Of a stretch of 52,044 nt of DNA, positions 1 to 52,044 are shown one piece after another. How positions within the stretch are numbered: position 1 is the first letter of the stretch; the number at the start of each line of letters is the position of its first letter. The stretch comes from a virus (lineage: Duplodnaviria; Caudoviricetes). Where the stretch lies: IMG/VR virus record IMGVR_UViG_3300028835_000313, positions 1-52,044 of that record; one strand, written 5' to 3'. Both the position numbers and the translations under genes were made by a program. The notes under the pieces were generated by a model, which saw nothing but the letters and a program-made list of their open reading frames with translations, made no database searches and had not been told where the DNA came from.

Positions 1-144
1 AAGGGACATACTAGATGTTTTTGACCAAAGGTATTACAACCTAAAAGAAGCATTATTGGCTCACAAAGGTGATACTTCTTACTTAGAAAAGAAATATCGC
101 TATGCAGCAACCGAAGTAATATTAGCACTGAATGAATCAATTAC
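1..144. repeat. Terminal direct repeat (circular assembly overlap), copy 1
   Basis: 1-144 is identical to 51901-52044, and an ORF reads through the junction. Confidence 0.97.
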
Positions 145-523
145 CGAAAGAACTATTGATGAGGACGAACAAAAAAAAGAAGAGTACATAAAGAAATTGT
201 TGGAAATAATCTGTGACTGCGCTAATGTAGACCAAAAGGAACTACTACTTAGTGCTAATTCAAGGGATGAAAAATTCCTAATACCGAGACAATTACACAT
301 GTCTCTTCTTCACAAAACATTCAAATTGTCATTAACCAAGGCAGCAGGAGCTTATGGACAGGATCATTCCACATGCAGCTATTCATACAAGGCAGCAAGA
401 AGAGCGTATCAGTCTGATAAATTTTTTAGAGATCAATACTGGCCTGTTATAGATCATTGTATTAAATACGATACCGCAGTTAAGAAAAATAGAACAATGG
501 ATTATCTAAACGGTAAATCATGA
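2..523 (+). CDS. DnaA domain IV-like helix-turn-helix protein (3' part)
   Basis: PRQLHMSLLHKTFKLSLTKAAGAYGQDHST resembles the DnaA C-terminal motif (RQ..MYL...SL..IG..FGRDHST). Confidence 0.65.
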   Translation, partial: RDILDVFDQRYYNLKEALLAHKGDTSYLEKKYRYAATEVILALNESITERTIDEDEQKKEEYIKKLLEIICDCANVDQKELLLSANSRDEKFLIPRQLHMSLLHKTFKLSLTKAAGAYGQDHSTCSYSYKAARRAYQSDKFFRDQYWPVIDHCIKYDTAVKKNRTMDYLNGKS

Positions 524-786
524 AAAGTACGATATTTGAATTTATAAGAAATCTCATGTTTTTGGCAGTGTTAATTTATATTTTATGGTATAATCACACC
601 AAACAGGAGCAAAGAGACAATGTAATTGAATTATTAGATCACAAAGTTGATTCATTGATAACAATCAATAAGCCATTAGTCCACAAAATTGATTCATTGT
701 CAGATCATATCCACTTTACAGATACTTCACATTTCAAATGGTGTGATTTTGTACCGAATGGAAAGTATAAACCTTATGGAGAATAG
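520..786 (+). CDS. Hypothetical protein with N-terminal transmembrane helix
   Basis: ATGA overlap with upstream stop; hydrophobic N-terminus. Confidence 0.65.
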   Translation: MKSTIFEFIRNLMFLAVLIYILWYNHTKQEQRDNVIELLDHKVDSLITINKPLVHKIDSLSDHIHFTDTSHFKWCDFVPNGKYKPYGE

Positions 787-835
787 ATAACGGTTGGTGT
801 TTGTGGAGTTTTTAAACCGATTAAAAAGAAATAAA

Positions 836-1081
836 ATGGAATTAAGAGAATGTAATTTAGTACAATTAGCCGAACAAAAAAGACAACTAATTGAGAATAG
901 TGATGAAGATTGGAAACAAAGTATTCCCTACAAAGAACGTATGCGTGAAATTAACCGTTGTATCGATGTTATAAAAGCCGAAGGCGGTGCGGTTTGCGGT
1001 GCATGCTGGGGTTCTGGATGGGAAACACAGTTTATTACCCCATGCCGTACGTGCAATGGAACTGGTAAAATAGCAAACTGA
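836..1081 (+). CDS. Small protein with C-terminal DnaJ-type CxxCxGxG zinc-finger module (cassette-like)
   Basis: CGACWGSG...CRTCNGTG; ATG at 836 after an A-rich leader. Confidence 0.7.
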   Translation: MELRECNLVQLAEQKRQLIENSDEDWKQSIPYKERMREINRCIDVIKAEGGAVCGACWGSGWETQFITPCRTCNGTGKIAN

Positions 1082-1162
1082 TTTATAACTGCGTATATGT
1101 TCACCTTTTGTTATACAAACCTTTTAGAAATTAGATTATGAAACAATTTATCCTGAAATAGA

Positions 1163-1450
1163 ATGAAAAAACACACTAAATTATACTTTGATTTCTTCGA
1201 AGTTGATTATGATCCTGTTTCTGGCTGGCATGATTGCGTAAGTGAAATTTCAGGCGAACCTGCTGTTGATGTACACCATATAGAATCAAGAGGAATGGGT
1301 GGTTCTAAAAATGCAGATAAAATTGAGAATCTAATGGCATTAACCAGGAATGAACACGATTTTTATGGAGACAAAAAAGAACATTTAGAATATTTAAAAC
1401 AAATTCATGCAGATTATATTAAGAGATTTACCGAAAATAAGTCTCAATAA
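1163..1450 (+). CDS. Small HNH-type nuclease-like protein
   Basis: AVDVHHI...NLMALTRNEH motif. Confidence 0.65.
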   Translation: MKKHTKLYFDFFEVDYDPVSGWHDCVSEISGEPAVDVHHIESRGMGGSKNADKIENLMALTRNEHDFYGDKKEHLEYLKQIHADYIKRFTENKSQ

Positions 1451-1739
1451 ATGGTATGCTTCTGAACATTGGACTAATCGAAAGACAAGTAAGGATAATT
1501 ATAAACTTCTCGTAAAGAGCCAATTTAAGCACGTATTTAAGAAGGATAAACAATATGAGGTCGAATATATGTTTTGCTTTAAATCTCGTCCTCTTGATGC
1601 CTCAAATTGTATTGCAATGGTTAAATTGATTGAGGACATTATTTTTGAAGATGATAAGTGGGACATTATTTTAAATATTAAAATTTCATCAGGCAAAGCA
1701 TCTTCTGATTATGTAGTTATCGAAGTTAATGAAATATAA
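1407..1739 (+). CDS. RusA-like Holliday junction resolvase
   Basis: SLNKWY...RPLDASN...KLIEDIIFEDD acidic catalytic pattern. Confidence 0.6.
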   Translation: MQIILRDLPKISLNKWYASEHWTNRKTSKDNYKLLVKSQFKHVFKKDKQYEVEYMFCFKSRPLDASNCIAMVKLIEDIIFEDDKWDIILNIKISSGKASSDYVVIEVNEI

Positions 1740-1772
1740 TGCTGAAGGAATTGAATAAACGTATTAAAGAGT

Positions 1773-2057
1773 ATGATCTCATATAAGAAGTTAAAATATG
1801 TAGACGAGAAAGAAATCATTCCACGAAGATATTGTACAGATAAGCTATTTAAACAACTTAGGAAAGCCGGATTCGAGACTGCCGGATATGAGAAATCACT
1901 TGAATCGATTCTCCAGGATAAAGGCTTCGGGCTCCCGGTTAAATATAACGAGCATTTTGTATTCACTGTTAAAGGTAAGTACACTAGAATGTATCTAAAT
2001 TATGTAGATAGCCTGGCAAATGAAATTTTATTGTTACGTGAATTGAAATTGATATGA
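1773..2057 (+). CDS. Hypothetical protein
   Basis: ORF in operon context. Confidence 0.55.
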   Translation: MISYKKLKYVDEKEIIPRRYCTDKLFKQLRKAGFETAGYEKSLESILQDKGFGLPVKYNEHFVFTVKGKYTRMYLNYVDSLANEILLLRELKLI

Positions 2058-2101
2058 GAACACCTGAAATAAATACTTACTTAATAGACTGTATGGAATG
2101 A
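2054..2101 (+). pseudogene. 15-codon remnant resembling a DNA methyltransferase N-terminus (MRTPEINTYLIDCME*)
   Basis: Resembles the start of the next gene (MREINKIYCDNW) and the typical ...DC.E start of N4/N6 MTases. Confidence 0.4.
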
Positions 2102-3111
2102 GAGAAATAAATAAAATATATTGCGATAACTGGCTAAATAATAATCTGCCTGATAAGTGTGCAAAATTAATAATTGCAGATCCTCCATATTTTGAAGTAA
2201 AAGGAGAGTTTGATTTTATATGGAAAACATTTGAGGACTATTTAAAAGATGTTGAAAAGTGGGCGATTGAATGTAAAAGGGTGCTTGCTGATAATGGTAC
2301 TTTATTTTGGTATGGACATGCCAAAAATATAGCATACTCACAAATTATTTTTGATAAAATATTTGAACTTGTAAATAACATAGTATGGGAAAAAACAGAT
2401 TGCCAAACAAATAAAGGAATTGAATATTTTAGAATGTTTGCTCCAATAACTGAACGCATACTAATGTACCAACACAAAGATGAATATCACGATATAGTAA
2501 GGATGGCTATTGAAGAAGTCCAGAAATATTTAAATACATTAACAACAAAAAATGAATTAGCAGAAATGCTTTTGAATATTGGTAATTGTAAAAATATTGC
2601 AAGTGCTAAGCAAAATGCTCATAACATATTGAGCCAACGAAGTGCAAAACCACAAATGATAACAGAATTGCAGTATGATTTAATTGCAAAAGATAAAATG
2701 TTATACAGCGAATTGGCTGCGCTATATGAAATAAAAAGGATAGAATTTGATTTAAAAAGAAGACCATTTAATAATTTTAAAAAACTAAGCGATGTTCTTA
2801 AATTTAGCCAACAAGCCAATATTTCCGGGAATTACGACCATGACACAATTAAGCCGGAGAAACTAACAAGAGCCTTAATTTTGACTTGCAGCCGTAAAGA
2901 TGACTTAGTAGTAGTGCCATTTGCCGGAAGCGGAACAGAATGCGCTATGAGTGCCAAAGAAGGGCGACTATTTATAGGCTTTGACATTGAACAAAAACAT
3001 GTTAATACAAGCAATGAACGATGCAAAATACAGCTTCAGCGCAAAAACGATATTAAAGAGTTCGGATTCGCCAAGACTGAACTATCTAAAATCAATCCAA
3101 CTTTATTTTGA
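2098..3111 (+). CDS. Amino (N6-A/N4-C) DNA methyltransferase, beta class
   Basis: IIADPPY catalytic motif precedes the PFAGSGT SAM-binding motif. Confidence 0.92.
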   Translation: MREINKIYCDNWLNNNLPDKCAKLIIADPPYFEVKGEFDFIWKTFEDYLKDVEKWAIECKRVLADNGTLFWYGHAKNIAYSQIIFDKIFELVNNIVWEKTDCQTNKGIEYFRMFAPITERILMYQHKDEYHDIVRMAIEEVQKYLNTLTTKNELAEMLLNIGNCKNIASAKQNAHNILSQRSAKPQMITELQYDLIAKDKMLYSELAALYEIKRIEFDLKRRPFNNFKKLSDVLKFSQQANISGNYDHDTIKPEKLTRALILTCSRKDDLVVVPFAGSGTECAMSAKEGRLFIGFDIEQKHVNTSNERCKIQLQRKNDIKEFGFAKTELSKINPTLF

Positions 3112-3137
3112 TTTGTACAACTTTTGTATTACATTTG
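3107..3137 (+). promoter_or_regulatory. Bacteroidota primary-sigma promoter (TTTG-N19-TACATTTG)
   Basis: Matches the -33/-7 consensus; ATG at 3157. Confidence 0.65.
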
Positions 3138-3156
3138 CTATCAAACTATATTAGTT

Positions 3157-3339
3157 ATGGAAGATATACAAGAAAAAGCAACTTTGAGAGTTAAATCTTG
3201 CGTTAAAAGAAAGCTCTTTACAAAGACTGATTTTGCCAAAATGTTAAATATCGGCAGACCCACACTAGACTCCAGGTTGAAAAAAGGAGATTGGAGAAAG
3301 AAAGAGTTGGATATAATCTTTAACGAAACTGAATTCTAA
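3157..3339 (+). CDS. Small HTH (Cro-like) regulator
   Basis: TKTDFAKMLNIGRPTLDSRL HTH pattern; lies upstream of the antirepressor. Confidence 0.65.
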   Translation: MEDIQEKATLRVKSCVKRKLFTKTDFAKMLNIGRPTLDSRLKKGDWRKKELDIIFNETEF

Positions 3340-4082
3340 TGGACAATCTAATCAAGATTTACGATCATAAAGAATCAAGGGTAGCCAGTGCAAGGGATTT
3401 GCATTTATTTCTTGAAAGTAAACAGGATTTTTCTACATGGATTAAAAACCGTATAGATAAATTTGGTTTTATTGAAGATCAAGACTATACAACGTTCCAT
3501 AAAATTGTGGAGCGTGCAAAGAGAAAAGAGTATGCAATTACTATGGATATGGCTAAAGAACTTTCTATGGTTGAGAACAATGAAAAAGGACGTATTGCAA
3601 GGAGGTATTTTATTGATGCTGAAAAGAAATACCGACAATCAGTTCAATTATCGGTGCCACAATCTTATGCTGAAGCATTAGAACTTGCAGCCAAGCAAGC
3701 CAGAGATATTGAATCAAAGGATAAATTAATAGCTATTCAGGCACCAAAGGCTAGTTTTGCCGACAGAGTTATTGATTCTGAAGATAATCACCTTGTAGAT
3801 ATTGGTCAGGCTGCAAAACTGCTTAAAATACCCAACATGGGGCGGAATATATTCTTTGGTAAACTAAGGAATGATGGTATTTTATTCAATTCCAGGAACG
3901 AGCCTAAACAACAATACATCAATCAAGGCTATTTCGAACTACGTGAAAAGAAGATTGAACGAGAAAACCATTCATCATTTGTAGTTAACAAAGTTTTAGT
4001 TACTCAGAAAGGATTATTCTGGCTGTCTAAAAAGTATGGTGGAGAATTTAAACCTGGATTTCCTGCATTAAAAGTTGAATAA
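3339..4082 (+). CDS. Phage antirepressor (AntA/AntB N-terminal plus KilAC/ANT C-terminal)
   Basis: SARDLHLFLESKQDFSTWIKNRI...DMAKELSMVE; VPQSYAEALELAA; VLVTQKGL. Confidence 0.88.
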   Translation: MDNLIKIYDHKESRVASARDLHLFLESKQDFSTWIKNRIDKFGFIEDQDYTTFHKIVERAKRKEYAITMDMAKELSMVENNEKGRIARRYFIDAEKKYRQSVQLSVPQSYAEALELAAKQARDIESKDKLIAIQAPKASFADRVIDSEDNHLVDIGQAAKLLKIPNMGRNIFFGKLRNDGILFNSRNEPKQQYINQGYFELREKKIERENHSSFVVNKVLVTQKGLFWLSKKYGGEFKPGFPALKVE

Positions 4083-4698
4083 TATGAAAACACTACAATT
4101 AAACCACATCCAGCATTACCCTATGGGGAAGAATGGAGTAAAACTTATAACTGCAAAACATCAAATAAAATATGGGGAAAGAACTATTCTAACCCTGAAT
4201 GGTGTATGCTGGGATGATAACAATGATGATTTGAATATGGAATTTATCCATGAAAATGATTTAATATTTTCAAATTGTATGAAACCAATGCAATTAATCC
4301 TTCACGATCTATCCGACCTAACCAAACCAATAAAAGTAGAAGGCTATAACGATGGGAAAGAATTTATACCAATGGTGGAATTATTTCAAATGATATACAC
4401 AGATGAGTTGATAGAAATGTTTAATAATTTCAATGGGTATAAGCTTGGCTGTAATAAGGAGAATGATTGTTATTACATGATATTTGATAATTATGACTTT
4501 GATGGTGTTCACACTAAAGCAGAATATGAAGTTCAATTTTATTATAAAAATGGATGTTTAGTTCTGGATGTTCCTGTTTGGATGGATAATGTGATAGAAA
4601 ATAATTATTCCCTATACCAAAAACTATTTGAATGGAAATTTGACGTATTCGAATTAATCCCGGGCGGTTTAGCGATAGATGTAAATACCATAAAATAA
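4075..4698 (+). CDS. Hypothetical phage protein
   Basis: 207-aa ORF ending DVFELIPGGLAIDVNTIK. Confidence 0.7.
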   Translation: MNNMKTLQLNHIQHYPMGKNGVKLITAKHQIKYGERTILTLNGVCWDDNNDDLNMEFIHENDLIFSNCMKPMQLILHDLSDLTKPIKVEGYNDGKEFIPMVELFQMIYTDELIEMFNNFNGYKLGCNKENDCYYMIFDNYDFDGVHTKAEYEVQFYYKNGCLVLDVPVWMDNVIENNYSLYQKLFEWKFDVFELIPGGLAIDVNTIK

Positions 4699-4704
4699 AT
4701 AACA

Positions 4705-5412
4705 ATGTCAGATTCATGCAATATTAAATTAGAGCCATATAAATACAGATGTTTATGCGGAGGGGTAGTTACTAGAGAAAATTGGAAAAATAAGGGATAT
4801 AAATTTAACAATGTAAGCGGATTTAAATGGATGCCTTGTAGTAAATGTGGTAAAAATTACACTAATCAAGATAGAGGCGTACATATTTATTACATTGAAG
4901 AAAATGAGTATTGGATTGATATGCTGGGATACAAAGGTGCTTATAAAATAAGTAATCACGGAAGAATTAAGTCTTTAAAGAGAAAAGACTCTATTGGGAG
5001 AAAGGTTAATGAAAAGATGATAAGTCAAAGGTTATCAAAAGAAGGATATTTTATGGTTAAACTCTACAATAAAAGATATCAAGTTCATCAATCAATGGTA
5101 GAATCATTTCTACAAACAAAAACAGATGGTAAAAATTTCGTCGTCAATCATATTGATCATAACAAGGAAAATAACCACTTATCCAATTTAGAAATCGTTA
5201 CCCCAAGACAAAATTCAAACAAAAAACATATAAAGCATTCTTCAAAATACACAGGAGTAACATGGAACAAGAACAAAAACAAATGGACTTCTAGGATATA
5301 TCTAAATGGAAAATTAAAACATTTAGGTCATTTCGATAACGAATATGAAGCTCATCTAGCATACGAAAAAGAATTAGAAGGAATCTGGATAGATATTAAC
5401 ACACTTGATTAA
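4705..5412 (+). CDS. NUMOD4-HNH-AP2 homing endonuclease with N-terminal Zn-finger extension
   Basis: W.DMLGYKGAYKISNHGRIKS; VNHIDHNKENNHLSNLE; SKYTGVTW...HLGHFDNEYEAH. Confidence 0.88.
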   Translation: MSDSCNIKLEPYKYRCLCGGVVTRENWKNKGYKFNNVSGFKWMPCSKCGKNYTNQDRGVHIYYIEENEYWIDMLGYKGAYKISNHGRIKSLKRKDSIGRKVNEKMISQRLSKEGYFMVKLYNKRYQVHQSMVESFLQTKTDGKNFVVNHIDHNKENNHLSNLEIVTPRQNSNKKHIKHSSKYTGVTWNKNKNKWTSRIYLNGKLKHLGHFDNEYEAHLAYEKELEGIWIDINTLD

Positions 5413-5437
5413 TATAAATCAAATTAAATAAACAGTT

Positions 5438-5788
5438 ATGGAACACTTATTTTATGATGGTAATTTCTATAGTGAATTGTCTGAATACTTAGAATACCAC
5501 GACATAAAAAGGGAAGAAGTCGAATCTTATCCAGATGATTATAAACTAGAGATGAACGGTTCAAAATTAGAGCCAATAGTTCAGTTTGATGCTGAATGGA
5601 TAAGTGAAAGGATTTGCGAAGAAAGATTTTCTGAGAATAATTGTGACAGTGAAACTTCTAAAATAATGAAGGCCTTAAATGACTGTATAGATTTTGACAA
5701 ACTCAATAGTCAGATACCAAAGCTTTATTATGAGAACAGGAGAGACAAATGTGTATTTACTAAAGCAGATTTATTGGAATTGTTATAA
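5438..5788 (+). CDS. Hypothetical acidic protein
   Basis: ORF flanked by a direct repeat. Confidence 0.65.
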   Translation: MEHLFYDGNFYSELSEYLEYHDIKREEVESYPDDYKLEMNGSKLEPIVQFDAEWISERICEERFSENNCDSETSKIMKALNDCIDFDKLNSQIPKLYYENRRDKCVFTKADLLELL

Positions 5789-5835
5789 TACACTTGATTA
5801 AATAACACAACTTTAAAACAATTTGAACTAAAGTC

Positions 5836-6012
5836 ATGGTAGAAAAAGGACAAACAATAAAGTTTAAAGATGGACTTAAATATGAAGTACTAAAAGTTTT
5901 CGATACAGGTCATGCAGATTTAAAATCTAAACAACCTTTATTTGAATGGATGCCAGATTTTTACCCTGTTTTCTATTCAATCAAACTTAAAGATTACGAG
6001 ATAATTAATTAA
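5836..6012 (+). CDS. Hypothetical 58-aa protein (not in ORF track)
   Basis: MVEKGQTIKFKDG...YEIIN*, fills the gap in the operon. Confidence 0.55.
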   Translation: MVEKGQTIKFKDGLKYEVLKVFDTGHADLKSKQPLFEWMPDFYPVFYSIKLKDYEIIN

Positions 6013-6030
6013 CCTTTAAAACAAACGACT

Positions 6031-6216
6031 ATGAAATATTTAATAAGAGTTCAGGCCAATCATGATTGCTGGATTGCAGATGGAAGTAGCGATCCTTCGA
6101 GAACAACAATTAAAAAACATGCAAAGGTTTTTAGTAAAAAGCATATTGCTGAAAAACGAAAAGTAAAACTTGAAAGAGAGTACCCAAATAGAGCATTTTC
6201 AGTTGAACCAGTTTAG
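6031..6216 (+). CDS. Hypothetical protein
   Basis: ORF with A-rich leader. Confidence 0.6.
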   Translation: MKYLIRVQANHDCWIADGSSDPSRTTIKKHAKVFSKKHIAEKRKVKLEREYPNRAFSVEPV

Positions 6217-6262
6217 TTCCCATTAAAACTAAGTATCCAATTAAACACTTAAAATAAAACAA

Positions 6263-6481
6263 ATGAAAAACAAAGTCAAATCAATTACTGAAGCATTTTC
6301 AATGCAACCTGCAACATTAAGTATTGTGGACAAGCCAGCAAAATTCAATCCTAAAGATTCAATAAAAGAAATTAAATTGGAAATTGTAAATGGTGATCTT
6401 AATGTTTATACTGGATACAATTTTGATGGGAAAAGGCTTTTTATGTATAATGCCAAATCAGTAAATGTCCACTGTGTTTAA
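6263..6481 (+). CDS. Hypothetical protein
   Basis: ORF with A-rich leader. Confidence 0.6.
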   Translation: MKNKVKSITEAFSMQPATLSIVDKPAKFNPKDSIKEIKLEIVNGDLNVYTGYNFDGKRLFMYNAKSVNVHCV

Positions 6482-6498
6482 AGGAAAAGCAATTTATT

Positions 6499-6744
6499 AT
6501 GGCATATTTTAGTAATTCATCAGACGGGGCAATATTTGACGAACAGTGTTCTAAGTGTAAATACGGAGAAGATTCTTGTCCAATTGCAACAGCTCAATTT
6601 CTTTATAATTATGATGTCTGTGGTAATAAAACAGCAACCAATATTTTAAATACAATAGTGGATGAAAAAGGTATTTGTCAAATGCGACATACTTTTAAAA
6701 AGGATTTAGCTACAGACGGAAGCACACAAATAAAATTATTCTAA
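6499..6744 (+). CDS. Cys-rich hypothetical protein
   Basis: CSKC...CP...C pattern. Confidence 0.6.
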   Translation: MAYFSNSSDGAIFDEQCSKCKYGEDSCPIATAQFLYNYDVCGNKTATNILNTIVDEKGICQMRHTFKKDLATDGSTQIKLF

Positions 6745-6788
6745 TTGCGTTTGAAGAGATTATAACTTATTTGAATAACTAAAATATT

Positions 6789-7106
6789 ATGAATAAAGAA
6801 AAATTAGCAGAAAACCACGCAAAAGAAATGTGGGGCGACCCAGCACTGCAAAGACAAAGAGAATACGCACAGCATTCTTTTAAAAAAGGATATGAAGCCC
6901 ACGAAAGTGAAGTTAAAAATTTACGTAGGGAAAAACTAGCTGAAAGTATATTGATAGCATTACTTCAAAACCCTGAGAGGTATAAATATATAGCCGGGAA
7001 AGTTGAGAGTGGAGAACTTAAACAAGAAGAAGCAAACCTTAAAAACATAAAAAAAGCCTATAAAATAGCTGATAGCTTTTTGAATATTGAGGTAAATGAA
7101 CGTTAA
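6789..7106 (+). CDS. Hypothetical protein flanked by a 19-bp direct repeat
   Basis: TAACTTATTTGAATAACTA at 6763 and 7104. Confidence 0.65.
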   Translation: MNKEKLAENHAKEMWGDPALQRQREYAQHSFKKGYEAHESEVKNLRREKLAESILIALLQNPERYKYIAGKVESGELKQEEANLKNIKKAYKIADSFLNIEVNER

Positions 7107-7121
7107 CTTATTTGAATAACT

Positions 7122-7505
7122 ATGGAAGCAACATATTTACGAATTGGAAATTATTTAATTGATAGAGACAACAGGCTATGCAGAGTAGAAGCAATAAAGC
7201 CAGATGATTATAAAGAATGCGAATATGAGTTTGAAGCACCTGCAATAAGTGGAGCAATTACAGGATTACCACACAAACCTATTCAATTAACAGAAGAATG
7301 GTTGGTTAAATCGAACGCCAAAATAATTAATGCCAATTTCCAATCATATATCTTGGAAAGATTTATATTGACATGGAAAAGTGCCTATAAGTATTGGTAT
7401 GTTATGGATTCAGAAAGCTTAACTTATCTGACAAAAATAGAATTCGTTCACGAGTGGCAGAATTTCTACTTTGTTATGCAGGGAGTAGAATTAAGATTTG
7501 AATAA
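7122..7505 (+). CDS. Hypothetical phage protein, paralog of 42387..42800
   Basis: Shared LRIGNY...PI.LTEEWLVK...VH..QN.YF motifs. Confidence 0.7.
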   Translation: MEATYLRIGNYLIDRDNRLCRVEAIKPDDYKECEYEFEAPAISGAITGLPHKPIQLTEEWLVKSNAKIINANFQSYILERFILTWKSAYKYWYVMDSESLTYLTKIEFVHEWQNFYFVMQGVELRFE

Positions 7506-7528
7506 TTAAAAACTATTCACTACATTTG
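7497..7528 (+). promoter_or_regulatory. Bacteroidota promoter (TTTG-N20-TACATTTG) upstream of the helicase
   Basis: Consensus match. Confidence 0.6.
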
Positions 7529-7671
7529 CTTACAGCAACAATTTATTAAACAAGTATCAATTGAAATTTTATTTAAAAACATAGTACAGATTAAGGGGAG
7601 AGAATTCGAAACGCTTGTTTAGAATTGTTGCTAACTCGAACCTTTCTCTGTGCGTTCATATCTTAGCAACT

Positions 7672-8829
7672 ATGAAATACAAATTACGAGACTATCAAAT
7701 TGATTCATCAAGAGCGGCAATCGATTATTTTGAGGAAGACAGCAATAAAAATGCAATAATGGTACTACCTACAGGTTCCGGCAAAAGTTTAATCATTGCT
7801 GAAATTGCATTTAATTTATCAAATCCTACTATTATTTTTCAACCGTCAAAAGAAATTTTAGAACAAAACTTTGCTAAACTTCAATCTTATGGCATAATGG
7901 ATTGTTCTATTTATTCCGCTTCTTTTAATTCAAAAAAAATAAGCCGCATTACACTAGCTACTATTGGAAGCGTGAGAACGAAACCAGAACTATTTAAGCA
8001 TTTTAAAAATATAATAATTGATGAGTGCCATTTAGTAAATGCAAAGAAAGGCATGTATAAGGAGTTTTTGGATAATTTAACTGGAAAGGTGTTAGGATTA
8101 ACAGCAACACCTTATCGTTTAACTACTGATGGATGGGGCGGCTCTATACTTAAATTTTTAACACGCACAAGACCACGTGTTTTTGTTGATCTTATTTATT
8201 ATAGTCAGATATCCGATTTATTAGAAAGAGGCTATTTGAGCAAAATTGATTACTACCAAATAAAAGCAGTTGACACAAATCAATTACAATTAAATACCAC
8301 AGGTGCAGATTATACAGACAGTTCAGTAAAAAACCATTATAATGCTATTAAATTCCCAAACAAGTTAATTGAAATAATTTCACGCTTAATTGTTTCTGAA
8401 CGTCAAAATATATTAGTGTTTACTAGATTTATAGAAGAGGCTCAATTTGTAGTGGATCAAATGAATGGATTAGCTGAAATAGTAACTGGTAAAACACCAA
8501 AAAAAGAACGAGAAACACTTCTTAGTAATTTTAAAACAGGACAAATAAGAGTAATGTTAAACGTTGGAGTATTAACCACCGGATTTGATTTTCCAGAACT
8601 ATCTACCATCGTTTTAGCAAGACCTACGAGATCACTTGCATTATATTATCAAATGATTGGACGTGGAATAAGACCACATGAAAATAAAGAATCTGCATGG
8701 GTTATTGATCTTTGTGAAAACTATAAAAGATTCGGTAAAGTTGAAGATTTAAAAATATCATCTTCTAAGCCTAATTTATGGCATATTGAGAATAATAAAA
8801 AACAATTAACGAATGTTTATTACGATTAA
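7672..8829 (+). CDS. SF2 DExH helicase (RadD/YejH-like)
   Basis: LRDYQ, PTGSGKS, DECH, TAT, GFDFP, QMIGRGIR; ATG at 7672. Confidence 0.92.
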   Translation: MKYKLRDYQIDSSRAAIDYFEEDSNKNAIMVLPTGSGKSLIIAEIAFNLSNPTIIFQPSKEILEQNFAKLQSYGIMDCSIYSASFNSKKISRITLATIGSVRTKPELFKHFKNIIIDECHLVNAKKGMYKEFLDNLTGKVLGLTATPYRLTTDGWGGSILKFLTRTRPRVFVDLIYYSQISDLLERGYLSKIDYYQIKAVDTNQLQLNTTGADYTDSSVKNHYNAIKFPNKLIEIISRLIVSERQNILVFTRFIEEAQFVVDQMNGLAEIVTGKTPKKERETLLSNFKTGQIRVMLNVGVLTTGFDFPELSTIVLARPTRSLALYYQMIGRGIRPHENKESAWVIDLCENYKRFGKVEDLKISSSKPNLWHIENNKKQLTNVYYD

Positions 8830-8831
8830 TC

Positions 8832-9485
8832 ATGGCAGAAAATAAAAAATCATTTATCGCCTACATAGATTGGAAGGAGACATTTGATTCTCTTCCTGAT
8901 GATAAAGCTGGTCAATTAATAAAGCACATATTTGCATACGTCAATGACGAAAATCCACAAACTGATGATATTTTAATTAATGCTGTATTCGCCAATATAC
9001 GGCAAACTCTTAAAAGAGATTTAAAGAAGTGGGAAAAACAACATCAACAAAGAGTTGAAGCCGGTAGAATAAGTGCTGAAAAAAGAAAGCATCCGTCAAC
9101 GACCATTGAACGACCGTTGAACGAAACTCAACAAGCGTCAACTGTTAGTGTTAATGATAGTGTAAGTGATACTGTAACTGTTAAAAAAAAGAGTATAGAT
9201 GACAGAAAATCGGATTTTAAAAAATCCTTACTCCCTCATTTAGAAAAATATGGCAAGGATATTCTTAATGAGTTTTATGCTTATTGGACAGAACATGGTG
9301 AAAGTGACCGAAAGATGAGATTTGAGAAACAGACTAGTTTTAGTATTACAAGAAGATTGTCCACTTGGAAAAAAAATGAAAATAAATTCAGTTCAAATGA
9401 AAAAAATAAATCAAATAACAGGGGAGGCTTTGAAAGTGATACCACGAAACGCACAATTGAGCAAATCCAAAACGGATTTGAATAA
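8832..9485 (+). CDS. Putative replication initiator (DUF6291-like N-terminus)
   Basis: KKSFIAYIDW...L.D..AGQLIK.IF.Y; low-complexity linker; FYAYW...RLSTW C-terminus. Confidence 0.7.
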   Translation: MAENKKSFIAYIDWKETFDSLPDDKAGQLIKHIFAYVNDENPQTDDILINAVFANIRQTLKRDLKKWEKQHQQRVEAGRISAEKRKHPSTTIERPLNETQQASTVSVNDSVSDTVTVKKKSIDDRKSDFKKSLLPHLEKYGKDILNEFYAYWTEHGESDRKMRFEKQTSFSITRRLSTWKKNENKFSSNEKNKSNNRGGFESDTTKRTIEQIQNGFE

Positions 9486-9942
9486 ACGTTCAGAAGCCGT
9501 TTTAAACCGTTTTGAGACAGCTAAAGATTTTGCGGTGCAATTTAACATGGACTATTGTGCTAATAAATATATCGCTATCAAGACGAATTACGAAGGGCTA
9601 ATGTCAAACACGGTTAAACTGAGAGAACTTTCAGATTGCTATGGTGATAAAAATATTTCCAATTGGATTGCATCTTGGTTAGTTGTTTTGTCCAGTAAAA
9701 TGGATTTCCAAATAAGCCCGGAACAGGCTGGAACCACTTCTGTTTTGATTTTAGAAGAATTATATATGATTAACATTTCTGAATTCTCTCTTTTCTTTAA
9801 ACGATTACTTAAAGGTGACTACGGGATATTCTATGGTAAGTTTAATATCCAAACGATATTGATGGCATGTAAGGAATTTAGGATGCAGAGAGGATTTGTA
9901 TTGTCGAAATTGAGTGAAGAGGATCAATTAAAACTATTGTGA
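9322..9942 (+). CDS. Replication-associated protein downstream of the initiator (start uncertain, possibly 9376 or 9397)
   Basis: Position; GDYGIFYGKF motif. Confidence 0.55.
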   Translation: MRNRLVLVLQEDCPLGKKMKINSVQMKKINQITGEALKVIPRNAQLSKSKTDLNKRSEAVLNRFETAKDFAVQFNMDYCANKYIAIKTNYEGLMSNTVKLRELSDCYGDKNISNWIASWLVVLSSKMDFQISPEQAGTTSVLILEELYMINISEFSLFFKRLLKGDYGIFYGKFNIQTILMACKEFRMQRGFVLSKLSEEDQLKLL

Positions 9943-9943
9943 A

Positions 9944-10195
9944 ATGGAAACAAATTATCAAAAAGCAAAAAGAACATTAATAGACAATTCAGCAATTTTA
10001 GGGATAGAATTGCCGGAAGATGGACTTATACTTAGAATGCTAAAATTAGCTGCTACACCTGACAAAGATTTATTGGATGCAGCAAGGGACTGTAGTACTT
10101 GTAAACATCAACAAGTAAGTAAATACGTAGAACCTTGTTATGGTTGCAGGGACAATGATGGCTATGATAATTTTGAAAGTACTATTGTAATATGA
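9944..10195 (+). CDS. Cys-rich hypothetical protein
   Basis: CSTC...PCYGC. Confidence 0.6.
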   Translation: METNYQKAKRTLIDNSAILGIELPEDGLILRMLKLAATPDKDLLDAARDCSTCKHQQVSKYVEPCYGCRDNDGYDNFESTIVI

Positions 10196-10413
10196 ATCAA
10201 ATCTACGAACAGCATAAAAGAAGTGAAGCTAATTAAAAATTAAAGGATGATAATATTAATAGTACTGATAATTTTATTTATAATAGGGCTTTGCTTAATG
10301 GATGAGCGAGTTTTCAATTAGTAAAGCGGAGAAATAAACGAGCTTCTTAGCGAGTTAGTTTGTTTACAACGGTGTTGGTATGGCATTTTATTTTACGGAT
10401 TAAAAGCACGGAC

Positions 10414-10737
10414 ATGGATAAAAAAACAATAGAAATACTAAACTTTCTTAAAGAAAAATCAGTATTTGAAACGAGCGAAAACGGTAATAAGGGACATGTA
10501 ATTTGGAGTAATGAATTTTATAAAGTAGCACAGGAGTTAGTAAAATTATTTACTATACCTGATGTTAGCTTTTTTCTTAAAATTCCGCCTCCAAATTTAA
10601 AGCAAAAAAATATTTCAGAAAAGTCAGAAATAGCTAAGCAGCTAAAGAATAAAGGATATAGTATCAGAGAAATAATGAAAATACTTGGATATAAATCTCC
10701 CAGAAGCATTCAAGTGCTGTTAGCAAAGGAATTTTAA
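10414..10737 (+). CDS. Chimeric-looking protein with C-terminal HTH module
   Basis: GYSIREIMKILGYKSPRSIQVLL; junction GTT at 10564. Confidence 0.65.
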   Translation: MDKKTIEILNFLKEKSVFETSENGNKGHVIWSNEFYKVAQELVKLFTIPDVSFFLKIPPPNLKQKNISEKSEIAKQLKNKGYSIREIMKILGYKSPRSIQVLLAKEF

Positions 10738-10807
10738 TATTAAAGCTAACGGTTGGCTGTAAACGGAGCTTGAGAATTGTGAAAGAATTTTATAAAAAAG
10801 AAATATT

Positions 10808-10993
10808 ATGGAAGATGTAATTTATTATTTGATGGATGACCTTCATAAGAGCTATAGATTTAAGGCGAAATATGAAAAGAGAGATAACGTAAAAATGGTT
10901 GGTATCATATCAAAAAGGATTGATAATTTCGAGAAAGCTATTTCTATTTTAGAAAAGGCTGAGAACAATACACGAGTGGAGGTAATTCGATAA
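10808..10993 (+). CDS. Hypothetical protein
   Basis: ORF within the module array. Confidence 0.6.
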   Translation: MEDVIYYLMDDLHKSYRFKAKYEKRDNVKMVGIISKRIDNFEKAISILEKAENNTRVEVIR

Positions 10994-11066
10994 AACGATT
11001 TATATAAGTTGTCGAAATTTTGGCAGCACGCAGAGAATTTGATTTAACAACTAAAAATAGAATACA

Positions 11067-11348
11067 ATGAAAAACTTAATTAAAAGAATACATTTTGCAA
11101 TTTATATTTTGTTAGCGGTAGTTGTTTTTGGATGCAATAACAAACCAAAAAACAATCCTAAAATAGACCGCAGTAAATTATACAGAGAAGCATCCTATTA
11201 TAGCATAGAAGCATCGTGGTGCTATAAGCAAGCCACTATCGCTGTATTTGAGAGAAATAAACACAAAAAGGATTCATTAGTGTTAAAGGCGATTGAATAT
11301 AGTAAGAAAGCGGATAGTTTAACAAATGTAGCCAACAATTACCGCTAA
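11067..11348 (+). CDS. Putative lipoprotein
   Basis: Signal peptide with VFGC lipobox-like motif. Confidence 0.65.
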   Translation: MKNLIKRIHFAIYILLAVVVFGCNNKPKNNPKIDRSKLYREASYYSIEASWCYKQATIAVFERNKHKKDSLVLKAIEYSKKADSLTNVANNYR

Positions 11349-11393
11349 CGTAAATAATAAACACTGATTTTTAACGGATAAATAACTACGAAC

Positions 11394-11648
11394 ATGACAG
11401 AACAAGAAAAGATTGATAAAGTAGCCGATAAAGTAACTGAATACACAACAGCAACAATGCACAACCAAGGACTAATTAGTTACAATGATATACCAAAATT
11501 AGCAACTGAGATAGTTAAAAATTTGGGTTTATTTAGTGTTAGCAATAACGAAGTGGCGGTTTGCGAAACCTGTAAAACACCGCTTCAATTATTTAATGAT
11601 GGTAGACCATTTTGCCCTAGCTGCCTAAAGATTTATAAAGCAAACTGA
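11394..11648 (+). CDS. Protein with C-terminal CxxC...CxxC Zn-ribbon module
   Basis: CETC...CPSC after the GTT junction at 11538. Confidence 0.65.
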   Translation: MTEQEKIDKVADKVTEYTTATMHNQGLISYNDIPKLATEIVKNLGLFSVSNNEVAVCETCKTPLQLFNDGRPFCPSCLKIYKAN

Positions 11649-11692
11649 TTGCAACGTTCTGTGCATGAACTTTAATTAAAATTATTTGAGCG

Positions 11693-11896
11693 ATGGGAAA
11701 AAGAGTAGTTTATTTAAAAGAGTTCGATACATTCGGAGAAGAAGTTGATGTGAAGGTAACGTGCAATAATTGGAATGCCTTTCTGCGAGTGTGGGATATT
11801 GAAACTCTCCAATTAATAATGGATACACAAATTCAAAATGAAAATTATGAAGCAGCTGGACTTATTAAGGAACATATAGAACGGAAAGGTGCGTAG
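11693..11896 (+). CDS. Hypothetical protein with UVR-like C-terminus, enclosed in an inverted repeat
   Basis: ENYEAAGLIKE. Confidence 0.6.
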   Translation: MGKRVVYLKEFDTFGEEVDVKVTCNNWNAFLRVWDIETLQLIMDTQIQNENYEAAGLIKEHIERKGA

Positions 11897-12068
11897 GCAA
11901 TTTTAATTATTGTTTATTGCACTTTGTTGTAAATTGAGAAATTTTTACAAAAAGGTTACCAGTCGATAATATCTCTGTTCATAATTAAATGTATTAATTT
12001 ACAAACAAAGATAGTAAAAATTTATTTGTTTATAACTTGTTTATATCAACAACTAATTCATATCTATA

Positions 12069-12266
12069 ATGGCTAAACCTATTGATTTACAATATACTTA
12101 TAAAAAGCATGTGGGTTTTACTCAGATTCAAAAAGAATCCTTAATAACACTTAAAAACTATGGTGTAGATGTGAATCAATTTATTAGGCAGGCAGTAAAA
12201 GAAAAGATTCTCCGCGATTGGAAAGAAATAAAAGAAAGTAAAAATAAAGCGTATTGTCCATTTTAA
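12069..12266 (+). CDS. Small putative DNA-binding (ribbon-helix-helix-like) protein
   Basis: VNQFIRQAVKEKI. Confidence 0.5.
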   Translation: MAKPIDLQYTYKKHVGFTQIQKESLITLKNYGVDVNQFIRQAVKEKILRDWKEIKESKNKAYCPF

Positions 12267-12268
12267 AT

Positions 12269-12296
12269 AAAAAAGCCGGAGTCAACACCCCGGCTT
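12269..12296 (-). terminator. Intrinsic terminator at the convergence of the two arms
   Basis: AAGCCGG...CCGGCTT stem with an A-tract on the left. Confidence 0.75.
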
Positions 12297-12331
12297 CAAA
12301 ATCTAACTAAACTTAAACTTATGAAAATAAA

Positions 12332-12700
12332 CTATTTTCTTTTTGCCTCAATTGTATTTTTAAGCAAGTCTGTTAAAGCCATTGCAACACCTATAAAAGC
12401 ATTCGTTTGATGCTGACCTTTTATTCTTTTTATTGTAATAATTTCATCTGCCGCCACCCCTATTGCTTGTCCAGCAGCATCCCAATTACCATTATTAATG
12501 CTTTGGATTGCAGTATTTATTAACGGATCAACTCTATCCGGAATAACCTTATCGCCGTATTCATTTGCAAATTGAATTATTGTTTTAAGAATCTTTTTAG
12601 CTATTCCTTTTAAAAACCAGGGAACTTTTGCCTTAAATTTTAAAAATAGGTAATCAACAATTAATTGAGTTGTTTCTTTTGTCCAAACTTTTCCATCCAT
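12332..12700 (-). CDS. Hypothetical protein
   Basis: ORF with its own - strand promoter (CAAATTTA 12721-12728, CAAA 12748). Confidence 0.7.
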   Translation of the reverse strand: MDGKVWTKETTQLIVDYLFLKFKAKVPWFLKGIAKKILKTIIQFANEYGDKVIPDRVDPLINTAIQSINNGNWDAAGQAIGVAADEIITIKRIKGQHQTNAFIGVAMALTDLLKNTIEAKRK

Positions 12701-12809
12701 GATATTTATTTTTGATTAATCAAATTTACGTATAATTATTAAATTTGCAAAACAATGTTTAAAAGCATATTTAACAACTTGATTTCAATTTTATTTATTT
12801 GTATATTGC

Positions 12810-13054
12810 AGTCTCAAAAGTTATTTGAAATTTTGATTGATCTTTGAAAATGAATATCGTTGTGCTGATAATGAATGGCTGCAAACATTTAAAAACAGTA
12901 AACGAGTCCTTGCAGGGATATATGGATAAAGCTAAAAATAAATAATCCGGCGACGCCTTAATTTAGCAATTCCCGGAATCCGAAATCAAAAGAATAGCAT
13001 CCAGAAGATTAATTGAATTTTGATTAAAGGCTCGGCAAATTGTCGGGCTTTTTT
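12810..13054 (+). ncRNA. Candidate ~240-nt small RNA or leader transcript
   Basis: Promoter-like TTG...TATATTGC (12779-12809), no long ORF, terminator at 13027-13054. Confidence 0.35.
13027..13054 (+). terminator. Intrinsic terminator (possibly bidirectional)
   Basis: AAGGCTCGGCAA/TTGTCGGGCTT followed by a T-tract. Confidence 0.75.
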
Positions 13055-13059
13055 AACGC

Positions 13060-13293
13060 TTATTTAAAACGCTTTAGTTTCCTTTTGGAATAATCCCTTA
13101 TCAATTTCCAGTTTCGCGTTAATTTATGCCCCAAACTACCTGAGAATAGAAATGCGATAACAACTTCGATTGCTTCTTCTGTTTCCAGATCAATCAAGTC
13201 TGGTTTTAATCTCATAATTAACTTTAAAGCTAAAAATGCGATTGCAACTGAAGGAGTTTTAGAACCGTTACTTTTTTGGATCAGCTTTTTCAT
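13060..13293 (-). CDS. Small membrane protein (holin-like)
   Basis: Two hydrophobic segments and a basic C-terminus; next to the endolysin. Confidence 0.5.
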   Translation of the reverse strand: MKKLIQKSNGSKTPSVAIAFLALKLIMRLKPDLIDLETEEAIEVVIAFLFSGSLGHKLTRNWKLIRDYSKRKLKRFK

Positions 13294-13370
13294 ATTCTAA
13301 ATAACTGTGATAGAATTCATAGGCACTCCATAAGAAAAGAAAAATGCATGTTGTTATTATTGTATCCATG

Positions 13371-13814
13371 TTAAGGAAATTCAGACCGTACATTAAAGGC
13401 AGGACAAGACTTCATCCATTCATCTGGCATAATTACTCCATCTCCATTTAAATCAGGTGATAAATCGCGGTGCCCCATCCATTCGGTTACATCAAACATT
13501 CGTTCAATGAATAATTTACAAGCAATCAAGGCTTGTTTCTGAGCATCAGTCCGGGTGTCTTTAGGGTTTAAATCGTTATCCAAGCCACCTTCATAGCAAA
13601 TAGCAATAAATCCTTTATTATATCCTTTGGCGTGTGCCAATTGAGTCCCAAATGGTCTACCTTGATGAATTGATCCATCTCTTTCGATGTAAAGGTTATA
13701 TCCTATATCTGACCAACCATTTTTATCAATGTGCATTTTCTTGCACTGTTCGAATGTTAAACGGCTTTTCTCAGGGGTTGCAGAACAATGGATACATACT
13801 TTAATTTTCTTCAT
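13371..13814 (-). CDS. Endolysin, N-acetylmuramoyl-L-alanine amidase (Amidase_2, T7 lysozyme-like)
   Basis: IHCSAT, GWSDIGY, AHAKGYN, ICYEGG, GHRD, KSCPAF. Confidence 0.93.
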   Translation of the reverse strand: MKKIKVCIHCSATPEKSRLTFEQCKKMHIDKNGWSDIGYNLYIERDGSIHQGRPFGTQLAHAKGYNKGFIAICYEGGLDNDLNPKDTRTDAQKQALIACKLFIERMFDVTEWMGHRDLSPDLNGDGVIMPDEWMKSCPAFNVRSEFP

Positions 13815-14055
13815 TTGATTTCAATTTTTCCAGTTTAATCTCTTTAATCTCTAATTCAATTTTACCTGTTTTTCTTTTGGTTAACAGAATTGAAACCCAT
13901 ATAATACCGGCAACAATACCTATTAGACCGGCTATTGCACTTATTGAATCATCTATAATTGGTGATAGCTTTGCAACGGCTGAAAGAATGAATCCAACAA
14001 CCCACACAATTCCTGAAACTATCTGTGCTATAAATTTCATGCAAAAATCGCCCAT
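13801..14055 (-). CDS. Putative holin
   Basis: Two TM helices and a charged C-terminus, directly upstream of the endolysin. Confidence 0.6.
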   Translation of the reverse strand: MGDFCMKFIAQIVSGIVWVVGFILSAVAKLSPIIDDSISAIAGLIGIVAGIIWVSILLTKRKTGKIELEIKEIKLEKLKSNEEN

Positions 14056-14396
14056 AATCCACCTAGTCCTAATATTCCCATGTCCATTCTTTCATAAAAT
14101 GCTGTATCCTGCGCCCCAATCTCCATAAAAATAAGAACATCTACTAATATGCACCATGTGGAATAAATTAATACTACTTTTAATAATCTCTTTGATTTGT
14201 ATATTGGGATACGGTATATCCTAAACTTGCCTGTGCTTATAGCGGAATATACAAACAGAAATATTCCTATTTCCATAATCCCATGTGCTAAATAATAAAC
14301 CAATGAAGCAACCGGAGCTGCCTTATAATCTATTGCATGAAATATAAAATTCATGACGCACCACAATAATAACCATATTCCAATATACTTACTCAT
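14037..14396 (-). CDS. Multi-pass membrane protein in the lysis region
   Basis: About four hydrophobic segments. Confidence 0.6.
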   Translation of the reverse strand: MSKYIGIWLLLWCVMNFIFHAIDYKAAPVASLVYYLAHGIMEIGIFLFVYSAISTGKFRIYRIPIYKSKRLLKVVLIYSTWCILVDVLIFMEIGAQDTAFYERMDMGILGLGGLWAIFA

Positions 14397-14509
14397 TATT
14401 TTCCTCCTCCCGGTGATGGTGGTCTATGATCTCTTGTTCCAACTTCCGGTTCTTTTACTTTCTCTTCTTTTTTAGGCTTTTTAACCTCTTTTTCTTTTTT
14501 CTTGCTCAT
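14396..14509 (-). CDS. 37-aa Lys/Glu- and Pro-rich peptide (not in ORF track)
   Basis: MSKKKEKEVKKPKKEEKVKEPEVGTRDHRPPSPGGGK*; stop overlaps the next ATG. Confidence 0.5.
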   Translation of the reverse strand: MSKKKEKEVKKPKKEEKVKEPEVGTRDHRPPSPGGGK

Positions 14510-14742
14510 GATTCTAATTTTATGTTAAAGTTAATAAATTATTTTTTCAAGTCGTTAAATTTCTTCTCCGATTTCATCCGGGAATATTAATTCATTGTCT
14601 GATACCGTGTACCACATCTTTTCTTCCACATCTGGAATAGTTCGAAGTTCAGCTTCAATCCATTCGTCCCAATGTTTTACTTTATATTTTCCGTCTGGTA
14701 ATGTCATTTGAATATGTTTTTAATAAATTTCAAAGGTTTAAA

Positions 14743-15144
14743 TCATTTTTGCATTAAATCATAGTAATACAACTTTTCTGACAGTCCCTTTAGAATAGCC
14801 GTATCCTGAACGCTATACAGATCATTTAGCCATTCATATACCTTTTTCCCGGAAACCATTGCATTTAACGGCAATTCAATTACATAATTATTTTTTGACC
14901 TGACAAGCAAACTGTCGTTATAAGTTTTAATGTTGTAAAAAAAATATACTTCCTTTTCTGTGAATTTAGGATACATAAATTTGATATGATAATCAAGATT
15001 CAATGTATCAGAATTAAACATTTTTATCTCTGAATAGGTTTCAAGCTCTATCCCATAATTTGGTACAAATAAAGTTGTATCCTGTGCGAAACTTGCAGTT
15101 GCCGAAGCTGCGATAATTATTAAGGCTAAAATTAATTTATTCAT
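14743..15144 (-). CDS. Signal-peptide-bearing hypothetical protein after the tail fibre
   Basis: MNKLILALIIIAASATASFAQ. Confidence 0.65.
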   Translation of the reverse strand: MNKLILALIIIAASATASFAQDTTLFVPNYGIELETYSEIKMFNSDTLNLDYHIKFMYPKFTEKEVYFFYNIKTYNDSLLVRSKNNYVIELPLNAMVSGKKVYEWLNDLYSVQDTAILKGLSEKLYYYDLMQK

Positions 15145-15153
15145 TTTTATTAT

Positions 15154-18100
15154 TTATAATTGTTCCCAATTTGTGACATCGTAACTTACGTATTCAACAT
15201 TACTCCCAGCAGCGAGAGTAACAGAAGTATCCACACCTGCTCCTAAGTTATCACCACTTGCAGGAAATATCTGTAAAATATTTGCTCCATTATTAATTAC
15301 AACAACTCTAAGCCCTGCTACTGCCGTTGGCATTGTCACCACGTCATTTGCGTTAGCAACAACAGAAACTTCATTAATAGCAGAAGTTAACGCCTGTTGT
15401 CCCTGTGATTGAGTAGTAGAAGCCGTTATAGATGCTGTTACACTTGATATAAAATCACCAGTAGAGCTTATACTTGCATTATCATTGATATTTACACTTA
15501 AAAATTTAGCTTCTTCACCCCCGTCCAGTATATCACTTCTTAAAGCTCCATGAGAACCGAGCGTTCCTTGAGCGAAAGCTATTGTATTAGTAAATAAAGC
15601 TGGTCTAACAGCATTAAATTTCATATTACCACCGTCATCAACAATCGAATTAACACCAATGCTTATAAATCCACGATTAGACCCAATTGTAACACCAGAT
15701 GTTGCACTATTCTCATTTACATCAATAGTTTTGCCAACTGTCAAGGCAGAATCTACATTCAAGTCTGTATTTACATTTACATCTAAGCTGGAAGGTGTAT
15801 TTACGGTTAATTCTAAATGTTGATTGTGTCCTACTATTTTTGTCCCATTCAATAATCGCATCTCTCCTAAATTTGAGTACATCTCGAATACACCAGTTCC
15901 AGACGTATTTACCGCAGACCATCCAAATTCACCTTTTATCAATAATTTCCATGTAGACACAGCATCAGTACCAAGACCTATATTACCATCAAATTTATAA
16001 TCACCAATAAATTTATTAAAATCACTTGCAGATGTCTGCTGTACTATGAAATTATTACTTACATCTCCGCTTCCTGTTAAATCGTTCGAAGTTGAATAAT
16101 AAAATCTATTTAATCTTGTTGTTCCTGAATAAATATATTTATCAAGAGTTATTCCATCAAAATGAAAATCTCCAGAACAAACAGTTACGTCATTTAATTG
16201 CAATATTTCATCCACTCCAGCCCCAGGGTCGCCAATAAATTTAAGTCCATCAAAACTACATGAGGACATACCGTTCGCAATTAACCTACCATTCCTTATT
16301 TGTAAATTAGAATAATAATTATGAGTCATTGGATTTGTTGTACCATCAATATTGTGATCTCCTGTTAAATAGACTGATTTTATATCAGTAGAAATAACAC
16401 TATTTGTAAAATTTAAATCACCTGTTATAGTCATATCACTTATTAATACTTCTCTGGTAAATGTTAAATCTAAGTCACCTGTTAGTGTAATATTTTTTAT
16501 TGTATGATTAGACGTAAATCCTGTTGGTGTAGATATATTGCCAGTGATTAGGCTGCTTTTTGAATCTCCGGCAAGTGTGACATTATCCTTAATGACAATA
16601 TCTGCAACACATGTAAAACTACCTTCTTTCAAAAAAACAATACCCCCTCCTTTCGCATTTACGAAATCAATAGCCTGATTAATTTCTACTTCATCATTTG
16701 TTCCATTTGTTATATAATCTGCATTTTCCTGACCAACTGTAACTACTATTTTAGATGCTAGGGTTGCAACTGTATCACCATTAGTTGTGATACCTCCTGA
16801 CACATCCATGTTTCCACTTCCATCAACAGTTACACTTTTATATACCAAATTTGCTTCTCCTAAATCAACGCCAACCAATTTATTTGAACTTCCGGCTTTC
16901 GATGCCGGCGTATCTGTATCTGAATCAAATGTTCCGCCACCTCCATCTCCGCCACCTCCGCCGGAATATCCAGGTTCGTTTCCTTGAATATTAGTAGTGC
17001 TGTAAACAGTCCATGTTCCACCCGAAGGATTCGCATGAGTCATTACAACTTCTGTTACAAATCCAGAATATGATCTCATTTCATAAGGTATGTCAGTGAC
17101 TTTAAATTGGCTTACATCTGCCTCGGCTTCTGCTCCACTAGAATATGATCCATTGGGTAAATTAACATACATGTGAGATTGTTGTCCGGTTTTATTTTGA
17201 ACTATCCAGAATACCCATGTCCATGATCGACCAGTTAAAGATGCTCCTGTCGCATCAATTAAGATTTCATTCAAGTCAATAATTGCTGTGTCTGGATGAT
17301 CGGGGTAATTTAATACATAAATACTATCACCTGTAAACATATCCATTGCTAATAATACCTGTTCATTTGACTGTGACCAATTACCCTGAGTAACTCCAAA
17401 TGTAACTGTGTCAGATGCAGCACCATTGGGTCTGACAGTTACAGTACCGTTTGAACCATTGATATATTTTAAATTTCTTAATCGTTGCCAGTTTCCTATC
17501 TGAGCTATTCTGCCTCTCAATGATCCCGTACTTGCGATAAAATCATTATAATTCTGAAGTCCTTTTAATCCGTTTGTCTGTGTTCTTAATGCGCTCCATG
17601 CTTCTGTTTTTGCAATAGTTTTGTATTGTGTTCCAATTGGAAAATAAGAAGTACTTGACGTTAGTACTCCGGTTGATTTTGGTATATAAATATATGCTGT
17701 TTGTGAATTATGATCCGTTCCAGCCGGAATTGTAATTGTGCAAGGAACTGATATTTTTGCGAATCCATCACTCCATCGAACTGTTAAATAGTCTTTCCCG
17801 TCCGAACTTTCAAGTGTTCCTGTTATTGTAGTTCCATTAGATGATTCTGTGAAATCAAAATTCTCTAAAATATTTGCATTGTTAATATTGTGCATTACAT
17901 CATCAATCTGTCCTTTAGGATTTATGAATATTTTCCCTTCAACAGCATCTACTGTATGAATAAAACCTATTTCATATTGAAAATTTGAAAATTCAGGTAT
18001 TGTTGTTGTCCAATTTTTCCCTGCTGTCAAAGTATCTACATAAACTATTGCCCCAGGTGTTTCACCGCTTGTATCTAAGCCTCCTACCGTGCCATAAGTT

Positions 18101-18672
18101 GTTAAAAATCCAAATGTTCCAGCTTCAACATCATGCGTTAACATTCCTATTGCATCTACTGTTTCAAAATCCCTGTTATGAGCTACTGATACCGTTGGGA
18201 ATCCTGTTTCACCTCCACTTATATACACAATTATTCCATTATCGAAAGTAGAACCATTGTTATTTTTAATTTTCAACCATAATTCCTGTCCCATCTGCAT
18301 AGCAATGTCGACTTCATCGTTATACATTCTCAATGCACCATTCGTAGTATCAACATCAACTTTGTAAGGATTATGTCCAGTGGTTACTGCATCCCTATTT
18401 AAAAACAATGAATCAATTGGCTGAACAAATGAATACTTATTAACAGTGTCAATCATTTGCCCTAAATTAATCCCATCGGAATCAATCAATCCATCGCTAA
18501 TATTGTGCAGTTTTGCCGTCCCGTCGGTTTGCGGAACGATTAAATCTGATTCAATACTATTGATATATTGCATCAATTTTACTCTTATTGTCAATTCATC
18601 TACCTCATCATTCTGAGCAAATAAATTGAACATTAAAAGAATTAACCCTATGAATAATATTATTTTTTTCAT
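15154..18672 (-). CDS. Tail fibre/tailspike-like protein with pectin-lyase-like beta-helix region and N-terminal signal-like peptide
   Basis: EINQAIDFVNAKGGGIVFLKEG motif; Gly/Thr-rich; at the end of the tail module. Confidence 0.7.
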   Translation of the reverse strand: MKKIILFIGLILLMFNLFAQNDEVDELTIRVKLMQYINSIESDLIVPQTDGTAKLHNISDGLIDSDGINLGQMIDTVNKYSFVQPIDSLFLNRDAVTTGHNPYKVDVDTTNGALRMYNDEVDIAMQMGQELWLKIKNNNGSTFDNGIIVYISGGETGFPTVSVAHNRDFETVDAIGMLTHDVEAGTFGFLTTYGTVGGLDTSGETPGAIVYVDTLTAGKNWTTTIPEFSNFQYEIGFIHTVDAVEGKIFINPKGQIDDVMHNINNANILENFDFTESSNGTTITGTLESSDGKDYLTVRWSDGFAKISVPCTITIPAGTDHNSQTAYIYIPKSTGVLTSSTSYFPIGTQYKTIAKTEAWSALRTQTNGLKGLQNYNDFIASTGSLRGRIAQIGNWQRLRNLKYINGSNGTVTVRPNGAASDTVTFGVTQGNWSQSNEQVLLAMDMFTGDSIYVLNYPDHPDTAIIDLNEILIDATGASLTGRSWTWVFWIVQNKTGQQSHMYVNLPNGSYSSGAEAEADVSQFKVTDIPYEMRSYSGFVTEVVMTHANPSGGTWTVYSTTNIQGNEPGYSGGGGGDGGGGTFDSDTDTPASKAGSSNKLVGVDLGEANLVYKSVTVDGSGNMDVSGGITTNGDTVATLASKIVVTVGQENADYITNGTNDEVEINQAIDFVNAKGGGIVFLKEGSFTCVADIVIKDNVTLAGDSKSSLITGNISTPTGFTSNHTIKNITLTGDLDLTFTREVLISDMTITGDLNFTNSVISTDIKSVYLTGDHNIDGTTNPMTHNYYSNLQIRNGRLIANGMSSCSFDGLKFIGDPGAGVDEILQLNDVTVCSGDFHFDGITLDKYIYSGTTRLNRFYYSTSNDLTGSGDVSNNFIVQQTSASDFNKFIGDYKFDGNIGLGTDAVSTWKLLIKGEFGWSAVNTSGTGVFEMYSNLGEMRLLNGTKIVGHNQHLELTVNTPSSLDVNVNTDLNVDSALTVGKTIDVNENSATSGVTIGSNRGFISIGVNSIVDDGGNMKFNAVRPALFTNTIAFAQGTLGSHGALRSDILDGGEEAKFLSVNINDNASISSTGDFISSVTASITASTTQSQGQQALTSAINEVSVVANANDVVTMPTAVAGLRVVVINNGANILQIFPASGDNLGAGVDTSVTLAAGSNVEYVSYDVTNWEQL

Positions 18673-18673
18673 T

Positions 18674-19798
18674 TTATTTATATTTGCTGATTATCGTATT
18701 TATATCAACCGTAACGCCCACTCCAACAATTGTAAAATATAGAATAAACGAATTTTCATATTGAGCTAAACTTTTTAAATATTCACGCCCTAATGTGTAA
18801 ACAGGACTTGCAGTAGTTACAGGCTTTGGACTTGAAACTTCATCGCCACCAATTGAAACACCTACTTTTACCGTTCCGCTTGTACCTGTTTTAAGCACAA
18901 ATATTATTATTTCAGGTAAATAGTTTGCTGCAACTGTTAATTGTTGGCTTCCTGAAACTCCTTCTAAATTTATTGGATAAGTATTTTCCATATCTTCTGG
19001 TTCTGGTATTACTGATTGACCGGAATCATCTGCATTTACTCCGGGTGTTACATATTCTGCACAAATTAAAGTCATTTGCTGTGTAGTACTTTTCCCGAAT
19101 CGTTCTGAACTTAATTCAGTTACAGTGTATTGTTTATCATTTACAAAAAAGAAAAATAAATTACTTGCTAATCTTAATTGTCGTTTTTTATATTCCGGTA
19201 ACTCTCCGGTTGTAAGTTCACCATTAAAAGTAGTAGCTGCGTATGTTTTTGTCTTTTGATTTTGCTTGTCGTAAATATCCTGATCTGTTTCATCTTCGCC
19301 ATCTGGAATCCTTGAAGGAATTCTCATAAAATGTTGAATACCTGTTGAATAATCTACAAACTCAGTATTAGTATCGTTGTAAAACTTTACTAAAAGAGTA
19401 TATTTGTGTTCCGTTGCCACATCAATCAATTCGCTTTCATATTCTACTGCATCCTGAATTGAATCAGCACCGTTAACTATAATTGAAAAACTTCCGTTTG
19501 CGTTAAAAGTATGTGTAAATTCATAAGTTGAGAAACTTGTATAAGTCTTTTTTTCTGTTACTGTTAATACTGCGGTAGAATTATCTGAATTGTCACGCAA
19601 AACAGCAGTTATAGCACCATCGTAATCTGTTCTTATCTGGATAGTTCTTTCATCACCGTTATTTACTAATTGACAATGATTAGGTATAATTTTCAATCCG
19701 GCCTGTTCCCTTTCCTGATAAAGCTGATTGTCATAATTTGGCAAAAGACTATCTCTTATTGCAAACCTAAATGAACTTTCTGGTGATATTATAAACAT
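18674..19798 (-). CDS. Minor tail/baseplate protein
   Basis: Position and beta-rich composition. Confidence 0.6.
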   Translation of the reverse strand: MFIISPESSFRFAIRDSLLPNYDNQLYQEREQAGLKIIPNHCQLVNNGDERTIQIRTDYDGAITAVLRDNSDNSTAVLTVTEKKTYTSFSTYEFTHTFNANGSFSIIVNGADSIQDAVEYESELIDVATEHKYTLLVKFYNDTNTEFVDYSTGIQHFMRIPSRIPDGEDETDQDIYDKQNQKTKTYAATTFNGELTTGELPEYKKRQLRLASNLFFFFVNDKQYTVTELSSERFGKSTTQQMTLICAEYVTPGVNADDSGQSVIPEPEDMENTYPINLEGVSGSQQLTVAANYLPEIIIFVLKTGTSGTVKVGVSIGGDEVSSPKPVTTASPVYTLGREYLKSLAQYENSFILYFTIVGVGVTVDINTIISKYK

Positions 19799-19810
19799 AT
19801 TGCAAATTTA

Positions 19811-22800
19811 CTAAATTAAAACATTACTTTCCTTATCATTATAAGCGCACATAGCTTCTGTTGTTTTTGCTGCCCAATTTACATCAGAGATAGGCGTATA
19901 AGTACCTCCATCATATCCAGTTATCCAATCACCATTCCTATATTTTGTCTCTGCAAGATTATCAGCCAACCATTCTATTTCATTTATAACTATTGTTCTA
20001 TAATTTGTACCATCATTACCAGTATAACTACCAGTAACTCCATCGGCAATACCTGTTGCATCTTTTATTAATCTAATAGATTGCCCATATTTTTTAGGGA
20101 ATGCAGTCCTCAAAAATTTATCTGTATCATTGCTTAATACAAATAACCATGAATTATTCCCAATACTTGTTGAACTCCATATACGGCCGGTAATAAGCAT
20201 AGATGAAAATGCACCATTGGAAGTTCTAACTCCAGCACCTCTCCCATTAAAGCTAAATTCATTAGTAGCACCAGTATTGGGAGATAGCCAATATATAAAT
20301 CCCGTTTCTTTTAATTTACCACCAACCGAATTATTGATATAATCTCCACCAGCACCAAGATAATCTGCAAGTGCTTTAAGTTTAGTATCTGTTGGTATTG
20401 TCCAATTATCGCTACTTGTCAATTTCCTAATGTCACTTATTACATACCAATTATAAAGCCAGCCATATTTAATTTGTATTAAAGGAGTTATATAATCCGT
20501 ATTTACTTCTAATCCTAAAACTTTACCTAATTTACTTTCGCCACCTGTATTCAAATCCAATAACCAAACATATCTATAATCTTCGGTTGTGCTTTGTCGA
20601 AATCTGACAATACCTAAATAATTAGGCTTTGTCTCGTTCGTGAATGTTTCATTTAAAACATCAACTACAGATTTATCTACGATTAAATTAAAGTCAATTG
20701 CATTAGGTTTAAAAAATGGAGTGGCTAAATCATTAACTAGCACATCTTCATTTTCAGCTATTGCAACTGATTCAGTTGTTTTTTTAGTTATTGTTGTGCT
20801 GTTTTTCTCGGATGTATTGAATTTTACAAACTGACTCAACCTATTTTCAAGACCGGCACGAAGTATCGGACCATGTTCGCGTAAATTTCTTGCCGGTGTA
20901 ATATCAAGATTGAATGAATTTTCTCCAAAAGGTGTATTTTCGATTACATCGAATCCCTCGTTTGTTTTTGCTAAATATTGAGATTCGCCGAAATAAATAT
21001 CATCTACTAAAAATCCTACTGTTGCAGGAATCCATAATTCAATAGTTCCTGTTGTTGGAATATTTTCTGTTAATAATGAATAAGTTTGGAATGATTGTAA
21101 CGATGATTCTGCCGTTGGTGGAAAATTAGTAACAAAATAATTCAGTTGTTGAGTAGTAGTTTCGAGCCATGTACCATCAGCTTTTAAGTAAAATGTTTGC
21201 CCTCCGTTGGTTAGTTTCATCGTAAACAAAGCATTAATATCAGTCGCACCTATATTTTCATAACTAAGTTTAAAGTCTATCTGAATAATAGACGAAACGA
21301 CAACTGATTGCTTAACTGATGCCTGTCCTAATATTCCTGATTCATAATAACATCTATTCGAACCGAGTAAGTTTTTTCTTAAAACAGTTCCAGTTGTTAT
21401 CCAATCATCAGGAGTATTATCATCTGTCCAACTTTCAAAATTACCATTTAATAATAATGTTGTTCCTGTTACTAATGTAATGAAGAAATTATCACTATCG
21501 TAACGAGTATCTTCGGTAGGAAAGCTTGATTTCGGTTTTGCTCTTGCGTTTTGAATTGCGTTATTATCTGCTCTAATTGGAGATACTACATTATACTCTT
21601 CGTTAACTACTGTTATCGGTGTACTGAATTCAGATTTTTGATTAAATTCATTCAATCCATTTCTTTCTTCGTATAAGGCTTTGCTATATCCTACTGATAT
21701 TTTATTAAAAATCCGTTCGGAAATATAAGACTCTTCTATATTCGAGGCATTATCGATTGTTAAAATAATCCTATCGTCAAAAGCATATTTTATTTCTTCA
21801 ACTCTCAATGTATCTACACCATCAATAACCTCAATAAGCGCACAAATAGGCTTCAATGCATTAACAGCGGTAAATATTTCATCGTGACTTAATGTAATAG
21901 GTGATTCGTCCCTTGAAAAACCTCTAATCCTTTCACCACTTGTAATCAGAATTTTGCTTAAATCACCATCAGCAGAATAACTACGCGGTTCAGAATTTAA
22001 CCTACCTAATAACTCAGAATAAAGTGGTTTGTCTGTTCCTGTTAATATTTGTAAGTTCCTACTCCATGCCTCATGAATTAACATGCCTGAGATATTAAAA
22101 TCAGGCAGTTCATCTACATTTGCCTCAGTTGTTACAAGTGCCAGGTAAGGAGTTACCGTGTCAAAATCTTCAAAAATGTTATTCGATTCAACTGTCAATA
22201 GAAAATAATCACCGTCATTTGGAGTAAAAGTCCTATCACCAGAAAAATATAATGTTTTTATTGTATTCAATTCCCCTGGCAATGTGGCCAATATTTCTTC
22301 TTCCTGTAATACGTCAGATGAATTATAACGTTTTAATTTCAACTCAACAACTGGCTTGTCACTTCCAAAGTCTATATCAGTTTCATAACCTACTGATATT
22401 TTAATCGAATTGACTCCACTTGAAATATAAAATGATCCTGCTTGTCCATCCGTCACTCCTGTATTGGCTACTGTTATAACATTGTCGTCATTAGACGATA
22501 ATAATATTAAAGGAGATGAGTGATTCCCTAATATTGATTGTGACGAATCGGCTTCTAGTGTACCTACTAATATTTCAGGGATACTAGGTAATTTTATCCA
22601 TGTTTCTTCGTTGGTAAATCCTGAAATCTGAAATCCATTCAATGCCTCTAATCTACTTAATTGCGGTCTTATCTTTTCGCCATTTTTGATTGTGTTCCAG
22701 AATGATGAATCAATTACAATTATTTTGACATTCCTTCCTTCGTTTCCGTCAAATGCTTTATAATCAACAAAGTTAAAACTACCTCTGAACCTTAGAAATT

Positions 22801-23056
22801 CAGTATAAGTTTCATAGTCTACTTCATATACTAAAAAATCAGCCGCAGATTCAAAAGCAAGTTGGCTATTTATCCGCCTTAAAAAGTCTGCTCCAGTACC
22901 TTTAAATACTAATTCATTAGCTGAAAATTTCCTAAATATACCATTATATTTAGGCGACCGTGGGAAAACAGATTCGTCATTCTTCCATCCATCAGGAGAA
23001 TCTACATCTTCATTTGGAAGGTTTGCGTTTTCTATGTGGTATCTGAATTTTCCCAT
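19811..23056 (-). CDS. Tail tip/hub protein with carbohydrate-binding-like insert and C-terminal FISUMP (Fib_succ_major) domain
   Basis: Follows the tape measure; LLLNGNFESW; YGWLYNWY...GGKLKETG..W.SPN.GATN...G.SIRLIKD. Confidence 0.75.
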   Translation of the reverse strand: MGKFRYHIENANLPNEDVDSPDGWKNDESVFPRSPKYNGIFRKFSANELVFKGTGADFLRRINSQLAFESAADFLVYEVDYETYTEFLRFRGSFNFVDYKAFDGNEGRNVKIIVIDSSFWNTIKNGEKIRPQLSRLEALNGFQISGFTNEETWIKLPSIPEILVGTLEADSSQSILGNHSSPLILLSSNDDNVITVANTGVTDGQAGSFYISSGVNSIKISVGYETDIDFGSDKPVVELKLKRYNSSDVLQEEEILATLPGELNTIKTLYFSGDRTFTPNDGDYFLLTVESNNIFEDFDTVTPYLALVTTEANVDELPDFNISGMLIHEAWSRNLQILTGTDKPLYSELLGRLNSEPRSYSADGDLSKILITSGERIRGFSRDESPITLSHDEIFTAVNALKPICALIEVIDGVDTLRVEEIKYAFDDRIILTIDNASNIEESYISERIFNKISVGYSKALYEERNGLNEFNQKSEFSTPITVVNEEYNVVSPIRADNNAIQNARAKPKSSFPTEDTRYDSDNFFITLVTGTTLLLNGNFESWTDDNTPDDWITTGTVLRKNLLGSNRCYYESGILGQASVKQSVVVSSIIQIDFKLSYENIGATDINALFTMKLTNGGQTFYLKADGTWLETTTQQLNYFVTNFPPTAESSLQSFQTYSLLTENIPTTGTIELWIPATVGFLVDDIYFGESQYLAKTNEGFDVIENTPFGENSFNLDITPARNLREHGPILRAGLENRLSQFVKFNTSEKNSTTITKKTTESVAIAENEDVLVNDLATPFFKPNAIDFNLIVDKSVVDVLNETFTNETKPNYLGIVRFRQSTTEDYRYVWLLDLNTGGESKLGKVLGLEVNTDYITPLIQIKYGWLYNWYVISDIRKLTSSDNWTIPTDTKLKALADYLGAGGDYINNSVGGKLKETGFIYWLSPNTGATNEFSFNGRGAGVRTSNGAFSSMLITGRIWSSTSIGNNSWLFVLSNDTDKFLRTAFPKKYGQSIRLIKDATGIADGVTGSYTGNDGTNYRTIVINEIEWLADNLAETKYRNGDWITGYDGGTYTPISDVNWAAKTTEAMCAYNDKESNVLI

Positions 23057-25893
23057 TATAGAAATTTGTTTTTATATGAGTTTGAAACAGCTTGATTTTG
23101 ATTGTATTTATCTCTTGCAATAGCTTTTACTATTTGTCGTGTATTTCTTCGTCCTTCGCTCTTTAATTCAGCAGTATCAAAGAAAATGTTATTAGTTCGA
23201 TCTGCCTGTGCCATTATTTTTTCAGTCTCAGAATTTGGGTTAATAGTTGCACCTTGATATTTATTACCTTTAAAATGCGTCGGTTTATCAACCATCATTA
23301 CTTGCCCTGTTCTTAATGTCATTAATTCTCTTCCGGCTTCTCCTGCAATAAATTCAGAAGGTGTGTTTGCTTTTCCTTTAGTTCCTTCAGCGAATTCAGG
23401 TATCGGTTGCGCTGCTATGATTCCAATTTGAACAGCACCTAGTATTCCTGCCAAAATAGCTGCCGGTGTTATAATTCCAAGAGATACAACAGACTTTGCA
23501 GTATTTATTATTGCAGATGCCAATGCTCCCCTCTTCTCAGCTTTTGCCTGTTTTGTTTTAAGTTCCGCAGCTTGTTTTGCAAACTTCTCTTCAATCTTTT
23601 GTTTTTCTTCGGCTGTTAAATTCTCTTTTGCAAGTTCAGCCTCTTTTTGCATTTCTAATACATCGAACTCTTTTTGAAGATTGGCAATTTTCCTTTCAGA
23701 AAGTGCATCTGAAATCATTCCAGCGGCTTCAAATCCAGTATCTATAATTAATTTTCTTGTTTCCTCGTCGTCAGCTTCTCTTTTTAATATCTCAGAAGAT
23801 GTGTCAGATGCTTGTTTTGATCTTTCTTTGAGTTTATCTAAATTGTCTTTAAGGAATTCCTCATCGGCTTCCTTTTTGTCCTTGACTTCATCAAATACTC
23901 CTTTCCGTTGAGTTTTCCTTACATCTTCAACAAACTTTTCATTTGACTTCCTAAGTTCCTTACGATGCCTTTCCCTTTCGGCTTCAATTTCTTTATTGGC
24001 TTTTTTCTCTGCTTTTTTACGTTCTTCAGCAATCTTTTCAGCAGCTTCTAATTCGGCTACTTCAGCCTCTGTTCGTTTTAATGCTTTTCTAGCCGCAGCA
24101 TCTTTTTCTAACTTTTCTAATTCTTCTATCCTGCGATGTATTCTAATAACAGCATTTGTAGCTGATCTTTCTGCTAAATCATCATCCTCTTTTCTTGCTT
24201 CCTGTCTTAAATCTTGTTGGGCTTGTAGTAATTTTCTTAATTCTGTTAGTGTTATTTTGTGAAATTCATCTGTTCTTGCTTTTGATTCTTTCCTAACTTT
24301 ATCATCAAGCCCAAATAGAGTAGCCCAAAATATTCCTGCTGTTGGACCTACTGCTGCATTAGCATTTGTAATACCATCTAATATGTTAGTAAAGAAATTA
24401 GTAACACCTGATAATACGCCTTCGCTCTCTCTAAATCCTAAAATGAGTTTTTCCCATGAACTGCCGAGACTTTTAATAGATCCATCCAAAGTTGCCATTT
24501 GCTCTTTAGCAACTGTTTCAGCAACATTACCTACATTCTCATATTCAGCAGTTAATTCAATAGCTTTTTCTTTATTATCGGCTAATGCAAGCCCTACGAT
24601 TGCCCCTCGTTTACCGAATAAATCATAAGCAGCAGATAAACGATTTGAACTGTTATTAATTCGATCTAGTGCTTCCTCTAATGTTATTCCTTCTTTGGAT
24701 ATTTCAAGGAAAATATTTCTTAATGAAGTACCCGAAACCGAGGCATCCAATGTTGCATCTTGCGCTATCGACAACAATGAAAGTGTTTTCGATAACGGAA
24801 CATTTAAAGCACTTGCGGCAGCTGCAACTTTTGGTAATGCAGTTTCTAAACTTGAAAAACTTAAACTTGACCTTTGTGTTGCGATTGTTAATTGATCTAT
24901 AATTTTAGCAGCATCAGTAGTGCCTAAACTTGCATAAGCTTTAACTACTGCACCTACAAGAGTAGCGGTTGCATCTAATTCAGAATTCAAAGCAATAGAA
25001 CCCTGTATCGTAGCTTCTGTAAGGTTTTGAATCTCACCCATTGTGAAACCTAACCGAGCAAAAGAAACCTGTAATTTAACAACTTCGGATGCTGTAATAG
25101 GATAAACGGATCCTAATTGAACCGCTTGATTCGTTAATTCAGTAATTTCATCTCTGGTTTTACCAAGAACTCCAGCTAATACAGCATTTTCCTTCGTGAA
25201 TGATCTAAGAGTAGAAAAAGCATCCTTCATCACCCTGGCAAACATCGCAACTCCGCCGACAACACCAAACGCACCGAGTAAACTTGTTGCAACACCTTTT
25301 AATGCCTGTTTGTAATTTCCTACATGCCTTTGAGAACGACCAATTTGAGAATCTAATTTCTTCAAGGCTTTTTCATCCCTAACAATAGCCGCTTCAAGAT
25401 TTCGCCCTTCTTTTGTATTTTCTCTTAAATGCTTAGGAAGTGCTTTCCATTTTGCAATATTTTTAGTTAATGCTGCAGTTATTGCATTATATGCTCCATT
25501 CTGAGCTTTAACAACAATTATATTTTGTTTGACTTCTTTTGTGTTTGCGGCTTCTAATCTTGCAGTATCTTTTAAATCTTTTCTTTTTTTCTGAGCCGCT
25601 ATCTGATTGGCTGCAATTTGCTTTTGCCGTTCATCGCCAAGTTGTTTTAATTGTTGTTCTGTTTTAAATAATTGTTGTTCAACAGTATTCAATCCTTTAG
25701 ATACACCTTCGGCTTTTTTTTGCGCTTCAGATAGTTTGACAAATGTAATATTGCTTTCTTTTAATAAATCAGACAATTGCCTAGTAGTTTCCAATAATTT
25801 ATTAGTAGCGTCATTGGTATTATTCAACCCCTGAGTCATCTTATTGAGTTGCTCCGGTGCATTTTTTGGAAATATGTTACCTACTTCGGGCAT
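23056..25893 (-). CDS. Tail tape measure protein (TP901-family core)
   Basis: Long helical Ala/Lys-rich protein; SGTSLRNIF, LFGKRG, QMATLDGSIKSLGSSWE. Confidence 0.9.
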   Translation of the reverse strand: MPEVGNIFPKNAPEQLNKMTQGLNNTNDATNKLLETTRQLSDLLKESNITFVKLSEAQKKAEGVSKGLNTVEQQLFKTEQQLKQLGDERQKQIAANQIAAQKKRKDLKDTARLEAANTKEVKQNIIVVKAQNGAYNAITAALTKNIAKWKALPKHLRENTKEGRNLEAAIVRDEKALKKLDSQIGRSQRHVGNYKQALKGVATSLLGAFGVVGGVAMFARVMKDAFSTLRSFTKENAVLAGVLGKTRDEITELTNQAVQLGSVYPITASEVVKLQVSFARLGFTMGEIQNLTEATIQGSIALNSELDATATLVGAVVKAYASLGTTDAAKIIDQLTIATQRSSLSFSSLETALPKVAAAASALNVPLSKTLSLLSIAQDATLDASVSGTSLRNIFLEISKEGITLEEALDRINNSSNRLSAAYDLFGKRGAIVGLALADNKEKAIELTAEYENVGNVAETVAKEQMATLDGSIKSLGSSWEKLILGFRESEGVLSGVTNFFTNILDGITNANAAVGPTAGIFWATLFGLDDKVRKESKARTDEFHKITLTELRKLLQAQQDLRQEARKEDDDLAERSATNAVIRIHRRIEELEKLEKDAAARKALKRTEAEVAELEAAEKIAEERKKAEKKANKEIEAERERHRKELRKSNEKFVEDVRKTQRKGVFDEVKDKKEADEEFLKDNLDKLKERSKQASDTSSEILKREADDEETRKLIIDTGFEAAGMISDALSERKIANLQKEFDVLEMQKEAELAKENLTAEEKQKIEEKFAKQAAELKTKQAKAEKRGALASAIINTAKSVVSLGIITPAAILAGILGAVQIGIIAAQPIPEFAEGTKGKANTPSEFIAGEAGRELMTLRTGQVMMVDKPTHFKGNKYQGATINPNSETEKIMAQADRTNNIFFDTAELKSEGRRNTRQIVKAIARDKYNQNQAVSNSYKNKFL

Positions 25894-26534
25894 TACTTAT
25901 CTTTTTTTACAGGCTTTTTCAGAGCCTCTTTTTTAGCGTCAATAAATTCAATAATGGTTATTTGCGCAGGATTCCAGGCAATATTCATTTTAGAATAAAC
26001 ACCTAATGCAAATCCCATCAAATATATTTTTTCTTGTTTCCCTGTTTCTTTTGGTTTGAAGTTTTCATTATATTTATCAGTTTTGAATTCTAATAATTTC
26101 CTGACCTTCTCAATATCTTCGTATTCTTTGATTTCTATCCCTGTGTATTTCTTGATTTCATCTATATACTTTGCAGAATGTTTACTTTTTGTCAGTCTTA
26201 ATCGCCGCCATGTATATTTTTGATAAAATCTTTTTAACGAATTAATCTCTGGTTTATACTTTAACTCAGTCATAAGTCCAAGATATGCCGCTTTAATACC
26301 GTTTATATTATTCAGGCTTTCAAACTTCCAAATTGCATATTCCATTTGTTCCGCTTCATCACCTTCGTAGTTTTCGTTTAATTTTTTAACAAGTATTACC
26401 CTTACTTTTTCGATTTGTTTATTGAATAATACTGCTGGTAATACATTCCACCAATTGCGGAATTGTGAGACATTACCGGTCTTTTCCATTATGTCCCAAT
26501 CTCGAAGCGTTATTTCCCAATAATTTTTAATCAT
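25893..26534 (-). CDS. Putative tail assembly chaperone
   Basis: Position immediately before the tape measure. Confidence 0.5.
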   Translation of the reverse strand: MIKNYWEITLRDWDIMEKTGNVSQFRNWWNVLPAVLFNKQIEKVRVILVKKLNENYEGDEAEQMEYAIWKFESLNNINGIKAAYLGLMTELKYKPEINSLKRFYQKYTWRRLRLTKSKHSAKYIDEIKKYTGIEIKEYEDIEKVRKLLEFKTDKYNENFKPKETGKQEKIYLMGFALGVYSKMNIAWNPAQITIIEFIDAKKEALKKPVKKDK

Positions 26535-26977
26535 TTTTGCAGTACCAATCTTTTATATCGTGTTGCAAAAGCTTTTCCTGTTAATCGTTTTGCCTCTGCG
26601 TTTCTTTTGCGTGGAATTCCGAATATATCCAGTCCATAATTATCTGTTAATATTCCACTCTTAAAATCAAGCGAATCAACAAAATATGTTAGGTTGTTTT
26701 CATTTACATCTAAAAACATTTCATTTTGAAACGTTCCTTCTAAGAATAAATTAGGCGTTTGTTTATTTGTTTTAATTGAATAATATAAACTGAGATTTTT
26801 AGAACCAGTATCTTTATGAATTAACGACTTTCCTTTTGAATCTTTAGAATCAAGCATTTGAGCCTTATTCATATTCACCAATTGCGGGGAAACCAATTCA
26901 ATTGACGCTGCAATATGAATGTTCATATTTTGAACAAATGCATTATGCCTTTGCGTTATGTCATTTAACCTTCCCAC
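26531..26977 (-). CDS. Putative tail completion/virion morphogenesis protein
   Basis: PNLFLEGTF motif; position. Confidence 0.5.
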   Translation of the reverse strand: MGRLNDITQRHNAFVQNMNIHIAASIELVSPQLVNMNKAQMLDSKDSKGKSLIHKDTGSKNLSLYYSIKTNKQTPNLFLEGTFQNEMFLDVNENNLTYFVDSLDFKSGILTDNYGLDIFGIPRKRNAEAKRLTGKAFATRYKRLVLQK

Positions 26978-27377
26978 TAATTATGTCTTTCAAATTTTGA
27001 TGTATATCAGATTCTTTATTTTCTTTTTTCTGATATGATTTAGCCCTTTTTGCCATTCTTTTTAAAAAACGATCAAATGACATTTTAGACATTGATTCAC
27101 CATGTTTACGAATCAATACATCCAATAAGTCCAATGTCAAAACACTATTAGCAACTGCCTGAAACATTTTTATTTGAATATCAGCAGCATAAACAGTATC
27201 AATTCCCCAGATTCTTAAAACATCTTCTTTCATCCTTGAAAGTTGTTGTCTTATTTCTCTTGGAACTCCGGTCAATACTTTCAGCTTTTTTGAAACTATC
27301 CGGTTTTCAATCTCTTGAACTTCTAATTCTGTTATTGGTTCGACTTCTTTCTTTTCCTTCTTCTTAAAGCTTATCAT
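26961..27377 (-). CDS. Hypothetical protein
   Basis: ORF in the tail operon. Confidence 0.55.
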   Translation of the reverse strand: MISFKKKEKKEVEPITELEVQEIENRIVSKKLKVLTGVPREIRQQLSRMKEDVLRIWGIDTVYAADIQIKMFQAVANSVLTLDLLDVLIRKHGESMSKMSFDRFLKRMAKRAKSYQKKENKESDIHQNLKDIISGKVK

Positions 27378-27393
27378 ATTGATTTTGCGGTTT

Positions 27394-27420
27394 AAAAAAA
27401 GGGGCGATAAAAGCCCCCTT
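27394..27420 (-). terminator. Intrinsic terminator after the major tail gene unit
   Basis: AAGGGGC...GCCCCCTT with an A7 tract. Confidence 0.75.
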
Positions 27421-27422
27421 AA

Positions 27423-27599
27423 TTATTTTTTCAATTTGGCTAATTCTGCCTTAAATTCCTTGTGGATATCTTCAGCTTTTACATTTTCAGCACCTGGACG
27501 CTTGCCTATTCCGGTTGCTTTATACCATGCAGTAAATTCTGCCAGACTTAATTCCATAACTTCACGCGAGAAGTTTATCGACCGTTTACCTACTTTCAT
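27423..27599 (-). CDS. 58-aa hypothetical protein after the major tail protein (not in ORF track)
   Basis: MKVGKRSINFSREVMELSLAEF...AKLKK*. Confidence 0.6.
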   Translation of the reverse strand: MKVGKRSINFSREVMELSLAEFTAWYKATGIGKRPGAENVKAEDIHKEFKAELAKLKK

Positions 27600-27600
27600 A

Positions 27601-28476
27601 TTAAATTACAATTAATTCAGGTTGTGAAACATAAGTCTGGAATGATGCATCATCATCGACTGCCCTAATAGTAAGATCATCGGCTGCATTCAATGTTGTA
27701 AGTACATAAATTCCAATCGCCTTATTTGTATCATCAACAGCACTTATTGACGGATTAACGTCACTTTTAGCCGACAAAATAGGGAAATCAGCAGGTGCAG
27801 CAGCAGTATAAACATATGGAGCATCAGGTTGACAACGTTTAAGCAATTTTACTGTTACGTTATTTGTAACCCATGCCACAGATACCGACAAATTCAATCC
27901 ATTAGGAACTGAATCTTTCAGATTTGTAATAGTAAAATCAGTAGTTACCGGAGTACTATTCTGTTTCCATTCGGTTACATCTCTGAATGAAATATCAATA
28001 GGATAACTTTCTTGAAGATTGTCGGCATTTGGTGCATTGTACATTACCATTACCTTTCCACGATATCCTTTAAGCGTTCCATCCGGTTGCTTAGTGCCTT
28101 CAATTGTGCCGTCTTTCAAAACTAAAAAAACATCGAAGTCCTGATTATCAGCATCAAAAAAAGTTTTATAGTCACAATATGACATATCTCCAAATCCTTT
28201 AATTAAAGGTGGGAAGTCAAATGTTTTCTCGGAATAACCCAAATTAGATTGAGTAATTTCCGGTTCGGTAGTATTATTTTGGTAGCCTCTGTCAAATGGA
28301 ACGTAAATTCCAGTCTGAGAAGATATGCCGGCCAAAATAGCCTGCCAGTTAGCCAATACTTTAGCATCTGCCTCAGCTATGGTAACTCCTACATCAGTAA
28401 TTATTACCCCGTTAACCTTTTCTCGAAAAGATTTACAAGCCGCTAATCCTGAATAAAAAAATGTTGAACAACTCAT
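27601..28476 (-). CDS. Probable major tail (tube) protein
   Basis: Size, position, and a terminator shortly downstream. Confidence 0.65.
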   Translation of the reverse strand: MSCSTFFYSGLAACKSFREKVNGVIITDVGVTIAEADAKVLANWQAILAGISSQTGIYVPFDRGYQNNTTEPEITQSNLGYSEKTFDFPPLIKGFGDMSYCDYKTFFDADNQDFDVFLVLKDGTIEGTKQPDGTLKGYRGKVMVMYNAPNADNLQESYPIDISFRDVTEWKQNSTPVTTDFTITNLKDSVPNGLNLSVSVAWVTNNVTVKLLKRCQPDAPYVYTAAAPADFPILSAKSDVNPSISAVDDTNKAIGIYVLTTLNAADDLTIRAVDDDASFQTYVSQPELIVI

Positions 28477-28479
28477 ATT

Positions 28480-29016
28480 TTAACATTTATTATAAATTAT
28501 TAATTCATTGAATTTTATTTCAATTGCATCGAGTGTATCAACAAAGACGTTGCTTTGTTTCAATTTCCCATCTCTGGAAATTCCTATTTTATCACCCCAA
28601 AACAAATGATCTGATTTATTGAAATTTTTAACAGAATCTAAATCAATTTTTACATTGTCATACATTGCTGTTTTTATCAATTCCCAAATAGGATAAAGAA
28701 TCGCCTCAAAGTTTTCTGAATATCTTTGTTCGCTTCTATAGTCACTATTTGTGTGTGTGCAAATAAATATTCTTGGACTTAAATCATAAGTATCTGTTGT
28801 CGTCCAATTCTCAGTATTTTCATTCGCTTCCCAAACCAGCCAAACTAAAGGATATTTAGTAAGATTGTTCTGATCCTTTAAATTATGAACTTTGGTTAAC
28901 TCTAAATAAGTACCAAATTCATAAATTGGTAACACGTTATTAGCTTCATCATAAATAGCCCTAACAGCCGTCATGACATCACCAAAGACACGTGGGAAAA
29001 AACGAAAATCTGTCAT
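28480..29016 (-). CDS. Putative tail terminator/head-tail joining protein
   Basis: KYPLVWL motif; position. Confidence 0.55.
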   Translation of the reverse strand: MTDFRFFPRVFGDVMTAVRAIYDEANNVLPIYEFGTYLELTKVHNLKDQNNLTKYPLVWLVWEANENTENWTTTDTYDLSPRIFICTHTNSDYRSEQRYSENFEAILYPIWELIKTAMYDNVKIDLDSVKNFNKSDHLFWGDKIGISRDGKLKQSNVFVDTLDAIEIKFNELIIYNKC

Positions 29017-29642
29017 ACTCCAAAAATATTAACTCCCTGGATAGGTGTAAAAATCCACTCAGGATAAGTTTCTTTATTTGCAAAGAGAAAGTTATAAGCA
29101 CTTGGTAAGTCATTGAATGTACATGGCAAATTGCTTCCTTCTACTGATTTGCTCCATCTTGCATAAGGTGGAATTATACCATATAGTTTTCGCATCTCGT
29201 ACCATGCATCGGTCATTTTTCGAATAGGTGAAACTTTATCAGCATTTTCAGCTTTTAAATCGGTATTCCCAACACCAGACATTTTAGTGACATTTCTTTC
29301 AACGTATTTGTAAAACGTATAATATGCGCTTAATGAAAGTTTCTCAGTATTTCTAAAACCGTTCCACTTTAATGTCTGCGTAATATTACCATACGTATGT
29401 TGAAATTCTGAACCGTCAATCAAATTAATAAACCTGGTTGTTTGTGGATCTCCCGAACCATCCAAATCATCAATCATAGCCTTGCGTAGAGTATAGCCTA
29501 ACAATAAAGTTTCTACTTCCTCTTCGTATTGGTCTATGGCTTGCAAAATATCAGGACTGAATGTCTCTGATCCTTGCGCACCATAAGTCAGATTGGGAAT
29601 TAAAATCTTACCTGTGAAATATGTCCCGTCAATGAAACTCAT
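29013..29642 (-). CDS. Putative head-tail adaptor
   Basis: FIDGTYFTG start; position after the capsid. Confidence 0.55.
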   Translation of the reverse strand: MSFIDGTYFTGKILIPNLTYGAQGSETFSPDILQAIDQYEEEVETLLLGYTLRKAMIDDLDGSGDPQTTRFINLIDGSEFQHTYGNITQTLKWNGFRNTEKLSLSAYYTFYKYVERNVTKMSGVGNTDLKAENADKVSPIRKMTDAWYEMRKLYGIIPPYARWSKSVEGSNLPCTFNDLPSAYNFLFANKETYPEWIFTPIQGVNIFGV

Positions 29643-29908
29643 TATTCAAGTTCTTTTAACTTTTTATTGTAAGCTGCTTTAACTACTTGCCTAGTGTCTG
29701 CTTCGTACTTTTTCAAATCTTCAACAGTTTCACATTTGACAATCAATTCAGCAACTTCTTTTGCCGTTAACTCAGGAGATTTTTCAATCTCCTGAGTTTT
29801 ATCTTTATTTAAAGAGATTTTAAACCCATGTCTTTTTGTTCGCAAACGATTTTGTTTTACGATTATAGACAATTGCTTGTAATCTCCTATTATTGTCAAT
29901 TTAGCCAT
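29642..29908 (-). CDS. Small head-region protein
   Basis: DTRQVVKAA C-terminal motif; position. Confidence 0.55.
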   Translation of the reverse strand: MAKLTIIGDYKQLSIIVKQNRLRTKRHGFKISLNKDKTQEIEKSPELTAKEVAELIVKCETVEDLKKYEADTRQVVKAAYNKKLKELE

Positions 29909-29912
29909 AATG

Positions 29913-30326
29913 CTAATTTACTTTCTTTAATCCTAACTCGCCTGTGAAATGAGTAACCCCTGTACCAGTACTGACTAATGACTGTCTATAATAATGCCAA
30001 TAAGCATTGGGGTATTCATATTTAACAGTAGCCACCGTTCCTGCATTATTGACAGTATCTGGAGATGCCTGCAAGTCAAACCAAACAGAATTATCAGAAG
30101 ATCCCTGGGGCATTGCCGTTACAGTTGCAGTTCCACTAGTATTAACAGGTACTAAATTAAGAGTTACTGCATAATTTTTAGTTAAAGTTTTTGGTGATGT
30201 AATAACAAAATTTACAGTCTCTGCATTCAACGTGGAATCAGCTGCAAAATCAACAAATCCATTACTTACTTGCGCCATTGATGCTACACCAATGAATAAC
30301 GCAATTATGAATAATATTCTTTTCAT
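29913..30326 (-). CDS. Beta-rich protein with signal-like peptide directly after the capsid gene (decoration-like)
   Basis: MKRILFIIALFIGVASMAQ; QGSSDNSVW. Confidence 0.6.
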   Translation of the reverse strand: MKRILFIIALFIGVASMAQVSNGFVDFAADSTLNAETVNFVITSPKTLTKNYAVTLNLVPVNTSGTATVTAMPQGSSDNSVWFDLQASPDTVNNAGTVATVKYEYPNAYWHYYRQSLVSTGTGVTHFTGELGLKKVN

Positions 30327-30335
30327 GATATTCTC

Positions 30336-31979
30336 CTATAATTTATTAATTGCTTCGATTGCAGTAGTGAAATCTCCAACAACAAACATATATTTATTGT
30401 AAATTGGGAATAATACTTCTTCCTGTATAATTGCAACAACCTGATTTGCAAGTTTCTCATCAGTTGATTCAGAAAATTCAAGTACAAGTGAAGAAAATTC
30501 AAGAAGAGCGGCAGCCATAGCCCAATCACCAACCGCAAAATTACCGGCCGGCATTGCAGTTGTCTCAACTACGGGAACACCAGAAATAGTAAGAACACCG
30601 TTTTCAAGACGTTTAACATCAATGTAGTGTTCATCAGAACCTTTCAAAGTTTCTATCAATGTAGCATCGACAGGATTCAATACAATACCATTGGCAGTAT
30701 ATTCTTGTTGAGTAACTAAAGTTTTAGCAACTTTTAATACATCAATTTGTTGAGCCGCTTCTATTGCAAGTTTAAATGGACTGTTAACTACAAATGTCCA
30801 ATTTGCAAGAACGTTGGCATCAGCCGTAAAATCTTGTTCAATTATGAATTGAGTTGGACTAATCACTTTAGCAATATGCGCACCATCGTAAGTACCTCCG
30901 GTAGTTACAGCAAATGTGATAGTATCCCCATTGTTCAATAATTGATTCGCTGTAAATGTTACAAGAGTTTTATCACCTCCATCATAAGTTGCAATAGATG
31001 TAACAGATCCAGCTGCTCCGGTAATTGCCGTATTAATTAAAGTTGCAAAATCATCTGCAACTTTGAAAATACCAGTTACATTATTACCGGCACCATCACC
31101 CCATAGCAATTGGAAATCTTCATAATATTTAACCTGAGCTGGTAAACGTTGCATTAAATGATTCAATACCCATTTCGCGGATTTAATCATTCGCTTAGAA
31201 ATCGTTACAAACGTACCGATTCTCTTTGCATCAACAGTTGATTCACGAACTTTGAAAGCACTTTCTGCAAGTGTTCCATTTTCAGAATTTACACTAACAG
31301 CCCTGTCCCAATCGTACACTTCTGTAAATGCCAGGTAAGGTAAATCAGTTGGCATAACAGTAAGCAAATCACGGATATTAAGTCTTACAACTTGTGGATG
31401 ATCTACAACCCGTGGATCACGAGTGGTAATATGAACAAGTGAAGTTCCTGTATAATCATCTGTGATTGATACAGTTTTCAGTTCAAATGATGCTTTTTTC
31501 TTACCATTAGAATCAACAAAATCTTTGTAGTCATCTGTTTTTTGAATGTCCTCAATTTCTTTACGTAATCCAGATGATTGTTTAGAACTTCCAGGCTCTC
31601 CAATTGCTTTCATTTTCGTTCCTTGTTCTTTTACTATCCCTTCCAGTTTAGTAATAGATTCTTGGAATTTTTCGAATTTTTCAGCATCGAATTTTTCGAG
31701 TTTGTCAGTAATTGCTTTCAGTTTTGACTTGAATGTTTCTTCATCAATCAATCCTTTCCTGGCATCATCGGACAATTTTTTGAAATCACTTTTAAATGAA
31801 TCCAATTGTTCTTTGTTCTCTTTCTTGATTTTTGCAAGGAGTTTTTCTTCTCCCTCAGAAGTTCCAGAACCTCCGCCTCCATCTTCAACAATGCTACGTG
31901 TTAAGAATCCCATAAATGGCATTAACATCATTTGCAACATTGCAAAGAAATGTCTCTTGTGATAATTGTTTTTAAACAT
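30336..31979 (-). CDS. Major capsid protein, HK97 fold, with coiled-coil N-terminal delta domain and an internal insertion
   Basis: IRDLL, KRIGTFVTISK, EDFQLLWGDG, IVLNPVD, GVPVVETTAMPAGNFAVGD. Confidence 0.9.
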   Translation of the reverse strand: MFKNNYHKRHFFAMLQMMLMPFMGFLTRSIVEDGGGGSGTSEGEEKLLAKIKKENKEQLDSFKSDFKKLSDDARKGLIDEETFKSKLKAITDKLEKFDAEKFEKFQESITKLEGIVKEQGTKMKAIGEPGSSKQSSGLRKEIEDIQKTDDYKDFVDSNGKKKASFELKTVSITDDYTGTSLVHITTRDPRVVDHPQVVRLNIRDLLTVMPTDLPYLAFTEVYDWDRAVSVNSENGTLAESAFKVRESTVDAKRIGTFVTISKRMIKSAKWVLNHLMQRLPAQVKYYEDFQLLWGDGAGNNVTGIFKVADDFATLINTAITGAAGSVTSIATYDGGDKTLVTFTANQLLNNGDTITFAVTTGGTYDGAHIAKVISPTQFIIEQDFTADANVLANWTFVVNSPFKLAIEAAQQIDVLKVAKTLVTQQEYTANGIVLNPVDATLIETLKGSDEHYIDVKRLENGVLTISGVPVVETTAMPAGNFAVGDWAMAAALLEFSSLVLEFSESTDEKLANQVVAIIQEEVLFPIYNKYMFVVGDFTTAIEAINKL

Positions 31980-31991
31980 TTTACCTAATTT

Positions 31992-32822
31992 TTAATTAAT
32001 ACTAAATTTGTCTGTTAAATATTCGTAATTTATTTGAGTGGATTTCTCCGGCTCATTATTTTTTGACGTGTCCTTTGACGGCGTCTGTTTTGCATTATTA
32101 TCTAGTGTTGGTGTTACCCAATTACTTCCTAATGGAACCGCTGAACCTTCAATTACTTTAGCCTCTTTTACAGCCCAAAAGAATCCTTTATCTTCTGCTG
32201 CTTCTTTATTGGCTATCATTGGAAAATATTTCTCCCATGCTTCAAATTCAGCTCCGAAATTATCATCATTTACACAAAACACTAATTGAACATACCTCAT
32301 ACCAACGCTATGGTTTTTTACATATCCATTAGCATATTGAAGGAGCATAAATTCATTTCGCTTACGTTCTATTGTTGATTCAAAAACTAAAGCTTGCGTA
32401 TTGCCTTCAAAATCAAAACCTAATTCAGCCCAAGTAAAATCACGTGTGAATGCTTTTAGATTATTCGCATCTGAGATTATATTCTCAAATCTCATAGCAT
32501 GTTCCTGAAGATGCATTATCATTTTATTTTCTTTCAAACTCTTTTTCCATAAATTAGGAATATGAACATCTGCATGTCCATCAAGCAAATTTGAAGTATT
32601 AATAATAACGACAACTTTTAATTCGGTTAAGCTATCCACATTAATAGGTTCATTTGCTTTTTCAGCAGAACCTTTATCGCGAACAATTACCGGAGCAAAA
32701 GAAACACAATCAGCGTGCTTTAATTCTGCTTTTTTCTGAGTCATAATACTCTCCTTGTTCTTTACAAGAAATTCTATCAGATCAGATTTTGTCTTAAATT
32801 TCGATTCGTCAAATAATTCCAT
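31992..32822 (-). CDS. Prohead maturation protease (HK97-like)
   Basis: DGHAD, LQEH, HSVGM, EGSAVPLGSN. Confidence 0.8.
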   Translation of the reverse strand: MELFDESKFKTKSDLIEFLVKNKESIMTQKKAELKHADCVSFAPVIVRDKGSAEKANEPINVDSLTELKVVVIINTSNLLDGHADVHIPNLWKKSLKENKMIMHLQEHAMRFENIISDANNLKAFTRDFTWAELGFDFEGNTQALVFESTIERKRNEFMLLQYANGYVKNHSVGMRYVQLVFCVNDDNFGAEFEAWEKYFPMIANKEAAEDKGFFWAVKEAKVIEGSAVPLGSNWVTPTLDNNAKQTPSKDTSKNNEPEKSTQINYEYLTDKFSIN

Positions 32823-32920
32823 GACGTTATTTTTTAATTAATTCATTTGTATCAACTTTCTTTTGCTTCATTCCCCGAAGCTTTTCGATTTCTTTTTTAT
32901 CGAACTTTGACTTTTTACTT

Positions 32921-34273
32921 TTAATCTTCTCCATCGTTTCCGTTTTTCTTGTCCCATTCACGTTTATAAACATCGCCATCGTCAACCGTTTTTTCTTCGA
33001 TTAGTTCACGGTATTCATTTACTGTAATAGTATTTTCAGTATAAGCCTCTTTTGCAGTCCTTCCTTTTAGATTTAGCGCAATTGCTTCATCTTTTCTGGC
33101 CTGTTGTAAAGCTGGTATGTGATCCCATCGGGTTTGTATCTCGAATCCATACTTATATGTGTCGAGCCTATCTGACCAATACAAATCTTCATCGGCCACC
33201 ATTGGAATAGTAGTATCTTGATAAAGCCTCCTTACTGATTGTACCTGGTTCTCATAAGTTGCACCTTGGATATAAGTTTTAATTAATTCCGGTGGCACTC
33301 CAAATTCATTACCTATAAGAATAGCATTATTTGAGAATTCCTTATAGATTCCGAGCTCTTCAGAATTCATTGCTGTTTTGAAATAATCTAAAGCAACTGG
33401 AGTTAATAAAAAAGGATTCTGACCATTCAATAAACCATAATCTCTTTTAAACGTTTCGTCAACTTCTTTTTTCTCAGGAACACTCAAAGGAATTTGCGAA
33501 CCCATACCATCAGTTTTCTTAGGTGACAAAATACCTTGCATTCCTCTATGCGTTAAAATGGTATTCATTGCCTCAAATGCCATTTGCGTATTAGTAATTG
33601 GCATCTTTAATACTTCAAGTTTAGAAATACCCATTATAGTAGGTTCTTCGCTTGAAATATTAACTTCATTAAAATGTAATATCCATTCAGGTTCATATTC
33701 CTCAATTGGATTTACGTTTGTTCTGGCATATTTGCTTATGATTCCTTTTAACTCAGTTTGATTATATAATTTTCCGGTTTTGCGCACATCTACAAATTGG
33801 CTTGGTAAATTATAGAGAGCCTCGACATTGAGCAAATCAATAACTTTATCCATTCCAATAGGAAGAACAGTATTGACGTATCGATTGCCGAATGATTTAA
33901 GATAAAATGTTCCTTGAAATGCAAATTCTTTTGATGATTGTATTGGATTTGGGCGGCGAACTAATAATTGGTGTGCTTTTTGAATTGCTAAATCTTTCTC
34001 AGTCCAGGGAATTATTTCATCGGTTTTTACATCAATAGCTACTTTTTTGCCATTACTGCTTGATGTTGCCAATAAATTAATAGCTGATTTAACTACTGGA
34101 TTGTATCGAACTGCTTTTTCGAAGTCTGCAGGAGTTGATAAACTTATCCAAGATGGTTTGTCTCCGAGATAATCTAATGAAAAAGGCGTACTTGATTGAT
34201 TGACATTAAAGGCAGTTTGCCTCGAAAGTCTGTTGTAAGCCCAATTATTTAAATACGAATTTATGCCAAACAT
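32921..34273 (-). CDS. Portal protein (HK97 family)
   Basis: GNRY, ILHF, GISKLE, FGVPPEL, ATYEN, ITVNEYRE. Confidence 0.88.
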   Translation of the reverse strand: MFGINSYLNNWAYNRLSRQTAFNVNQSSTPFSLDYLGDKPSWISLSTPADFEKAVRYNPVVKSAINLLATSSSNGKKVAIDVKTDEIIPWTEKDLAIQKAHQLLVRRPNPIQSSKEFAFQGTFYLKSFGNRYVNTVLPIGMDKVIDLLNVEALYNLPSQFVDVRKTGKLYNQTELKGIISKYARTNVNPIEEYEPEWILHFNEVNISSEEPTIMGISKLEVLKMPITNTQMAFEAMNTILTHRGMQGILSPKKTDGMGSQIPLSVPEKKEVDETFKRDYGLLNGQNPFLLTPVALDYFKTAMNSEELGIYKEFSNNAILIGNEFGVPPELIKTYIQGATYENQVQSVRRLYQDTTIPMVADEDLYWSDRLDTYKYGFEIQTRWDHIPALQQARKDEAIALNLKGRTAKEAYTENTITVNEYRELIEEKTVDDGDVYKREWDKKNGNDGED

Positions 34274-34290
34274 TCAATATCGTGTTTGGA

Positions 34291-34298
34291 CAAATGTA
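34291..34298 (-). promoter_or_regulatory. -7 promoter element (TACATTTG) upstream of the portal gene
   Basis: Consensus match; follows the terminator at ~34362-34390. Confidence 0.55.
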
Positions 34299-34411
34299 TA
34301 AAAAATTTACGTAATTGTAAAATGTTTTTACGATTGTATGATTTCTTTACAGTTTATGACATAAAAAAGAGACACTTTATAGCATCTCTTTAAATTCATT
34401 TTTTAAGTGAT

Positions 34412-34693
34412 TTAAGATATTGGTTTATCCGCTGCTCCTTTCCCGTACTCTAATACGTAGTGAGTGTTGAATGAAGGCAATTCCATTGTTCTTTTATTGC
34501 CAGTTAATTCAATTCTGTTTGCATCGAACCAACATCCATCTAAATACTTTCCTTCACTTGCTTTTGGCGTTATTATGAACTGTATGCAACCATACAAGTC
34601 ATGACTAATAGATGTTAATACTCCTGAGAATCCAGTAACTTTGTCTTTTGCTGGAAATCCCAATAATTCTACGTGACTTTGAATTTTTCCCAT
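34412..34693 (-). CDS. Hypothetical protein (moron between terL and portal)
   Basis: KDKVTGFSGV...LYGC...WFD. Confidence 0.65.
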   Translation of the reverse strand: MGKIQSHVELLGFPAKDKVTGFSGVLTSISHDLYGCIQFIITPKASEGKYLDGCWFDANRIELTGNKRTMELPSFNTHYVLEYGKGAADKPIS

Positions 34694-34751
34694 AATTATT
34701 AATTTATTTAAGTGAATTAACTATTTCAATTCGTTTATATCAGTATAAACT

Positions 34752-34964
34752 TCAAATTATTCGAAAATCATTCCTTTCCCATTCCTCTTGAAGTTTACAA
34801 GTATCTTTCAGGCTTGTTTTGCCTCCTTTTTTCTCAATAAGTTCAACAACATCTATAATTCTATCAATGAGTCTATAATCAAGATGAATTCCGCACATTT
34901 TTAATACAATATCAAGTCTTTTGGTAGTGACTTTGTCAATTGGTTTTTTCTTTTTTTTGCTCAT
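34752..34964 (-). CDS. Hypothetical protein
   Basis: ORF. Confidence 0.55.
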   Translation of the reverse strand: MSKKKKKPIDKVTTKRLDIVLKMCGIHLDYRLIDRIIDVVELIEKKGGKTSLKDTCKLQEEWERNDFRII

Positions 34965-34980
34965 TCTTTAATCGTTAAAT

Positions 34981-35217
34981 TTAATACCTCCCGGCACAGC
35001 TATTGCAGTGGGTTAATTCCTCAACTTCATTGCATCCCTTACATATTGTATTAGTGGTTTTTAATTTAAACAATTCAACTATCCCGTTCTCAATATGCTT
35101 TTTACGGGATGCATTAGAATAAGATGAAAGATTTTTATACCCGAACATTTTAGCAATGTCCTTATTTGTTATTTCTAATTGCTTCTTTATTTCTTTGATT
35201 GTCTCCATACGGTGCAA
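34981..35217 (-). CDS. Small HTH plus Zn-finger protein
   Basis: ITNKDIAKMFGY; CKGC...CNSC. Confidence 0.55.
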   Translation of the reverse strand: MHRMETIKEIKKQLEITNKDIAKMFGYKNLSSYSNASRKKHIENGIVELFKLKTTNTICKGCNEVEELTHCNSCAGRY

Positions 35218-35274
35218 ATATAAGAATATACTTATTATGAAAAAGTAATTATAAGTATTTAATTACTTGTGTTC

Positions 35275-36714
35275 TTACTGGAACAAATTAAAATGAGTTT
35301 CCAAATGAGCAGAAGAGGCGGCTATTGCATCACCTGCATCGTCCTCTTTCTTTGAAGTCTTTAACAACCTGAATATTTGATTCATAAACCTTTCGAGTGT
35401 TGGACTTGGATTCTCAGGAAAATAAAAGTAATATTTAATAATACCGGATTGACTTATTATTCGAGCCATTTTGTTTCCTTTAGCCCATTGTCCCCAAACT
35501 TCAACGCCTGGTAATTTCTTTTCCATCCGGCGTTTGAAATAGGCACCGGCATTATTTGTTTCGATCAATAATCTTCTGATCTTATGTATTTTACACATAT
35601 TTATTACTTCACTTTCCTGAAGTGTTAAATTATTTTGATTAAAAATTGCATCGAAAACATATACATTATTACCAATTACTTGCATTATTGGCATTGCAAA
35701 ATAATCAGAACCTTCATCTGCTGTATCTGCACAAGCAAATGTCCATCCTTGCATAACTTCTCTTTCTTTGCCGTTTTCTTCTATTATTTCGGTTGGAATG
35801 TGTTTGTATCGTTTGATGGAACTGCGGGGGAATACTTTGGCTTCATTATCATCGATAGCTTCACACATGTAATTGGCGTAAAATATTATTTTAGTATTGG
35901 AATCAACAAACATTCTTTTTTTCAATTTCAAAAATGCTTTCTTTGACATCATTTCACTACAAAGCATTTCATCTTTTTCAGCATCATAAATTGGCATTGA
36001 TAAAATATACCACTCATCGCCTTCGGTTTCCTGAAGGATAGCTTGTGGATCTCTTTCTCCCCAAAGTGTAGCGCAAAATATTTCTTTTACTTCTCCTTCT
36101 TCGGCACTATTCCTACTAGAAAATGTTCCAGACAACCAACGCCACAGCTTTTCCATTGCTGTATCGTTAAGTGCTTGTTCTGCATCTTTTACGACATCGT
36201 CCATTATTCTTAAAGTTGCTCCTTTACCGGTAACACCTCCAGATACACCAACGCCCAGATAATTGAAATGCTCACCTTCTAACGCCCATTTCTGAACAGC
36301 CGAATCACCATGTTTAATTTTTGTGTGTGGAAATATATCTGAATAAACTATTTGATCTGGAAGATTTTTAACCTCATTGATTCCATCCCTTGTATATCGT
36401 GAAAAATCGGTTGCTTGTGAATCAGAGCGCGAAGCAGTTATAATTCGCTCTTTTGTGTTTAGACCTAATACCCATTTAGTGAAGTTTACAAGGGTTCTGG
36501 ATTTACCAAATTGTGGCGGCAATCGCATCATTAATTTAGTAAATGGCTCACCATTTGGTTTTAATAGCTTGCCGAAATAGAATAATTCAAGAGTATTACA
36601 AAGAGTTATTAAATGAATTCTTTCGGGTTTATAAAAGTCTGGTTCTAATGTATTGCAGAATTCCCAAAATTTACGCTTAGATAATTCGATATTTAATAGT
36701 GAATCGAAATTCAT
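35275..36714 (-). CDS. terL: Terminase large subunit
   Basis: PPQFGKS Walker A, IMDD Walker B, DTADEGSD and DDAGD nuclease motifs. Confidence 0.93.
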   Translation of the reverse strand: MNFDSLLNIELSKRKFWEFCNTLEPDFYKPERIHLITLCNTLELFYFGKLLKPNGEPFTKLMMRLPPQFGKSRTLVNFTKWVLGLNTKERIITASRSDSQATDFSRYTRDGINEVKNLPDQIVYSDIFPHTKIKHGDSAVQKWALEGEHFNYLGVGVSGGVTGKGATLRIMDDVVKDAEQALNDTAMEKLWRWLSGTFSSRNSAEEGEVKEIFCATLWGERDPQAILQETEGDEWYILSMPIYDAEKDEMLCSEMMSKKAFLKLKKRMFVDSNTKIIFYANYMCEAIDDNEAKVFPRSSIKRYKHIPTEIIEENGKEREVMQGWTFACADTADEGSDYFAMPIMQVIGNNVYVFDAIFNQNNLTLQESEVINMCKIHKIRRLLIETNNAGAYFKRRMEKKLPGVEVWGQWAKGNKMARIISQSGIIKYYFYFPENPSPTLERFMNQIFRLLKTSKKEDDAGDAIAASSAHLETHFNLFQ

Positions 36715-37328
36715 TCTGGTTTTTTGCCATACTTTAACTGATAGAGTTCTTCGAATGACCTACCTTCTAATCCTGTAGATTGTAATGTCCCATCCTTGTT
36801 TGACAAATCATGTTTTTCGGCGGCATTATACCCCATCATTTTGTTAATTTCAGCAATAGCCTGAATCTTACTGAAGAACTTTACTTTAACATACTTTACT
36901 TCCAAATCACAATCATCTCCGATAGTCCTTTCCTCTGTTTTTGTATCAATCGATTCAACGGCTGCAAGTATAAATGGATTATCTTTTTTTATCTCTTCCC
37001 AATTCTTTAAATCAATCCAATCATCGTGAATCATTTCAATAGAAGTATAAGCTAATTTAGATAATTCATTCAATTGTCGAAGCTTAGTTATCCCTGATTC
37101 TACCTCGAAATCATCCTTTATCAAATCTATATATTTACATATGTTAGTATTTGTTAGTAATATAGATGCATTTGCTCTAGCTGATGAATCTTTTTTGCAT
37201 CCAACATAAGCTGCTTTATATGAGCGTGTTCCATTCCAGTCGATTATGTATTGGTGGCAAAATATTACTTGTTTAGGAGTTAGCAATTTTTTTAATTCGG
37301 GTTTTATATATTTCTTTTCCTCTGCCAT
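36711..37328 (-). CDS. terS: Terminase small subunit
   Basis: LTPKQVIFCHQYIIDWNGTRSYKAAY; ATG at 37328 just after a TATATTTG promoter element (37333-37340). Confidence 0.88.
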   Translation of the reverse strand: MAEEKKYIKPELKKLLTPKQVIFCHQYIIDWNGTRSYKAAYVGCKKDSSARANASILLTNTNICKYIDLIKDDFEVESGITKLRQLNELSKLAYTSIEMIHDDWIDLKNWEEIKKDNPFILAAVESIDTKTEERTIGDDCDLEVKYVKVKFFSKIQAIAEINKMMGYNAAEKHDLSNKDGTLQSTGLEGRSFEELYQLKYGKKPE

Positions 37329-37593
37329 TATGCAAATATAATTAAAATAATCAATCCGATTAAAACTACTATTCTTCCAATATTGAAAGTCTGGATGCAT
37401 AAATACATTCCGTTTATTTGTTTTTTTCTTATTAATTGAAATGCTTTTTCTTTTTCAATTAGTTCAGTCTTTTGTTTGTCTGTGTGTGCATTAAATTTTA
37501 CCTTTCTGTTTCGCCTAAATGAGATTATCAAAGCTATATTGGCTAATATCGCCACTGCACTCATTAATAGGCTTATGATTAATACTATACTCA

Positions 37594-37926
37594 TTATGAA
37601 TCTTTTATTTCTTTAATAACTTTCTGCTCAAACTTATTGCGTTCCTTCGTTCCAAGTTCTCCAATGTCCCTTGAAATAGCATCATTAAGACTAATGCCAT
37701 CTTTGTAAATAAACTTACATCCAATGCCGTTTCTTACTTCTCCGGAGTAGTTCTTTGCATGTTTTATCAAAGAATTGGCTATTTCTATTGCCTCTTCCGG
37801 GAATAATCCAATAACTGCGAATCTATCTCCATTTTCTTTATGGATCGATATACTGACTCCGTGATTCCTGATATCAACACCAACTACTGCAGTCCAATTA
37901 TTTAATATTTTAATGTTATCTTCCAT
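37594..37926 (-). CDS. Hypothetical protein
   Basis: ORF. Confidence 0.55.
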   Translation of the reverse strand: MEDNIKILNNWTAVVGVDIRNHGVSISIHKENGDRFAVIGLFPEEAIEIANSLIKHAKNYSGEVRNGIGCKFIYKDGISLNDAISRDIGELGTKERNKFEQKVIKEIKDS

Positions 37927-39169
37927 TATACAATAGTTTTAGTTTCTGATAGTTCTATTTTTCATTCTCAAATTTACGAAATGCCAATATTGATAAAATA
38001 TCAAACTTTAAAAAAGACCATGGTTGTTTTAGTCTTTTTGCTTCCTCTGACATTCGTTTATATTGCACTCCTTGTTGATAATTAATAGAGCTTCGTTTTT
38101 TAGGAGTCATTAGAGATTCTTTACATTCTCCTATTCCTTGATAGTTATGATTTGAACAGTTCATAGTACAAAGTTATTATCTGTTTCGTTAAAATCAAAA
38201 TAGAAGCCGTTTGAAGTGTTATGATCCTTCAATAAACCAGCATAATATCCTTTCATTCTTTTATTTGCATCGCACATAGATTTTCTCCAAGATTCTGCAT
38301 GTTTTCTCATCTCGTTTCAGTAAAATAGTGGTTAATATAAATCGGTTGCCCTATTATGTTTACTCCTATGTAGTTAGTTAGTTGCATCCATTTAATTTTT
38401 TAATAATAATATTTAATTTTTCTTCATCCCGAATCAGCCTCATTTGTTTACCTATTCCAATGTAATGAATAGTTAATTTACGTTCTTCTTCAGTAAGAAT
38501 ATCTTTTATGTTGAAACCATTAATTGCTCTGTATGATGCAATTGCTGCCTTTAAATATCCAAGCGATGTTCGTTGATCCTGATTATTTTTGCCTTCATGC
38601 TTCTCTATATAATCGAGAGCCATTTTAGCAATTTTCTTTTTTAGTTTTTTCATTTTATTTAGTTTTAGTTCCACATATAACCAGGCAATTCATCAACACG
38701 AAAAATTACTTCCATGAAAAACAGAACTTCCATTTTTACCCTCAAAATTATCTCGTCACTATCGAAGATAATATATCCAAATTCCTGTATGTAAGTTTCT
38801 TTTGTCATTTCTTTAGAATATCGCAGGGTGTAGGGACTATCCTGTTGCATTTATTGTCCCGATTCTATGCTTAATGTACACTCCACATAGCGCAACATTT
38901 ACACCCTGCCATACAATTTGCTCCATCTCAGGGAATCGAACCCCATCCTTAACACGGTCAAAAATAAAATTAAGCACTATTTTTATTTCTTTCGATATTA
39001 AGGTAGTCCACTTTTCAGTATACCGTCATATACTTAATTGGTTACTATATGGAATATTTATATTTTAATGAACTTTTTAAAACAAAGTGCGGCTGATTAG
39101 TGATTACCGCACTTTGTAAATCAACTAAATCTAAACTTAACTTATGAAAAAACCTATTACAAATATAGT

Positions 39170-39448
39170 TTATTTATTCTTATAAAACTCAACCTCAGAT
39201 TCTAATCGTTTGATTTCTTCGTTTTTAACGCTTAGTTCAACCTGGTGAATCCTTTCTGTCACTTCTTCTTTAAACTGGTCGTATTCTCTGTGCATTTCGC
39301 TCTGCCGGTCGATCCATTTAGTTTGACGTTGATCTATTACCGGAACTTTCTTTACTTCGACTATTAGCCAAATAATAGCCGATGCCAAAGCAATGAGCAT
39401 GGAAGGAGTTGCAAACTTGGAAACCAATGTATTGACTTTCTGTTCCAT
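39170..39448 (-). CDS. Single-TM coiled-coil protein
   Basis: TM helix and heptad C-terminus; own promoter element at 39453 and a hairpin at 39081-39116. Confidence 0.6.
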   Translation of the reverse strand: MEQKVNTLVSKFATPSMLIALASAIIWLIVEVKKVPVIDQRQTKWIDRQSEMHREYDQFKEEVTERIHQVELSVKNEEIKRLESEVEFYKNK

Positions 39449-39468
39449 TTAGCAAATATAGTTATTAT

Positions 39469-39915
39469 TTACAATTCTACATTTTGAAGTTCAAGTTCTC
39501 CGTTGGTTGCTTCGGCTAATGTATGTAATGTTGGATTATCGTCTTTCCAATAAGAGAGCTGATAATTAATACCAAATTCAACATTAATCGTTCTATCATC
39601 TTCTAAATACTCACTCTCTTTAAATATAACTTTCCTTTCAGCTTCTTGCCATAATTCTAAATCGTAAATATAATTTTCTGTAAGCAAGTACTTTGGCAAC
39701 TTATGTGACGTTAAATCATCTTCATTTGGTTTCTCCAATTCATTAACAAACATTTCCTTTTTAATAGGCTCTTTAAGGAATTCATTATAACGATGAATCA
39801 CCTTCAAATTATTTACAAAAAATTCATCTATTGAATATCCATCATAGGGATCAAATTCTAATGATTTCACAAAGTCAACAAATTGAGACAGTTTATAAAG
39901 TTTTTCTATTTTCAT
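39469..39915 (-). CDS. Hypothetical protein
   Basis: ORF. Confidence 0.6.
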   Translation of the reverse strand: MKIEKLYKLSQFVDFVKSLEFDPYDGYSIDEFFVNNLKVIHRYNEFLKEPIKKEMFVNELEKPNEDDLTSHKLPKYLLTENYIYDLELWQEAERKVIFKESEYLEDDRTINVEFGINYQLSYWKDDNPTLHTLAEATNGELELQNVEL

Positions 39916-39916
39916 A

Positions 39917-40192
39917 TTAAATCCAATTAACCCAATTCATATACCAAACTATTTCAGCAATAGCCAGTATAATTACTATTCCCTGTATAGCCCAAAACGC
40001 TGCCTGCGTTTGTGGTATAAAACCAGACTTCCAGTTAAGATAAAACGTCTGGTTAAGTCCATTTGCTGCCTTTGCTGCTTTACTTGCAGTATCGCCTAAT
40101 CTCCTGACTGTTTTAGAAAATTCATCTATTTGTTTAGTAGTATCAACAATTCCTTTTTTGGTTCTTATTTTCATTTTGTTTGTTTTAGCCAT
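39917..40192 (-). CDS. Membrane protein
   Basis: C-terminal TM helix. Confidence 0.55.
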   Translation of the reverse strand: MAKTNKMKIRTKKGIVDTTKQIDEFSKTVRRLGDTASKAAKAANGLNQTFYLNWKSGFIPQTQAAFWAIQGIVIILAIAEIVWYMNWVNWI

Positions 40193-40509
40193 TTTAATAA
40201 TCCTACTATGTCGTTTGGGTCTTTCACAAAATAATATTTAAATGGATCAAATTTAACCACCTTCTTATAAGTATATTTATATCCTTTACCTTCAAATGGA
40301 ATTGCTTCAAGAGTATCTTTTTTACAATGCTCTACCCATCTTTCAATATCTTCTATTGTTATGGGTGTTTCAATAATACCTACGAGAGTGCCACAAGTAT
40401 CACAACCACCAACATCAAGTATTTTGTCAGACAGTCCATCAAATTGAGCTACTTGTCCAAAGCATTGAACAGTTAATACTATGGCTAAAAATGTAAGTAG
40501 TGTTTTCAT
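40171..40509 (-). CDS. Exported hypothetical protein
   Basis: Signal peptide MKTLLTFLAIVLTVQCFG. Confidence 0.65.
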   Translation of the reverse strand: MKTLLTFLAIVLTVQCFGQVAQFDGLSDKILDVGGCDTCGTLVGIIETPITIEDIERWVEHCKKDTLEAIPFEGKGYKYTYKKVVKFDPFKYYFVKDPNDIVGLLKWLKQTK

Positions 40510-40805
40510 CGCTGACTCTTGGTAAATATTTTAATTATTCCACTGTCGGGGTGTTGGTATATAACCATGGCAATTACCTGCTCATTGTCATAGGATTCTC
40601 CGGCTTTTGCTAATTTTGTTTTAAAGTTTTCAGAGTCGTACACAACTAAGGAACCTGATTTAAATTCAGAAGTATTTAATCCGGTTATTTCTACTCCTGT
40701 CTCTGTGTCAATTCCTGATACCTTCCCAAATATGCTATCATATCCAATTAATGGACATGAAAATCCAATAATAACCCCAATTGCAATTGTAATTAGTTTT
40801 TTCAT
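40506..40805 (-). CDS. Exported protein or lipoprotein
   Basis: MKKLITIAIGVIIGFSC. Confidence 0.6.
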   Translation of the reverse strand: MKKLITIAIGVIIGFSCPLIGYDSIFGKVSGIDTETGVEITGLNTSEFKSGSLVVYDSENFKTKLAKAGESYDNEQVIAMVIYQHPDSGIIKIFTKSQR

Positions 40806-41233
40806 TTGAACTGTTTTTGTTTTTCAAAATAATATAACATTGAATCTTTGTAGGATTCTACTTTATTAAGATCAATATACATATATTTCCATGTTGAATC
40901 ATTAAAATCCATAAATCTGTCGTGGTAATATGACCATAGTTTAAATGCTTTTCTTGATGAATCAAGTTTAGCATAAAAAATACTATCTGATGCTTTCCCT
41001 TCTATTAATTGCACATCTTCTTCTAAATCAAATGAAAGTGTATGATTAAAAGTATCAACAAAAAATACATAAGTTGAATCATCCTCATTTTCTAATTGTC
41101 CAGATATTGTTTTTTCATTAGATTCAACATCAAAAGTAAAAGTTCTATTATCTTCTGATATAACTGTTTCTGATTTCTTGTCATTGCATCCAATAACAAT
41201 CAGAATTAATAAAAGTGTAAGTAGTAGTTTCAT
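40802..41233 (-). CDS. Lipoprotein
   Basis: MKLLLTLLLILIVIGC lipobox. Confidence 0.7.
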   Translation of the reverse strand: MKLLLTLLLILIVIGCNDKKSETVISEDNRTFTFDVESNEKTISGQLENEDDSTYVFFVDTFNHTLSFDLEEDVQLIEGKASDSIFYAKLDSSRKAFKLWSYYHDRFMDFNDSTWKYMYIDLNKVESYKDSMLYYFEKQKQFK

Positions 41234-41706
41234 TTGTTTAAAGTGTTTAGATTCTTAATCGTGACAGATTTTGTGTAAATTGTATCAAATGTAACAGTAA
41301 TATTTTCTTTTATATATCCACACCTATAACATTTACTTGATTTTACGGTTTTAGTTTCTATTACTGAATACCCATCATAATCAATTAATGTTGTTTGGGG
41401 CATAAGAATATCTAATGAACTAAGCCTACGCCATGAACTAATTCTATTATTAAAATATTTTGCATCATTTAGTCTTGATAATTCAGTTTCACAAAATTCA
41501 TAAATATGCCCTCTTTCATTGCATATTAATTCCATTTTAGGAATTAGAAGATTGATTTCATTATCAATACTGTCCATCAGTTCACTAATCAAACGACTAT
41601 TTGTTGATTCATAAGATTCATAGTTAAATAATACTGGATCAACTTGTTTCTGGTTGCTGCATCCAAACGATGCGATAATAAGTAAAAGTGTAATTAGTTT
41701 TTTCAT
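41230..41706 (-). CDS. Lipoprotein
   Basis: MKKLITLLLIIASFGC lipobox. Confidence 0.7.
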   Translation of the reverse strand: MKKLITLLLIIASFGCSNQKQVDPVLFNYESYESTNSRLISELMDSIDNEINLLIPKMELICNERGHIYEFCETELSRLNDAKYFNNRISSWRRLSSLDILMPQTTLIDYDGYSVIETKTVKSSKCYRCGYIKENITVTFDTIYTKSVTIKNLNTLNK

Positions 41707-41708
41707 TT

Positions 41709-42191
41709 TTATTTGCTTAATAAGTTTTTGTCTTGATGGATGTTGCCGATTACTTCAATATATCCATGTTTCCCAGCAAATATTGAATCATGATAAATTT
41801 CACTATATTTTTCACTTTTAAAAGCAATGCAAAATCTATCTTCATCATACTCAATAGTACCTATTCTGGCTATATCAATAAGATACTGATTAAGAGTTCT
41901 TTTGTCTTTTTCTGGCTTACTCATCCAGTCCGTATAAAGTATTCTAACAATATCACCTTCATAAATTTCTTTGCCATTCTTATCTTTAAGTCCGGTGAAT
42001 TGTCCTACTGTTTCGTGTATTATGCCGTGATACATATTAATGGTATCTCCGCACGGATCTTGCATCGTTGGTGGACAATCAATTGTTTCTACAATTACTA
42101 ATCCTGAATCAGAAACAGAATACATTAACATTCCATAAAACATTAGATTAGTTTTTCTTGATACACCTCTAAATTTAATTTCCCTTTTCAT
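41709..42191 (-). CDS. YopX-family protein
   Basis: REIKFRG...VGQFTGLKDKNGKEIYEGDIV...EVIGNIH. Confidence 0.9.
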   Translation of the reverse strand: MKREIKFRGVSRKTNLMFYGMLMYSVSDSGLVIVETIDCPPTMQDPCGDTINMYHGIIHETVGQFTGLKDKNGKEIYEGDIVRILYTDWMSKPEKDKRTLNQYLIDIARIGTIEYDEDRFCIAFKSEKYSEIYHDSIFAGKHGYIEVIGNIHQDKNLLSK

Positions 42192-42386
42192 TTTTTAAGA
42201 TTTAGTTTCATGTAATTTATTTTTTTGGTAACTTTTACAGTTTTTTAAATTCCCATACCATTGATTATAAGCACTCTATCTCATAATTTCGGAAACTTTT
42301 TTGTGAAATTTATTTTAAAGTTGCCGATTTTGCCATATTTCAGCAATGATTTATGCATTGAAGAAAGCATTTTTTTGTGGTGTCAG

Positions 42387-42800
42387 TCATTTTTTAATAG
42401 TCAATTCTTTTCCGGTTAATGCGAAGTATAGGTTTTGTAATTGGTGAACGTATTTATATGTTCTGTCAAGATTATGTCTTTCGTCCGATGTATTCAATTC
42501 TAATTCAAATCCATCCAGAATTAGATATATCCAACAATCATCATTTTCATAGTGAAAGAAATCAACTTTAAAATGTTTTGTATTTTCTCTTACTTTTTTA
42601 AACCCAAACTTCACCAACCATTCTTCTGTTAATAGAATAGGAGTACAGGATTCAACATATTCGGTCATTGGATGAACCTCTTTCCCTTCTATTTCCATCT
42701 TGCAACATGCCTTATTTATTGATTCCCACCAATCCAGTTTCAATAATTTACCTGCCCTGTCATTAAAATAATTCCCGATTCTTAATTCATTTGCTTGCAT
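42387..42800 (-). CDS. Hypothetical phage protein, paralog of 7122..7505
   Basis: ELRIGNY...PILLTEEWLVKFGF...YVHQLQNLYFALTGKEL. Confidence 0.75.
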   Translation of the reverse strand: MQANELRIGNYFNDRAGKLLKLDWWESINKACCKMEIEGKEVHPMTEYVESCTPILLTEEWLVKFGFKKVRENTKHFKVDFFHYENDDCWIYLILDGFELELNTSDERHNLDRTYKYVHQLQNLYFALTGKELTIKK

Positions 42801-43123
42801 ATCATTTTTCTAAAGTTAATCTTCTAATCCAATACTGGCCCCGATATAGATGAGGCAATTTCCTACGCTTCAAATAATACCATGAAAATCCATTATTTTC
42901 ACAACAATGTTTTAAGTTCCTGTATTTATACTCTTTCCCATTCCCATCGGTTAATATGATATCAGATTGTCTTTTGCTCATCCATACAAAGGTATATATA
43001 TTATTCTGAATATTTACACCTTTATGACAATTATTTTATGTTTTTAAACATACCCTATCCTAATGCTAATTTGAATTGATTTATTTAGTTTTGGGGCATA
43101 CTAAAAATTTAACATTTAAAATT

Positions 43124-43561
43124 ATGAAACACTTATTTCACTTAATTACAATCTTTTTTATCATGCATGAAATATATTGGATAATAAGTCCTAAAAAGCA
43201 TGTTAAAGCAACAAAGAAAATACGTAAATTAAACAAGCAGCACAAAGGTAAGAAATGGGATGAATACACCGAAGATTATAAGGATCTTTTTATCAAAAAA
43301 GGATTACCTTCATTGTTATTTTTTGTATGGATGATAGTAGGTGTATTGTCATTTAATTGGATACTATTCTTAGCTATGCTAATTTTTAACGTAGGATTTA
43401 TTAATTTAATTTCAAAACCTTTTAGATATAATAATATCTACGTTGCTATACACTGGATTAATTCTATAATTGGATTTATGTTTGGTGTATTTGTTTTAAT
43501 TAATTCATATCATTTAAAGATAGATACTTTTGAATTTGTAAAACAACTATTAGGATTTTAA
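43124..43561 (+). CDS. Multi-pass membrane protein at the divergence point
   Basis: Four hydrophobic segments; ATG at 43124. Confidence 0.65.
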   Translation: MKHLFHLITIFFIMHEIYWIISPKKHVKATKKIRKLNKQHKGKKWDEYTEDYKDLFIKKGLPSLLFFVWMIVGVLSFNWILFLAMLIFNVGFINLISKPFRYNNIYVAIHWINSIIGFMFGVFVLINSYHLKIDTFEFVKQLLGF

Positions 43562-43595
43562 TTTGCTTTTGATTGATTAATTTCGTTACTTTGCA

Positions 43596-43710
43596 ATAAG
43601 GTGAATTTAGAATTTGGACATATCAGTGTATTTACTCAAATTTTCTCAACAGCGGTTGAGCTAATTTCACCTTATATATCGCCCGTGCCTTACTCGTACG
43701 GGCTTTTTTT
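43596..43710 (+). ncRNA. Promoter-hairpin-terminator unit 1 (candidate sRNA or attenuator)
   Basis: TACTTTGC at 43587; ATAAGGTGAA...TTCACCTTAT stem; GCCCGT...ACGGGC-T7. Confidence 0.5.
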
Positions 43711-44054
43711 GTATATAGGTGTTCAGAGATGTTTTTTTAATTCCAGTTAATCAATAACCATATTACACTGGTTATGATCGAATACAGTATAAAAAGACTT
43801 AGAACAGATACAACGTGCAGATGTTAAATCATTCACTTAAATACAAAGTAGTTCGTTCTACGACTTATGAGCCTTTGTAGCCACGTTGAACTCAGAACTC
43901 ATTATACTGAGAATATAGGTGTGAGTTAAGTTATTCTCTTATAAGGGGAAGGGGATGACTTAACTTTTCACACCAGTTGAATCTTGAATCTATTACCAAA
44001 GAATGCTATACAACATACTCTAAAATTATATAGTTTAATTAGTTTGAATTAATT

Positions 44055-44082
44055 TGCAAGGGTATAAAGAAAAAGAAATGTC
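44055..44082 (+). repeat. 28-bp dispersed repeat, copy 1
   Basis: 27/28 identical to 48934-48961. Confidence 0.9.
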
Positions 44083-44120
44083 AAAGAACGAAAATATTAA
44101 CTAAAAATACAAAAAATAAA

Positions 44121-44387
44121 ATGGATAATAAGTACAAATGTAATCTTTGTGGAAAAATAGTAAGCAGAGATTCAAACAAGAAATGGATTAAATCAATGTG
44201 TGATGAAACTGGCAAAACAGGAAGGTTAATGAAGATTGAATTTAATGATAAACTTGTAACTAAACTATGTAACGAGTACCTACCAAAAGGCATAGATTTG
44301 ACTACATTTAATAACAGTGAGAAATTACATTTAAAAATGGCTTTCGAGCAAGGCGCAAGAGTAATGATGAATATGGTTAAGCCTTAG
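44121..44387 (+). CDS. Hypothetical protein
   Basis: CNLC N-terminus. Confidence 0.6.
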   Translation: MDNKYKCNLCGKIVSRDSNKKWIKSMCDETGKTGRLMKIEFNDKLVTKLCNEYLPKGIDLTTFNNSEKLHLKMAFEQGARVMMNMVKP

Positions 44388-44528
44388 ATTTAGTGTAACC
44401 TTAGCTCAAAAAGATACATTTCTAGGTATTAGAATATAAACACTTAAATAAAACAAAAATATGATAAAAGTCATTGTTTGTTTATTGTAGCTCATATAAT
44501 TTTACACTGAACTTAAAAATTAATTATT

Positions 44529-45086
44529 ATGATTACAGTTATTAAAATTACAGACAAGAAAATCTATAATAAAAATGTAGTAAGCGTTGATACATCAATG
44601 TTAGAATCTTTTAATGGTAAGATAATTATCAAAATAAAAGATAAAGATCCATTAATCATTGACAAAGAACACAATCCAGGTGAGTATAAAAAGAAATATG
44701 GATTTACTCTCATAATAGTAAAAACAATCTTTGAAGAATTAAATGATAACAAAATATGTTATTCGGTATGTGTTTCAAAAACTGCATTGAGATTTGGCAG
44801 GGGTGTAGGTTCTTCAAATTATACAGATAGGGACTATTTTATAGTTGCATGTAGTACCGAGGAATACTTAAAAAAAGAAACTGGTAAAGGTGATAGATTT
44901 AAGTTTAATTTCGTCAAAAATGAAAATGAATTAAACGCAATTGAATATACATTAAATGACAATGAAATTGATATATTCAAATCTATTCAGAATGATTTTG
45001 TAAAAGTACTTCATAATTCAGAAGGTAGGGTTTATGAGCTTAAAGGCAACTCATTTAAGGAATATTACAAAAGAGTTTCTAGGTAG
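44529..45086 (+). CDS. Hypothetical protein
   Basis: ORF flanked by a TTTCTAGGTA repeat. Confidence 0.65.
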   Translation: MITVIKITDKKIYNKNVVSVDTSMLESFNGKIIIKIKDKDPLIIDKEHNPGEYKKKYGFTLIIVKTIFEELNDNKICYSVCVSKTALRFGRGVGSSNYTDRDYFIVACSTEEYLKKETGKGDRFKFNFVKNENELNAIEYTLNDNEIDIFKSIQNDFVKVLHNSEGRVYELKGNSFKEYYKRVSR

Positions 45087-45145
45087 TAGTAAATAACTTA
45101 AATATTTAATTCCCAAACGTGTTAAACAATTTAAAAACTTGCAAA

Positions 45146-45529
45146 ATGATAACAATAGATAATTTTTGGGATTACACTTTCGCAGTATGGGAGGAATTCG
45201 ATTTTGATCCAGAAAATACTGCGTGTAAGTTAATAGGCGAGAGCAAAGATGGTTCTAAATATTACACTGACAATGTAGTTGGCACTAAAGATATTAGTAT
45301 ATATCGCGTTTCAGACCATTGGGGCGGCGGTATAGGAACTTGTAATTGGTATTTGAATGGATACGAACCATGTAATAGTTATTCATTTAAAGAAGAGCAT
45401 GAGGGCGCGCAGTTTGTAGGAATAATTGGTCTAAGCCAATTTCAAGAAATGAATTTTAAAAATTGGTGGCATAAGGATAAAAAAGATGAAGATATTAGGG
45501 AATGGGAATATACTTGTAAGGATGATTAA
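45146..45529 (+). CDS. Hypothetical protein
   Basis: YRVSDHWG...CNW motif. Confidence 0.65.
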   Translation: MITIDNFWDYTFAVWEEFDFDPENTACKLIGESKDGSKYYTDNVVGTKDISIYRVSDHWGGGIGTCNWYLNGYEPCNSYSFKEEHEGAQFVGIIGLSQFQEMNFKNWWHKDKKDEDIREWEYTCKDD

Positions 45530-45935
45530 CATCTCACAGTTTCCTGCAAGCTCTGTGGGATTACTAACCGGCTATCGTAACTGAAGCCGGTTTTCGCAGT
45601 AGGACACTAAAGCTTTTTGAAATGAAAACAAACCCATTTGTTGACCTGGATTTATCCGGTTGGTTATTAGACGAAGAATCCTTAAAAAGGATTGAAGAAA
45701 TAAGATGGATTCATAGGAGACTTAAATTTTTAGATAATATTAAGATTGGAAGTAATGAAAAATCAAAAGCGTGAACCAGTTACTAAACGACATTTAATCT
45801 TAGCAATTATACTATTTCTGTTTTTAGTAATAGGAATACCTGTTATTGTAAAGTTGATTAATTGGTTGTTTCCGGTTATTTAACGGTCTGTGCATGTTTA
45901 GTTGCATAAGTTACAAATAAAATAAAATAATAAAA

Positions 45936-46166
45936 ATGGATTTAGAGGAAAAGTATAAAGAAGAAACTGGCTTCAATGTTGGTAAAATACACGACATTGG
46001 AACTACGTATTATAGCAATGACTATGTAGAATGGTTGGAAAAGCAATTAAATATGCACTTTGTTAGCAATAGCGAAGCGAAGTGTTGCGAACCTGCTCCA
46101 AAATTTGCATTAGGAACGATATGTCCAATTTGCAATCGTCCATGTAGAATAGTGAATCTAACGTGA
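45936..46166 (+). CDS. Chimeric-looking small protein with Cys-rich C-module
   Basis: GTT junction at 46062; CC...CPIC..PC. Confidence 0.6.
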   Translation: MDLEEKYKEETGFNVGKIHDIGTTYYSNDYVEWLEKQLNMHFVSNSEAKCCEPAPKFALGTICPICNRPCRIVNLT

Positions 46167-46756
46167 ACAACATTATTACTAACTTTAAAGATATAAGTCT
46201 ACGGGGTGACTTTAATAGAAATGGCAGATTTAAAAGACTTTAAGGGTAAAAGAGAAGATAATTATACAGAAGATTATCCAGAAATATACGATAAAAAATG
46301 TGGTATTGAATATTGTATAAAAAAGGATACTTGTAACCAAATACAAATACCAGGAATATTGAAAGAAGAAAAAGTAAAATGTATAAACTATAAAACTGTA
46401 TTAGATGGCTAAATTATCAGATGCCCAAAATAAGGCAATATTTTACGAAATGATGTATGATATTGAAAAACGTAAAAACAAAAAGCTATTAATAATTATA
46501 ATAAGCACGATTGTTTTATGTGTGATGGCTTTTTTATTTTATTGTATATAACTTAAATGTAATGACACTTTTTGTTATACAAAACATTTAAATACTCATG
46601 GAATATCTAATACTAATATTCTGCATTATCGCAGTAGGAGCATTTCTAACCTTTATTTTCTTCCAATGGTTGAAGATTAAGGAAAATTCCAATATTAGAT
46701 CAGAAGATAATGACGGTTTGGCTAAGTTTTGAAGTTTAATGGATAAATAAAATAAA

Positions 46757-47020
46757 ATGATAACAGAATATAAAATAGTAGAAATACTTAAAAAAAATAC
46801 ACAGGAGTATATTAGTGATGGTGAAAACGTAGTATTAACAATAAATTCAGACAATTTAAAAAATCTTAAACAGGACTTAGTTAAACTTTTAAATTTAGCT
46901 ATTGTTACCCAGCATAGCGAACTGTTAAGCGATTTTGCAGACCATTGGAATAAGAATAGTTATGAATTTATGAACGACTTTCACATAAGCGAATATCTAA
47001 AATCGCTTAATTGTGGGTAA
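46757..47020 (+). CDS. Chimeric-looking small protein
   Basis: GTT junction at 46904. Confidence 0.6.
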   Translation: MITEYKIVEILKKNTQEYISDGENVVLTINSDNLKNLKQDLVKLLNLAIVTQHSELLSDFADHWNKNSYEFMNDFHISEYLKSLNCG

Positions 47021-47284
47021 CTATGTTTTATAGCATGTCCGTAAGTGTTTTACGACATATAAATAGTTAGCTTTTATTACTTACTTTGAAATATCAAAAA
47101 CAAAATAATGACTTATCACAGAACATTTAACGAATCAACAGTAGAGTCTTATAAAGAGCCGGAATCAACAGATTGCTCGGAATGTGAGAGCGACATAACT
47201 ACTTATATTAATTGTGTAGGTGGTATTGAAATTCGGAAATGCCATGATTGTGATAATTATTTTGAAGTAGAGGAGGAATAAATT

Positions 47285-47464
47285 ATGAGATATACAATAA
47301 CATTAGACTTTTACGCTTGGGCTGATTCTGACGAAGAAATTAAAAAGCAAGCAAATGATTTAGTTAAAGCAATGAGGGAAAAAGAAGATAACCAGGCAAA
47401 TGTTTTGGAAATACACGAAACACCATTTGCTTCCCTATCTGTACGTAAATTGAATATTAATTAA
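47285..47464 (+). CDS. 59-aa hypothetical protein (not in ORF track)
   Basis: MRYTITLDFYAWADSDEE... Confidence 0.5.
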   Translation: MRYTITLDFYAWADSDEEIKKQANDLVKAMREKEDNQANVLEIHETPFASLSVRKLNIN

Positions 47465-47475
47465 ACTTTATAATT

Positions 47476-47982
47476 ATGGAAAACAAAACTCATTACAGAA
47501 AGGTATTTAAGAGCGATCATTTAGGGGTTGCCGACTTGGAAGATTTAATCGAAGAAAAAAAACGATTAGTATTCACAATCAAACACGTTAAACAAGAATT
47601 TGGCGTAACTGTTGCAGGTCGCAAAGGCGATCATAACATTGCATATTTCAAAGAACCTATCAAGCCATTAGTATTAAATGCGACCAATTCAAAGGTAATG
47701 AAATCTTTTAACAATGGAAGCCCTTTTGTTGAAGATTGGTCTAATACAGTTGTTGAATTATACATTGATCCAAATGTAAAAATGAAAGGTGATATTGTTG
47801 GTGGTGTAAGGATTAAACCAAGTAAACCAACACTTGCAAAACCAAACCTAATACCTGAGAATAAAAAGGTTTGGGATGCTGCAATAGTTTATTTAAAAGG
47901 CGAAGGTACGATTGACAGTATTAAAGGCAAATATAGTATTTCAGCAACCAACGAACAAAAGCTAAAAGATGCCACAATATAG
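47476..47982 (+). CDS. Putative ssDNA-binding/annealing partner of the exonuclease
   Basis: KPLVLNATN...W....VELY...G.RI pattern; overlaps the YqaJ gene. Confidence 0.55.
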   Translation: MENKTHYRKVFKSDHLGVADLEDLIEEKKRLVFTIKHVKQEFGVTVAGRKGDHNIAYFKEPIKPLVLNATNSKVMKSFNNGSPFVEDWSNTVVELYIDPNVKMKGDIVGGVRIKPSKPTLAKPNLIPENKKVWDAAIVYLKGEGTIDSIKGKYSISATNEQKLKDATI

Positions 47983-48580
47983 ATTCGACATAAAACAAAA
48001 TTCGGATGAGTGGTTTGCTTTAAAAGTTGGTAAATTCAGTGCTTCAACTTGCGCAGAGCTTTTGATGAATAAAAAAACAAAAGGCTACACAGGATTAATC
48101 GATCGAATAGTTGAGGAAAGAATGACCGGGAACCCAACCGAAAGTAAAACATTTAAAGGTAATCAATTTACTGAACGAGGTCATGAATTAGAGCCGGTAG
48201 CCAGGGATGATTACGAAATGCGAACATTCCGGGATATTGCTATAATTGGCGTTATTGAATTGGATGATTGGGTTCTTTGCTCTCCAGATGGATTGATAGG
48301 AGAAGATGGATTGTGGCAAGCTAAATGCCCTATATTCAATACTCAGAAAAGTTATTTGAAAAGCCAGAAAGTACCTACAAACTATTACAAGCAAATGCAA
48401 TTTGAATTGTTTGTTTCTGGCCGTGAGTATAATGTGTTTAACTCTTATCATCCATATTTACCAGCGGTTGATATTGTTGTTAAACGCGATGAGGAAATGA
48501 TAACTATAATCCAGCAACGGATAAAAGAAGCAAAGAAAGAAATTTTGAATGAAATCAAATTACTTAAAAGTTTTGCGTAA
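47969..48580 (+). CDS. YqaJ/lambda-exonuclease-family recombination nuclease
   Basis: QNSDEWFALKVGKFSAS, RGHELEP.AR, SPDGL, QAKCP, YYKQMQF. Confidence 0.9.
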   Translation: MPQYRFDIKQNSDEWFALKVGKFSASTCAELLMNKKTKGYTGLIDRIVEERMTGNPTESKTFKGNQFTERGHELEPVARDDYEMRTFRDIAIIGVIELDDWVLCSPDGLIGEDGLWQAKCPIFNTQKSYLKSQKVPTNYYKQMQFELFVSGREYNVFNSYHPYLPAVDIVVKRDEEMITIIQQRIKEAKKEILNEIKLLKSFA

Positions 48581-48603
48581 CCAAATTAAAAGTGCTACTT
48601 TTG
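48572..48603 (+). promoter_or_regulatory. Bacteroidota promoter (TTTG-N20-TACTTTTG)
   Basis: Exact consensus. Confidence 0.65.
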
Positions 48604-48604
48604 C

Positions 48605-48717
48605 TATATGATGTTTCAGTTAAGAATAAATAATGTATTTTCATTTCTTTCTCTAACAGAGGTTAGGGCTGGAACATCATATATAAACCCGTTCAGATTA
48701 ATTTCTGGATGGGTTTT
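48605..48717 (+). ncRNA. Promoter-hairpin-terminator unit 2 (candidate sRNA or attenuator)
   Basis: TATATGATGTTTCAG...CTGGAACATCATATA stem, then AAACCCGTTCAGA/TCTGGATGGGTTT. Confidence 0.5.
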
Positions 48718-48933
48718 GTTATATAGCGGTGTTCAGATGGCTCTACCGTTCCGAAAGGATAAAAAAAGTGGCGTAATGAAATTTAACTGGAGAAATTGCA
48801 TACCCAAAAAATCCAGTTCTCGTAAAAGTGTAGTTGATTGTATTAAAGCTACCACCTTACAATTAGGTGCAAGGGGCGAAACTATCGAGTAATTACAGGT
48901 TTATTCAGTTAAACATCAATTGCATAGGATGTA

Positions 48934-48961
48934 TGCAAGGGTATAAAGAAAAAGATATGTC
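48934..48961 (+). repeat. 28-bp dispersed repeat, copy 2
   Basis: 27/28 identical to 44055-44082. Confidence 0.9.
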
Positions 48962-49078
48962 TATGACTAGTTTAAACAACATGCTATACAGCATACAGAA
49001 TAATTTTTCTATTTAAAGATAGTGAAGTAAATTGCGTTGACGAAAAGAATAACAATTAAATTATAAATTACAAGTGCG

Positions 49079-49459
49079 ATGGAAAAATGGGAATATAAAT
49101 ATATATGGATTGAAAAAGAAAAAGAAGATGAATGGATAGATATTGTAAATGAATTAGGCAATGATGGGTGGCAATGCGTTCAGGTTTTTATGGCTCAGCG
49201 CACGAATGGTAGACATCGAATTTTATCAAAAAGAAGAGTTGTTGTGCGAGGGTATAAAACCGAATCTAGTGATAGCAACTGCAATTTAGCTGGTGTTAAT
49301 GGTAGTCTTTCTATAGATTATCTTGTTAATGTGCTAAAAAGAACGCTAACAGGAAACGATGAAGTAAGAGTCGAATTTGATAATAAAGAAGACAATATCA
49401 ATTACGTACTTGATATATGTAATAATTTCAAAAAGGAATTAGAAAAAGATTGCAAATAA
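49079..49459 (+). CDS. DUF4177-like N-module fused to an unrelated C-module
   Basis: KWEYKYI...NELGNDGW; GTT junction at 49295. Confidence 0.65.
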   Translation: MEKWEYKYIWIEKEKEDEWIDIVNELGNDGWQCVQVFMAQRTNGRHRILSKRRVVVRGYKTESSDSNCNLAGVNGSLSIDYLVNVLKRTLTGNDEVRVEFDNKEDNINYVLDICNNFKKELEKDCK

Positions 49460-49553
49460 CAACCCGTCTAAACGGAGTTTATATTTGACGAATAGATTTT
49501 ATTCTTAAAGCGAAGCGTGAGATTCTTAATTATTATTTTAAAATTATAAAAAG

Positions 49554-49916
49554 ATGAAAAAAGAAAAAGTATTAGAAATTATAGAAAAACTTGAAGCTCT
49601 AAAATTAGAGCATGAATTACCAAATGGCAACACAGGAGATTACAATGTTGGTTATGTAAAAGCTATTTGCACAGCTATGCATTTAGTTAAAAATTGCACA
49701 ACAGAATGGACACCAATAACTAAATTACCAGAGCGCAGGGGGTATTATGAATGCTATTTTCCAGACTCAAAGGCTTATGAAGAACACCATTCCGAAAGAT
49801 GGTTTAATGGGAAGTGTTTTAAAGCTGGAAGTATATGGACTTTTGGTTCTGATAAAAGCGGTAAAGATATAAGCAAATATATAAGTCATTGGATTGAAAT
49901 TGGAAGACCTGATTAA
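49554..49916 (+). CDS. Hypothetical protein with DUF551-like C-terminus
   Basis: WTPITKLPE...ISHW. Confidence 0.6.
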   Translation: MKKEKVLEIIEKLEALKLEHELPNGNTGDYNVGYVKAICTAMHLVKNCTTEWTPITKLPERRGYYECYFPDSKAYEEHHSERWFNGKCFKAGSIWTFGSDKSGKDISKYISHWIEIGRPD

Positions 49917-50107
49917 ATAAAATGGCACGATACAAACTAACAAAGAATACTTACAAGCGACAATCAGCAATAGATATTCAACGTGTAGATGATCGTTTGC
50001 GATTATTTAATATATTTGTATTGCAGTCGAGTCTAATTAACTCGTTCAATGAGGTTACACATTCCTGCTGCATTACTTCTAATAATGTGTATAAAAATGT
50101 AAATATT

Positions 50108-50668
50108 ATGCAAGAAAAAGAAATTTGGAAAGATATCGAAGGCTACAAGGAGTATTATCAAGTAAGCGATCATGGGAACGTTAAGAGATTAGCGAGATTT
50201 AGTAGTAATAATCATTTTCTAAAAGAACGAATATTAAAACCGCATAATAACTATGGATATTTGCGTGTCGGATTACACAAAAACCATAATAAGAAACTCT
50301 TTCTTGTGCATAGATTAGTATTAATCGCATTTAAGAAAAACCCATACAATAAGACACAATGCAATCATATCGATGGCATTAAATCTAATAATTATATAGA
50401 CAATTTAGAATGGAGTACATGTGCTGAAAATAATCAACATGCTTATGATACTGGATTAAATAAAGGATCTAGATTTGGTAAATTCGGAAAAGACAATCCA
50501 AATAGTAAACCACTATTTCAAATAAATAAATTCAATAACGAAATTATTAAGGAGTGGGATTCGGTGATAGATGTAGAAAGAAAATTGGGTTATCATAGTG
50601 GATGCATAGCTAGTGCGTGTAGGGGTGAATACAAAACTGCCTCGGGTTTTAAATGGCGATATAAATAA
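50108..50668 (+). CDS. NUMOD4-HNH-NUMOD1 homing endonuclease
   Basis: EIWKDIEGYKEYYQVSDHGNVK, VHRLV, NHIDGIKSNN...NLEW, ACRG...GFKW; likely ATG 50108, with the frame open from 49922. Confidence 0.9.
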   Translation: MQEKEIWKDIEGYKEYYQVSDHGNVKRLARFSSNNHFLKERILKPHNNYGYLRVGLHKNHNKKLFLVHRLVLIAFKKNPYNKTQCNHIDGIKSNNYIDNLEWSTCAENNQHAYDTGLNKGSRFGKFGKDNPNSKPLFQINKFNNEIIKEWDSVIDVERKLGYHSGCIASACRGEYKTASGFKWRYK

Positions 50669-50672
50669 CGAC

Positions 50673-51158
50673 ATGGCAAGGTACAATCTTAAAAAGAATA
50701 CATATAAAAGACAATCGGCAATAGAGTATTTTAAACGATTGCTGGATCAGGAGTCTACAATTGAATTAAAGAGGGTGACTCAAAAACGATCATATCTTCA
50801 GAACGCTTTATATTGGGTTTGGTTGACTTGTATTGAAAAAGAAACCGGTAACCCAAAAGAACAAATGCACTTATTATATCGTGCTAACTTACTGCCTAAA
50901 TCAAATGAGCAAATAATAAAGATAATTATTCCTTCGCTTTGGGAAAAAGTGAAAATAAGAATAAACAGTTATCAATATTTTGAAGGGCTTGAAGATATTA
51001 TAAATATTATTTCTAAACATACTCCAGATAATGATTCTAAAGAAATGACTTACTACCTGGAGGCTATAAAAGATCATGCAAAAATGAACATGGATATAAT
51101 TCTACTTACGAAAGATGAAAAATACTTTGAAGATTTTATAAACGAATATCAAAGCTGA
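50673..51158 (+). CDS. NinB/Orf-like recombination protein
   Basis: KRSYLQNALYW motif; EMTYYLE.I C-terminus. Confidence 0.65.
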   Translation: MARYNLKKNTYKRQSAIEYFKRLLDQESTIELKRVTQKRSYLQNALYWVWLTCIEKETGNPKEQMHLLYRANLLPKSNEQIIKIIIPSLWEKVKIRINSYQYFEGLEDIINIISKHTPDNDSKEMTYYLEAIKDHAKMNMDIILLTKDEKYFEDFINEYQS

Positions 51159-51221
51159 ATTAAACGGATTACAATCAATTAATAAACATTTAGATTAATT
51201 ATTAACACTAAAACAACTTAT

Positions 51222-51791
51222 ATGAAATTCAATTTAAAATTACACCAGTGTTGCGATCATGACTTTCTACGACCTGCAATGAATCACATTATTTTTAAAA
51301 ATAATAAAATTGTTGCATCTGATGGACATATTTTAATCGCTGTTGATATGGATGATTTACCTTTTCGTGGAAAAGAAAAAGAAATATTAGAAGGAAAGTC
51401 AATTCATCACAAAGGCTTCAGTAAAATATGGAACAAAGACGTTAAAATCACCGAAGAAGGATTAATGTGTGAATCTGAACATATTTTAGTCCCTTGGTCA
51501 AAGGAAGATTTTACATATCCTAAGTGGGAGAAAATAATTCCAGATCTAAATAAGGTCAAACCAATAAAATCAATTGGTATTAGTTCCAAATTATTAAATA
51601 TTTTGGCACATTGTTTCCCATGTGATCCTTATCATAGAGGATTATTTGAATTGTATATTACTGATGTAACAAATGCAGTAGTAGTGTTTAATAAACCTGC
51701 TGAATTAAAAACATTTGCAATCATAATGCCAATAATGCAAACTGAAAATTTCAATCCTGTATTAAACAAGAAAACAATGAGATTTATTTAG
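51222..51791 (+). CDS. DNA polymerase III beta-clamp-like protein
   Basis: RPAMNHI...VASDGHIL...YPKWEKIIP...IIMPI. Confidence 0.65.
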   Translation: MKFNLKLHQCCDHDFLRPAMNHIIFKNNKIVASDGHILIAVDMDDLPFRGKEKEILEGKSIHHKGFSKIWNKDVKITEEGLMCESEHILVPWSKEDFTYPKWEKIIPDLNKVKPIKSIGISSKLLNILAHCFPCDPYHRGLFELYITDVTNAVVVFNKPAELKTFAIIMPIMQTENFNPVLNKKTMRFI

Positions 51792-51871
51792 CTCTACCTT
51801 GTTGGTGGTACAATACCGGAGTTCGAACTTGTCTCCGGTGGGCTACAAATTAAACTTTAAAAATTAGAAAG

Positions 51872-52044
51872 ATGAATAATTTACAATCATTATCACATGT
51901 AAGGGACATACTAGATGTTTTTGACCAAAGGTATTACAACCTAAAAGAAGCATTATTGGCTCACAAAGGTGATACTTCTTACTTAGAAAAGAAATATCGC
52001 TATGCAGCAACCGAAGTAATATTAGCACTGAATGAATCAATTAC
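51872..52044 (+). CDS. 5' part of DnaA C-terminal-domain-like protein (continues across the circular junction to 523)
   Basis: ATG at 51872 (MNNLQSLSHVRDILD...) is in frame with ORF 56..523. Confidence 0.75.
   Translation, partial: MNNLQSLSHVRDILDVFDQRYYNLKEALLAHKGDTSYLEKKYRYAATEVILALNESI
51901..52044. repeat. Terminal direct repeat, copy 2
   Basis: Identical to 1-144. Confidence 0.97.

Follow-up and report, generated by a model that had tools for sequence, protein, structure and literature searches.

Small early genes of the phage studied here are built from two units: each half of the protein is enclosed by its own pair of complementary arms, and this complementarity persists through mutation. 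The window (the whole stretch of DNA analysed, 52,044 nt) is a complete, integrase-free tailed-phage genome of 52 kb, and the family has further members in two dozen or more uncultivated relatives. Our best reading, to which we assign a probability of roughly 0.45, is that the arms form helices in the sense-strand RNA and that, being conserved, they double as homology patches for recombination. Searches of Rfam and the literature returned no described equivalent of the paired-arm modules.

Architecture of the two-unit genes

Upstream, the N-unit opens with ..CTAAC|G; it continues over a conserved leader (..TTTTTAAC GGAT..) and ~40 codons as far as a junction GTT. The C-unit reaches from the junction GTTAG.. 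to a post-stop ..CTAAC, and what it encodes varies: a Zn-ribbon, a helix-turn-helix or a helical module, and in some cases nothing. Helix 1 (20–21 bp) pairs an arm in the 5′ leader with codons ~40–47 (..VK(K/N)L..), 133–171 nt downstream, and spans 168–211 nt, with the start codon and some 40 codons enclosed. Helix 2 (8–23 bp) pairs the Val-Ser junction (GTTAG..) with the region at or just past the stop codon (..CTAAC). The elements always lie along the direction of transcription, and their arms fall at the same codons in genes otherwise diverged beyond recognition. The features in the window are as follows.

787..1091, +, ORF 836: decayed leader-element copy at 787–828; claimed arms not above chance
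10377..10396, +, gene 10414 helix 1 5′ arm (L1): variant core ..TTTTAC, then GG; 15 Watson-Crick and 1 G:U of 20
10414..10737, +, ORF 10414: N-module (residues 1 to ~50), disordered linker, C-terminal helix-turn-helix module
10540..10559, +, gene 10414 helix 1 3′ arm (R1): encodes VKLFTIP; core GTA compensates TAC of L1
10564..10586, +, gene 10414 helix 2 5′ arm (L2): begins at the in-frame GTT AGC (Val-Ser) junction
10728..10750, +, gene 10414 helix 2 3′ arm (R2): spans the stop codon; ends ..GCTAAC, then GG
11111..11126, +, helix-2-type 5′ arm of lipoprotein ORF 11067–11348: inside the signal peptide; GTT out of frame
11334..11349, +, ORF 11067 helix-2-type 3′ arm: ends ..CGCTAAC over the stop codon; 6 nt before L1 of 11394
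11356..11375, +, gene 11394 helix 1 5′ arm (L1): ends ..TTTTTAAC, then conserved GGATAAATAA leader
11514..11533, +, gene 11394 helix 1 3′ arm (R1): encodes VKNLGLF
11538..11655, +, gene 11394 C-unit: Zn-ribbon module; junction GTTAGCAA against post-stop TTGCAAC
45890..45910, +, gene 45936 helix 1 5′ arm: diverged core, AAC missing
46039..46058, +, gene 45936 helix 1 3′ arm: pairs with 45890–45910
46062..46183, +, gene 45936 C-unit: Zn-ribbon; bracketed by GTTAGCAATA and TATTACTAAC
46721..46740, +, gene 46757 helix 1 5′ arm: overlaps the end of ORF 46598–46732
46880..46899, +, gene 46757 helix 1 3′ arm: encodes VKLLNLA
46904..47021, +, gene 46757 C-unit: bracketed by GTTACCC and GGGTAAC
49079..49459, +, ORF 49079: DUF4177-like N-terminus; no supported arms

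The sequence-only reading had assigned at least seven ORFs, seven of them named, to one genome-wide architecture of alternating N- and C-modules, each with its own inverted termini. The alternation is borne out and all seven named ORFs exist, with both long-range helices present in four of them (10414, 11394, 45936 and 46757). The helices are confined to two early-gene clusters, at about 10.37–11.66 kb and 45.89–47.02 kb, and the system is therefore not genome-wide. The upstream arm pairs with its in-ORF partner in the same four genes, where covariance-model matches scored 103 bits (10414; 10377–10559), 92.8 bits (11394; 11356–11533), 72 bits (45936; 45891–46057) and 84 bits (46757; 46721–46899), all on sequences that belonged to the training set. 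ORF 11067 has a helix-2-type pair only and no helix 1 (upstream-vs-body p 0.41). For ORFs 836 and 49079 the claimed arms were at chance level, with upstream-vs-body p of 0.58 and 0.43 and end-vs-body p of 0.26 and 0.99, respectively; in ORF 836, region 800–934 scored 12.3 bits (E 3.6) with the covariance model, and ORF 49079 is outside the two-helix system.

The inverted complement between junction GTT and stop region holds in 10414, 45936, 46757 and 11067. L2 and R2 of gene 10414 form the top-scoring inverted repeat of the window (20/23 complementary; p 0.005 vs shuffles), and the ORF 11067 pair (GTTAGC...GCTAAC, 11111–11126 × 11334–11349) is 15/16 complementary (p 0.01). In gene 45936, helix 2 joins 46062–46071 and 46174–46183, with 7 Watson-Crick pairs and 1 G:U at positions 4–14; in gene 46757 it joins 46904–46910 and 47015–47021, and the C-unit holds an inner, perfect 12-bp helix (46925–46936 × 46999–47010). 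Helix 2 of gene 11394 is weak, at about 7 bp with a bulge or, ungapped, 2 Watson-Crick pairs beyond the core (end-vs-body p 0.69). The AlphaFold model of ORF 10414 has a block-mean pLDDT of 80–93 over residues 71–107 and <50 over residues 49–57.

As had been claimed, six of the seven ORFs read the junction GTT in frame, as a Val codon, the exception being that at 11111. The conserved GTTs are Val codons within a conserved peptide (..LVKKL..VS..), so that coding constraint alone can account for the GTT ‘core’; in the TAC/GTA variant of ORF 10414, Val and pairing are both retained.

Covariation and strand preference of the helices

Taken on its own, the window gives a modest signal. It holds 13 inverted repeats with a score ≥12, against 6.35 ± 2.4 in 40 shuffles, and the only ORFs to beat their own shuffles are 10414 (p 0.005), 11067 (0.01), 11394 (0.025) and 45936 (0.045). 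A stop-region test picked out 5 of 76 small ORFs at p≤0.01, two of them late genes, and neither GTTAGC nor GCTAAC is over-represented in the window (9 and 5 copies vs 7.4 and 7.2 expected). We accept the arms as real because related phages show covariation.

For helix 1, 92.9% of cells are paired across 27 related sequences from other contigs, compared with 80.2% in shuffles; none of 500 shuffles did as well, although the related sequences are non-independent and the shuffle controls therefore overstate significance. Both sides have changed in 12 of 20 pairs (50 double-changed cells), registers slid from the true one are 28–55% paired, and a 12-sequence set gives the same picture. RNAalifold predicted the outer helix 1 and nothing else. 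Scores in an independent pattern scan were bimodal: of 54 distinct loci, 16 had at least 15 Watson-Crick pairs out of 20, and none of the remaining 38 exceeded 13. Two G:T positions and one internal mismatch are the same ones in at least 23 of the 27 sequences.

Helix 2 arms match their own partners better than foreign ones (6.75 vs 4.31 Watson-Crick pairs at positions 4–14, 16 loci), complementarity holds locus by locus (permutation p≤5e-5 over these 16), and at 8 of 27 loci no foreign arm equals the locus's own. Compensatory changes separate the relatives L050 and L051, in which an AGT/ACT vs AGC/GCT change keeps the pairing seen between L2 and R2 of gene 10414, and set gene 46757 of the window apart from its homologue L076, which retains the inner helix with both arm sequences changed. 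Covariation in relatives thus supports the proposal that arm sequences differ between modules while pairing is kept.

The G:T pairs favour the coding strand: helix 1 contains 54 G:T cells in 9 columns and a single A:C cell in 1 column. In a context of ~580 nt, helix 1 appears in the minimum free energy (MFE) fold of 16 of 26 sense RNAs, 12 of 26 + strand DNAs and 8 of 26 − strand DNAs, with mean pair probabilities of 0.56, 0.43 and 0.17, respectively. Folded alone, 24 of 26 N-units have helix 1 in the MFE fold. Thermodynamic prediction in context misses it in 10 of 26 instances; the mean pair probability there is only 0.41 for gene 46757 and about 0 for genes 11394 and 10414, and fold prediction z-scores are only −1.1 and −1.4.

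Exchange of modules between phages

Judging from where sequence similarity begins and ends, N- and C-modules do swap between phages at the arms. Many genomes carry the ~200-nt N-unit, several times per genome, beside unrelated neighbours and unrelated C-modules; copies in the window share ≤28% protein identity. Relatives of p10414 fall into separate N-only and C-only matches, and P0002 matches p11394 in its N part only, diverging from the first codons of R1 onward, which indicates that the N interior is movable without its 3′ arm. L112, L144, L148 and L152 have one common N-unit with differing upstream genes and C-modules, their DNA similarity beginning at CTAACG and stopping at the junction GTTA. 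These relatives bear out the earlier claim of swapped partners. As to whether the swap point is the GTT itself, the HSP ends lie at −3 to +7 nt relative to the junction G, a few bases from the GTT, in 9 of 12 informative comparisons, and all 12 starts lie at −8 to +18 nt relative to the upstream AAC. Similarity between the C-units of L050 and L051 stops 2 nt past ..CTAAC.

Readings of the paired arms

The sequence-only reading saw an integron-like system in these arms. In a broader form, they would be structure-specific DNA recombination sites that fold as single-stranded DNA, and an enzyme acting in trans, from the host or a co-infecting element, would cut at AAC|G and GTT, excising and inserting N- and C-cassettes integron-style with the crossover within ORFs. 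We consider this unlikely. It does draw on the attC principle (PMC5027507) of a structure that is kept while, short AAC/GTT cores excepted, the sequence is free to vary; as with attC, each cassette has its own arm sequences and the units stand in arrays, one per gene. All four unit boundaries are AAC or GTT, most AAC arms are followed by G, similarity blocks stop a few bases from these cores, and compact ‘empty’ helix-2 hairpins occur beside filled ones (L080 gene C, 20-nt loop); sharp breakpoints at arm ends are equally expected from a site- or structure-specific recombinase. However, the window encodes no tyrosine recombinase, as had been stated, Pfam scans found neither reverse-transcriptase nor another recombinase family, and of five related records only one has an integrase. 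In ORFs 10414 (to TAC/GTA), 45936 and 46757 covariation has moved the core off AAC/GTT; bases just inside helix 1 are unpaired (gene 11394, by eye), leaving no L-box equivalent, and RNAalifold gave no inner helix. The arms 17–20 nt past GTT are complementary to their partner, which a G|TT crossover would disrupt, and no joints at element ends were seen among assembled contigs. Whereas attC favours the bottom strand (PMC5027507), here the coding strand is preferred, both by the G:T pairs and in predicted folding, where the bottom strand does worst; helix 1 also differs in its long coding loop, and helix 2 in carrying GTT on its 5′ arm, the opposite polarity. We therefore reject attC identity, given the absence of IntI and of visible inner paired boxes, the variable core and the coding loops, and found nothing that links module exchange to integrons.

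A selfish miniature palindromic element (MITE or Rickettsia palindromic element, RPE, type) is a quite improbable identity for the N-unit; such an element, mobilized by a transposase in trans, would carry leader, start codon and a short coding module and fuse in frame with downstream sequence. The N-unit's size, its terminal inverted repeats of about 30 nt (CTAAC..L1 and R1..GTTAG) and its many copies between unrelated flanks would suit such an element, and RPEs, as described in PMC10969869, are palindromic units that insert in frame into ORFs, about 150–200 bp giving in-frame coding sequence. Yet the flanks of the listed loci lack target-site duplications (by eye, uncounted), the window copies are old and strongly diverged, their arms differ rather than following one transposase-binding consensus, orientation always follows transcription, no transposase is encoded in the window, and the unit supplies a start codon and N-terminal domain, not an internal insert. 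Very improbable, too, is a functionless by-product of intramolecular template switching during replication: correction of quasi-palindromes could yield compensatory-looking changes without selection, and the region is AT-rich and repeat-rich, but the arms lie 133–171 nt apart, the recurrent G:T pairs and mismatch have stayed uncorrected, and arm positions are kept at the same codons in genes diverged beyond recognition. Chance inverted repeats in AT-rich DNA, selected by eye, would fit the small excess within the window and the two of seven ORFs and several of fourteen claimed arm pairs at chance level; as a general account this is barely credible, being refuted for 10414, 11394, 45936 and 46757 by covariation across sequences of other contigs and by the bimodal scores. 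For ORFs 836 and 49079 it is still the preferred explanation.

Two known phage systems offer partial parallels. PeSL cassettes (promoter-early stem-loops) of T4-type phages (PMC2839356) form local stem-loops between genes, where they act as sigma-70 promoters and as terminators; they too are short conserved regulatory cassettes between small non-essential early genes and recombination points in modular shuffling. The arms here differ in being far apart, with one of each pair coding, and in exchanging half a gene; neither promoter nor terminator signals rose above those in shuffles. In MS2-type phage mRNAs, long-range pairings between 5′ leader and coding region couple translation. There, as here, ribosomes must melt a helix joining the initiation region to a distant coding segment, but in our phage the partner lies in the same gene, the start codon falls within the loop, and one gene after another repeats the scheme, together with a second helix that encloses the C-terminal half.

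For the RNA reading, we infer that the helices are structures of the sense-strand early mRNA. The ‘GTT’ cores would be Val codons belonging to the conserved peptide, with the ‘AAC’ cores as their complements; this does not explain the G after most AAC-ending arms, nor does the Val-codon argument alone explain AAC or GTT at all four boundaries. The helices would keep both the U-rich leader and the 3′ end in paired form, and translation initiation and mRNA stability would thereby depend on ribosome traffic, as translational coupling and end protection. The conserved arms would at the same time offer 30–40-nt patches of near identity between otherwise unrelated genes, in which general homologous recombination, with the YqaJ exonuclease, NinB and RusA that the window encodes, may cross over. 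Only recombinants with both helices intact would survive, which would place the breakpoints seen at helix ends.

Inverted repeats and the genome that carries them

The window is a complete virus record (52,044 bp), and its exact 144-bp direct terminal repeat (1–144 and 51901–52044) is consistent with a complete, terminally redundant or circularly closed assembly. Its genes fall into the following blocks.

Gene content of the window
1–12.3 kb and 43–52 kb, + strand: replication and recombination genes (SF2 helicase, DNA methyltransferase, Ant, YqaJ exonuclease, NinB, RusA-like proteins, three HNH endonucleases)
12.3–43 kb, − strand: genes for terminase, portal, an HK97-type capsid protein, a tape-measure protein, a tail fibre and an amidase
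1163–1450, 4705–5412 and 49922–50668: the HNH endonuclease genes, two with NUMOD4 and one of these two also with AP2

The NUMOD4 and AP2 domains suggest free-standing homing endonucleases in the early regions. A tRNA scan of the window returned nothing, and Rfam, which contains no attC family, gave no match at or above the gathering threshold over the whole window on either strand. Nor was a match obtained among GenBank phages by megablast (1–12000), blastn (10340–11700) or tblastn with p10414, the protein of the ORF starting at 10414. A 370-nt ORF-free stretch (43751–44120) where the gene blocks diverge, which adjoins an inverted repeat (43596–43610 with 43661–43675), could be a control region or origin. 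Where the early and late blocks converge, a T-run-bearing, GC-rich hairpin (12272–12297) is the sole terminator-like site in 10150–12350. The 14-nt near-palindrome TTTTGTTATACAAA, identical at 1106–1119 and 46570–46583 (intergenic, 3' of ORF 836 and 5' of ORF 46598), could be an operator or promoter element.

The sequence-only reading had proposed a genome-wide system of attC-like hairpin cassettes in which protein modules recombine at GTT, and had named seven small ORFs by their start positions (836, 10414, 11067, 11394, 45936, 46757 and 49079). All seven exist, and the named GTT lies in frame in six of them, as stated. The proposed pairing comprises helix 1, between an arm in the leader and one inside the ORF, which closes an N-unit, and helix 2, between an arm beginning at the junction GTT and a stop-region arm ending in AAC, which closes a C-unit. 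In an ungapped scan for arms at most 400 nt apart, several of the claimed pairs rank among the best inverted repeats of the genome.

Inverted repeats at the named ORFs
10564–10586 with 10728–10750: score 14, the top pair of the genome
11111–11126 with 11334–11349: score 13
11356–11375 with 11514–11533: score 11
46721–46739 with 46881–46899: score 10
45890–45905 with 46043–46058: score 10

Repeats scoring at least 12 number 13, against 6.35 ± 2.4 in block-wise dinucleotide shuffles, and those scoring at least 14 number 1, against 0.68. When all 76 ORFs of at most 700 nt were tested blind, just four of the named ORFs scored above shuffles of themselves (10414, P = 0.005; 11067, P = 0.01; 11394, P = 0.025; 45936, P = 0.045), 836 and 49079 not among them, and P ≤ 0.01 was also reached by two late genes. 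Since shuffles nearly match the repeat counts, late genes also score and neither GTTAGC nor GCTAAC is over-represented in the window, the claim of paired arms would have been weak on the window alone. It holds fully for four genes (10414, 11394, 45936 and 46757) and in part for one (11067), and fails for 836 and 49079; the feature is not genome-wide but sits in two early-gene clusters.

A separate leader-to-coding inverted repeat is found at ORF 10808 (10788–10805 with 10939–10956; 18 nt including mismatches, arms separated by 133 nt, P = 0.01 relative to shuffles), with the geometry of helix 1 and an unrelated sequence. The string AACG(T/G)TCTGTGCATG is common to 11654–11667 and 45884–45896, both intergenic, one directly after the stop codon of ORF 11394 and the other directly after that of ORF 45746; the latter copy forms part of the 5' arm of helix 1 of gene 45936.

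Covariation of the arms in related loci

Two metagenome contigs, L050 and L051, encode two-part relatives of p10414, and an 18-nt leader string of window gene 11394 recurs in L051, upstream of a different N-module. Scanning viral contigs with this string gave 15 loci, and a looser two-motif pattern gave 68. Eight of the 15 string loci were analysed; those left out repeat another locus (L081 and L086, both of L079), have no start codon after the motif (L075/L085 and L082/L088) or have 52% GC (L077). The 20 nt ending in TTTTTAAC pair with an in-ORF GTTAAAAA 136–161 nt downstream in 9 of 10 genes of the first set. The two-motif set split cleanly, with at least 15 Watson–Crick pairs of 20 in 16 of 54 distinct loci and at most 13 in the other 38.

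Across 12 sequences, 91.7% of helix-1 cells are paired and double-sided change is seen at 12 of 21 pairs. With 27 sequences the paired fraction is 92.9%, against 80.2 ± 0.9% in shuffles, none of 500 of which was as good, and double-sided change is found at 12 of 20 pairs and in 50 cells; slid registers are 28–55% paired. RNAalifold, run on 12 elements (as we call the paired-arm units of these genes) with no structure supplied, returned the outer 19-pair helix 1 and no other. As far as comparison of sequences can tell, the covariation points to helices that truly form in RNA or DNA. Helix-1 units measure 168–211 nt, a span that takes in leader, start codon and some 40 codons. Their inner end reads TTTTAAC/GTTAAAA in 24 of 27 sequences, with core variants in the window of TAC/GTA (10414), AAT/GTT (46757) and no AAC (45936). 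The AAC/GTT triplet is thus not sacrosanct, given that the core of gene 10414 is altered on both sides.

A covariance-model search of the window was run with filters off; default filters missed the model's own training sequences. Two marginal matches, neither counted as a member, were found at 6748–6925 (25 bits, E = 0.017), upstream of and inside ORF 6789, and at 49535–49694 (23 bits, E = 0.039). The ORF 6789 protein also contains the peptide EVKNL and just the inner 6–7 pairs match the model there; this site may be a decayed member of the element family.

For helix 2, complementarity between junction and post-stop sequence is kept between L050 and L051 by compensatory change (AGT/ACT in one, AGC/GCT in the other). 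With the junction GTT and the post-stop AAC as anchors, arms of the same locus make 6.75 Watson–Crick pairs at positions 4–14, against 4.31 with the arms of other loci (16 loci, permutation P ≤ 5 × 10^−5), and in 8 of 27 loci the own arm is unmatched by any foreign arm. The triplet after the junction GTT varies (AGC, GTA, ATA, AAC, ACC, AAG), and its complement precedes the AAC. The enclosed coding sequence measures 18–174 nt, apart from a single outlier (312 nt). Window gene 46757 and its homologue in L076 share an inner helix, both coding arms of which have changed together, and gene C of L080, which ends a few codons past the junction, has a compact helix 2 with arms just 20 nt apart. The expectation that pairing is kept while arm sequences differ is therefore upheld by covariation in helix 1 (27 sequences) and own-arm preference in helix 2 (16 loci).

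The reverse strand of L080 (363–1053) carries three consecutive small genes, each with GGCTAAC or TGCTAAC at its end and, upstream of this, a GTTAGC junction that matches it; the third consists of an N-module only, with a 38-nt compact hairpin. In L050, a gene for a 515-aa DDE-type transposase (490–2037, − strand) starts about 40 nt past the CTAACGG end of the two-part gene, and an insertion sequence may have landed beside this element.

Which strand folds was judged from mismatches and from predicted structure. On the coding strand the non-Watson–Crick cells of helix 1 are 54 G:T against 1 A:C (columns, 9 against 1). In a context of about 580 nt, helix 1 appears in the minimum-energy fold of 16 of 26 sense RNAs, 12 of 26 + strand DNAs and 8 of 26 − strand DNAs, with mean pair probabilities of 0.56, 0.43 and 0.17, respectively. 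Folded alone, the N-unit forms helix 1 in 24 of 26. As a caveat, the window's own copies are weakly predicted in context, with pair probabilities of about 0 (11394 and 10414) and 0.41 (46757), and z values are −1.1 and −1.4.

Exchange of protein modules at the arms

An exhaustive HMMER search yielded 54 relatives of p10414, itself included, in three groups. The first matches residues ~55–105 only, a helix-turn-helix (HTH) found alone or after unrelated N-termini. The second (P0009, P0010 and P0018) matches only residues 1 to ~47–67, after which the protein ends or continues into a Zn-ribbon-like or different HTH tail. The third comprises two-part proteins in which VSN(C/S) is conserved at the junction. 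Protein P0002 matches the first half of p11394 at 76% identity and is diverged beyond; close relatives of p11394 were absent from the viral contigs, a protein-atlas query with p46757 gave no match at 0.9 or above, and the small ORFs are absent from all 36 loci reached via the DUF6291 protein. An AlphaFold model of p10414 (7 sequences) predicts the C-terminal HTH with confidence, the N-module poorly (pLDDT 37–64) and junction residues 49–57 as disordered. Start codon and some 50 residues come from the N-unit, which is joined in frame to C-modules of various kinds.

At the DNA level, an N-unit of about 200 nt is common to four contigs (L112, L144, L148 and L152) at 72–83% identity. On either side the four contigs are unrelated, in upstream genes and in C-modules alike, and similarity runs from CTAACG to the junction GTTA. 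Comparison of all element pairs gave 14 HSPs, of which 12 were kept after removal of two self-overlap artefacts of L104. All 12 start at −8 to +18 nt from the upstream AAC, and 9 end at −3 to +7 nt from the junction G, while two extend to +16 to +22 and one stops early. C-unit DNA offered a single informative pair (L050/L051), whose similarity runs from 15 nt before the junction to 2 nt past CTAAC. Arrays of such units also occur in two other complete phage records and in L080. As far as the DNA obtained goes, the proposal that module partners swap at GTT is thus confirmed, by N-units with unrelated flanks and by the 9 of 12 HSPs that stop near the junction G. The assembled contigs of one DNA run, which may be the source of the window, contained two joints of low support (7306 to 9379 and 9930 to 10437), neither at an element boundary.

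Relation to known systems

Of the earlier interpretation, module shuffling stands and the integron part does not. An attC site is compact and lies downstream of a promoterless ORF. PMC5027507 describes R boxes (RYYYAAC/GTTRRRY) with an invariant AAC/GTT triplet as the cleavage site, an L-box helix further in, extrahelical bases, a central spacer that stays unpaired, and a bottom strand that is favoured for folding and has more G:T pairs. The element departs from attC sites on all five features tested (IntI, invariant core, inner L-box, compact site, bottom-strand bias), and attC identity was rejected. The complete window record has no match to the tyrosine recombinase family PF00589, which was found in 14 of 14 control genomes, and hence no IntI-type enzyme; one of five related records has an ordinary phage integrase. 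The helix-1 core covaries away from AAC/GTT in genes 10414, 46757 and 45936, the outer helix alone was predicted by RNAalifold, and in gene 11394 no complementarity is visible by eye between the bases that follow AAC and those that precede GTT. The helix-1 units enclose coding sequence, helix 2 has GTT on its 5' arm, the reverse of attC polarity, and the coding strand is favoured (G:T 54 against 1; predicted pairing 0.43 on + DNA against 0.17 on − DNA). Moreover, the conserved GTTs encode valines in a conserved peptide (LVK(K/N)L and VS) and have the AACs as complements. With no IntI, a variable core, no inner boxes seen, coding loops and opposite polarity and strand bias, the element is not attC.

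Mobile palindromes offer a partial likeness. As in MITEs (miniature palindromic elements) and the Rickettsia palindromic element, the N-unit contributes in-frame coding sequence, but those have shared terminal repeats and near-identical copies, whereas here the arms differ by copy and the window copies share at most 28% protein identity. No direct repeats indicating target-site duplication were seen by eye in the element flanks inspected. Pfam scans of the window contained no reverse-transcriptase or transposase families; retron-like priming was dropped for lack of the former, and IS200/IS605-type HUH sites because no such enzyme turned up in these scans either. A programmed frameshift or bypass at the junction was set aside as no conserved slippery site was visible by eye. 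N4-type hairpin promoters have local arms and were also dropped, the element arms being about 140 nt apart.

We favour, with a probability of about 0.45, sense-strand RNA helices whose conserved arms double as homology patches for phage recombination. With the U-rich leader and the 3' end sequestered in such helices, both initiation and stability would become dependent on ribosome traffic. The arms would act as 30–40-nt patches used by the phage's own recombination functions, and selection for intact helices would leave surviving breakpoints at helix ends. Exchange of this kind would resemble the promoter-early stem-loop (PeSL) cassettes of T4-type phages, which PMC2839356 describes as intergenic, with a strong sigma-70-like promoter and a terminator stem-loop, recombination between cassettes shuffling the intervening genes. 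As with PeSL cassettes, the element bounds exchanged blocks, its conserved arms marking the limits of similarity with unrelated sequence on either side, but it lies inside genes and showed neither promoter nor terminator in consensus scans: in the two clusters these found 18 and 10 sigma-70 promoter-like sites (11.0 ± 4.2 and 10.6 ± 3.4 in shuffles) and no terminator-like or promoter-like site at the elements. The RNA helices do not account for the G after most AAC arms, for AAC/GTT at all four boundaries or for the empty hairpins. These bear on an unlikely alternative, a structure-specific cassette system inside genes in which an enzyme would cut and rejoin hairpin-defined N- and C-modules at AAC|G and GTT of folded single strands. 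If true, such a system would shuffle protein domains in the manner of an integron, which moves whole genes.

No prior description of the element was found in Rfam, GenBank phages or the literature searched, where the search for an equivalent returned unrelated papers only, which is not proof of absence. In metagenomic phage contigs on which protein searches fail, the arm pattern serves as a marker of this gene family, of its start codons and of its unit boundaries, and the element offers a test bed for recombination at conserved regulatory patches against structure-specific recombination. It also offers a possible, testable explanation for the exchange of DNA-binding heads among families of small early phage proteins that have an N-terminal module in common. 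Should the helices indeed form in RNA or DNA, they would constitute a widespread cis-element in uncultivated phages, tying nucleic-acid structure to protein domain boundaries.

Follow-up and report, generated by a model that had tools for sequence, protein, structure and literature searches.

The window, by which we mean the whole stretch of 52,044 nucleotides analysed here (phage record IMGVR_UViG_3300028835_000313), carries on its plus strand an operon of small early genes that is closed by a G+C-rich terminator hairpin at 12272-12297, lying where the early (+) and late (-) gene blocks converge and GC skew marks the switch of strand. A sequence-only reading of this DNA had described the region as modules bounded by inverted repeats and had singled out two pairs of arms, here pair 1 (11344-11543) and pair 2 (11652-11929). 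Our analysis agrees that the region is built of such modules, and all four arm strings are where that reading had placed them. The best-supported local stems, however, are of the form GTTAGC...GCTAAC around C-terminal modules, with a polarity opposite to that of the two pairs; that reading had not given them as pairs at this point.

There are three such elements, which we call C cassettes, all on the plus strand and all with a T before the left arm, a G after the right arm and an ORF stop in or just before the right arm. E1 (10564-10750) surrounds the HTH C-module of ORF 10414-10737 with 23-nt arms (10564-10586 and 10728-10750) that are 87% complementary and form the top inverted repeat of the window. 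Its left site, TATACCTGAT followed directly by GTTAGC, matches the upstream consensus of the gene family described below, GTT AGC being in frame as V-S and the TAA within GCTAAC also in frame, and the closing stem of the isolated element has pair probabilities of 0.63-1.0. E1 retains GTTAGC...GCTAAC, while its inner arm differs from that of the family. E2 (11111-11349) is canonical: its arms, GTTAGCGGTAGTTGTT (11111-11126) and AACAATTACCGCTAAC (11334-11349), carry the full core of the family's C stem, which neither pair 1 nor pair 2 does, and they surround the mature part of a lipoprotein-like ORF (11067-11348). Here frame 1 runs through the left arm and gives L-A-V-V of the signal peptide, and the stop is the TAA within GCTAAC. 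The E2 stem has pair probabilities of 0.32-1.0, and when 1.7 kb of the operon are folded together it alone keeps an appreciable probability (0.43).

ORF 11394 (11394-11648, plus strand, 84 aa) begins with a helical N-module (aa 1-48), which a V-S linker (codons GTTAGC) joins to a zinc-ribbon C-module of the form CxxC...CxxC, whose matches to zinc-ribbon Pfam families are weak; it has no detectable paralogy to ORF 10414. The zinc-ribbon module is enclosed by E3 (11538-11655), a degenerate cassette with arms GTTAGCAAT (11538-11546) and ATTGCAAC (11648-11655) that form 8 bp with one bulge, the right arm overlapping the last base of the TGA; this agrees with the module end at ...GATTGCAAC proposed earlier. 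The cores of both E1 and E3 are non-canonical. Because its position and frame fit the family, in which non-canonical cores with matching partners are common, we regard E3, on sequence grounds, as a probable member.

Pair 1 extends on the plus strand from the right site of E2 (GCTAAC followed by G) to the left site of E3 (GTTAGC preceded by T), and its loop contains the start codon of ORF 11394 with most of the N-terminal module. Pair 2, with arms at 11652-11683 and 11899-11929 on the plus strand, flanks ORF 11693 (11693-11896, plus strand, 67 aa), which lies wholly between the arms, as had been claimed. The proposed pairing of the arms holds for ungapped cores of 20 nt in pair 1 (11356-11375 with 11514-11533, 85% complementary) and 19 nt in pair 2 (11665-11683 with 11899-11917, 84%); over their full 30-32 nt the arms of both pairs match imperfectly and can be aligned only with gaps.

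The two arm pairs against chance

In the window, inverted repeats with loops of 20-400 nt number 38 at a threshold of at least 11 and 16 at a threshold of at least 12, against 31.9 ± 5.2 and 10.7 ± 3.0 in 20 dinucleotide shuffles. With gapped scoring, which gives both pairs a score of 12.5, there are 22 repeats of at least 12, against 13.9 ± 3.4 in 40 block shuffles. Each taken alone, pairs 1 and 2 are of chance grade. Their arm cores are not repeated motifs and occur at chance frequency, and when both blocks were folded as single-stranded DNA on both strands, the check that the sequence-only reading had suggested, the folds were no better than those of shuffles (z = +0.06 to +0.57). As for clustering, 6 of the 14 copies of GTTAGC lie inside 10564-11543, but in 17 of 60 shuffles at least one hexamer is concentrated to that degree, and the local clustering of inverted repeats is marginal, being reached by 1 to 7 of 100 shuffles depending on the threshold. 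A loose scan of the window for GTTR...YAAC stems did not set it apart from shuffles, with 18 rows, two elements being listed on both strands, against a shuffle mean of 9 and maximum of 15, and Rfam had nothing at gathering score in this region or at 7 family loci. The repeat counts, the arm-core frequencies, the single-stranded folds and the weak clustering speak for one explanation of the pairs, namely that both are chance matches in DNA of 31% G+C and that E2 is real but unrelated to them.

For pair 2 the case for chance is strengthened by its folding. In the RNA ensemble its pair probabilities are 0.01-0.02, the stem is unused in the minimum-energy fold, and forcing it costs 2.7 kcal/mol. 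The right arm is instead taken up by a local RNA hairpin (11881-11930, plus strand) over the stop codon of ORF 11693, with 20 pairs, 6 of them G.U, and an energy of -16.9 kcal/mol (z -3.77, equalled by 2 of 200 shuffles), which is also present when the whole block is folded. Pair 2 lacks the family core, there is no GTTAGC-type left site at its far end, and its left arm begins at the right site of E3. Against chance, pair 2 does start at a family site, and when examined as a J stem (described below) it scores 11.5, compared with 5.5 ± 1.2 for swapped partners in the family, although here the right window was taken from the arms of the sequence-only reading. In this comparison nt 10-28 pair with nt 9-27, a register difference of 1, and between the arms lies an entire ORF, stop codon included. 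With its left arm directly next to the right site of E3 and its right arm engaged in the local 3' hairpin, pair 2 most probably does not work as a long-range stem, and we incline slightly towards regarding it as a chance match.

ORF 11693 is itself a real small gene, from a family of small proteins with a conserved ENYExAExI motif near the C-terminus. It has 56 homologues at E ≤ 1e-3 among 1.84 billion representatives, and its alignment comprises the 28 of these that are small full-length proteins. It matched nothing in Pfam or PHROG, a word-index search returned only the ORF itself, on 3 contigs, and a scan of viral contigs found no viral locus for the family. The sole relative locus found, in a metagenome (L042), has no flanking repeat; a partial match in a genome (L043) was not confirmed by profile search. 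We also considered whether the block could be a miniature mobile element (MITE/MPME-like) and rejected this: in the window the arm core is no commoner than chance predicts, no DNA match was found in phage records, and the homologue at L042 is without flanking repeat. The 172-nt gap between this gene and ORF 12069 contains a further inverted repeat of C polarity, GTTGTAAAT...GTTTATAAC (11926-12036, plus strand, 23 nt, 78% complementary), without coding cargo and with an RNA fold z of -1.45.

A family of genes with two stems

What rescues pair 1 from chance grade is that its position, geometry and score match the J stems of a large family of phage genes. A scan for two 10-nt cores 122-181 nt apart found this two-stem architecture in at least 120 IMG/VR phage stretches, with about 10 estimated by chance, and it is also present in the cultured Flavobacterium phage 6H. 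The sample derives from one exact-match pattern and is biased to canonical cores and to cargos of 122-181 nt; among the matches listed there are 117 unique elements, 94 of them oriented, the 23 unoriented ones being left out of later counts. Judged from these sequences, the family is real.

The C stem, about 15 bp long, has the conserved core GTTAGCRGTAGT...ATTACYGCTAAC and surrounds a hypervariable C-terminal coding cargo; in one relative (L036) a canonical stem surrounds a whole ORF, so that the earlier claim of a complete gene within a hairpin, which is not supported for the pair 2 stem, does apply to that locus. Some family cores read GTTAGGC/GCCTAAC. At positions 11-12, which lie outside the search pattern, 106 of 129 elements among the matches listed, on other phage contigs, carry GT in one arm and AT in its partner, reproducing the 12-nt core and G/A asymmetry of E2, and this places a G.U pair at position 11 on the coding strand. 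The two arms covary. Among the matches listed, position 13 pairs with its own partner in 95.7% of elements and with swapped partners in 44.2%, position 14 in 93.5% and 41.6%, and position 7 in 100% and 83%, while the -1/+1 position has 62 U.G and 0 A.C and is either U.G or Watson-Crick in 75 of 93. Non-canonical cores have at most 2 mismatches to their partner in 16 of 54 cases, compared with 3 of 266 swapped controls. Folded as RNA, 3 of 3 C units gave z of -4.4 to -6.1.

Among the matches listed, the longest frame from the left arm is frame 0 (V-S-G-S) in 81 and frame 1 (L-A-V-V) in 13 of the 94 oriented elements, and the open frame ends at the right arm in 87 of the 94. That one DNA word is read in two frames indicates that the constraint acts on the nucleic acid itself. 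The position of inverted repeats inside coding sequence, at the junction of constant and variable parts, could also suggest invertible segments, as in invertons or shufflons, in which inversion would switch the C-terminal module, and 52 of the 81 frame-0 elements among the matches listed do show a frame symmetry, with a length of 1 mod 3. However, the flipped frame is no more open than the control (mean open fraction 0.41 versus 0.38), the ORF is on the G.U-reading strand in all 94 of 94 oriented elements among the matches listed, and the genome in the window has no invertase. In one sequencing run that contains the stretch and is possibly its source, the contigs showed no variant or joint and not both cassette orientations, although rare forms would be invisible there. 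We regard inversion as extremely improbable.

The J stem, of about 20 bp, is variable in sequence but covarying, and closes a loop of about 75 nt with the start codon and a short leader. It pairs approximately nt 6-23 after TAAC with approximately nt 3-19 before GTTAGC, at a register difference of 2-4. Among the matches listed, J units score 10.6 ± 2.8 with their own partner and 5.5 ± 1.2 with swapped partners, 73% of 63 reach at least 9 with the true partner against 1.1% when swapped, and the register is fixed in 61 of 63. TAACG is at -123 to -121 in 42 of these 63 J units among the matches listed, and J units are typically about 122-146 nt long. Folding of 12 J units as RNA closed the long stem in 11 and gave z of at most -2.3 in 10. 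Wobble pairs in the J stem are strongly unequal, with 84 G.U and 19 A.C among the matches listed. This bias, present in both stems, points to a structure on the sense strand, most simply RNA, rather than to a DNA hairpin on either strand, and it is the sole basis on which we choose between RNA and single-stranded DNA of the sense strand.

Pair 1 has these properties. In it, nt 7-26 on the J-left side pair with nt 5-24 on the J-right side at a difference of 2, its local complementarity score is 12.5, and ATG 11394 is in the loop, as the sequence-only reading had seen in stating that such a loop can hold the start of a gene. Its exact placement between two family sites, its family geometry, its score, reached by only 0.3% of swapped-partner J controls, and its J-left motif, AACGTAAATAATAAA, which recurs in another locus (L083), argue against chance. 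Its RNA fold has a z-score of only -1.12, its pair probabilities in the RNA ensemble of the isolated block are 0.24-0.81, and at 188 nt it is longer than the family mode of about 122 nt; the J unit preceding E2 has no clear stem (scores 5 and 7.5). We take pair 1, with somewhat more confidence than doubt, to be the J unit of ORF 11394, a weak and AT-rich example of the family. A chance origin of pair 1 seems unlikely to us, and the joint explanation, with both pairs due to chance and E2 unrelated, quite improbable.

Among cultured phages, gp47 of phage 6H (37011-37348) combines a J stem with the ATTACCGCTAAC stop, and its TAACG precedes GTTAGCGGTAGT by exactly 122 nt; a typical J unit matched no cultured phage. 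In open-access text, searches for the core sequences and for Flavobacterium phage repeats returned only primers or unrelated work. The two-stem design of phage genes is widespread and apparently undescribed.

Exchange boundaries at the arms

In 10 pairs of family loci the main block of homology consists of J only in 5, C only in 3 and J+C in 1, with its ends at the arms, the tenth pair having the left site alone in common. J units are 79-95% identical across otherwise unrelated contexts. For the window's own genes the comparison is with one protein, P0003, encoded on a contig of 1335 bp, which is 76% identical to residues 1-42 of ORF 11394 and continues with an unrelated Cys-rich module. The earlier expectation that boundaries in relatives should coincide with the arms is thus borne out by the locus pairs of the family and, at the protein level, by this one case. 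Scans of viral, metagenome and genome contigs found no locus with relatives of ORF 11394, and tblastn of ORF 11394 and ORF 11693 against cultured phages gave no match. The closest genome (G001) shares tail genes, a DNA methylase, an exonuclease of YqaJ type and, from the DUF6291 replication protein, the N-terminal half, and does not have the cassette region of the window in common; a search for distant DNA similarity of 9000-14000 to cultured phages matched only a replication gene, outside pairs 1 and 2.

The near-fixed length of J units and their high identity in unrelated contexts could be explained if J units were miniature inverted-repeat mobile elements that bring a stop, a start and a leader, the C units being the stretches between insertions. 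The arm cores would then resemble terminal inverted repeats, with the stop in one and an open frame through the other. On this explanation, however, the two arms that flank one cargo are ends of different J units, and yet positions 13-15 and 7 covary between them. C units also move alone with both their arms, the flank consensus has no visible target-site duplication, and no transposase was seen in the flanks, which makes mobile J units very unlikely in our judgment.

Another possibility is that the arms are DNA recombination sites, the J units being attC-like (folded as single-stranded DNA) or pdif-like and the cassettes being moved by a site-specific recombinase of phage or host. The polarity AAC...GTT, the attC-like J size of about 122-146 nt, the conservation of J structure above sequence with an unpaired spacer beside the cores, the alternation of orientation along the window, the exchange boundaries at the arms and the occurrence of GTTAGGC/GCCTAAC cores all favor this. 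So does a small Xer-like tyrosine recombinase in 7 of the 120 listed loci, directly downstream of an element in 2, although it falls under the curated cut-offs both for integron integrase (152.6 versus 265) and for Xer. Yet the flanks of the other 113 of 120 listed loci have no recombinase, and the complete 52-kb genome in the window has no tyrosine recombinase above cut-off (PF00589 reaches 11.5 bits, the cut-off being 27.1) and no serine recombinase, nor is there an integron integrase among 20 early ORFs. Furthermore, it is across the cargo and not across J that the arms covary, the wobble is always on the coding strand, and the source-run contigs, at contig level, show no joints. We consider recombination sites decidedly unlikely. 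More generally, no enzyme is common to the flanks of all 120 listed loci, the commonest neighbors being DNA methylase (16), YqaJ (8) and the Xer-like recombinase (7).

A proposed scheme and its relation to known systems

How could such an arrangement work? We propose, as an explanation we hold somewhat likelier true than false, that pair 1 and E1-E3 belong to a succession of small early genes that follow the two-stem modular plan, and that this plan is widespread among phages, at any rate among those of Flavobacteriaceae. A J unit would start directly after the stop of the preceding gene (...TAAC followed by G), and its stem of about 20 bp would close a loop of about 75 nt in which an A-rich leader region accompanies the start codon and the codons that follow it. 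The adjoining C unit would close its variable C-terminal cargo with a stem of about 15 bp, the stop lying in or just before the right arm. Both stems would form within the sense-strand transcript, and as each would close its module on itself, the start region would be left unpaired whatever cargo adjoins. The arms may also serve as crossover points for swaps of J and C units between phages, since the shared arm sequences are the sole homology between otherwise unrelated genes. Such swapping would probably proceed via phage short-homology recombination, for which the genome has a candidate in its YqaJ exonuclease gene (47969-48580). The strict conservation of the core sequence, which structural insulation would not need, hints at a factor recognizing the sequence.

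No part of phage genomes is less understood or changes faster than the small early genes; many of these are thought to act in counter-defence, and their route of exchange is an old open question. The architecture described here is defined by sequence and can be searched, aligned and tested. Should the stems act in the transcript, they would make translation starts independent of neighboring sequence in organisms without Shine-Dalgarno pairing, and if the arms are crossover labels, they would explain in-frame domain shuffling among unrelated phages and provide a handle for cataloguing the cargo pool. One may go further and imagine that phages of Flavobacteriaceae, and probably of many other Bacteroidota, have an integron-like, integrase-free system within genes, made of portable start units (J) and swappable cargo units (C), every unit closed by a stem of its own, in which the 12-nt core is an address label that allows any cargo to recombine in frame behind any leader, in whichever phage has the label, and so gives the phage population a shared pool of hypervariable early proteins; we put this forward tentatively and think it more doubtful than not.

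The sequence-only reading had compared the loops with attC sites of integrons, which have the cores R'' RYYYAAC and R' GTTRRRY, are compact, about 57-141 nt, with no gene inside, and recombine as a folded bottom strand with extrahelical bases. The arms of pair 1 (CGCTAAC, GTTAGCA) and pair 2 (TGCAACG, GTTGTAA) fit the AAC/GTT triplet and only 1-2 further positions, and the blocks, at 200 and 278 nt, hold a gene start or a whole ORF; with this coding content, and with no recombinase in the complete genome, the analogy fails as a statement of membership. As a likeness it has some merit: in both systems an imperfect inverted repeat follows each ORF, structure is conserved above sequence, the cargo is variable, the triplets at the ends are AAC...GTT, and J units, typically of about 122-146 nt, are of similar size. 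On the other hand, the genome in the window is without integron integrase, the loop has a start codon and coding sequence, translation continues in frame from the junction unit into the cargo, around which a second stem closes, both junctions recombine independently, and the wobble bias is on the coding strand.

In the pdif sites of Acinetobacter plasmids, which are 28-bp Xer sites between genes, modules are likewise flanked by inversely oriented short sites that alternate along an array. Here, in contrast, the sites are in coding sequence and their stems have covarying extensions. A constant N-terminal part with a conserved junction and swapped hypervariable C-modules is known also from polymorphic proteins, such as CdiA with its VENN motif, and from the capsid-targeting leaders of T4 internal proteins, and the J/C genes resemble these in having a short constant N-terminus and a conserved junction before C-modules swapped by recombination. 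However, it is a protein motif that is conserved there, whereas in the J/C family the constraint is on the nucleotides, one and the same word being read in two frames and having its non-coding complement beyond the stop.

Finally, the PeSL cassettes of T4-type phages, as described in PMC2839356 and PMC4122927, are intergenic and combine a strong early promoter of sigma-70 type with a local terminator stem-loop. In both cases short conserved structured sequences lie beside small, variable and mostly unknown early genes. The J/C family belongs to another host group, and no promoter is evident in its region: promoter-like sites number 17, against 11.1 ± 3.4 in shuffles, with a consensus that does not cover Bacteroidota promoters, and a consensus scan found no terminator within pairs 1-2. 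Compared with the PeSL cassettes, each J/C gene has two long-range stems, the loop of one containing the start codon and that of the other the coding cargo; of the arms around the cargo, one is coding, in either of two frames, and the stop is in the other.

The two repeats and the cassettes of the window

The sequence-only reading claimed two inverted repeats that form hairpins whose loops hold a gene start or a whole gene. Our analysis leads further, to a two-stem cassette design of small phage genes that is conserved and can be searched for. The four arms are indeed present, at 11344-11375 / 11514-11543 (pair 1) and 11652-11683 / 11899-11929 (pair 2, around ORF 11693-11896). Judged alone, both repeats looked ordinary. 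Their ungapped cores span 20 nt (85%) and 19 nt (84%), respectively; shuffled sequence contains as many repeats of this quality as the window does, the arm cores do not recur as a motif, and single-stranded DNA folding, the check proposed for the hairpins, gave for both blocks and either strand nothing better than shuffles (z +0.06 to +0.57). The local excess of inverted repeats at 10564-11533 is marginal: four of the ten best pairs lie within 1.5 kb, a clustering reached by 1 of 100 block shuffles, while at lower thresholds the observed count is reached by 4-7 of 100. Six of the 14 copies of GTTAGC also cluster in this region, a signal lost after correcting for hexamer choice (17 of 60 shuffles match).

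The route to the family is a shared module. P0003, the one relative found for ORF 11394, is 76% identical over residues 1-42 and then continues into an unrelated Cys-rich module that is found behind many unrelated N-terminal parts. In L044, a viral locus with this module, the inverted repeat GTTAGCGGTAGTGCT / AGCATTACCGCTAAC encloses exactly the C-terminal module, and its 12-nt core is identical to that at window 11111-11126 / 11334-11349; a G-against-A arm difference is common to both, and the reading frame through the core differs between them. The identical core recurs on the opposite strand of L044, where both arms have changed in a compensatory way, and in locus L036, where it surrounds an entire ORF. 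Stems of the family can thus hold a whole gene: the L036 element (9876-10228, 353 nt) is a canonical C stem whose cargo is a complete ORF of 105 aa; this ORF has an ATG of its own and shares its frame with the V-S-G-S arm. Small metagenome proteins (P0003, P0060-P0069) carry the Cys-rich module itself (WDCDDCKHYPC...CGDHSERG) behind ten or more unrelated N-terminal parts, and at L044 1270-1641 a canonical cassette has it as cargo.

The window holds three such C units, C-terminal coding cargos closed by a stem of about 15 bp: E1 (10564-10750) around an HTH module, with a variant inner arm; the canonical E2 (11111-11349) around the mature portion of a lipoprotein-like protein; and the degenerate E3 (11538-11655), probably a family member, around a zinc ribbon. 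Pair 1 begins at the right site of E2, ends at E3's left site and is therefore a J unit, the stretch between cassettes, with a variable stem and a start codon in its loop. Its stem has the family geometry, with a score reached by 0.3% of swapped controls, and its base pairs have probabilities between 0.24 and 0.81 in the ensemble of the isolated RNA; it is AT-rich and weak (RNA fold z -1.12). The left end of pair 2 is the right site of E3 and the other end lies at no family site. The pair 2 stem is not populated (pair probabilities 0.01-0.02; enforcing it costs 2.7 kcal/mol), and a local hairpin that covers the ORF 11693 stop codon and contains six G.U pairs uses the right arm of pair 2. The original observation was half right in detail: comparison with the family supports pair 1 as a J unit, and the hairpin around a whole gene at pair 2 is not supported.

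ORF 11693 has 56 relatives at E<=1e-3 and is a real gene. The proteins of its family are small (about 55-98 aa) and share a conserved ENYExAExI motif, which resembles a UVR-type helix; some of the 56 matches lie in long repeat proteins. In the single locus recovered, the homologous gene overlaps its neighbours on both sides, and no repeat flanks it.

C and J stems across the family

Viral contigs were scanned for the two 10-nt cores at a spacing of 122-181 nt, which gave at least 120 stretches. At the two positions adjoining the searched core, GT in one arm faces AT in the other in 106 of the 129 elements listed, and this asymmetry was used to orient 94 of 117 unique elements, the remaining 23 being excluded from later counts. 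The left arm is translated as V-S-G-S in 81 of the 94 and as L-A-V-V, within a signal peptide or membrane helix, in 13. From there the frame is open as far as the stop, which is the TAA inside GCTAAC in 36 and lies 11-18 nt before the element end in 51. Cargos are mutually unrelated, many being Cys4 zinc ribbons, and are preceded by short hydrophilic leaders; third codon positions just upstream of the arm hold near-invariant bases. Stem positions 13-15 and 7 vary among elements and covary within one, and pairing ends at position 16 with no outward extension. Folded as RNA, the three C units short enough for this had z between -4.4 and -6.1. Among preceding cassettes whose core differs, 16/54 also have a matching left arm, versus 3/266 swapped controls. 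Rfam contains no such stem family, judging by the window region and seven family loci, where nothing reached the gathering score.

At about -122, 63 of the 94 elements carry [T/C]AACG, namely the preceding cassette's right arm. The 40 nt that follow it are complementary to the 40 nt before the left arm, partner-specifically (score 10.6+-2.8 for the true partner versus 5.5+-1.2 when swapped), in a register constant in 61/63 and with 84 G.U against 19 A.C wobbles. When 12 J units were folded as RNA (every fourth of 49 eligible, plus phage 6H), 11 closed by a stem of about 20 bp with the start codon in the loop, and z was -2.3 or lower in ten (best -6.3). A peptide recurs just before the left arm (LFTIPDVS, LGLFSVSN, LFAIPVVSN, VFNIANVSN; window 10414-10737 and 11394-11648, P0067, P0068); its coding sequence is the J stem's 3' strand together with the GTTAGC core.

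Cultured phages also carry these elements. Flavobacterium phage 6H gp47 (37011-37348, minus strand) is a textbook J plus C gene: its TAACG lies at -122, and a J stem, a leader of 18 codons and GTTAGCGGTAGT precede a stop codon within ATTACCGCTAAC; the same phage has a duplicated GTTAGC site pair (35017/35140 and 37401/37524). In Polaribacter phage P12002S several early genes stop at the TAA of a GCTAAC site (32102-32107), and gp60 has a 127-nt element (40620-40746, arms GTTAGCCAACAT / GTTAGCCACAAT); by their sequence, these are degenerate family members in a second cultured phage.

Exchange between phages and genome setting

Homology blocks were compared over +-900 nt in ten locus pairs. The main block was J only in five (79-95% identity), C only in three (77-90%) and J plus C in one, with a short upstream match besides; in all nine it terminates at arms, while the tenth pair has only the left site in common. 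This comparison is the check that the sequence-only reading had put forward, and for the cassette family its outcome favours the arms as homology boundaries. The P0003 swap point, a single case at protein resolution, is 11519/11520, inside the right arm of pair 1 and 18 nt upstream of GTTAGC.

The window is a complete virus record (52,044 bp, direct terminal repeats, about 31% G+C), with small rightward early genes up to about 12,300, leftward late genes beyond, and a strong hairpin between. The early region encodes a helicase, a DUF6291 protein, a DnaA-C-like HTH protein, a DNA methylase, an antirepressor, two NUMOD4-HNH endonucleases and a YqaJ exonuclease; in the complete genome there is no tyrosine recombinase above cut-off and no serine recombinase. 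The host is probably a member of the Flavobacteriaceae, because ORF 12069-12266 belongs to phrog_25647, with relatives in Flavobacterium psychrophilum and Polaribacter phages, and the replication genes are similar to their counterparts in Cellulophaga phages. NUMOD4-HNH homing-endonuclease-like paralogues lie at 4705-5412 and 49922-50668, one with an AP2 domain. ORF 6499-6744 is bracketed by a 16-nt inverted repeat with one mismatch (6504-6519 / 6772-6787), among the window's best yet without the family core. Elsewhere, DNA methylase genes often directly adjoin cassettes (16 of the 120 loci listed; L059, L111, L113, L117, L168 and others), the methylase stop codon in L059 being the TAA of the next J unit, and a small Xer-like recombinase lies within about 50 nt after the cassette in L083 and L149.

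Mechanism and comparison with known systems

Our analysis demonstrates two stems, covariation, a coding-strand wobble bias and homology breaks at the arms. We propose that the stems form in the transcript, closing each module on itself, and that the arms could serve as short homology for module swapping. Recombination enzymes would then act at the arms; YqaJ is present in the window and in the flanks of 8 of the 120 loci listed. That the core is conserved in sequence suggests an additional, sequence-reading factor. A less likely rival explanation is a DNA-level, site-specific mechanism at the arms: the small Xer-like recombinase occurs in 7 of the 120 loci listed, but its score falls short of the curated integron integrase and Xer cut-offs.

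In the open-access literature we found no description of the two-stem cassette architecture. Closest in shape is the integron attC site, to which the two repeats do not belong: the genome has no integron integrase above cut-off, the blocks of 200 and 278 nt hold a gene start or a whole ORF, and their core heptamers do not fit the attC consensus. The closest described concept, going by the abstracts (PMC2839356, PMC4122927), is that of the promoter-early stem-loop (PeSL) cassettes of T4-type phages.

Follow-up and report, generated by a model that had tools for sequence, protein, structure and literature searches.

The window, that is, the whole stretch of 52,044 nucleotides analysed here, is the complete genome of a tailed phage (Caudoviricetes) in which boundaries between small early genes carry sequences able to form hairpins on the + strand. 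These hairpins are concentrated in the interval 45881..47021 and in a cluster of the same element at 10560-11930, referred to below as the first array (Table 1). The small-ORF region is hypervariable: protein relatives of the neighbouring 168-aa gene were found at 12 loci, and the sole small ORF with a homologue there is 47108-47281. For positions 45000-48000, blastn returned no match in the phage collection. In an alignment of the window with locus L064, a related phage, homology breaks off where an ORF starts instead of at one of the anchors, which is uninformative as to the latter.

An initial annotation had described the interval 45881..47021 as a second array with strong nested arms, listing four pairings. 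The position of the arms at gene boundaries, the start codons in the loops and the recurrence of the element in phages and in bacterial cassette arrays were absent from it.

Table 1. Elements and cassette-end boxes in the window phage. R1 is a covariance model built from phage copies only; shuffle counts give the shuffled sequences that reached the observed value.
Feature	Position	Strand	Details
First-array element	10991..11117	+	R1 29.0 bits, E 0.001; begins at the stop of ORF 10808-10993; closes with GTTAGC at 11111
Cassette-end boxes	11111..11348	+	GTTAGCGGTAGTTGT (11111-11125) with ACAATTACCGCTAAC (11334-11348), whose TAA is the stop of ORF 11067-11348; 17 contiguous pairs; -25.6 kcal/mol vs non-cognate mean -9.1
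First-array element	11344..11544	+	R1 28.7 bits, E 0.0011; ends in GTTAGCAATAACGAAG; loop holds the start of ORF 11394-11648
Element with CAAC/GTTG anchors ("11652 arm")	11652..11929	+	1/200 shuffles; -20.2 kcal/mol; encloses all of ORF 11693-11896
Hairpin element A1	45881..46065	+	0/300 shuffles; fits strict motif, G.T at bp 7 and 12; TAAC 45881-45884 (TAA is the stop of ORF 45746-45883), spacer GGTCT, 5' arm 45890-45905; loop contains ATG of ORF 45936-46166; 3' arm 46043-46058, spacer TTT, GTTA 46062-46065
Cassette-end boxes, unit 1 (pair 2)	46062..46183	+	GTTAGCAAT... (46062-) complementary to ...ATTACTAAC (46175-46183)
Stub element	46549..46578	+	TAAC...GTTA, almost without upper stem; TAA is the stop of ORF 46405-46551
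Outer nested stem	46647..46962	+	Encloses A3; TAAC-cttta-TTTTCTTCCAATGGT (46647-46670) with ACCATTGGAATAAGA-ata-GTTA (46941-46962); 1 mismatch in 15 pairs; 5x3 spacer geometry
Hairpin element A3	46711..46907	+	0/300 shuffles; fits strict motif; TGAC 46711-46714, spacer GGTTT, 5' arm 46720-46739; loop contains ATG of ORF 46757-47020; 3' arm 46881-46900, spacer ATT, GTTA 46904-46907
Cassette-end boxes, unit 4 (pair 4)	46904..47021	+	GTTACCCA (46904-46911) with TGGGTAAC (47014-47021), whose TAA is the stop of ORF 46757-47020; inner 11-bp helix, 46925-46935 with 47000-47010; -21.6 kcal/mol vs non-cognate mean -9.1, sd 3.0
Short degenerate element	47018..47069	+	TAAC 47018-47021, stem 47035-47044 / 47050-47058, GTTA 47066-47069; upstream of ORF 47108-47281

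Pairings in the second array

All four arm pairs lie where the initial annotation placed them, and three of them are real pairings beyond chance. Pair 1 (45881-45905 with 46043-46065) is, as had been described, a 16-bp helix with exactly two G:T pairs; it is closed by TAAC/GTTA across a 5x3 internal loop, and its duplex energy of -23.5 kcal/mol was reached in none of 300 shuffles of the downstream 430 nt, nor in any of 200 shuffles of a separate run. The corresponding stem is present in the DNA fold of the + strand and absent from that of the - strand. Pair 3 (46711-46739 with 46881-46907) has an energy of -21.2 kcal/mol, likewise reached by none of 300 shuffles, and pair 4 (46904-46935 with 47000-47021), comprising 8 + 11 bp at -23.1 kcal/mol, was equalled in 2 of 300. 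Pair 2 (46062-46087 with 46168-46183) is not significant as a helix, because its -7.3 kcal/mol was matched by 103 of 300 shuffles. The description of the arms as nested does not fit these four pairs, which are consecutive and share anchors; it does fit one stem that had not been listed, an outer helix joining 46647-46670 to 46941-46962. The status of this outer stem is uncertain, since the relaxed motif scan of the window in which it was found stayed below its controls (18 and 20 real matches against 30 and 34 in reversed sequence).

Pairs 1 and 3 are hairpins and constitute the arms of one conserved element. In pairs 2 and 4, by contrast, the end of a hairpin is complementary to the beginning of the following one, a cassette-end signature to which we return below. 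The resemblance to the arm at 11652 that had been pointed out is also genuine: the 16-mer occurs twice within 3 mismatches where 0.19 occurrences are expected, the 11652 arm and the arms of pairs 1 and 3 are all part of the same structured element, and the CAAC/GTTG anchors at 11652 differ from those of A1 by a compensated replacement of T-A by C-G. Two further candidates in the array score low with R1 even when its filters are switched off, namely the stub element (11.9 bits, E 0.75), which is only suggestive, and the short degenerate element at 47018..47069 (9.6 bits, E 2.3), which is not significant.

An alternative is that AT-rich DNA pairs in this way by chance. Long-range duplexes are as dense in late genes as in the early region, and their density is close to that in shuffled sequence. 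The comparison that the initial annotation had set as its refuting condition, repeat density in structural genes or shuffled sequence, goes against a generic excess: 32-mers with a partner at -22 kcal/mol or lower within 450 nt account for 2.0% of 3837 windows in late genes and 2.3% of 2608 in early genes. Contiguous helices of at least 14 bp show no excess (15 vs 11.8 +/- 3.9 in shuffles), and only those of at least 16 bp do (5 vs 1.4 +/- 1.2, with a maximum of 4 in 40 shuffles). Whole-region DNA folds are unremarkable, with z = +0.28 for 45875-46075 and z = -1.98 for 46640-47075. For pairs 1, 3 and 4, chance is nonetheless refuted by the shuffles given above, and against it stand also the motif counts, the covariation of the stems and the model matches in other genomes described in the following sections; it still stands for pair 2 as a helix. 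As an account of the elements as a whole, its probability is close to negligible. What exceeds chance is a specific anchored motif and not repeat density.

A conserved and covarying motif at phage gene boundaries

The conserved element reads, on its 5' side, TAAC-G, a spacer of 3-8 nt, 6 bp, G.T, 4 bp, G.T and at least 5 bp. A loop of 45-400 nt comes next, and the 3' side consists of the mirror arm followed by NNT and GTTA. A strict motif search matches it 38 times in 1.64 Mb of loci, compared with 6 times in reversed-sequence controls, and both A1 and A3 fit the strict motif. The membership of A1 and A3 is based on this pattern, because R1 gives neither of them a significant match, even with its filters off. 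Two features outside the strict filter are conserved as well, a G after AAC in 27 and a T before GTTA in 29 of 31 strict elements. In 10 aligned copies, TAAC and GTT are invariant and an A follows GTT in 9; in all 31 strict elements, the 5' spacer is 3-8 nt and the 3' spacer 2-3 nt long. The upper stems run ungapped over 17 bp, with T.T at bp 11 in 6 of 31. Although the two G.T positions (bp 7 and 12) are required by the strict filter, many elements contain exactly two G.T and no A.C, and the pattern is also seen in an unbiased alignment.

The stems vary in sequence while their pairing is preserved. Among 10 short copies, 95.4% of cells pair, compared with 74.0 +/- 2.1 after shuffling (0/500), and changes on both sides occur in 13 of 22 pairs; when the partner is slid by 1-3 columns, only 29-50% remain paired. 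A 16-nt junction pattern gave 69 exact matches, the ten most negative z-scores of which (-2.9 to -10.4, upstream pairing) all belong to small-ORF phage loci, and every stem sequence among these ten is different. An exact 15-nt arm pattern gave 61 scattered single matches in viral contigs, judged to be chance given the size of the collection, and a TAACGG-anchored scan for free duplex energy, which included GC-rich unrelated loci, did not separate real from reversed sequence at -20 kcal/mol or lower (127/697 vs 185/953). Separation appeared only with small-ORF-junction loci and then with the strict motif.

The elements are closely tied to gene boundaries. In 12 of 31, the TAA of TAAC is the stop codon of the upstream gene, the next start codon lies 9-60 nt (in one case 249 nt) past the 5' arm in 19 of 31, and a start codon falls within the loop in 24 of 31. 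A1 and A3 are 185 and 197 nt long, with loops of 137 and 141 nt, and other phage copies span 84-317 nt. Of 80 candidates, 59 fold better on the TAACG strand and 19 on the other.

This placement recalls the PeSLs (promoter-early stem-loop cassettes) of T4-type phages. These are also structured motifs that recur where small, variable early genes adjoin one another, and modular shuffling has been proposed as their effect (PMC2839356, PMC4122927). The present boundaries could accordingly be homology patches for ordinary homologous recombination, operating as in T4-type phages without a site-specific enzyme. The elements do lie at ORFan boundaries of the early, variable region, the window phage encodes a YqaJ exonuclease and RusA-like resolvases, and one and the same N-terminal module (77% identity, aa 1-48) has another C-terminal part attached to it in locus L076, while in locus L081 it ends right after the junction. 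PeSLs, however, are reported to consist of a sigma-70 promoter and a local, sequence-conserved terminator hairpin acting via homologous recombination (PMC2839356, PMC4122927), whereas the elements here have covarying stems and coding sequence in their loops and show no promoter or terminator signal: in a scan that covered sigma-70-like but not Bacteroidota-type promoters, promoter-like sites number 10 vs 11.6 +/- 3.3 in shuffled sequence and terminator-like sites 1 vs 0.5. Homology-driven exchange neither needs nor preserves stems that are variable and compensated, and recombinase genes lie beside related arrays elsewhere. Homologous exchange at such patches is thus a distinctly unlikely account of the element.

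A further possibility is that the hairpins act in mRNA, punctuating a polycistronic early transcript as processing or stabilising sites (for RNase III or another double-strand-specific factor) or exerting translational control. The early RNase III sites of phage T7 are local sense-strand hairpins found outside coding sequence at nearly every early gene boundary; their lower and upper stems are separated by an asymmetric internal loop. The present hairpins share with them the boundary position, the sense strand and this order of stems and internal loop. The better-folding, G.U-bearing strand in phages is the sense strand, and an RNA-level role would therefore explain the G.U pairs equally well; invariant G.U, a conserved asymmetric internal loop and a helix of at least 22 bp resemble RNA helices recognised by proteins, and the relation to stop and start codons given above is in keeping with such a role. 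On the other side, cleavage in the 3' arm would cut a reading frame in 19 of 31 elements, and no Rfam family matches the element: searches returned 0 matches in the window and 10 phage loci at the gathering score, and likewise 0 when the E limit was set to 1 for locus L127 and to 0.1 for four bacterial arrays. The bacterial copies provide further evidence on this point.

Bacterial arrays, recombinases and cassette ends

Although it was built from phage copies, R1 matches bacterial genomes, in which it reaches E 1e-10. Matches occur at 17, 14 and 34 places in three FCB-group MAGs and in 34 of 121 sampled genomes of the phylum Bacteroidota, in each case with a length of 128-133 nt, so that elements of about 130 nt are found in Bacteroidota and Ignavibacteriales genomes. 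They form same-strand arrays among unrelated accessory genes (Fic, RlaP, LRR, ABC ATPase), and 17 of 21 elements in the arrays lie at most 40 nt past the stop of a gene on the opposite strand. The layout is that of integron-like cassettes.

At least two arrays adjoin a gene for a compact Xer/IntI-like recombinase. On one contig (G078:C44), 13 R1 sites lie on the same strand within about 23 kb, and 517 nt separate the last of them from a divergent gene for a 280-aa recombinase (NF040815, 219 bits; TIGR02249, 203 bits, below the integron-integrase cut-off of 265); a second contig (G091:C9) has a similar layout. A phage record (G004) combines R1 sites with a recombinase of 268 aa, which shares 38% identity (E 3e-54) with the bacterial enzyme and scores 130 bits with TIGR02249; NF040815 is the best family for both enzymes. 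Two bona fide IntI genes (445 and 394 bits) were not seen beside R1 sites when 28 candidates were scored per genome, and the 10 kb to either side of an IntI-like 375-aa gene on another contig (G007:C43) contain no R1 site. The complete window genome yielded no tyrosine recombinase, its best Phage_integrase match of 11.5 bits falling below the cut-off.

The bacterial arrays bear directly on the role in mRNA. In 17 of 21 cases, the element is antisense to the adjacent gene, so that the stable strand there is not the mRNA, and this sets the element, common to phages and bacterial arrays, apart from the T7 sites. The cassette-end complementarity of bacterial arrays, about 10 bp long and spanning 1-6 kb, is likewise implausible as RNA pairing. 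Our first reading had been an mRNA structure, with the "VSNNE" junction as a protein motif; it was demoted after the antisense arrays were found, and we now regard a purely RNA-level function as unlikely.

The bacterial copies could also be taken for MITEs, as they are about 130 nt long, possess terminal inverted repeats and are common to hosts and viruses. Many Bacteroidota MITEs are also present in viral sequences, according to a census (PMC11602168). No target-site duplications accompany the copies, however: a flanking direct repeat of 3-4 nt occurs in 1 of 18 bacterial copies and one of at least 5 nt in 0 of 18. Moreover, the arms covary rather than staying conserved, the copies stand in ordered same-strand arrays directly after genes, and the complementarity of their flanks is offset by one unit. 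An origin as MITEs is therefore very improbable.

This offset is evident when the 7 nt after GTTA are compared with the 7 nt before the next TAAC, a mean of 3.1/7 being paired and many comparisons reaching 5-6, while comparison with the element's own flank gives 1.6/7 (control 1.85). In the window, 4 of 5 adjacent element pairs give 5-6/7; the 11538/11652 pair is complementary only when a one-base deletion is allowed. The boxes of unit 1, which bracket the Zn-ribbon part of ORF 45936-46166, form 5/7 Watson-Crick pairs beyond GTTA/TAAC, compared with 1/7 between the same box and the 5' flank of A1 itself. The complementarity is thus offset by one unit, the arrangement known from attC sites, in which the start of a cassette, following the G|TT of the site before it, is complementary to the R'' box of its own site.

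An integron-like reading of the phage arrays

Taken together, these observations make it probable that the arms constitute a cluster of attC-like recombination sites defined by structure, that is, an integron-like, recombinase-less (CALIN-like) array in the early region of a complete 52-kb phage with a Bacteroidota-type host. The array is termed CALIN-like, after clusters of attC sites that have no integrase, because the window phage is without a recombinase. Each site would be a hairpin in which an unpaired spacer separates a short basal helix, (T)AAC/GTT(A), from a stem that is compensated but variable in sequence; this stem would contain the two invariant G.T and end in a loop, the length of which is free to vary. 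Recombination at the phage sites would depend on a compact Xer/IntI-like recombinase, of the kind encoded beside Bacteroidota arrays and in one related phage, which would fold the G.T-bearing strand and carry out strand exchange at the AAC. One unit would extend from one TAA|C to the next and would comprise, in the window phage, exactly one small gene and its leader.

Classical attC sites are recombined by IntI in the form of folded single-stranded DNA. Clusters of attC sites are already known from phages: Qi et al. (2023, PMC9892861) described them in virulent phages, among them Polaribacter phage P12002L, one predicted attC of which was recombined by IntI1 (PMC9892861). R1 matches P12002L 5 times at E < 0.01 (38032-38092, 38876-38938, 39119-39247, 39512-39712 and 14500-14628 of KR136259), which does not imply equivalence to the IntI1-recombined site. 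The attC site is described as an imperfect inverted repeat in which nothing is conserved beyond AAC/GTT and, on the bottom strand, a G that follows AAC (PMC2727003). The present hairpins are similarly defined by structure. They have AAC...GTT at the base, and the strand that folds better carries a G next to AAC; the spacer, which in attC lies between the R and L boxes, is unpaired, and the stem varies in sequence and the loop in length. As in attC and CALIN arrays, they are associated with arrays of unrelated small genes, cassette ends offset by one unit and, in the phage, the lack of an integrase.

The differences are equally specific. On one arm of a classical attC site, two or three extrahelical bases determine which strand is used; such bases are absent here, because the stems are ungapped over 17 bp, and strand asymmetry is instead created by the two invariant G.T, which are A.C on the other strand. 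The folding strand in phages is the gene-sense strand, and the site precedes or encloses the start of a gene instead of lying 3' of it; the classical position 3' of the gene, with the gene on the top strand and folding of the bottom strand, is found in the bacterial copies (17 of 21) and not in the window or the other phages. Classical attC sites are about 57-141 bp long, and their terminal structure ranges from 3 nt to a branched loop. The bacterial copies measure 128-133 nt; A1 and A3, at 185 and 197 nt, are longer than classical sites, and loops here reach 400 nt and hold start codons. The recombinases beside related arrays are compact Xer/IntI-like proteins of 268-290 aa that stay below the integrase cut-off, and the integrase that, together with attI, adjoins the array of a classical integron (TIGR02249, at least 265 bits) was found beside the array neither in the window genome nor in related arrays. 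The long elements, the reversal of gene orientation relative to classical cassettes, the ordinary folds of the region, the lack of a recombinase in the window and the lack of extrahelical bases count as points against the integron-like reading. So do the R1 scores of A1 and A3, the sub-threshold scores of the bacterial recombinases, the two IntI genes not seen beside R1 sites among the candidates scored, the breakpoint in the alignment with L064 and the fact that a role in RNA would account equally well for the G.U pairs.

More tentatively, we propose that Bacteroidota and their phages may share an undescribed integron-like shuffling system, which would use a compact Xer/IntI-like recombinase and choose the strand by two fixed G.T / A.C positions instead of extrahelical bases. 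Phages would employ it "inside out": the coding strand would fold, and units would be cut just after the TAA stop, with the leader, the start codon and a swappable N-terminal module contained in the loop. A single site could thereby serve as recombination point, gene boundary and sense-strand mRNA structure, shuffling protein modules in frame; the in-frame aspect is suggested because the conserved GTTAGCAAT box reads Val-Ser-Asn. In the literature collection searched, no paper describes an integron-like system of Bacteroidota phages that uses an Xer-like recombinase.

Functions directed against host defence are generally expected among early phage genes. If the integron-like reading is correct, it would explain the gain, loss and recombination of small, fast-changing early genes in many Bacteroidota phages and would connect this turnover with the cassette arrays of host chromosomes. 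Integrons are next to absent from Bacteroidetes in published surveys, IntegronFinder 2.0 having detected a single complete one (PMC9024848), whereas the phage-built model matches 34 of 121 sampled genomes of this phylum. If the reading holds, a site that is read in frame as a protein linker and a gene that starts inside its loop would be novel means by which recombination sites and coding sequence can share the same DNA. The window adds a recombinase-less member of this design, derived here independently.

Paired arms in the early gene region

The window is a complete IMG/VR phage record of 52,044 bp with direct terminal repeats. Its + strand genes (43.0-52.0 kb and 0-12.3 kb) encode a YqaJ exonuclease, RusA-like resolvases, HNH endonucleases, a DnaA-C-like protein, a methylase, Ant and a helicase, and the - strand between 12.3 and 43.0 kb is occupied by the structural genes. 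Start codons are preceded by A-rich leaders without a Shine-Dalgarno sequence, which suggests a Bacteroidota-like phage. Free-standing, homing-endonuclease-like genes are located within the replication/recombination module, namely two NUMOD4 + HNH_3 endonuclease genes (4705-5412 and 49922-50668, one with an added AP2 domain) and a gene for a small HNH protein (1163-1450).

The four arm pairs proposed in the initial annotation fall among consecutive small ORFans of the + strand (45622-47464) for which no match was found in Pfam or PHROG. All four are correctly placed in the sequence and three are genuine: in 300 shuffles of the downstream 430 nt, pairs 1 and 3 were never matched and pair 4 was matched twice, and pair 2, also described as a strong arm, was equalled by 103. 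The reported likeness to the arm at 11652 was borne out (2 matches versus 0.19 expected). DNA-parameter folding, suggested as a check, did not single out the region (z = +0.28 for 45875-46075 and -1.98 for 46640-47075), and contiguous helices of at least 14 in the window are no more numerous than in shuffles, with an excess only in the class of at least 16 (5 versus 1.4 +/- 1.2). Repeat density, which was to be compared with structural genes and shuffled sequence, hardly separates the regions (strong-partner 32-mers, 2.0% in late versus 2.3% in early genes); by this measure alone the finding would fail, and what sustains it is the specific architecture that the arms have in common.

A shared element with TAAC and GTTA anchors

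The window arms begin or finish at TAAC or GTTA, and these anchors coincide with gene boundaries: ORF 45746-45883 has its stop in the TAA of the TAAC at 45881, and ORF 46757-47020 in the TAA at 47018. Two kinds of pairing alternate, namely a hairpin TAAC...GTTA and a helix GTTA...TAAC that connects one hairpin's end with the beginning of the following one. When the arms are placed at a constant distance from the anchors, cognate pairs reach -18.5 to -25.6 kcal/mol in six of ten cases, versus means of -6.7 and -9.1 kcal/mol (sd about 3) for non-cognate combinations.

A strict description derived from the small-ORF junction loci (pairing anchors; spacer 3-8/1-5 nt; 6 bp, G.T, 4 bp, G.T, 5 bp; at most 2 mismatches in 17) has 38 matches on both strands of 1.64 Mb of loci, versus 6 in the same sequences reversed, and covers both 45881/46062 and 46711/46904. 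The 31 non-redundant matches share further features that the filter did not demand: G after AAC (27), T before GTTA (29), and TA, AT and TA/AT at bp 4-6 (29, 28 and 31, respectively). In ten short copies, 95.4% of cells are paired in the proposed structure versus 74.0 +/- 2.1 shuffled (0/500), with double changes at 13 of 22 pairs and only 29-50% pairing in slid controls; these copies were selected by a pairing-demanding filter, so that the real-versus-reversed count is the fairer statistic. The TAACG-bearing strand folds better in 59 of 80 candidates and the complement in 19, several of the latter being mirror images of the same elements; the 45881 stem is present in the + strand DNA fold and absent from the - strand fold.

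Among these 31 phage elements, a start codon lies within the loop and its ORF continues through the 3' arm in 19; the ORF is wholly inside the loop in five, starts up to 80 nt after GTTA in another five, and was not called in two. An upstream ORF stops -45 to +30 nt from TAAC in 27, exactly at its TAA in 12.

The boundary recurs elsewhere. Residues 1-48 of ORF 45936-46166 have a homologue in another viral contig (L076), where it continues, at the GTTAGC box, into a different C-terminal part. Exact matches to the 16-nt junction GTTAGCAATANCGAAG were obtained in 95 stretches, close to the estimated chance number; among 69 distinct matches, the ten best upstream-pairing 3' arms (z -2.9 to -10.4) all belong to small-ORF phage loci, with a different stem sequence in each, and the others, many in unrelated larger genes and about eight in small-ORF loci with the same junction, range from z -2.0 to +1.7. 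'VSNNE' was rejected as a protein motif, the peptide being the conserved box GTTAGCAATAACGAA in a fixed frame. Two proteins (window 11111; L076 912) use different frames of a related box, GTTAGCGGTAG, so that conservation acts at the nucleic-acid level. The small proteins combine an N-terminal module that varies, a 'VSN(N/S)E' junction (the conserved GTTAGCAAT box in frame) and a Cys-rich, Zn-ribbon-like tail; the shared N-module (77% identity, aa 1-48) is joined to another tail in L076 and has none in L081, a further comparison locus, and many tails in other loci terminate in QTDC, then TAACGG.

The elements match no Rfam family. Identification as MITEs or PeSLs is opposed by the absence of target-site duplications at 18 bacterial copies, and of any excess of sigma-70-like promoters or terminators, respectively.

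Paired features and related proteins (window positions unless a locus is named)
Feature	Position	Remark
Hairpin TAAC...GTTA (pair 1)	45881-45905/46043-46065	
Hairpin TAAC...GTTA (pair 3)	46711-46739/46881-46907	
Hairpin TAAC...GTTA	11652/11929	
Helix GTTA...TAAC (pair 2)	46062-46087/46168-46183	
Helix GTTA...TAAC (pair 4)	46904-46935/47000-47021	
Helix GTTA...TAAC	11111/11348	
Helix GTTA...TAAC	10564/10750	
18-pair helix (G.T allowed)	43256-43273/43481-43498	among longest in window; inside ORF 43076-43561
17-pair helix (G.T allowed)	48605-48621/48667-48683	likewise among longest in window; local hairpin at start of ORF 48608-48892; length equalled by two other window helices
Candidate unanchored long-range pairs, + strand gene region (-22 to -27 kcal/mol)	6217-6248/6402-6433	flanks start of ORF 6263-6481
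	574-602/738-772	
	9281-9295/9684-9698	
	7533-7556/7612-7633	
N-module/junction/tail proteins	45936-46166; 11394-11648	
	L076 786-1061	
	L081	minus strand

Bacterial arrays and recombinases

A covariance model built solely from the ten phage copies (R1) has 55 matches in 34 phage loci, as well as two in the first array of the window and five in Polaribacter phage P12002L. It also matches 17, 14 and 34 places in Bacteroidales, Flavobacteriales and Ignavibacteriales MAGs, and is positive in 34 of 121 sampled genomes of one phylum, presumably Bacteroidota. The bacterial matches, all 128-133 nt long, form same-strand arrays with a spacing of 0.6-6 kb; for 17 of 21 elements, the stop of an opposite-strand gene is no more than 40 nt away, and the genes have mutually unrelated accessory functions. 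This is the layout of integron cassettes, and the R1 orientation, with G after AAC, corresponds to that of the attC bottom strand, described in one account as the strand carrying this G (PMC2727003). An mRNA structure was displaced as the best reading once R1 matched these opposite-strand arrays.

In one bacterial contig (G078:C44), 13 R1 sites are spread along about 23 kb of one strand, with their genes on the other, and a divergent 280-aa tyrosine recombinase gene lies 517 nt beyond the last site. The best family of this recombinase is NF040815 ('site-specific tyrosine recombinase/integron integrase', 219 bits), and against TIGR02249 it scores 203 bits, under the 265 cut-off. G091:C9 has a similar layout, and in a related phage record (G004) the R1 sites are followed, about 1.4 kb past the last, by a 268-aa recombinase 38% identical to that of G078. 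No tyrosine recombinase gene like these was found in the window phage.

Two tyrosine recombinases in sampled genomes of the same phylum exceed the TIGR02249 cut-off (445 bits, G058:C3:3628-4569; 394 bits, G074:C130:7370-8308); no R1 sites were seen beside them, with 28 candidates scored per genome. A Bacteroidales array (G006:C10:264000-283000) holds defence- or toxin-like cargo (Fic/DOC, two RlaP-type nucleotidyltransferases, an LRR protein, an AbiEii-like ABC ATPase), and between two of its sites five to six genes (Rrf2 regulator, methyltransferase, others) form a block in reverse orientation. In the Ignavibacteriales MAG G008, many short contigs start with an R1 element in their first 220 nt (C135, C266, C293, C200, C33, C13, C201, C204), a pattern suggesting that assembly is interrupted at the repeats and that the actual array far exceeds what any contig reveals.

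Probable cassette ends and the nature of the array

In integrons, crossover between the G and TT of the site leaves the first bases of a cassette complementary to the R'' box of its own attC, i.e., the next site. This complementarity of cassette ends holds for the elements described here: between the 7 nt that follow GTTA and the 7 nt ahead of the next TAAC, a mean of 3.1/7 positions pair, mostly 5-6/7 for truly adjacent elements, versus 1.6/7 with the element's own flank (control 1.85 +/- 1.24). In the window, it is what had been annotated as pairs 2 and 4, and reaches 5-6/7 in four of five adjacent pairs, the fifth (11538/11652) only with a one-base deletion. In bacteria it extends over 1-6 kb, a distance that points to past recombination and not to RNA pairing; an RNA-level role of the elements on the sense strand, which could coexist with a cassette array, appears unlikely.

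Unlike classical attC sites, the elements have fixed G.T pairs instead of extrahelical bases, the phage genes lie on the folding strand, and the phage loops, up to 400 nt long, contain start codons and N-terminal modules; the recombinase is compact and under the integron-integrase threshold. Integrons were nearly absent from Bacteroidetes in one published report (PMC9024848). Another describes integrase-less attC clusters in 17 phage genomes, including Polaribacter phage P12002L, one predicted site of which was recombined by IntI1 (PMC9892861).

Interpreted as a cassette, a phage unit would extend from the TAA/C boundary of one element to that of the next, comprising a hairpin that includes the leader and start codon, the remainder of the gene, and its stop. 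We consider it quite probable that the window carries an integron-like cassette array that lacks a recombinase and has a site type specific to Bacteroidota; the long-loop sites of the window may be inactive relics.
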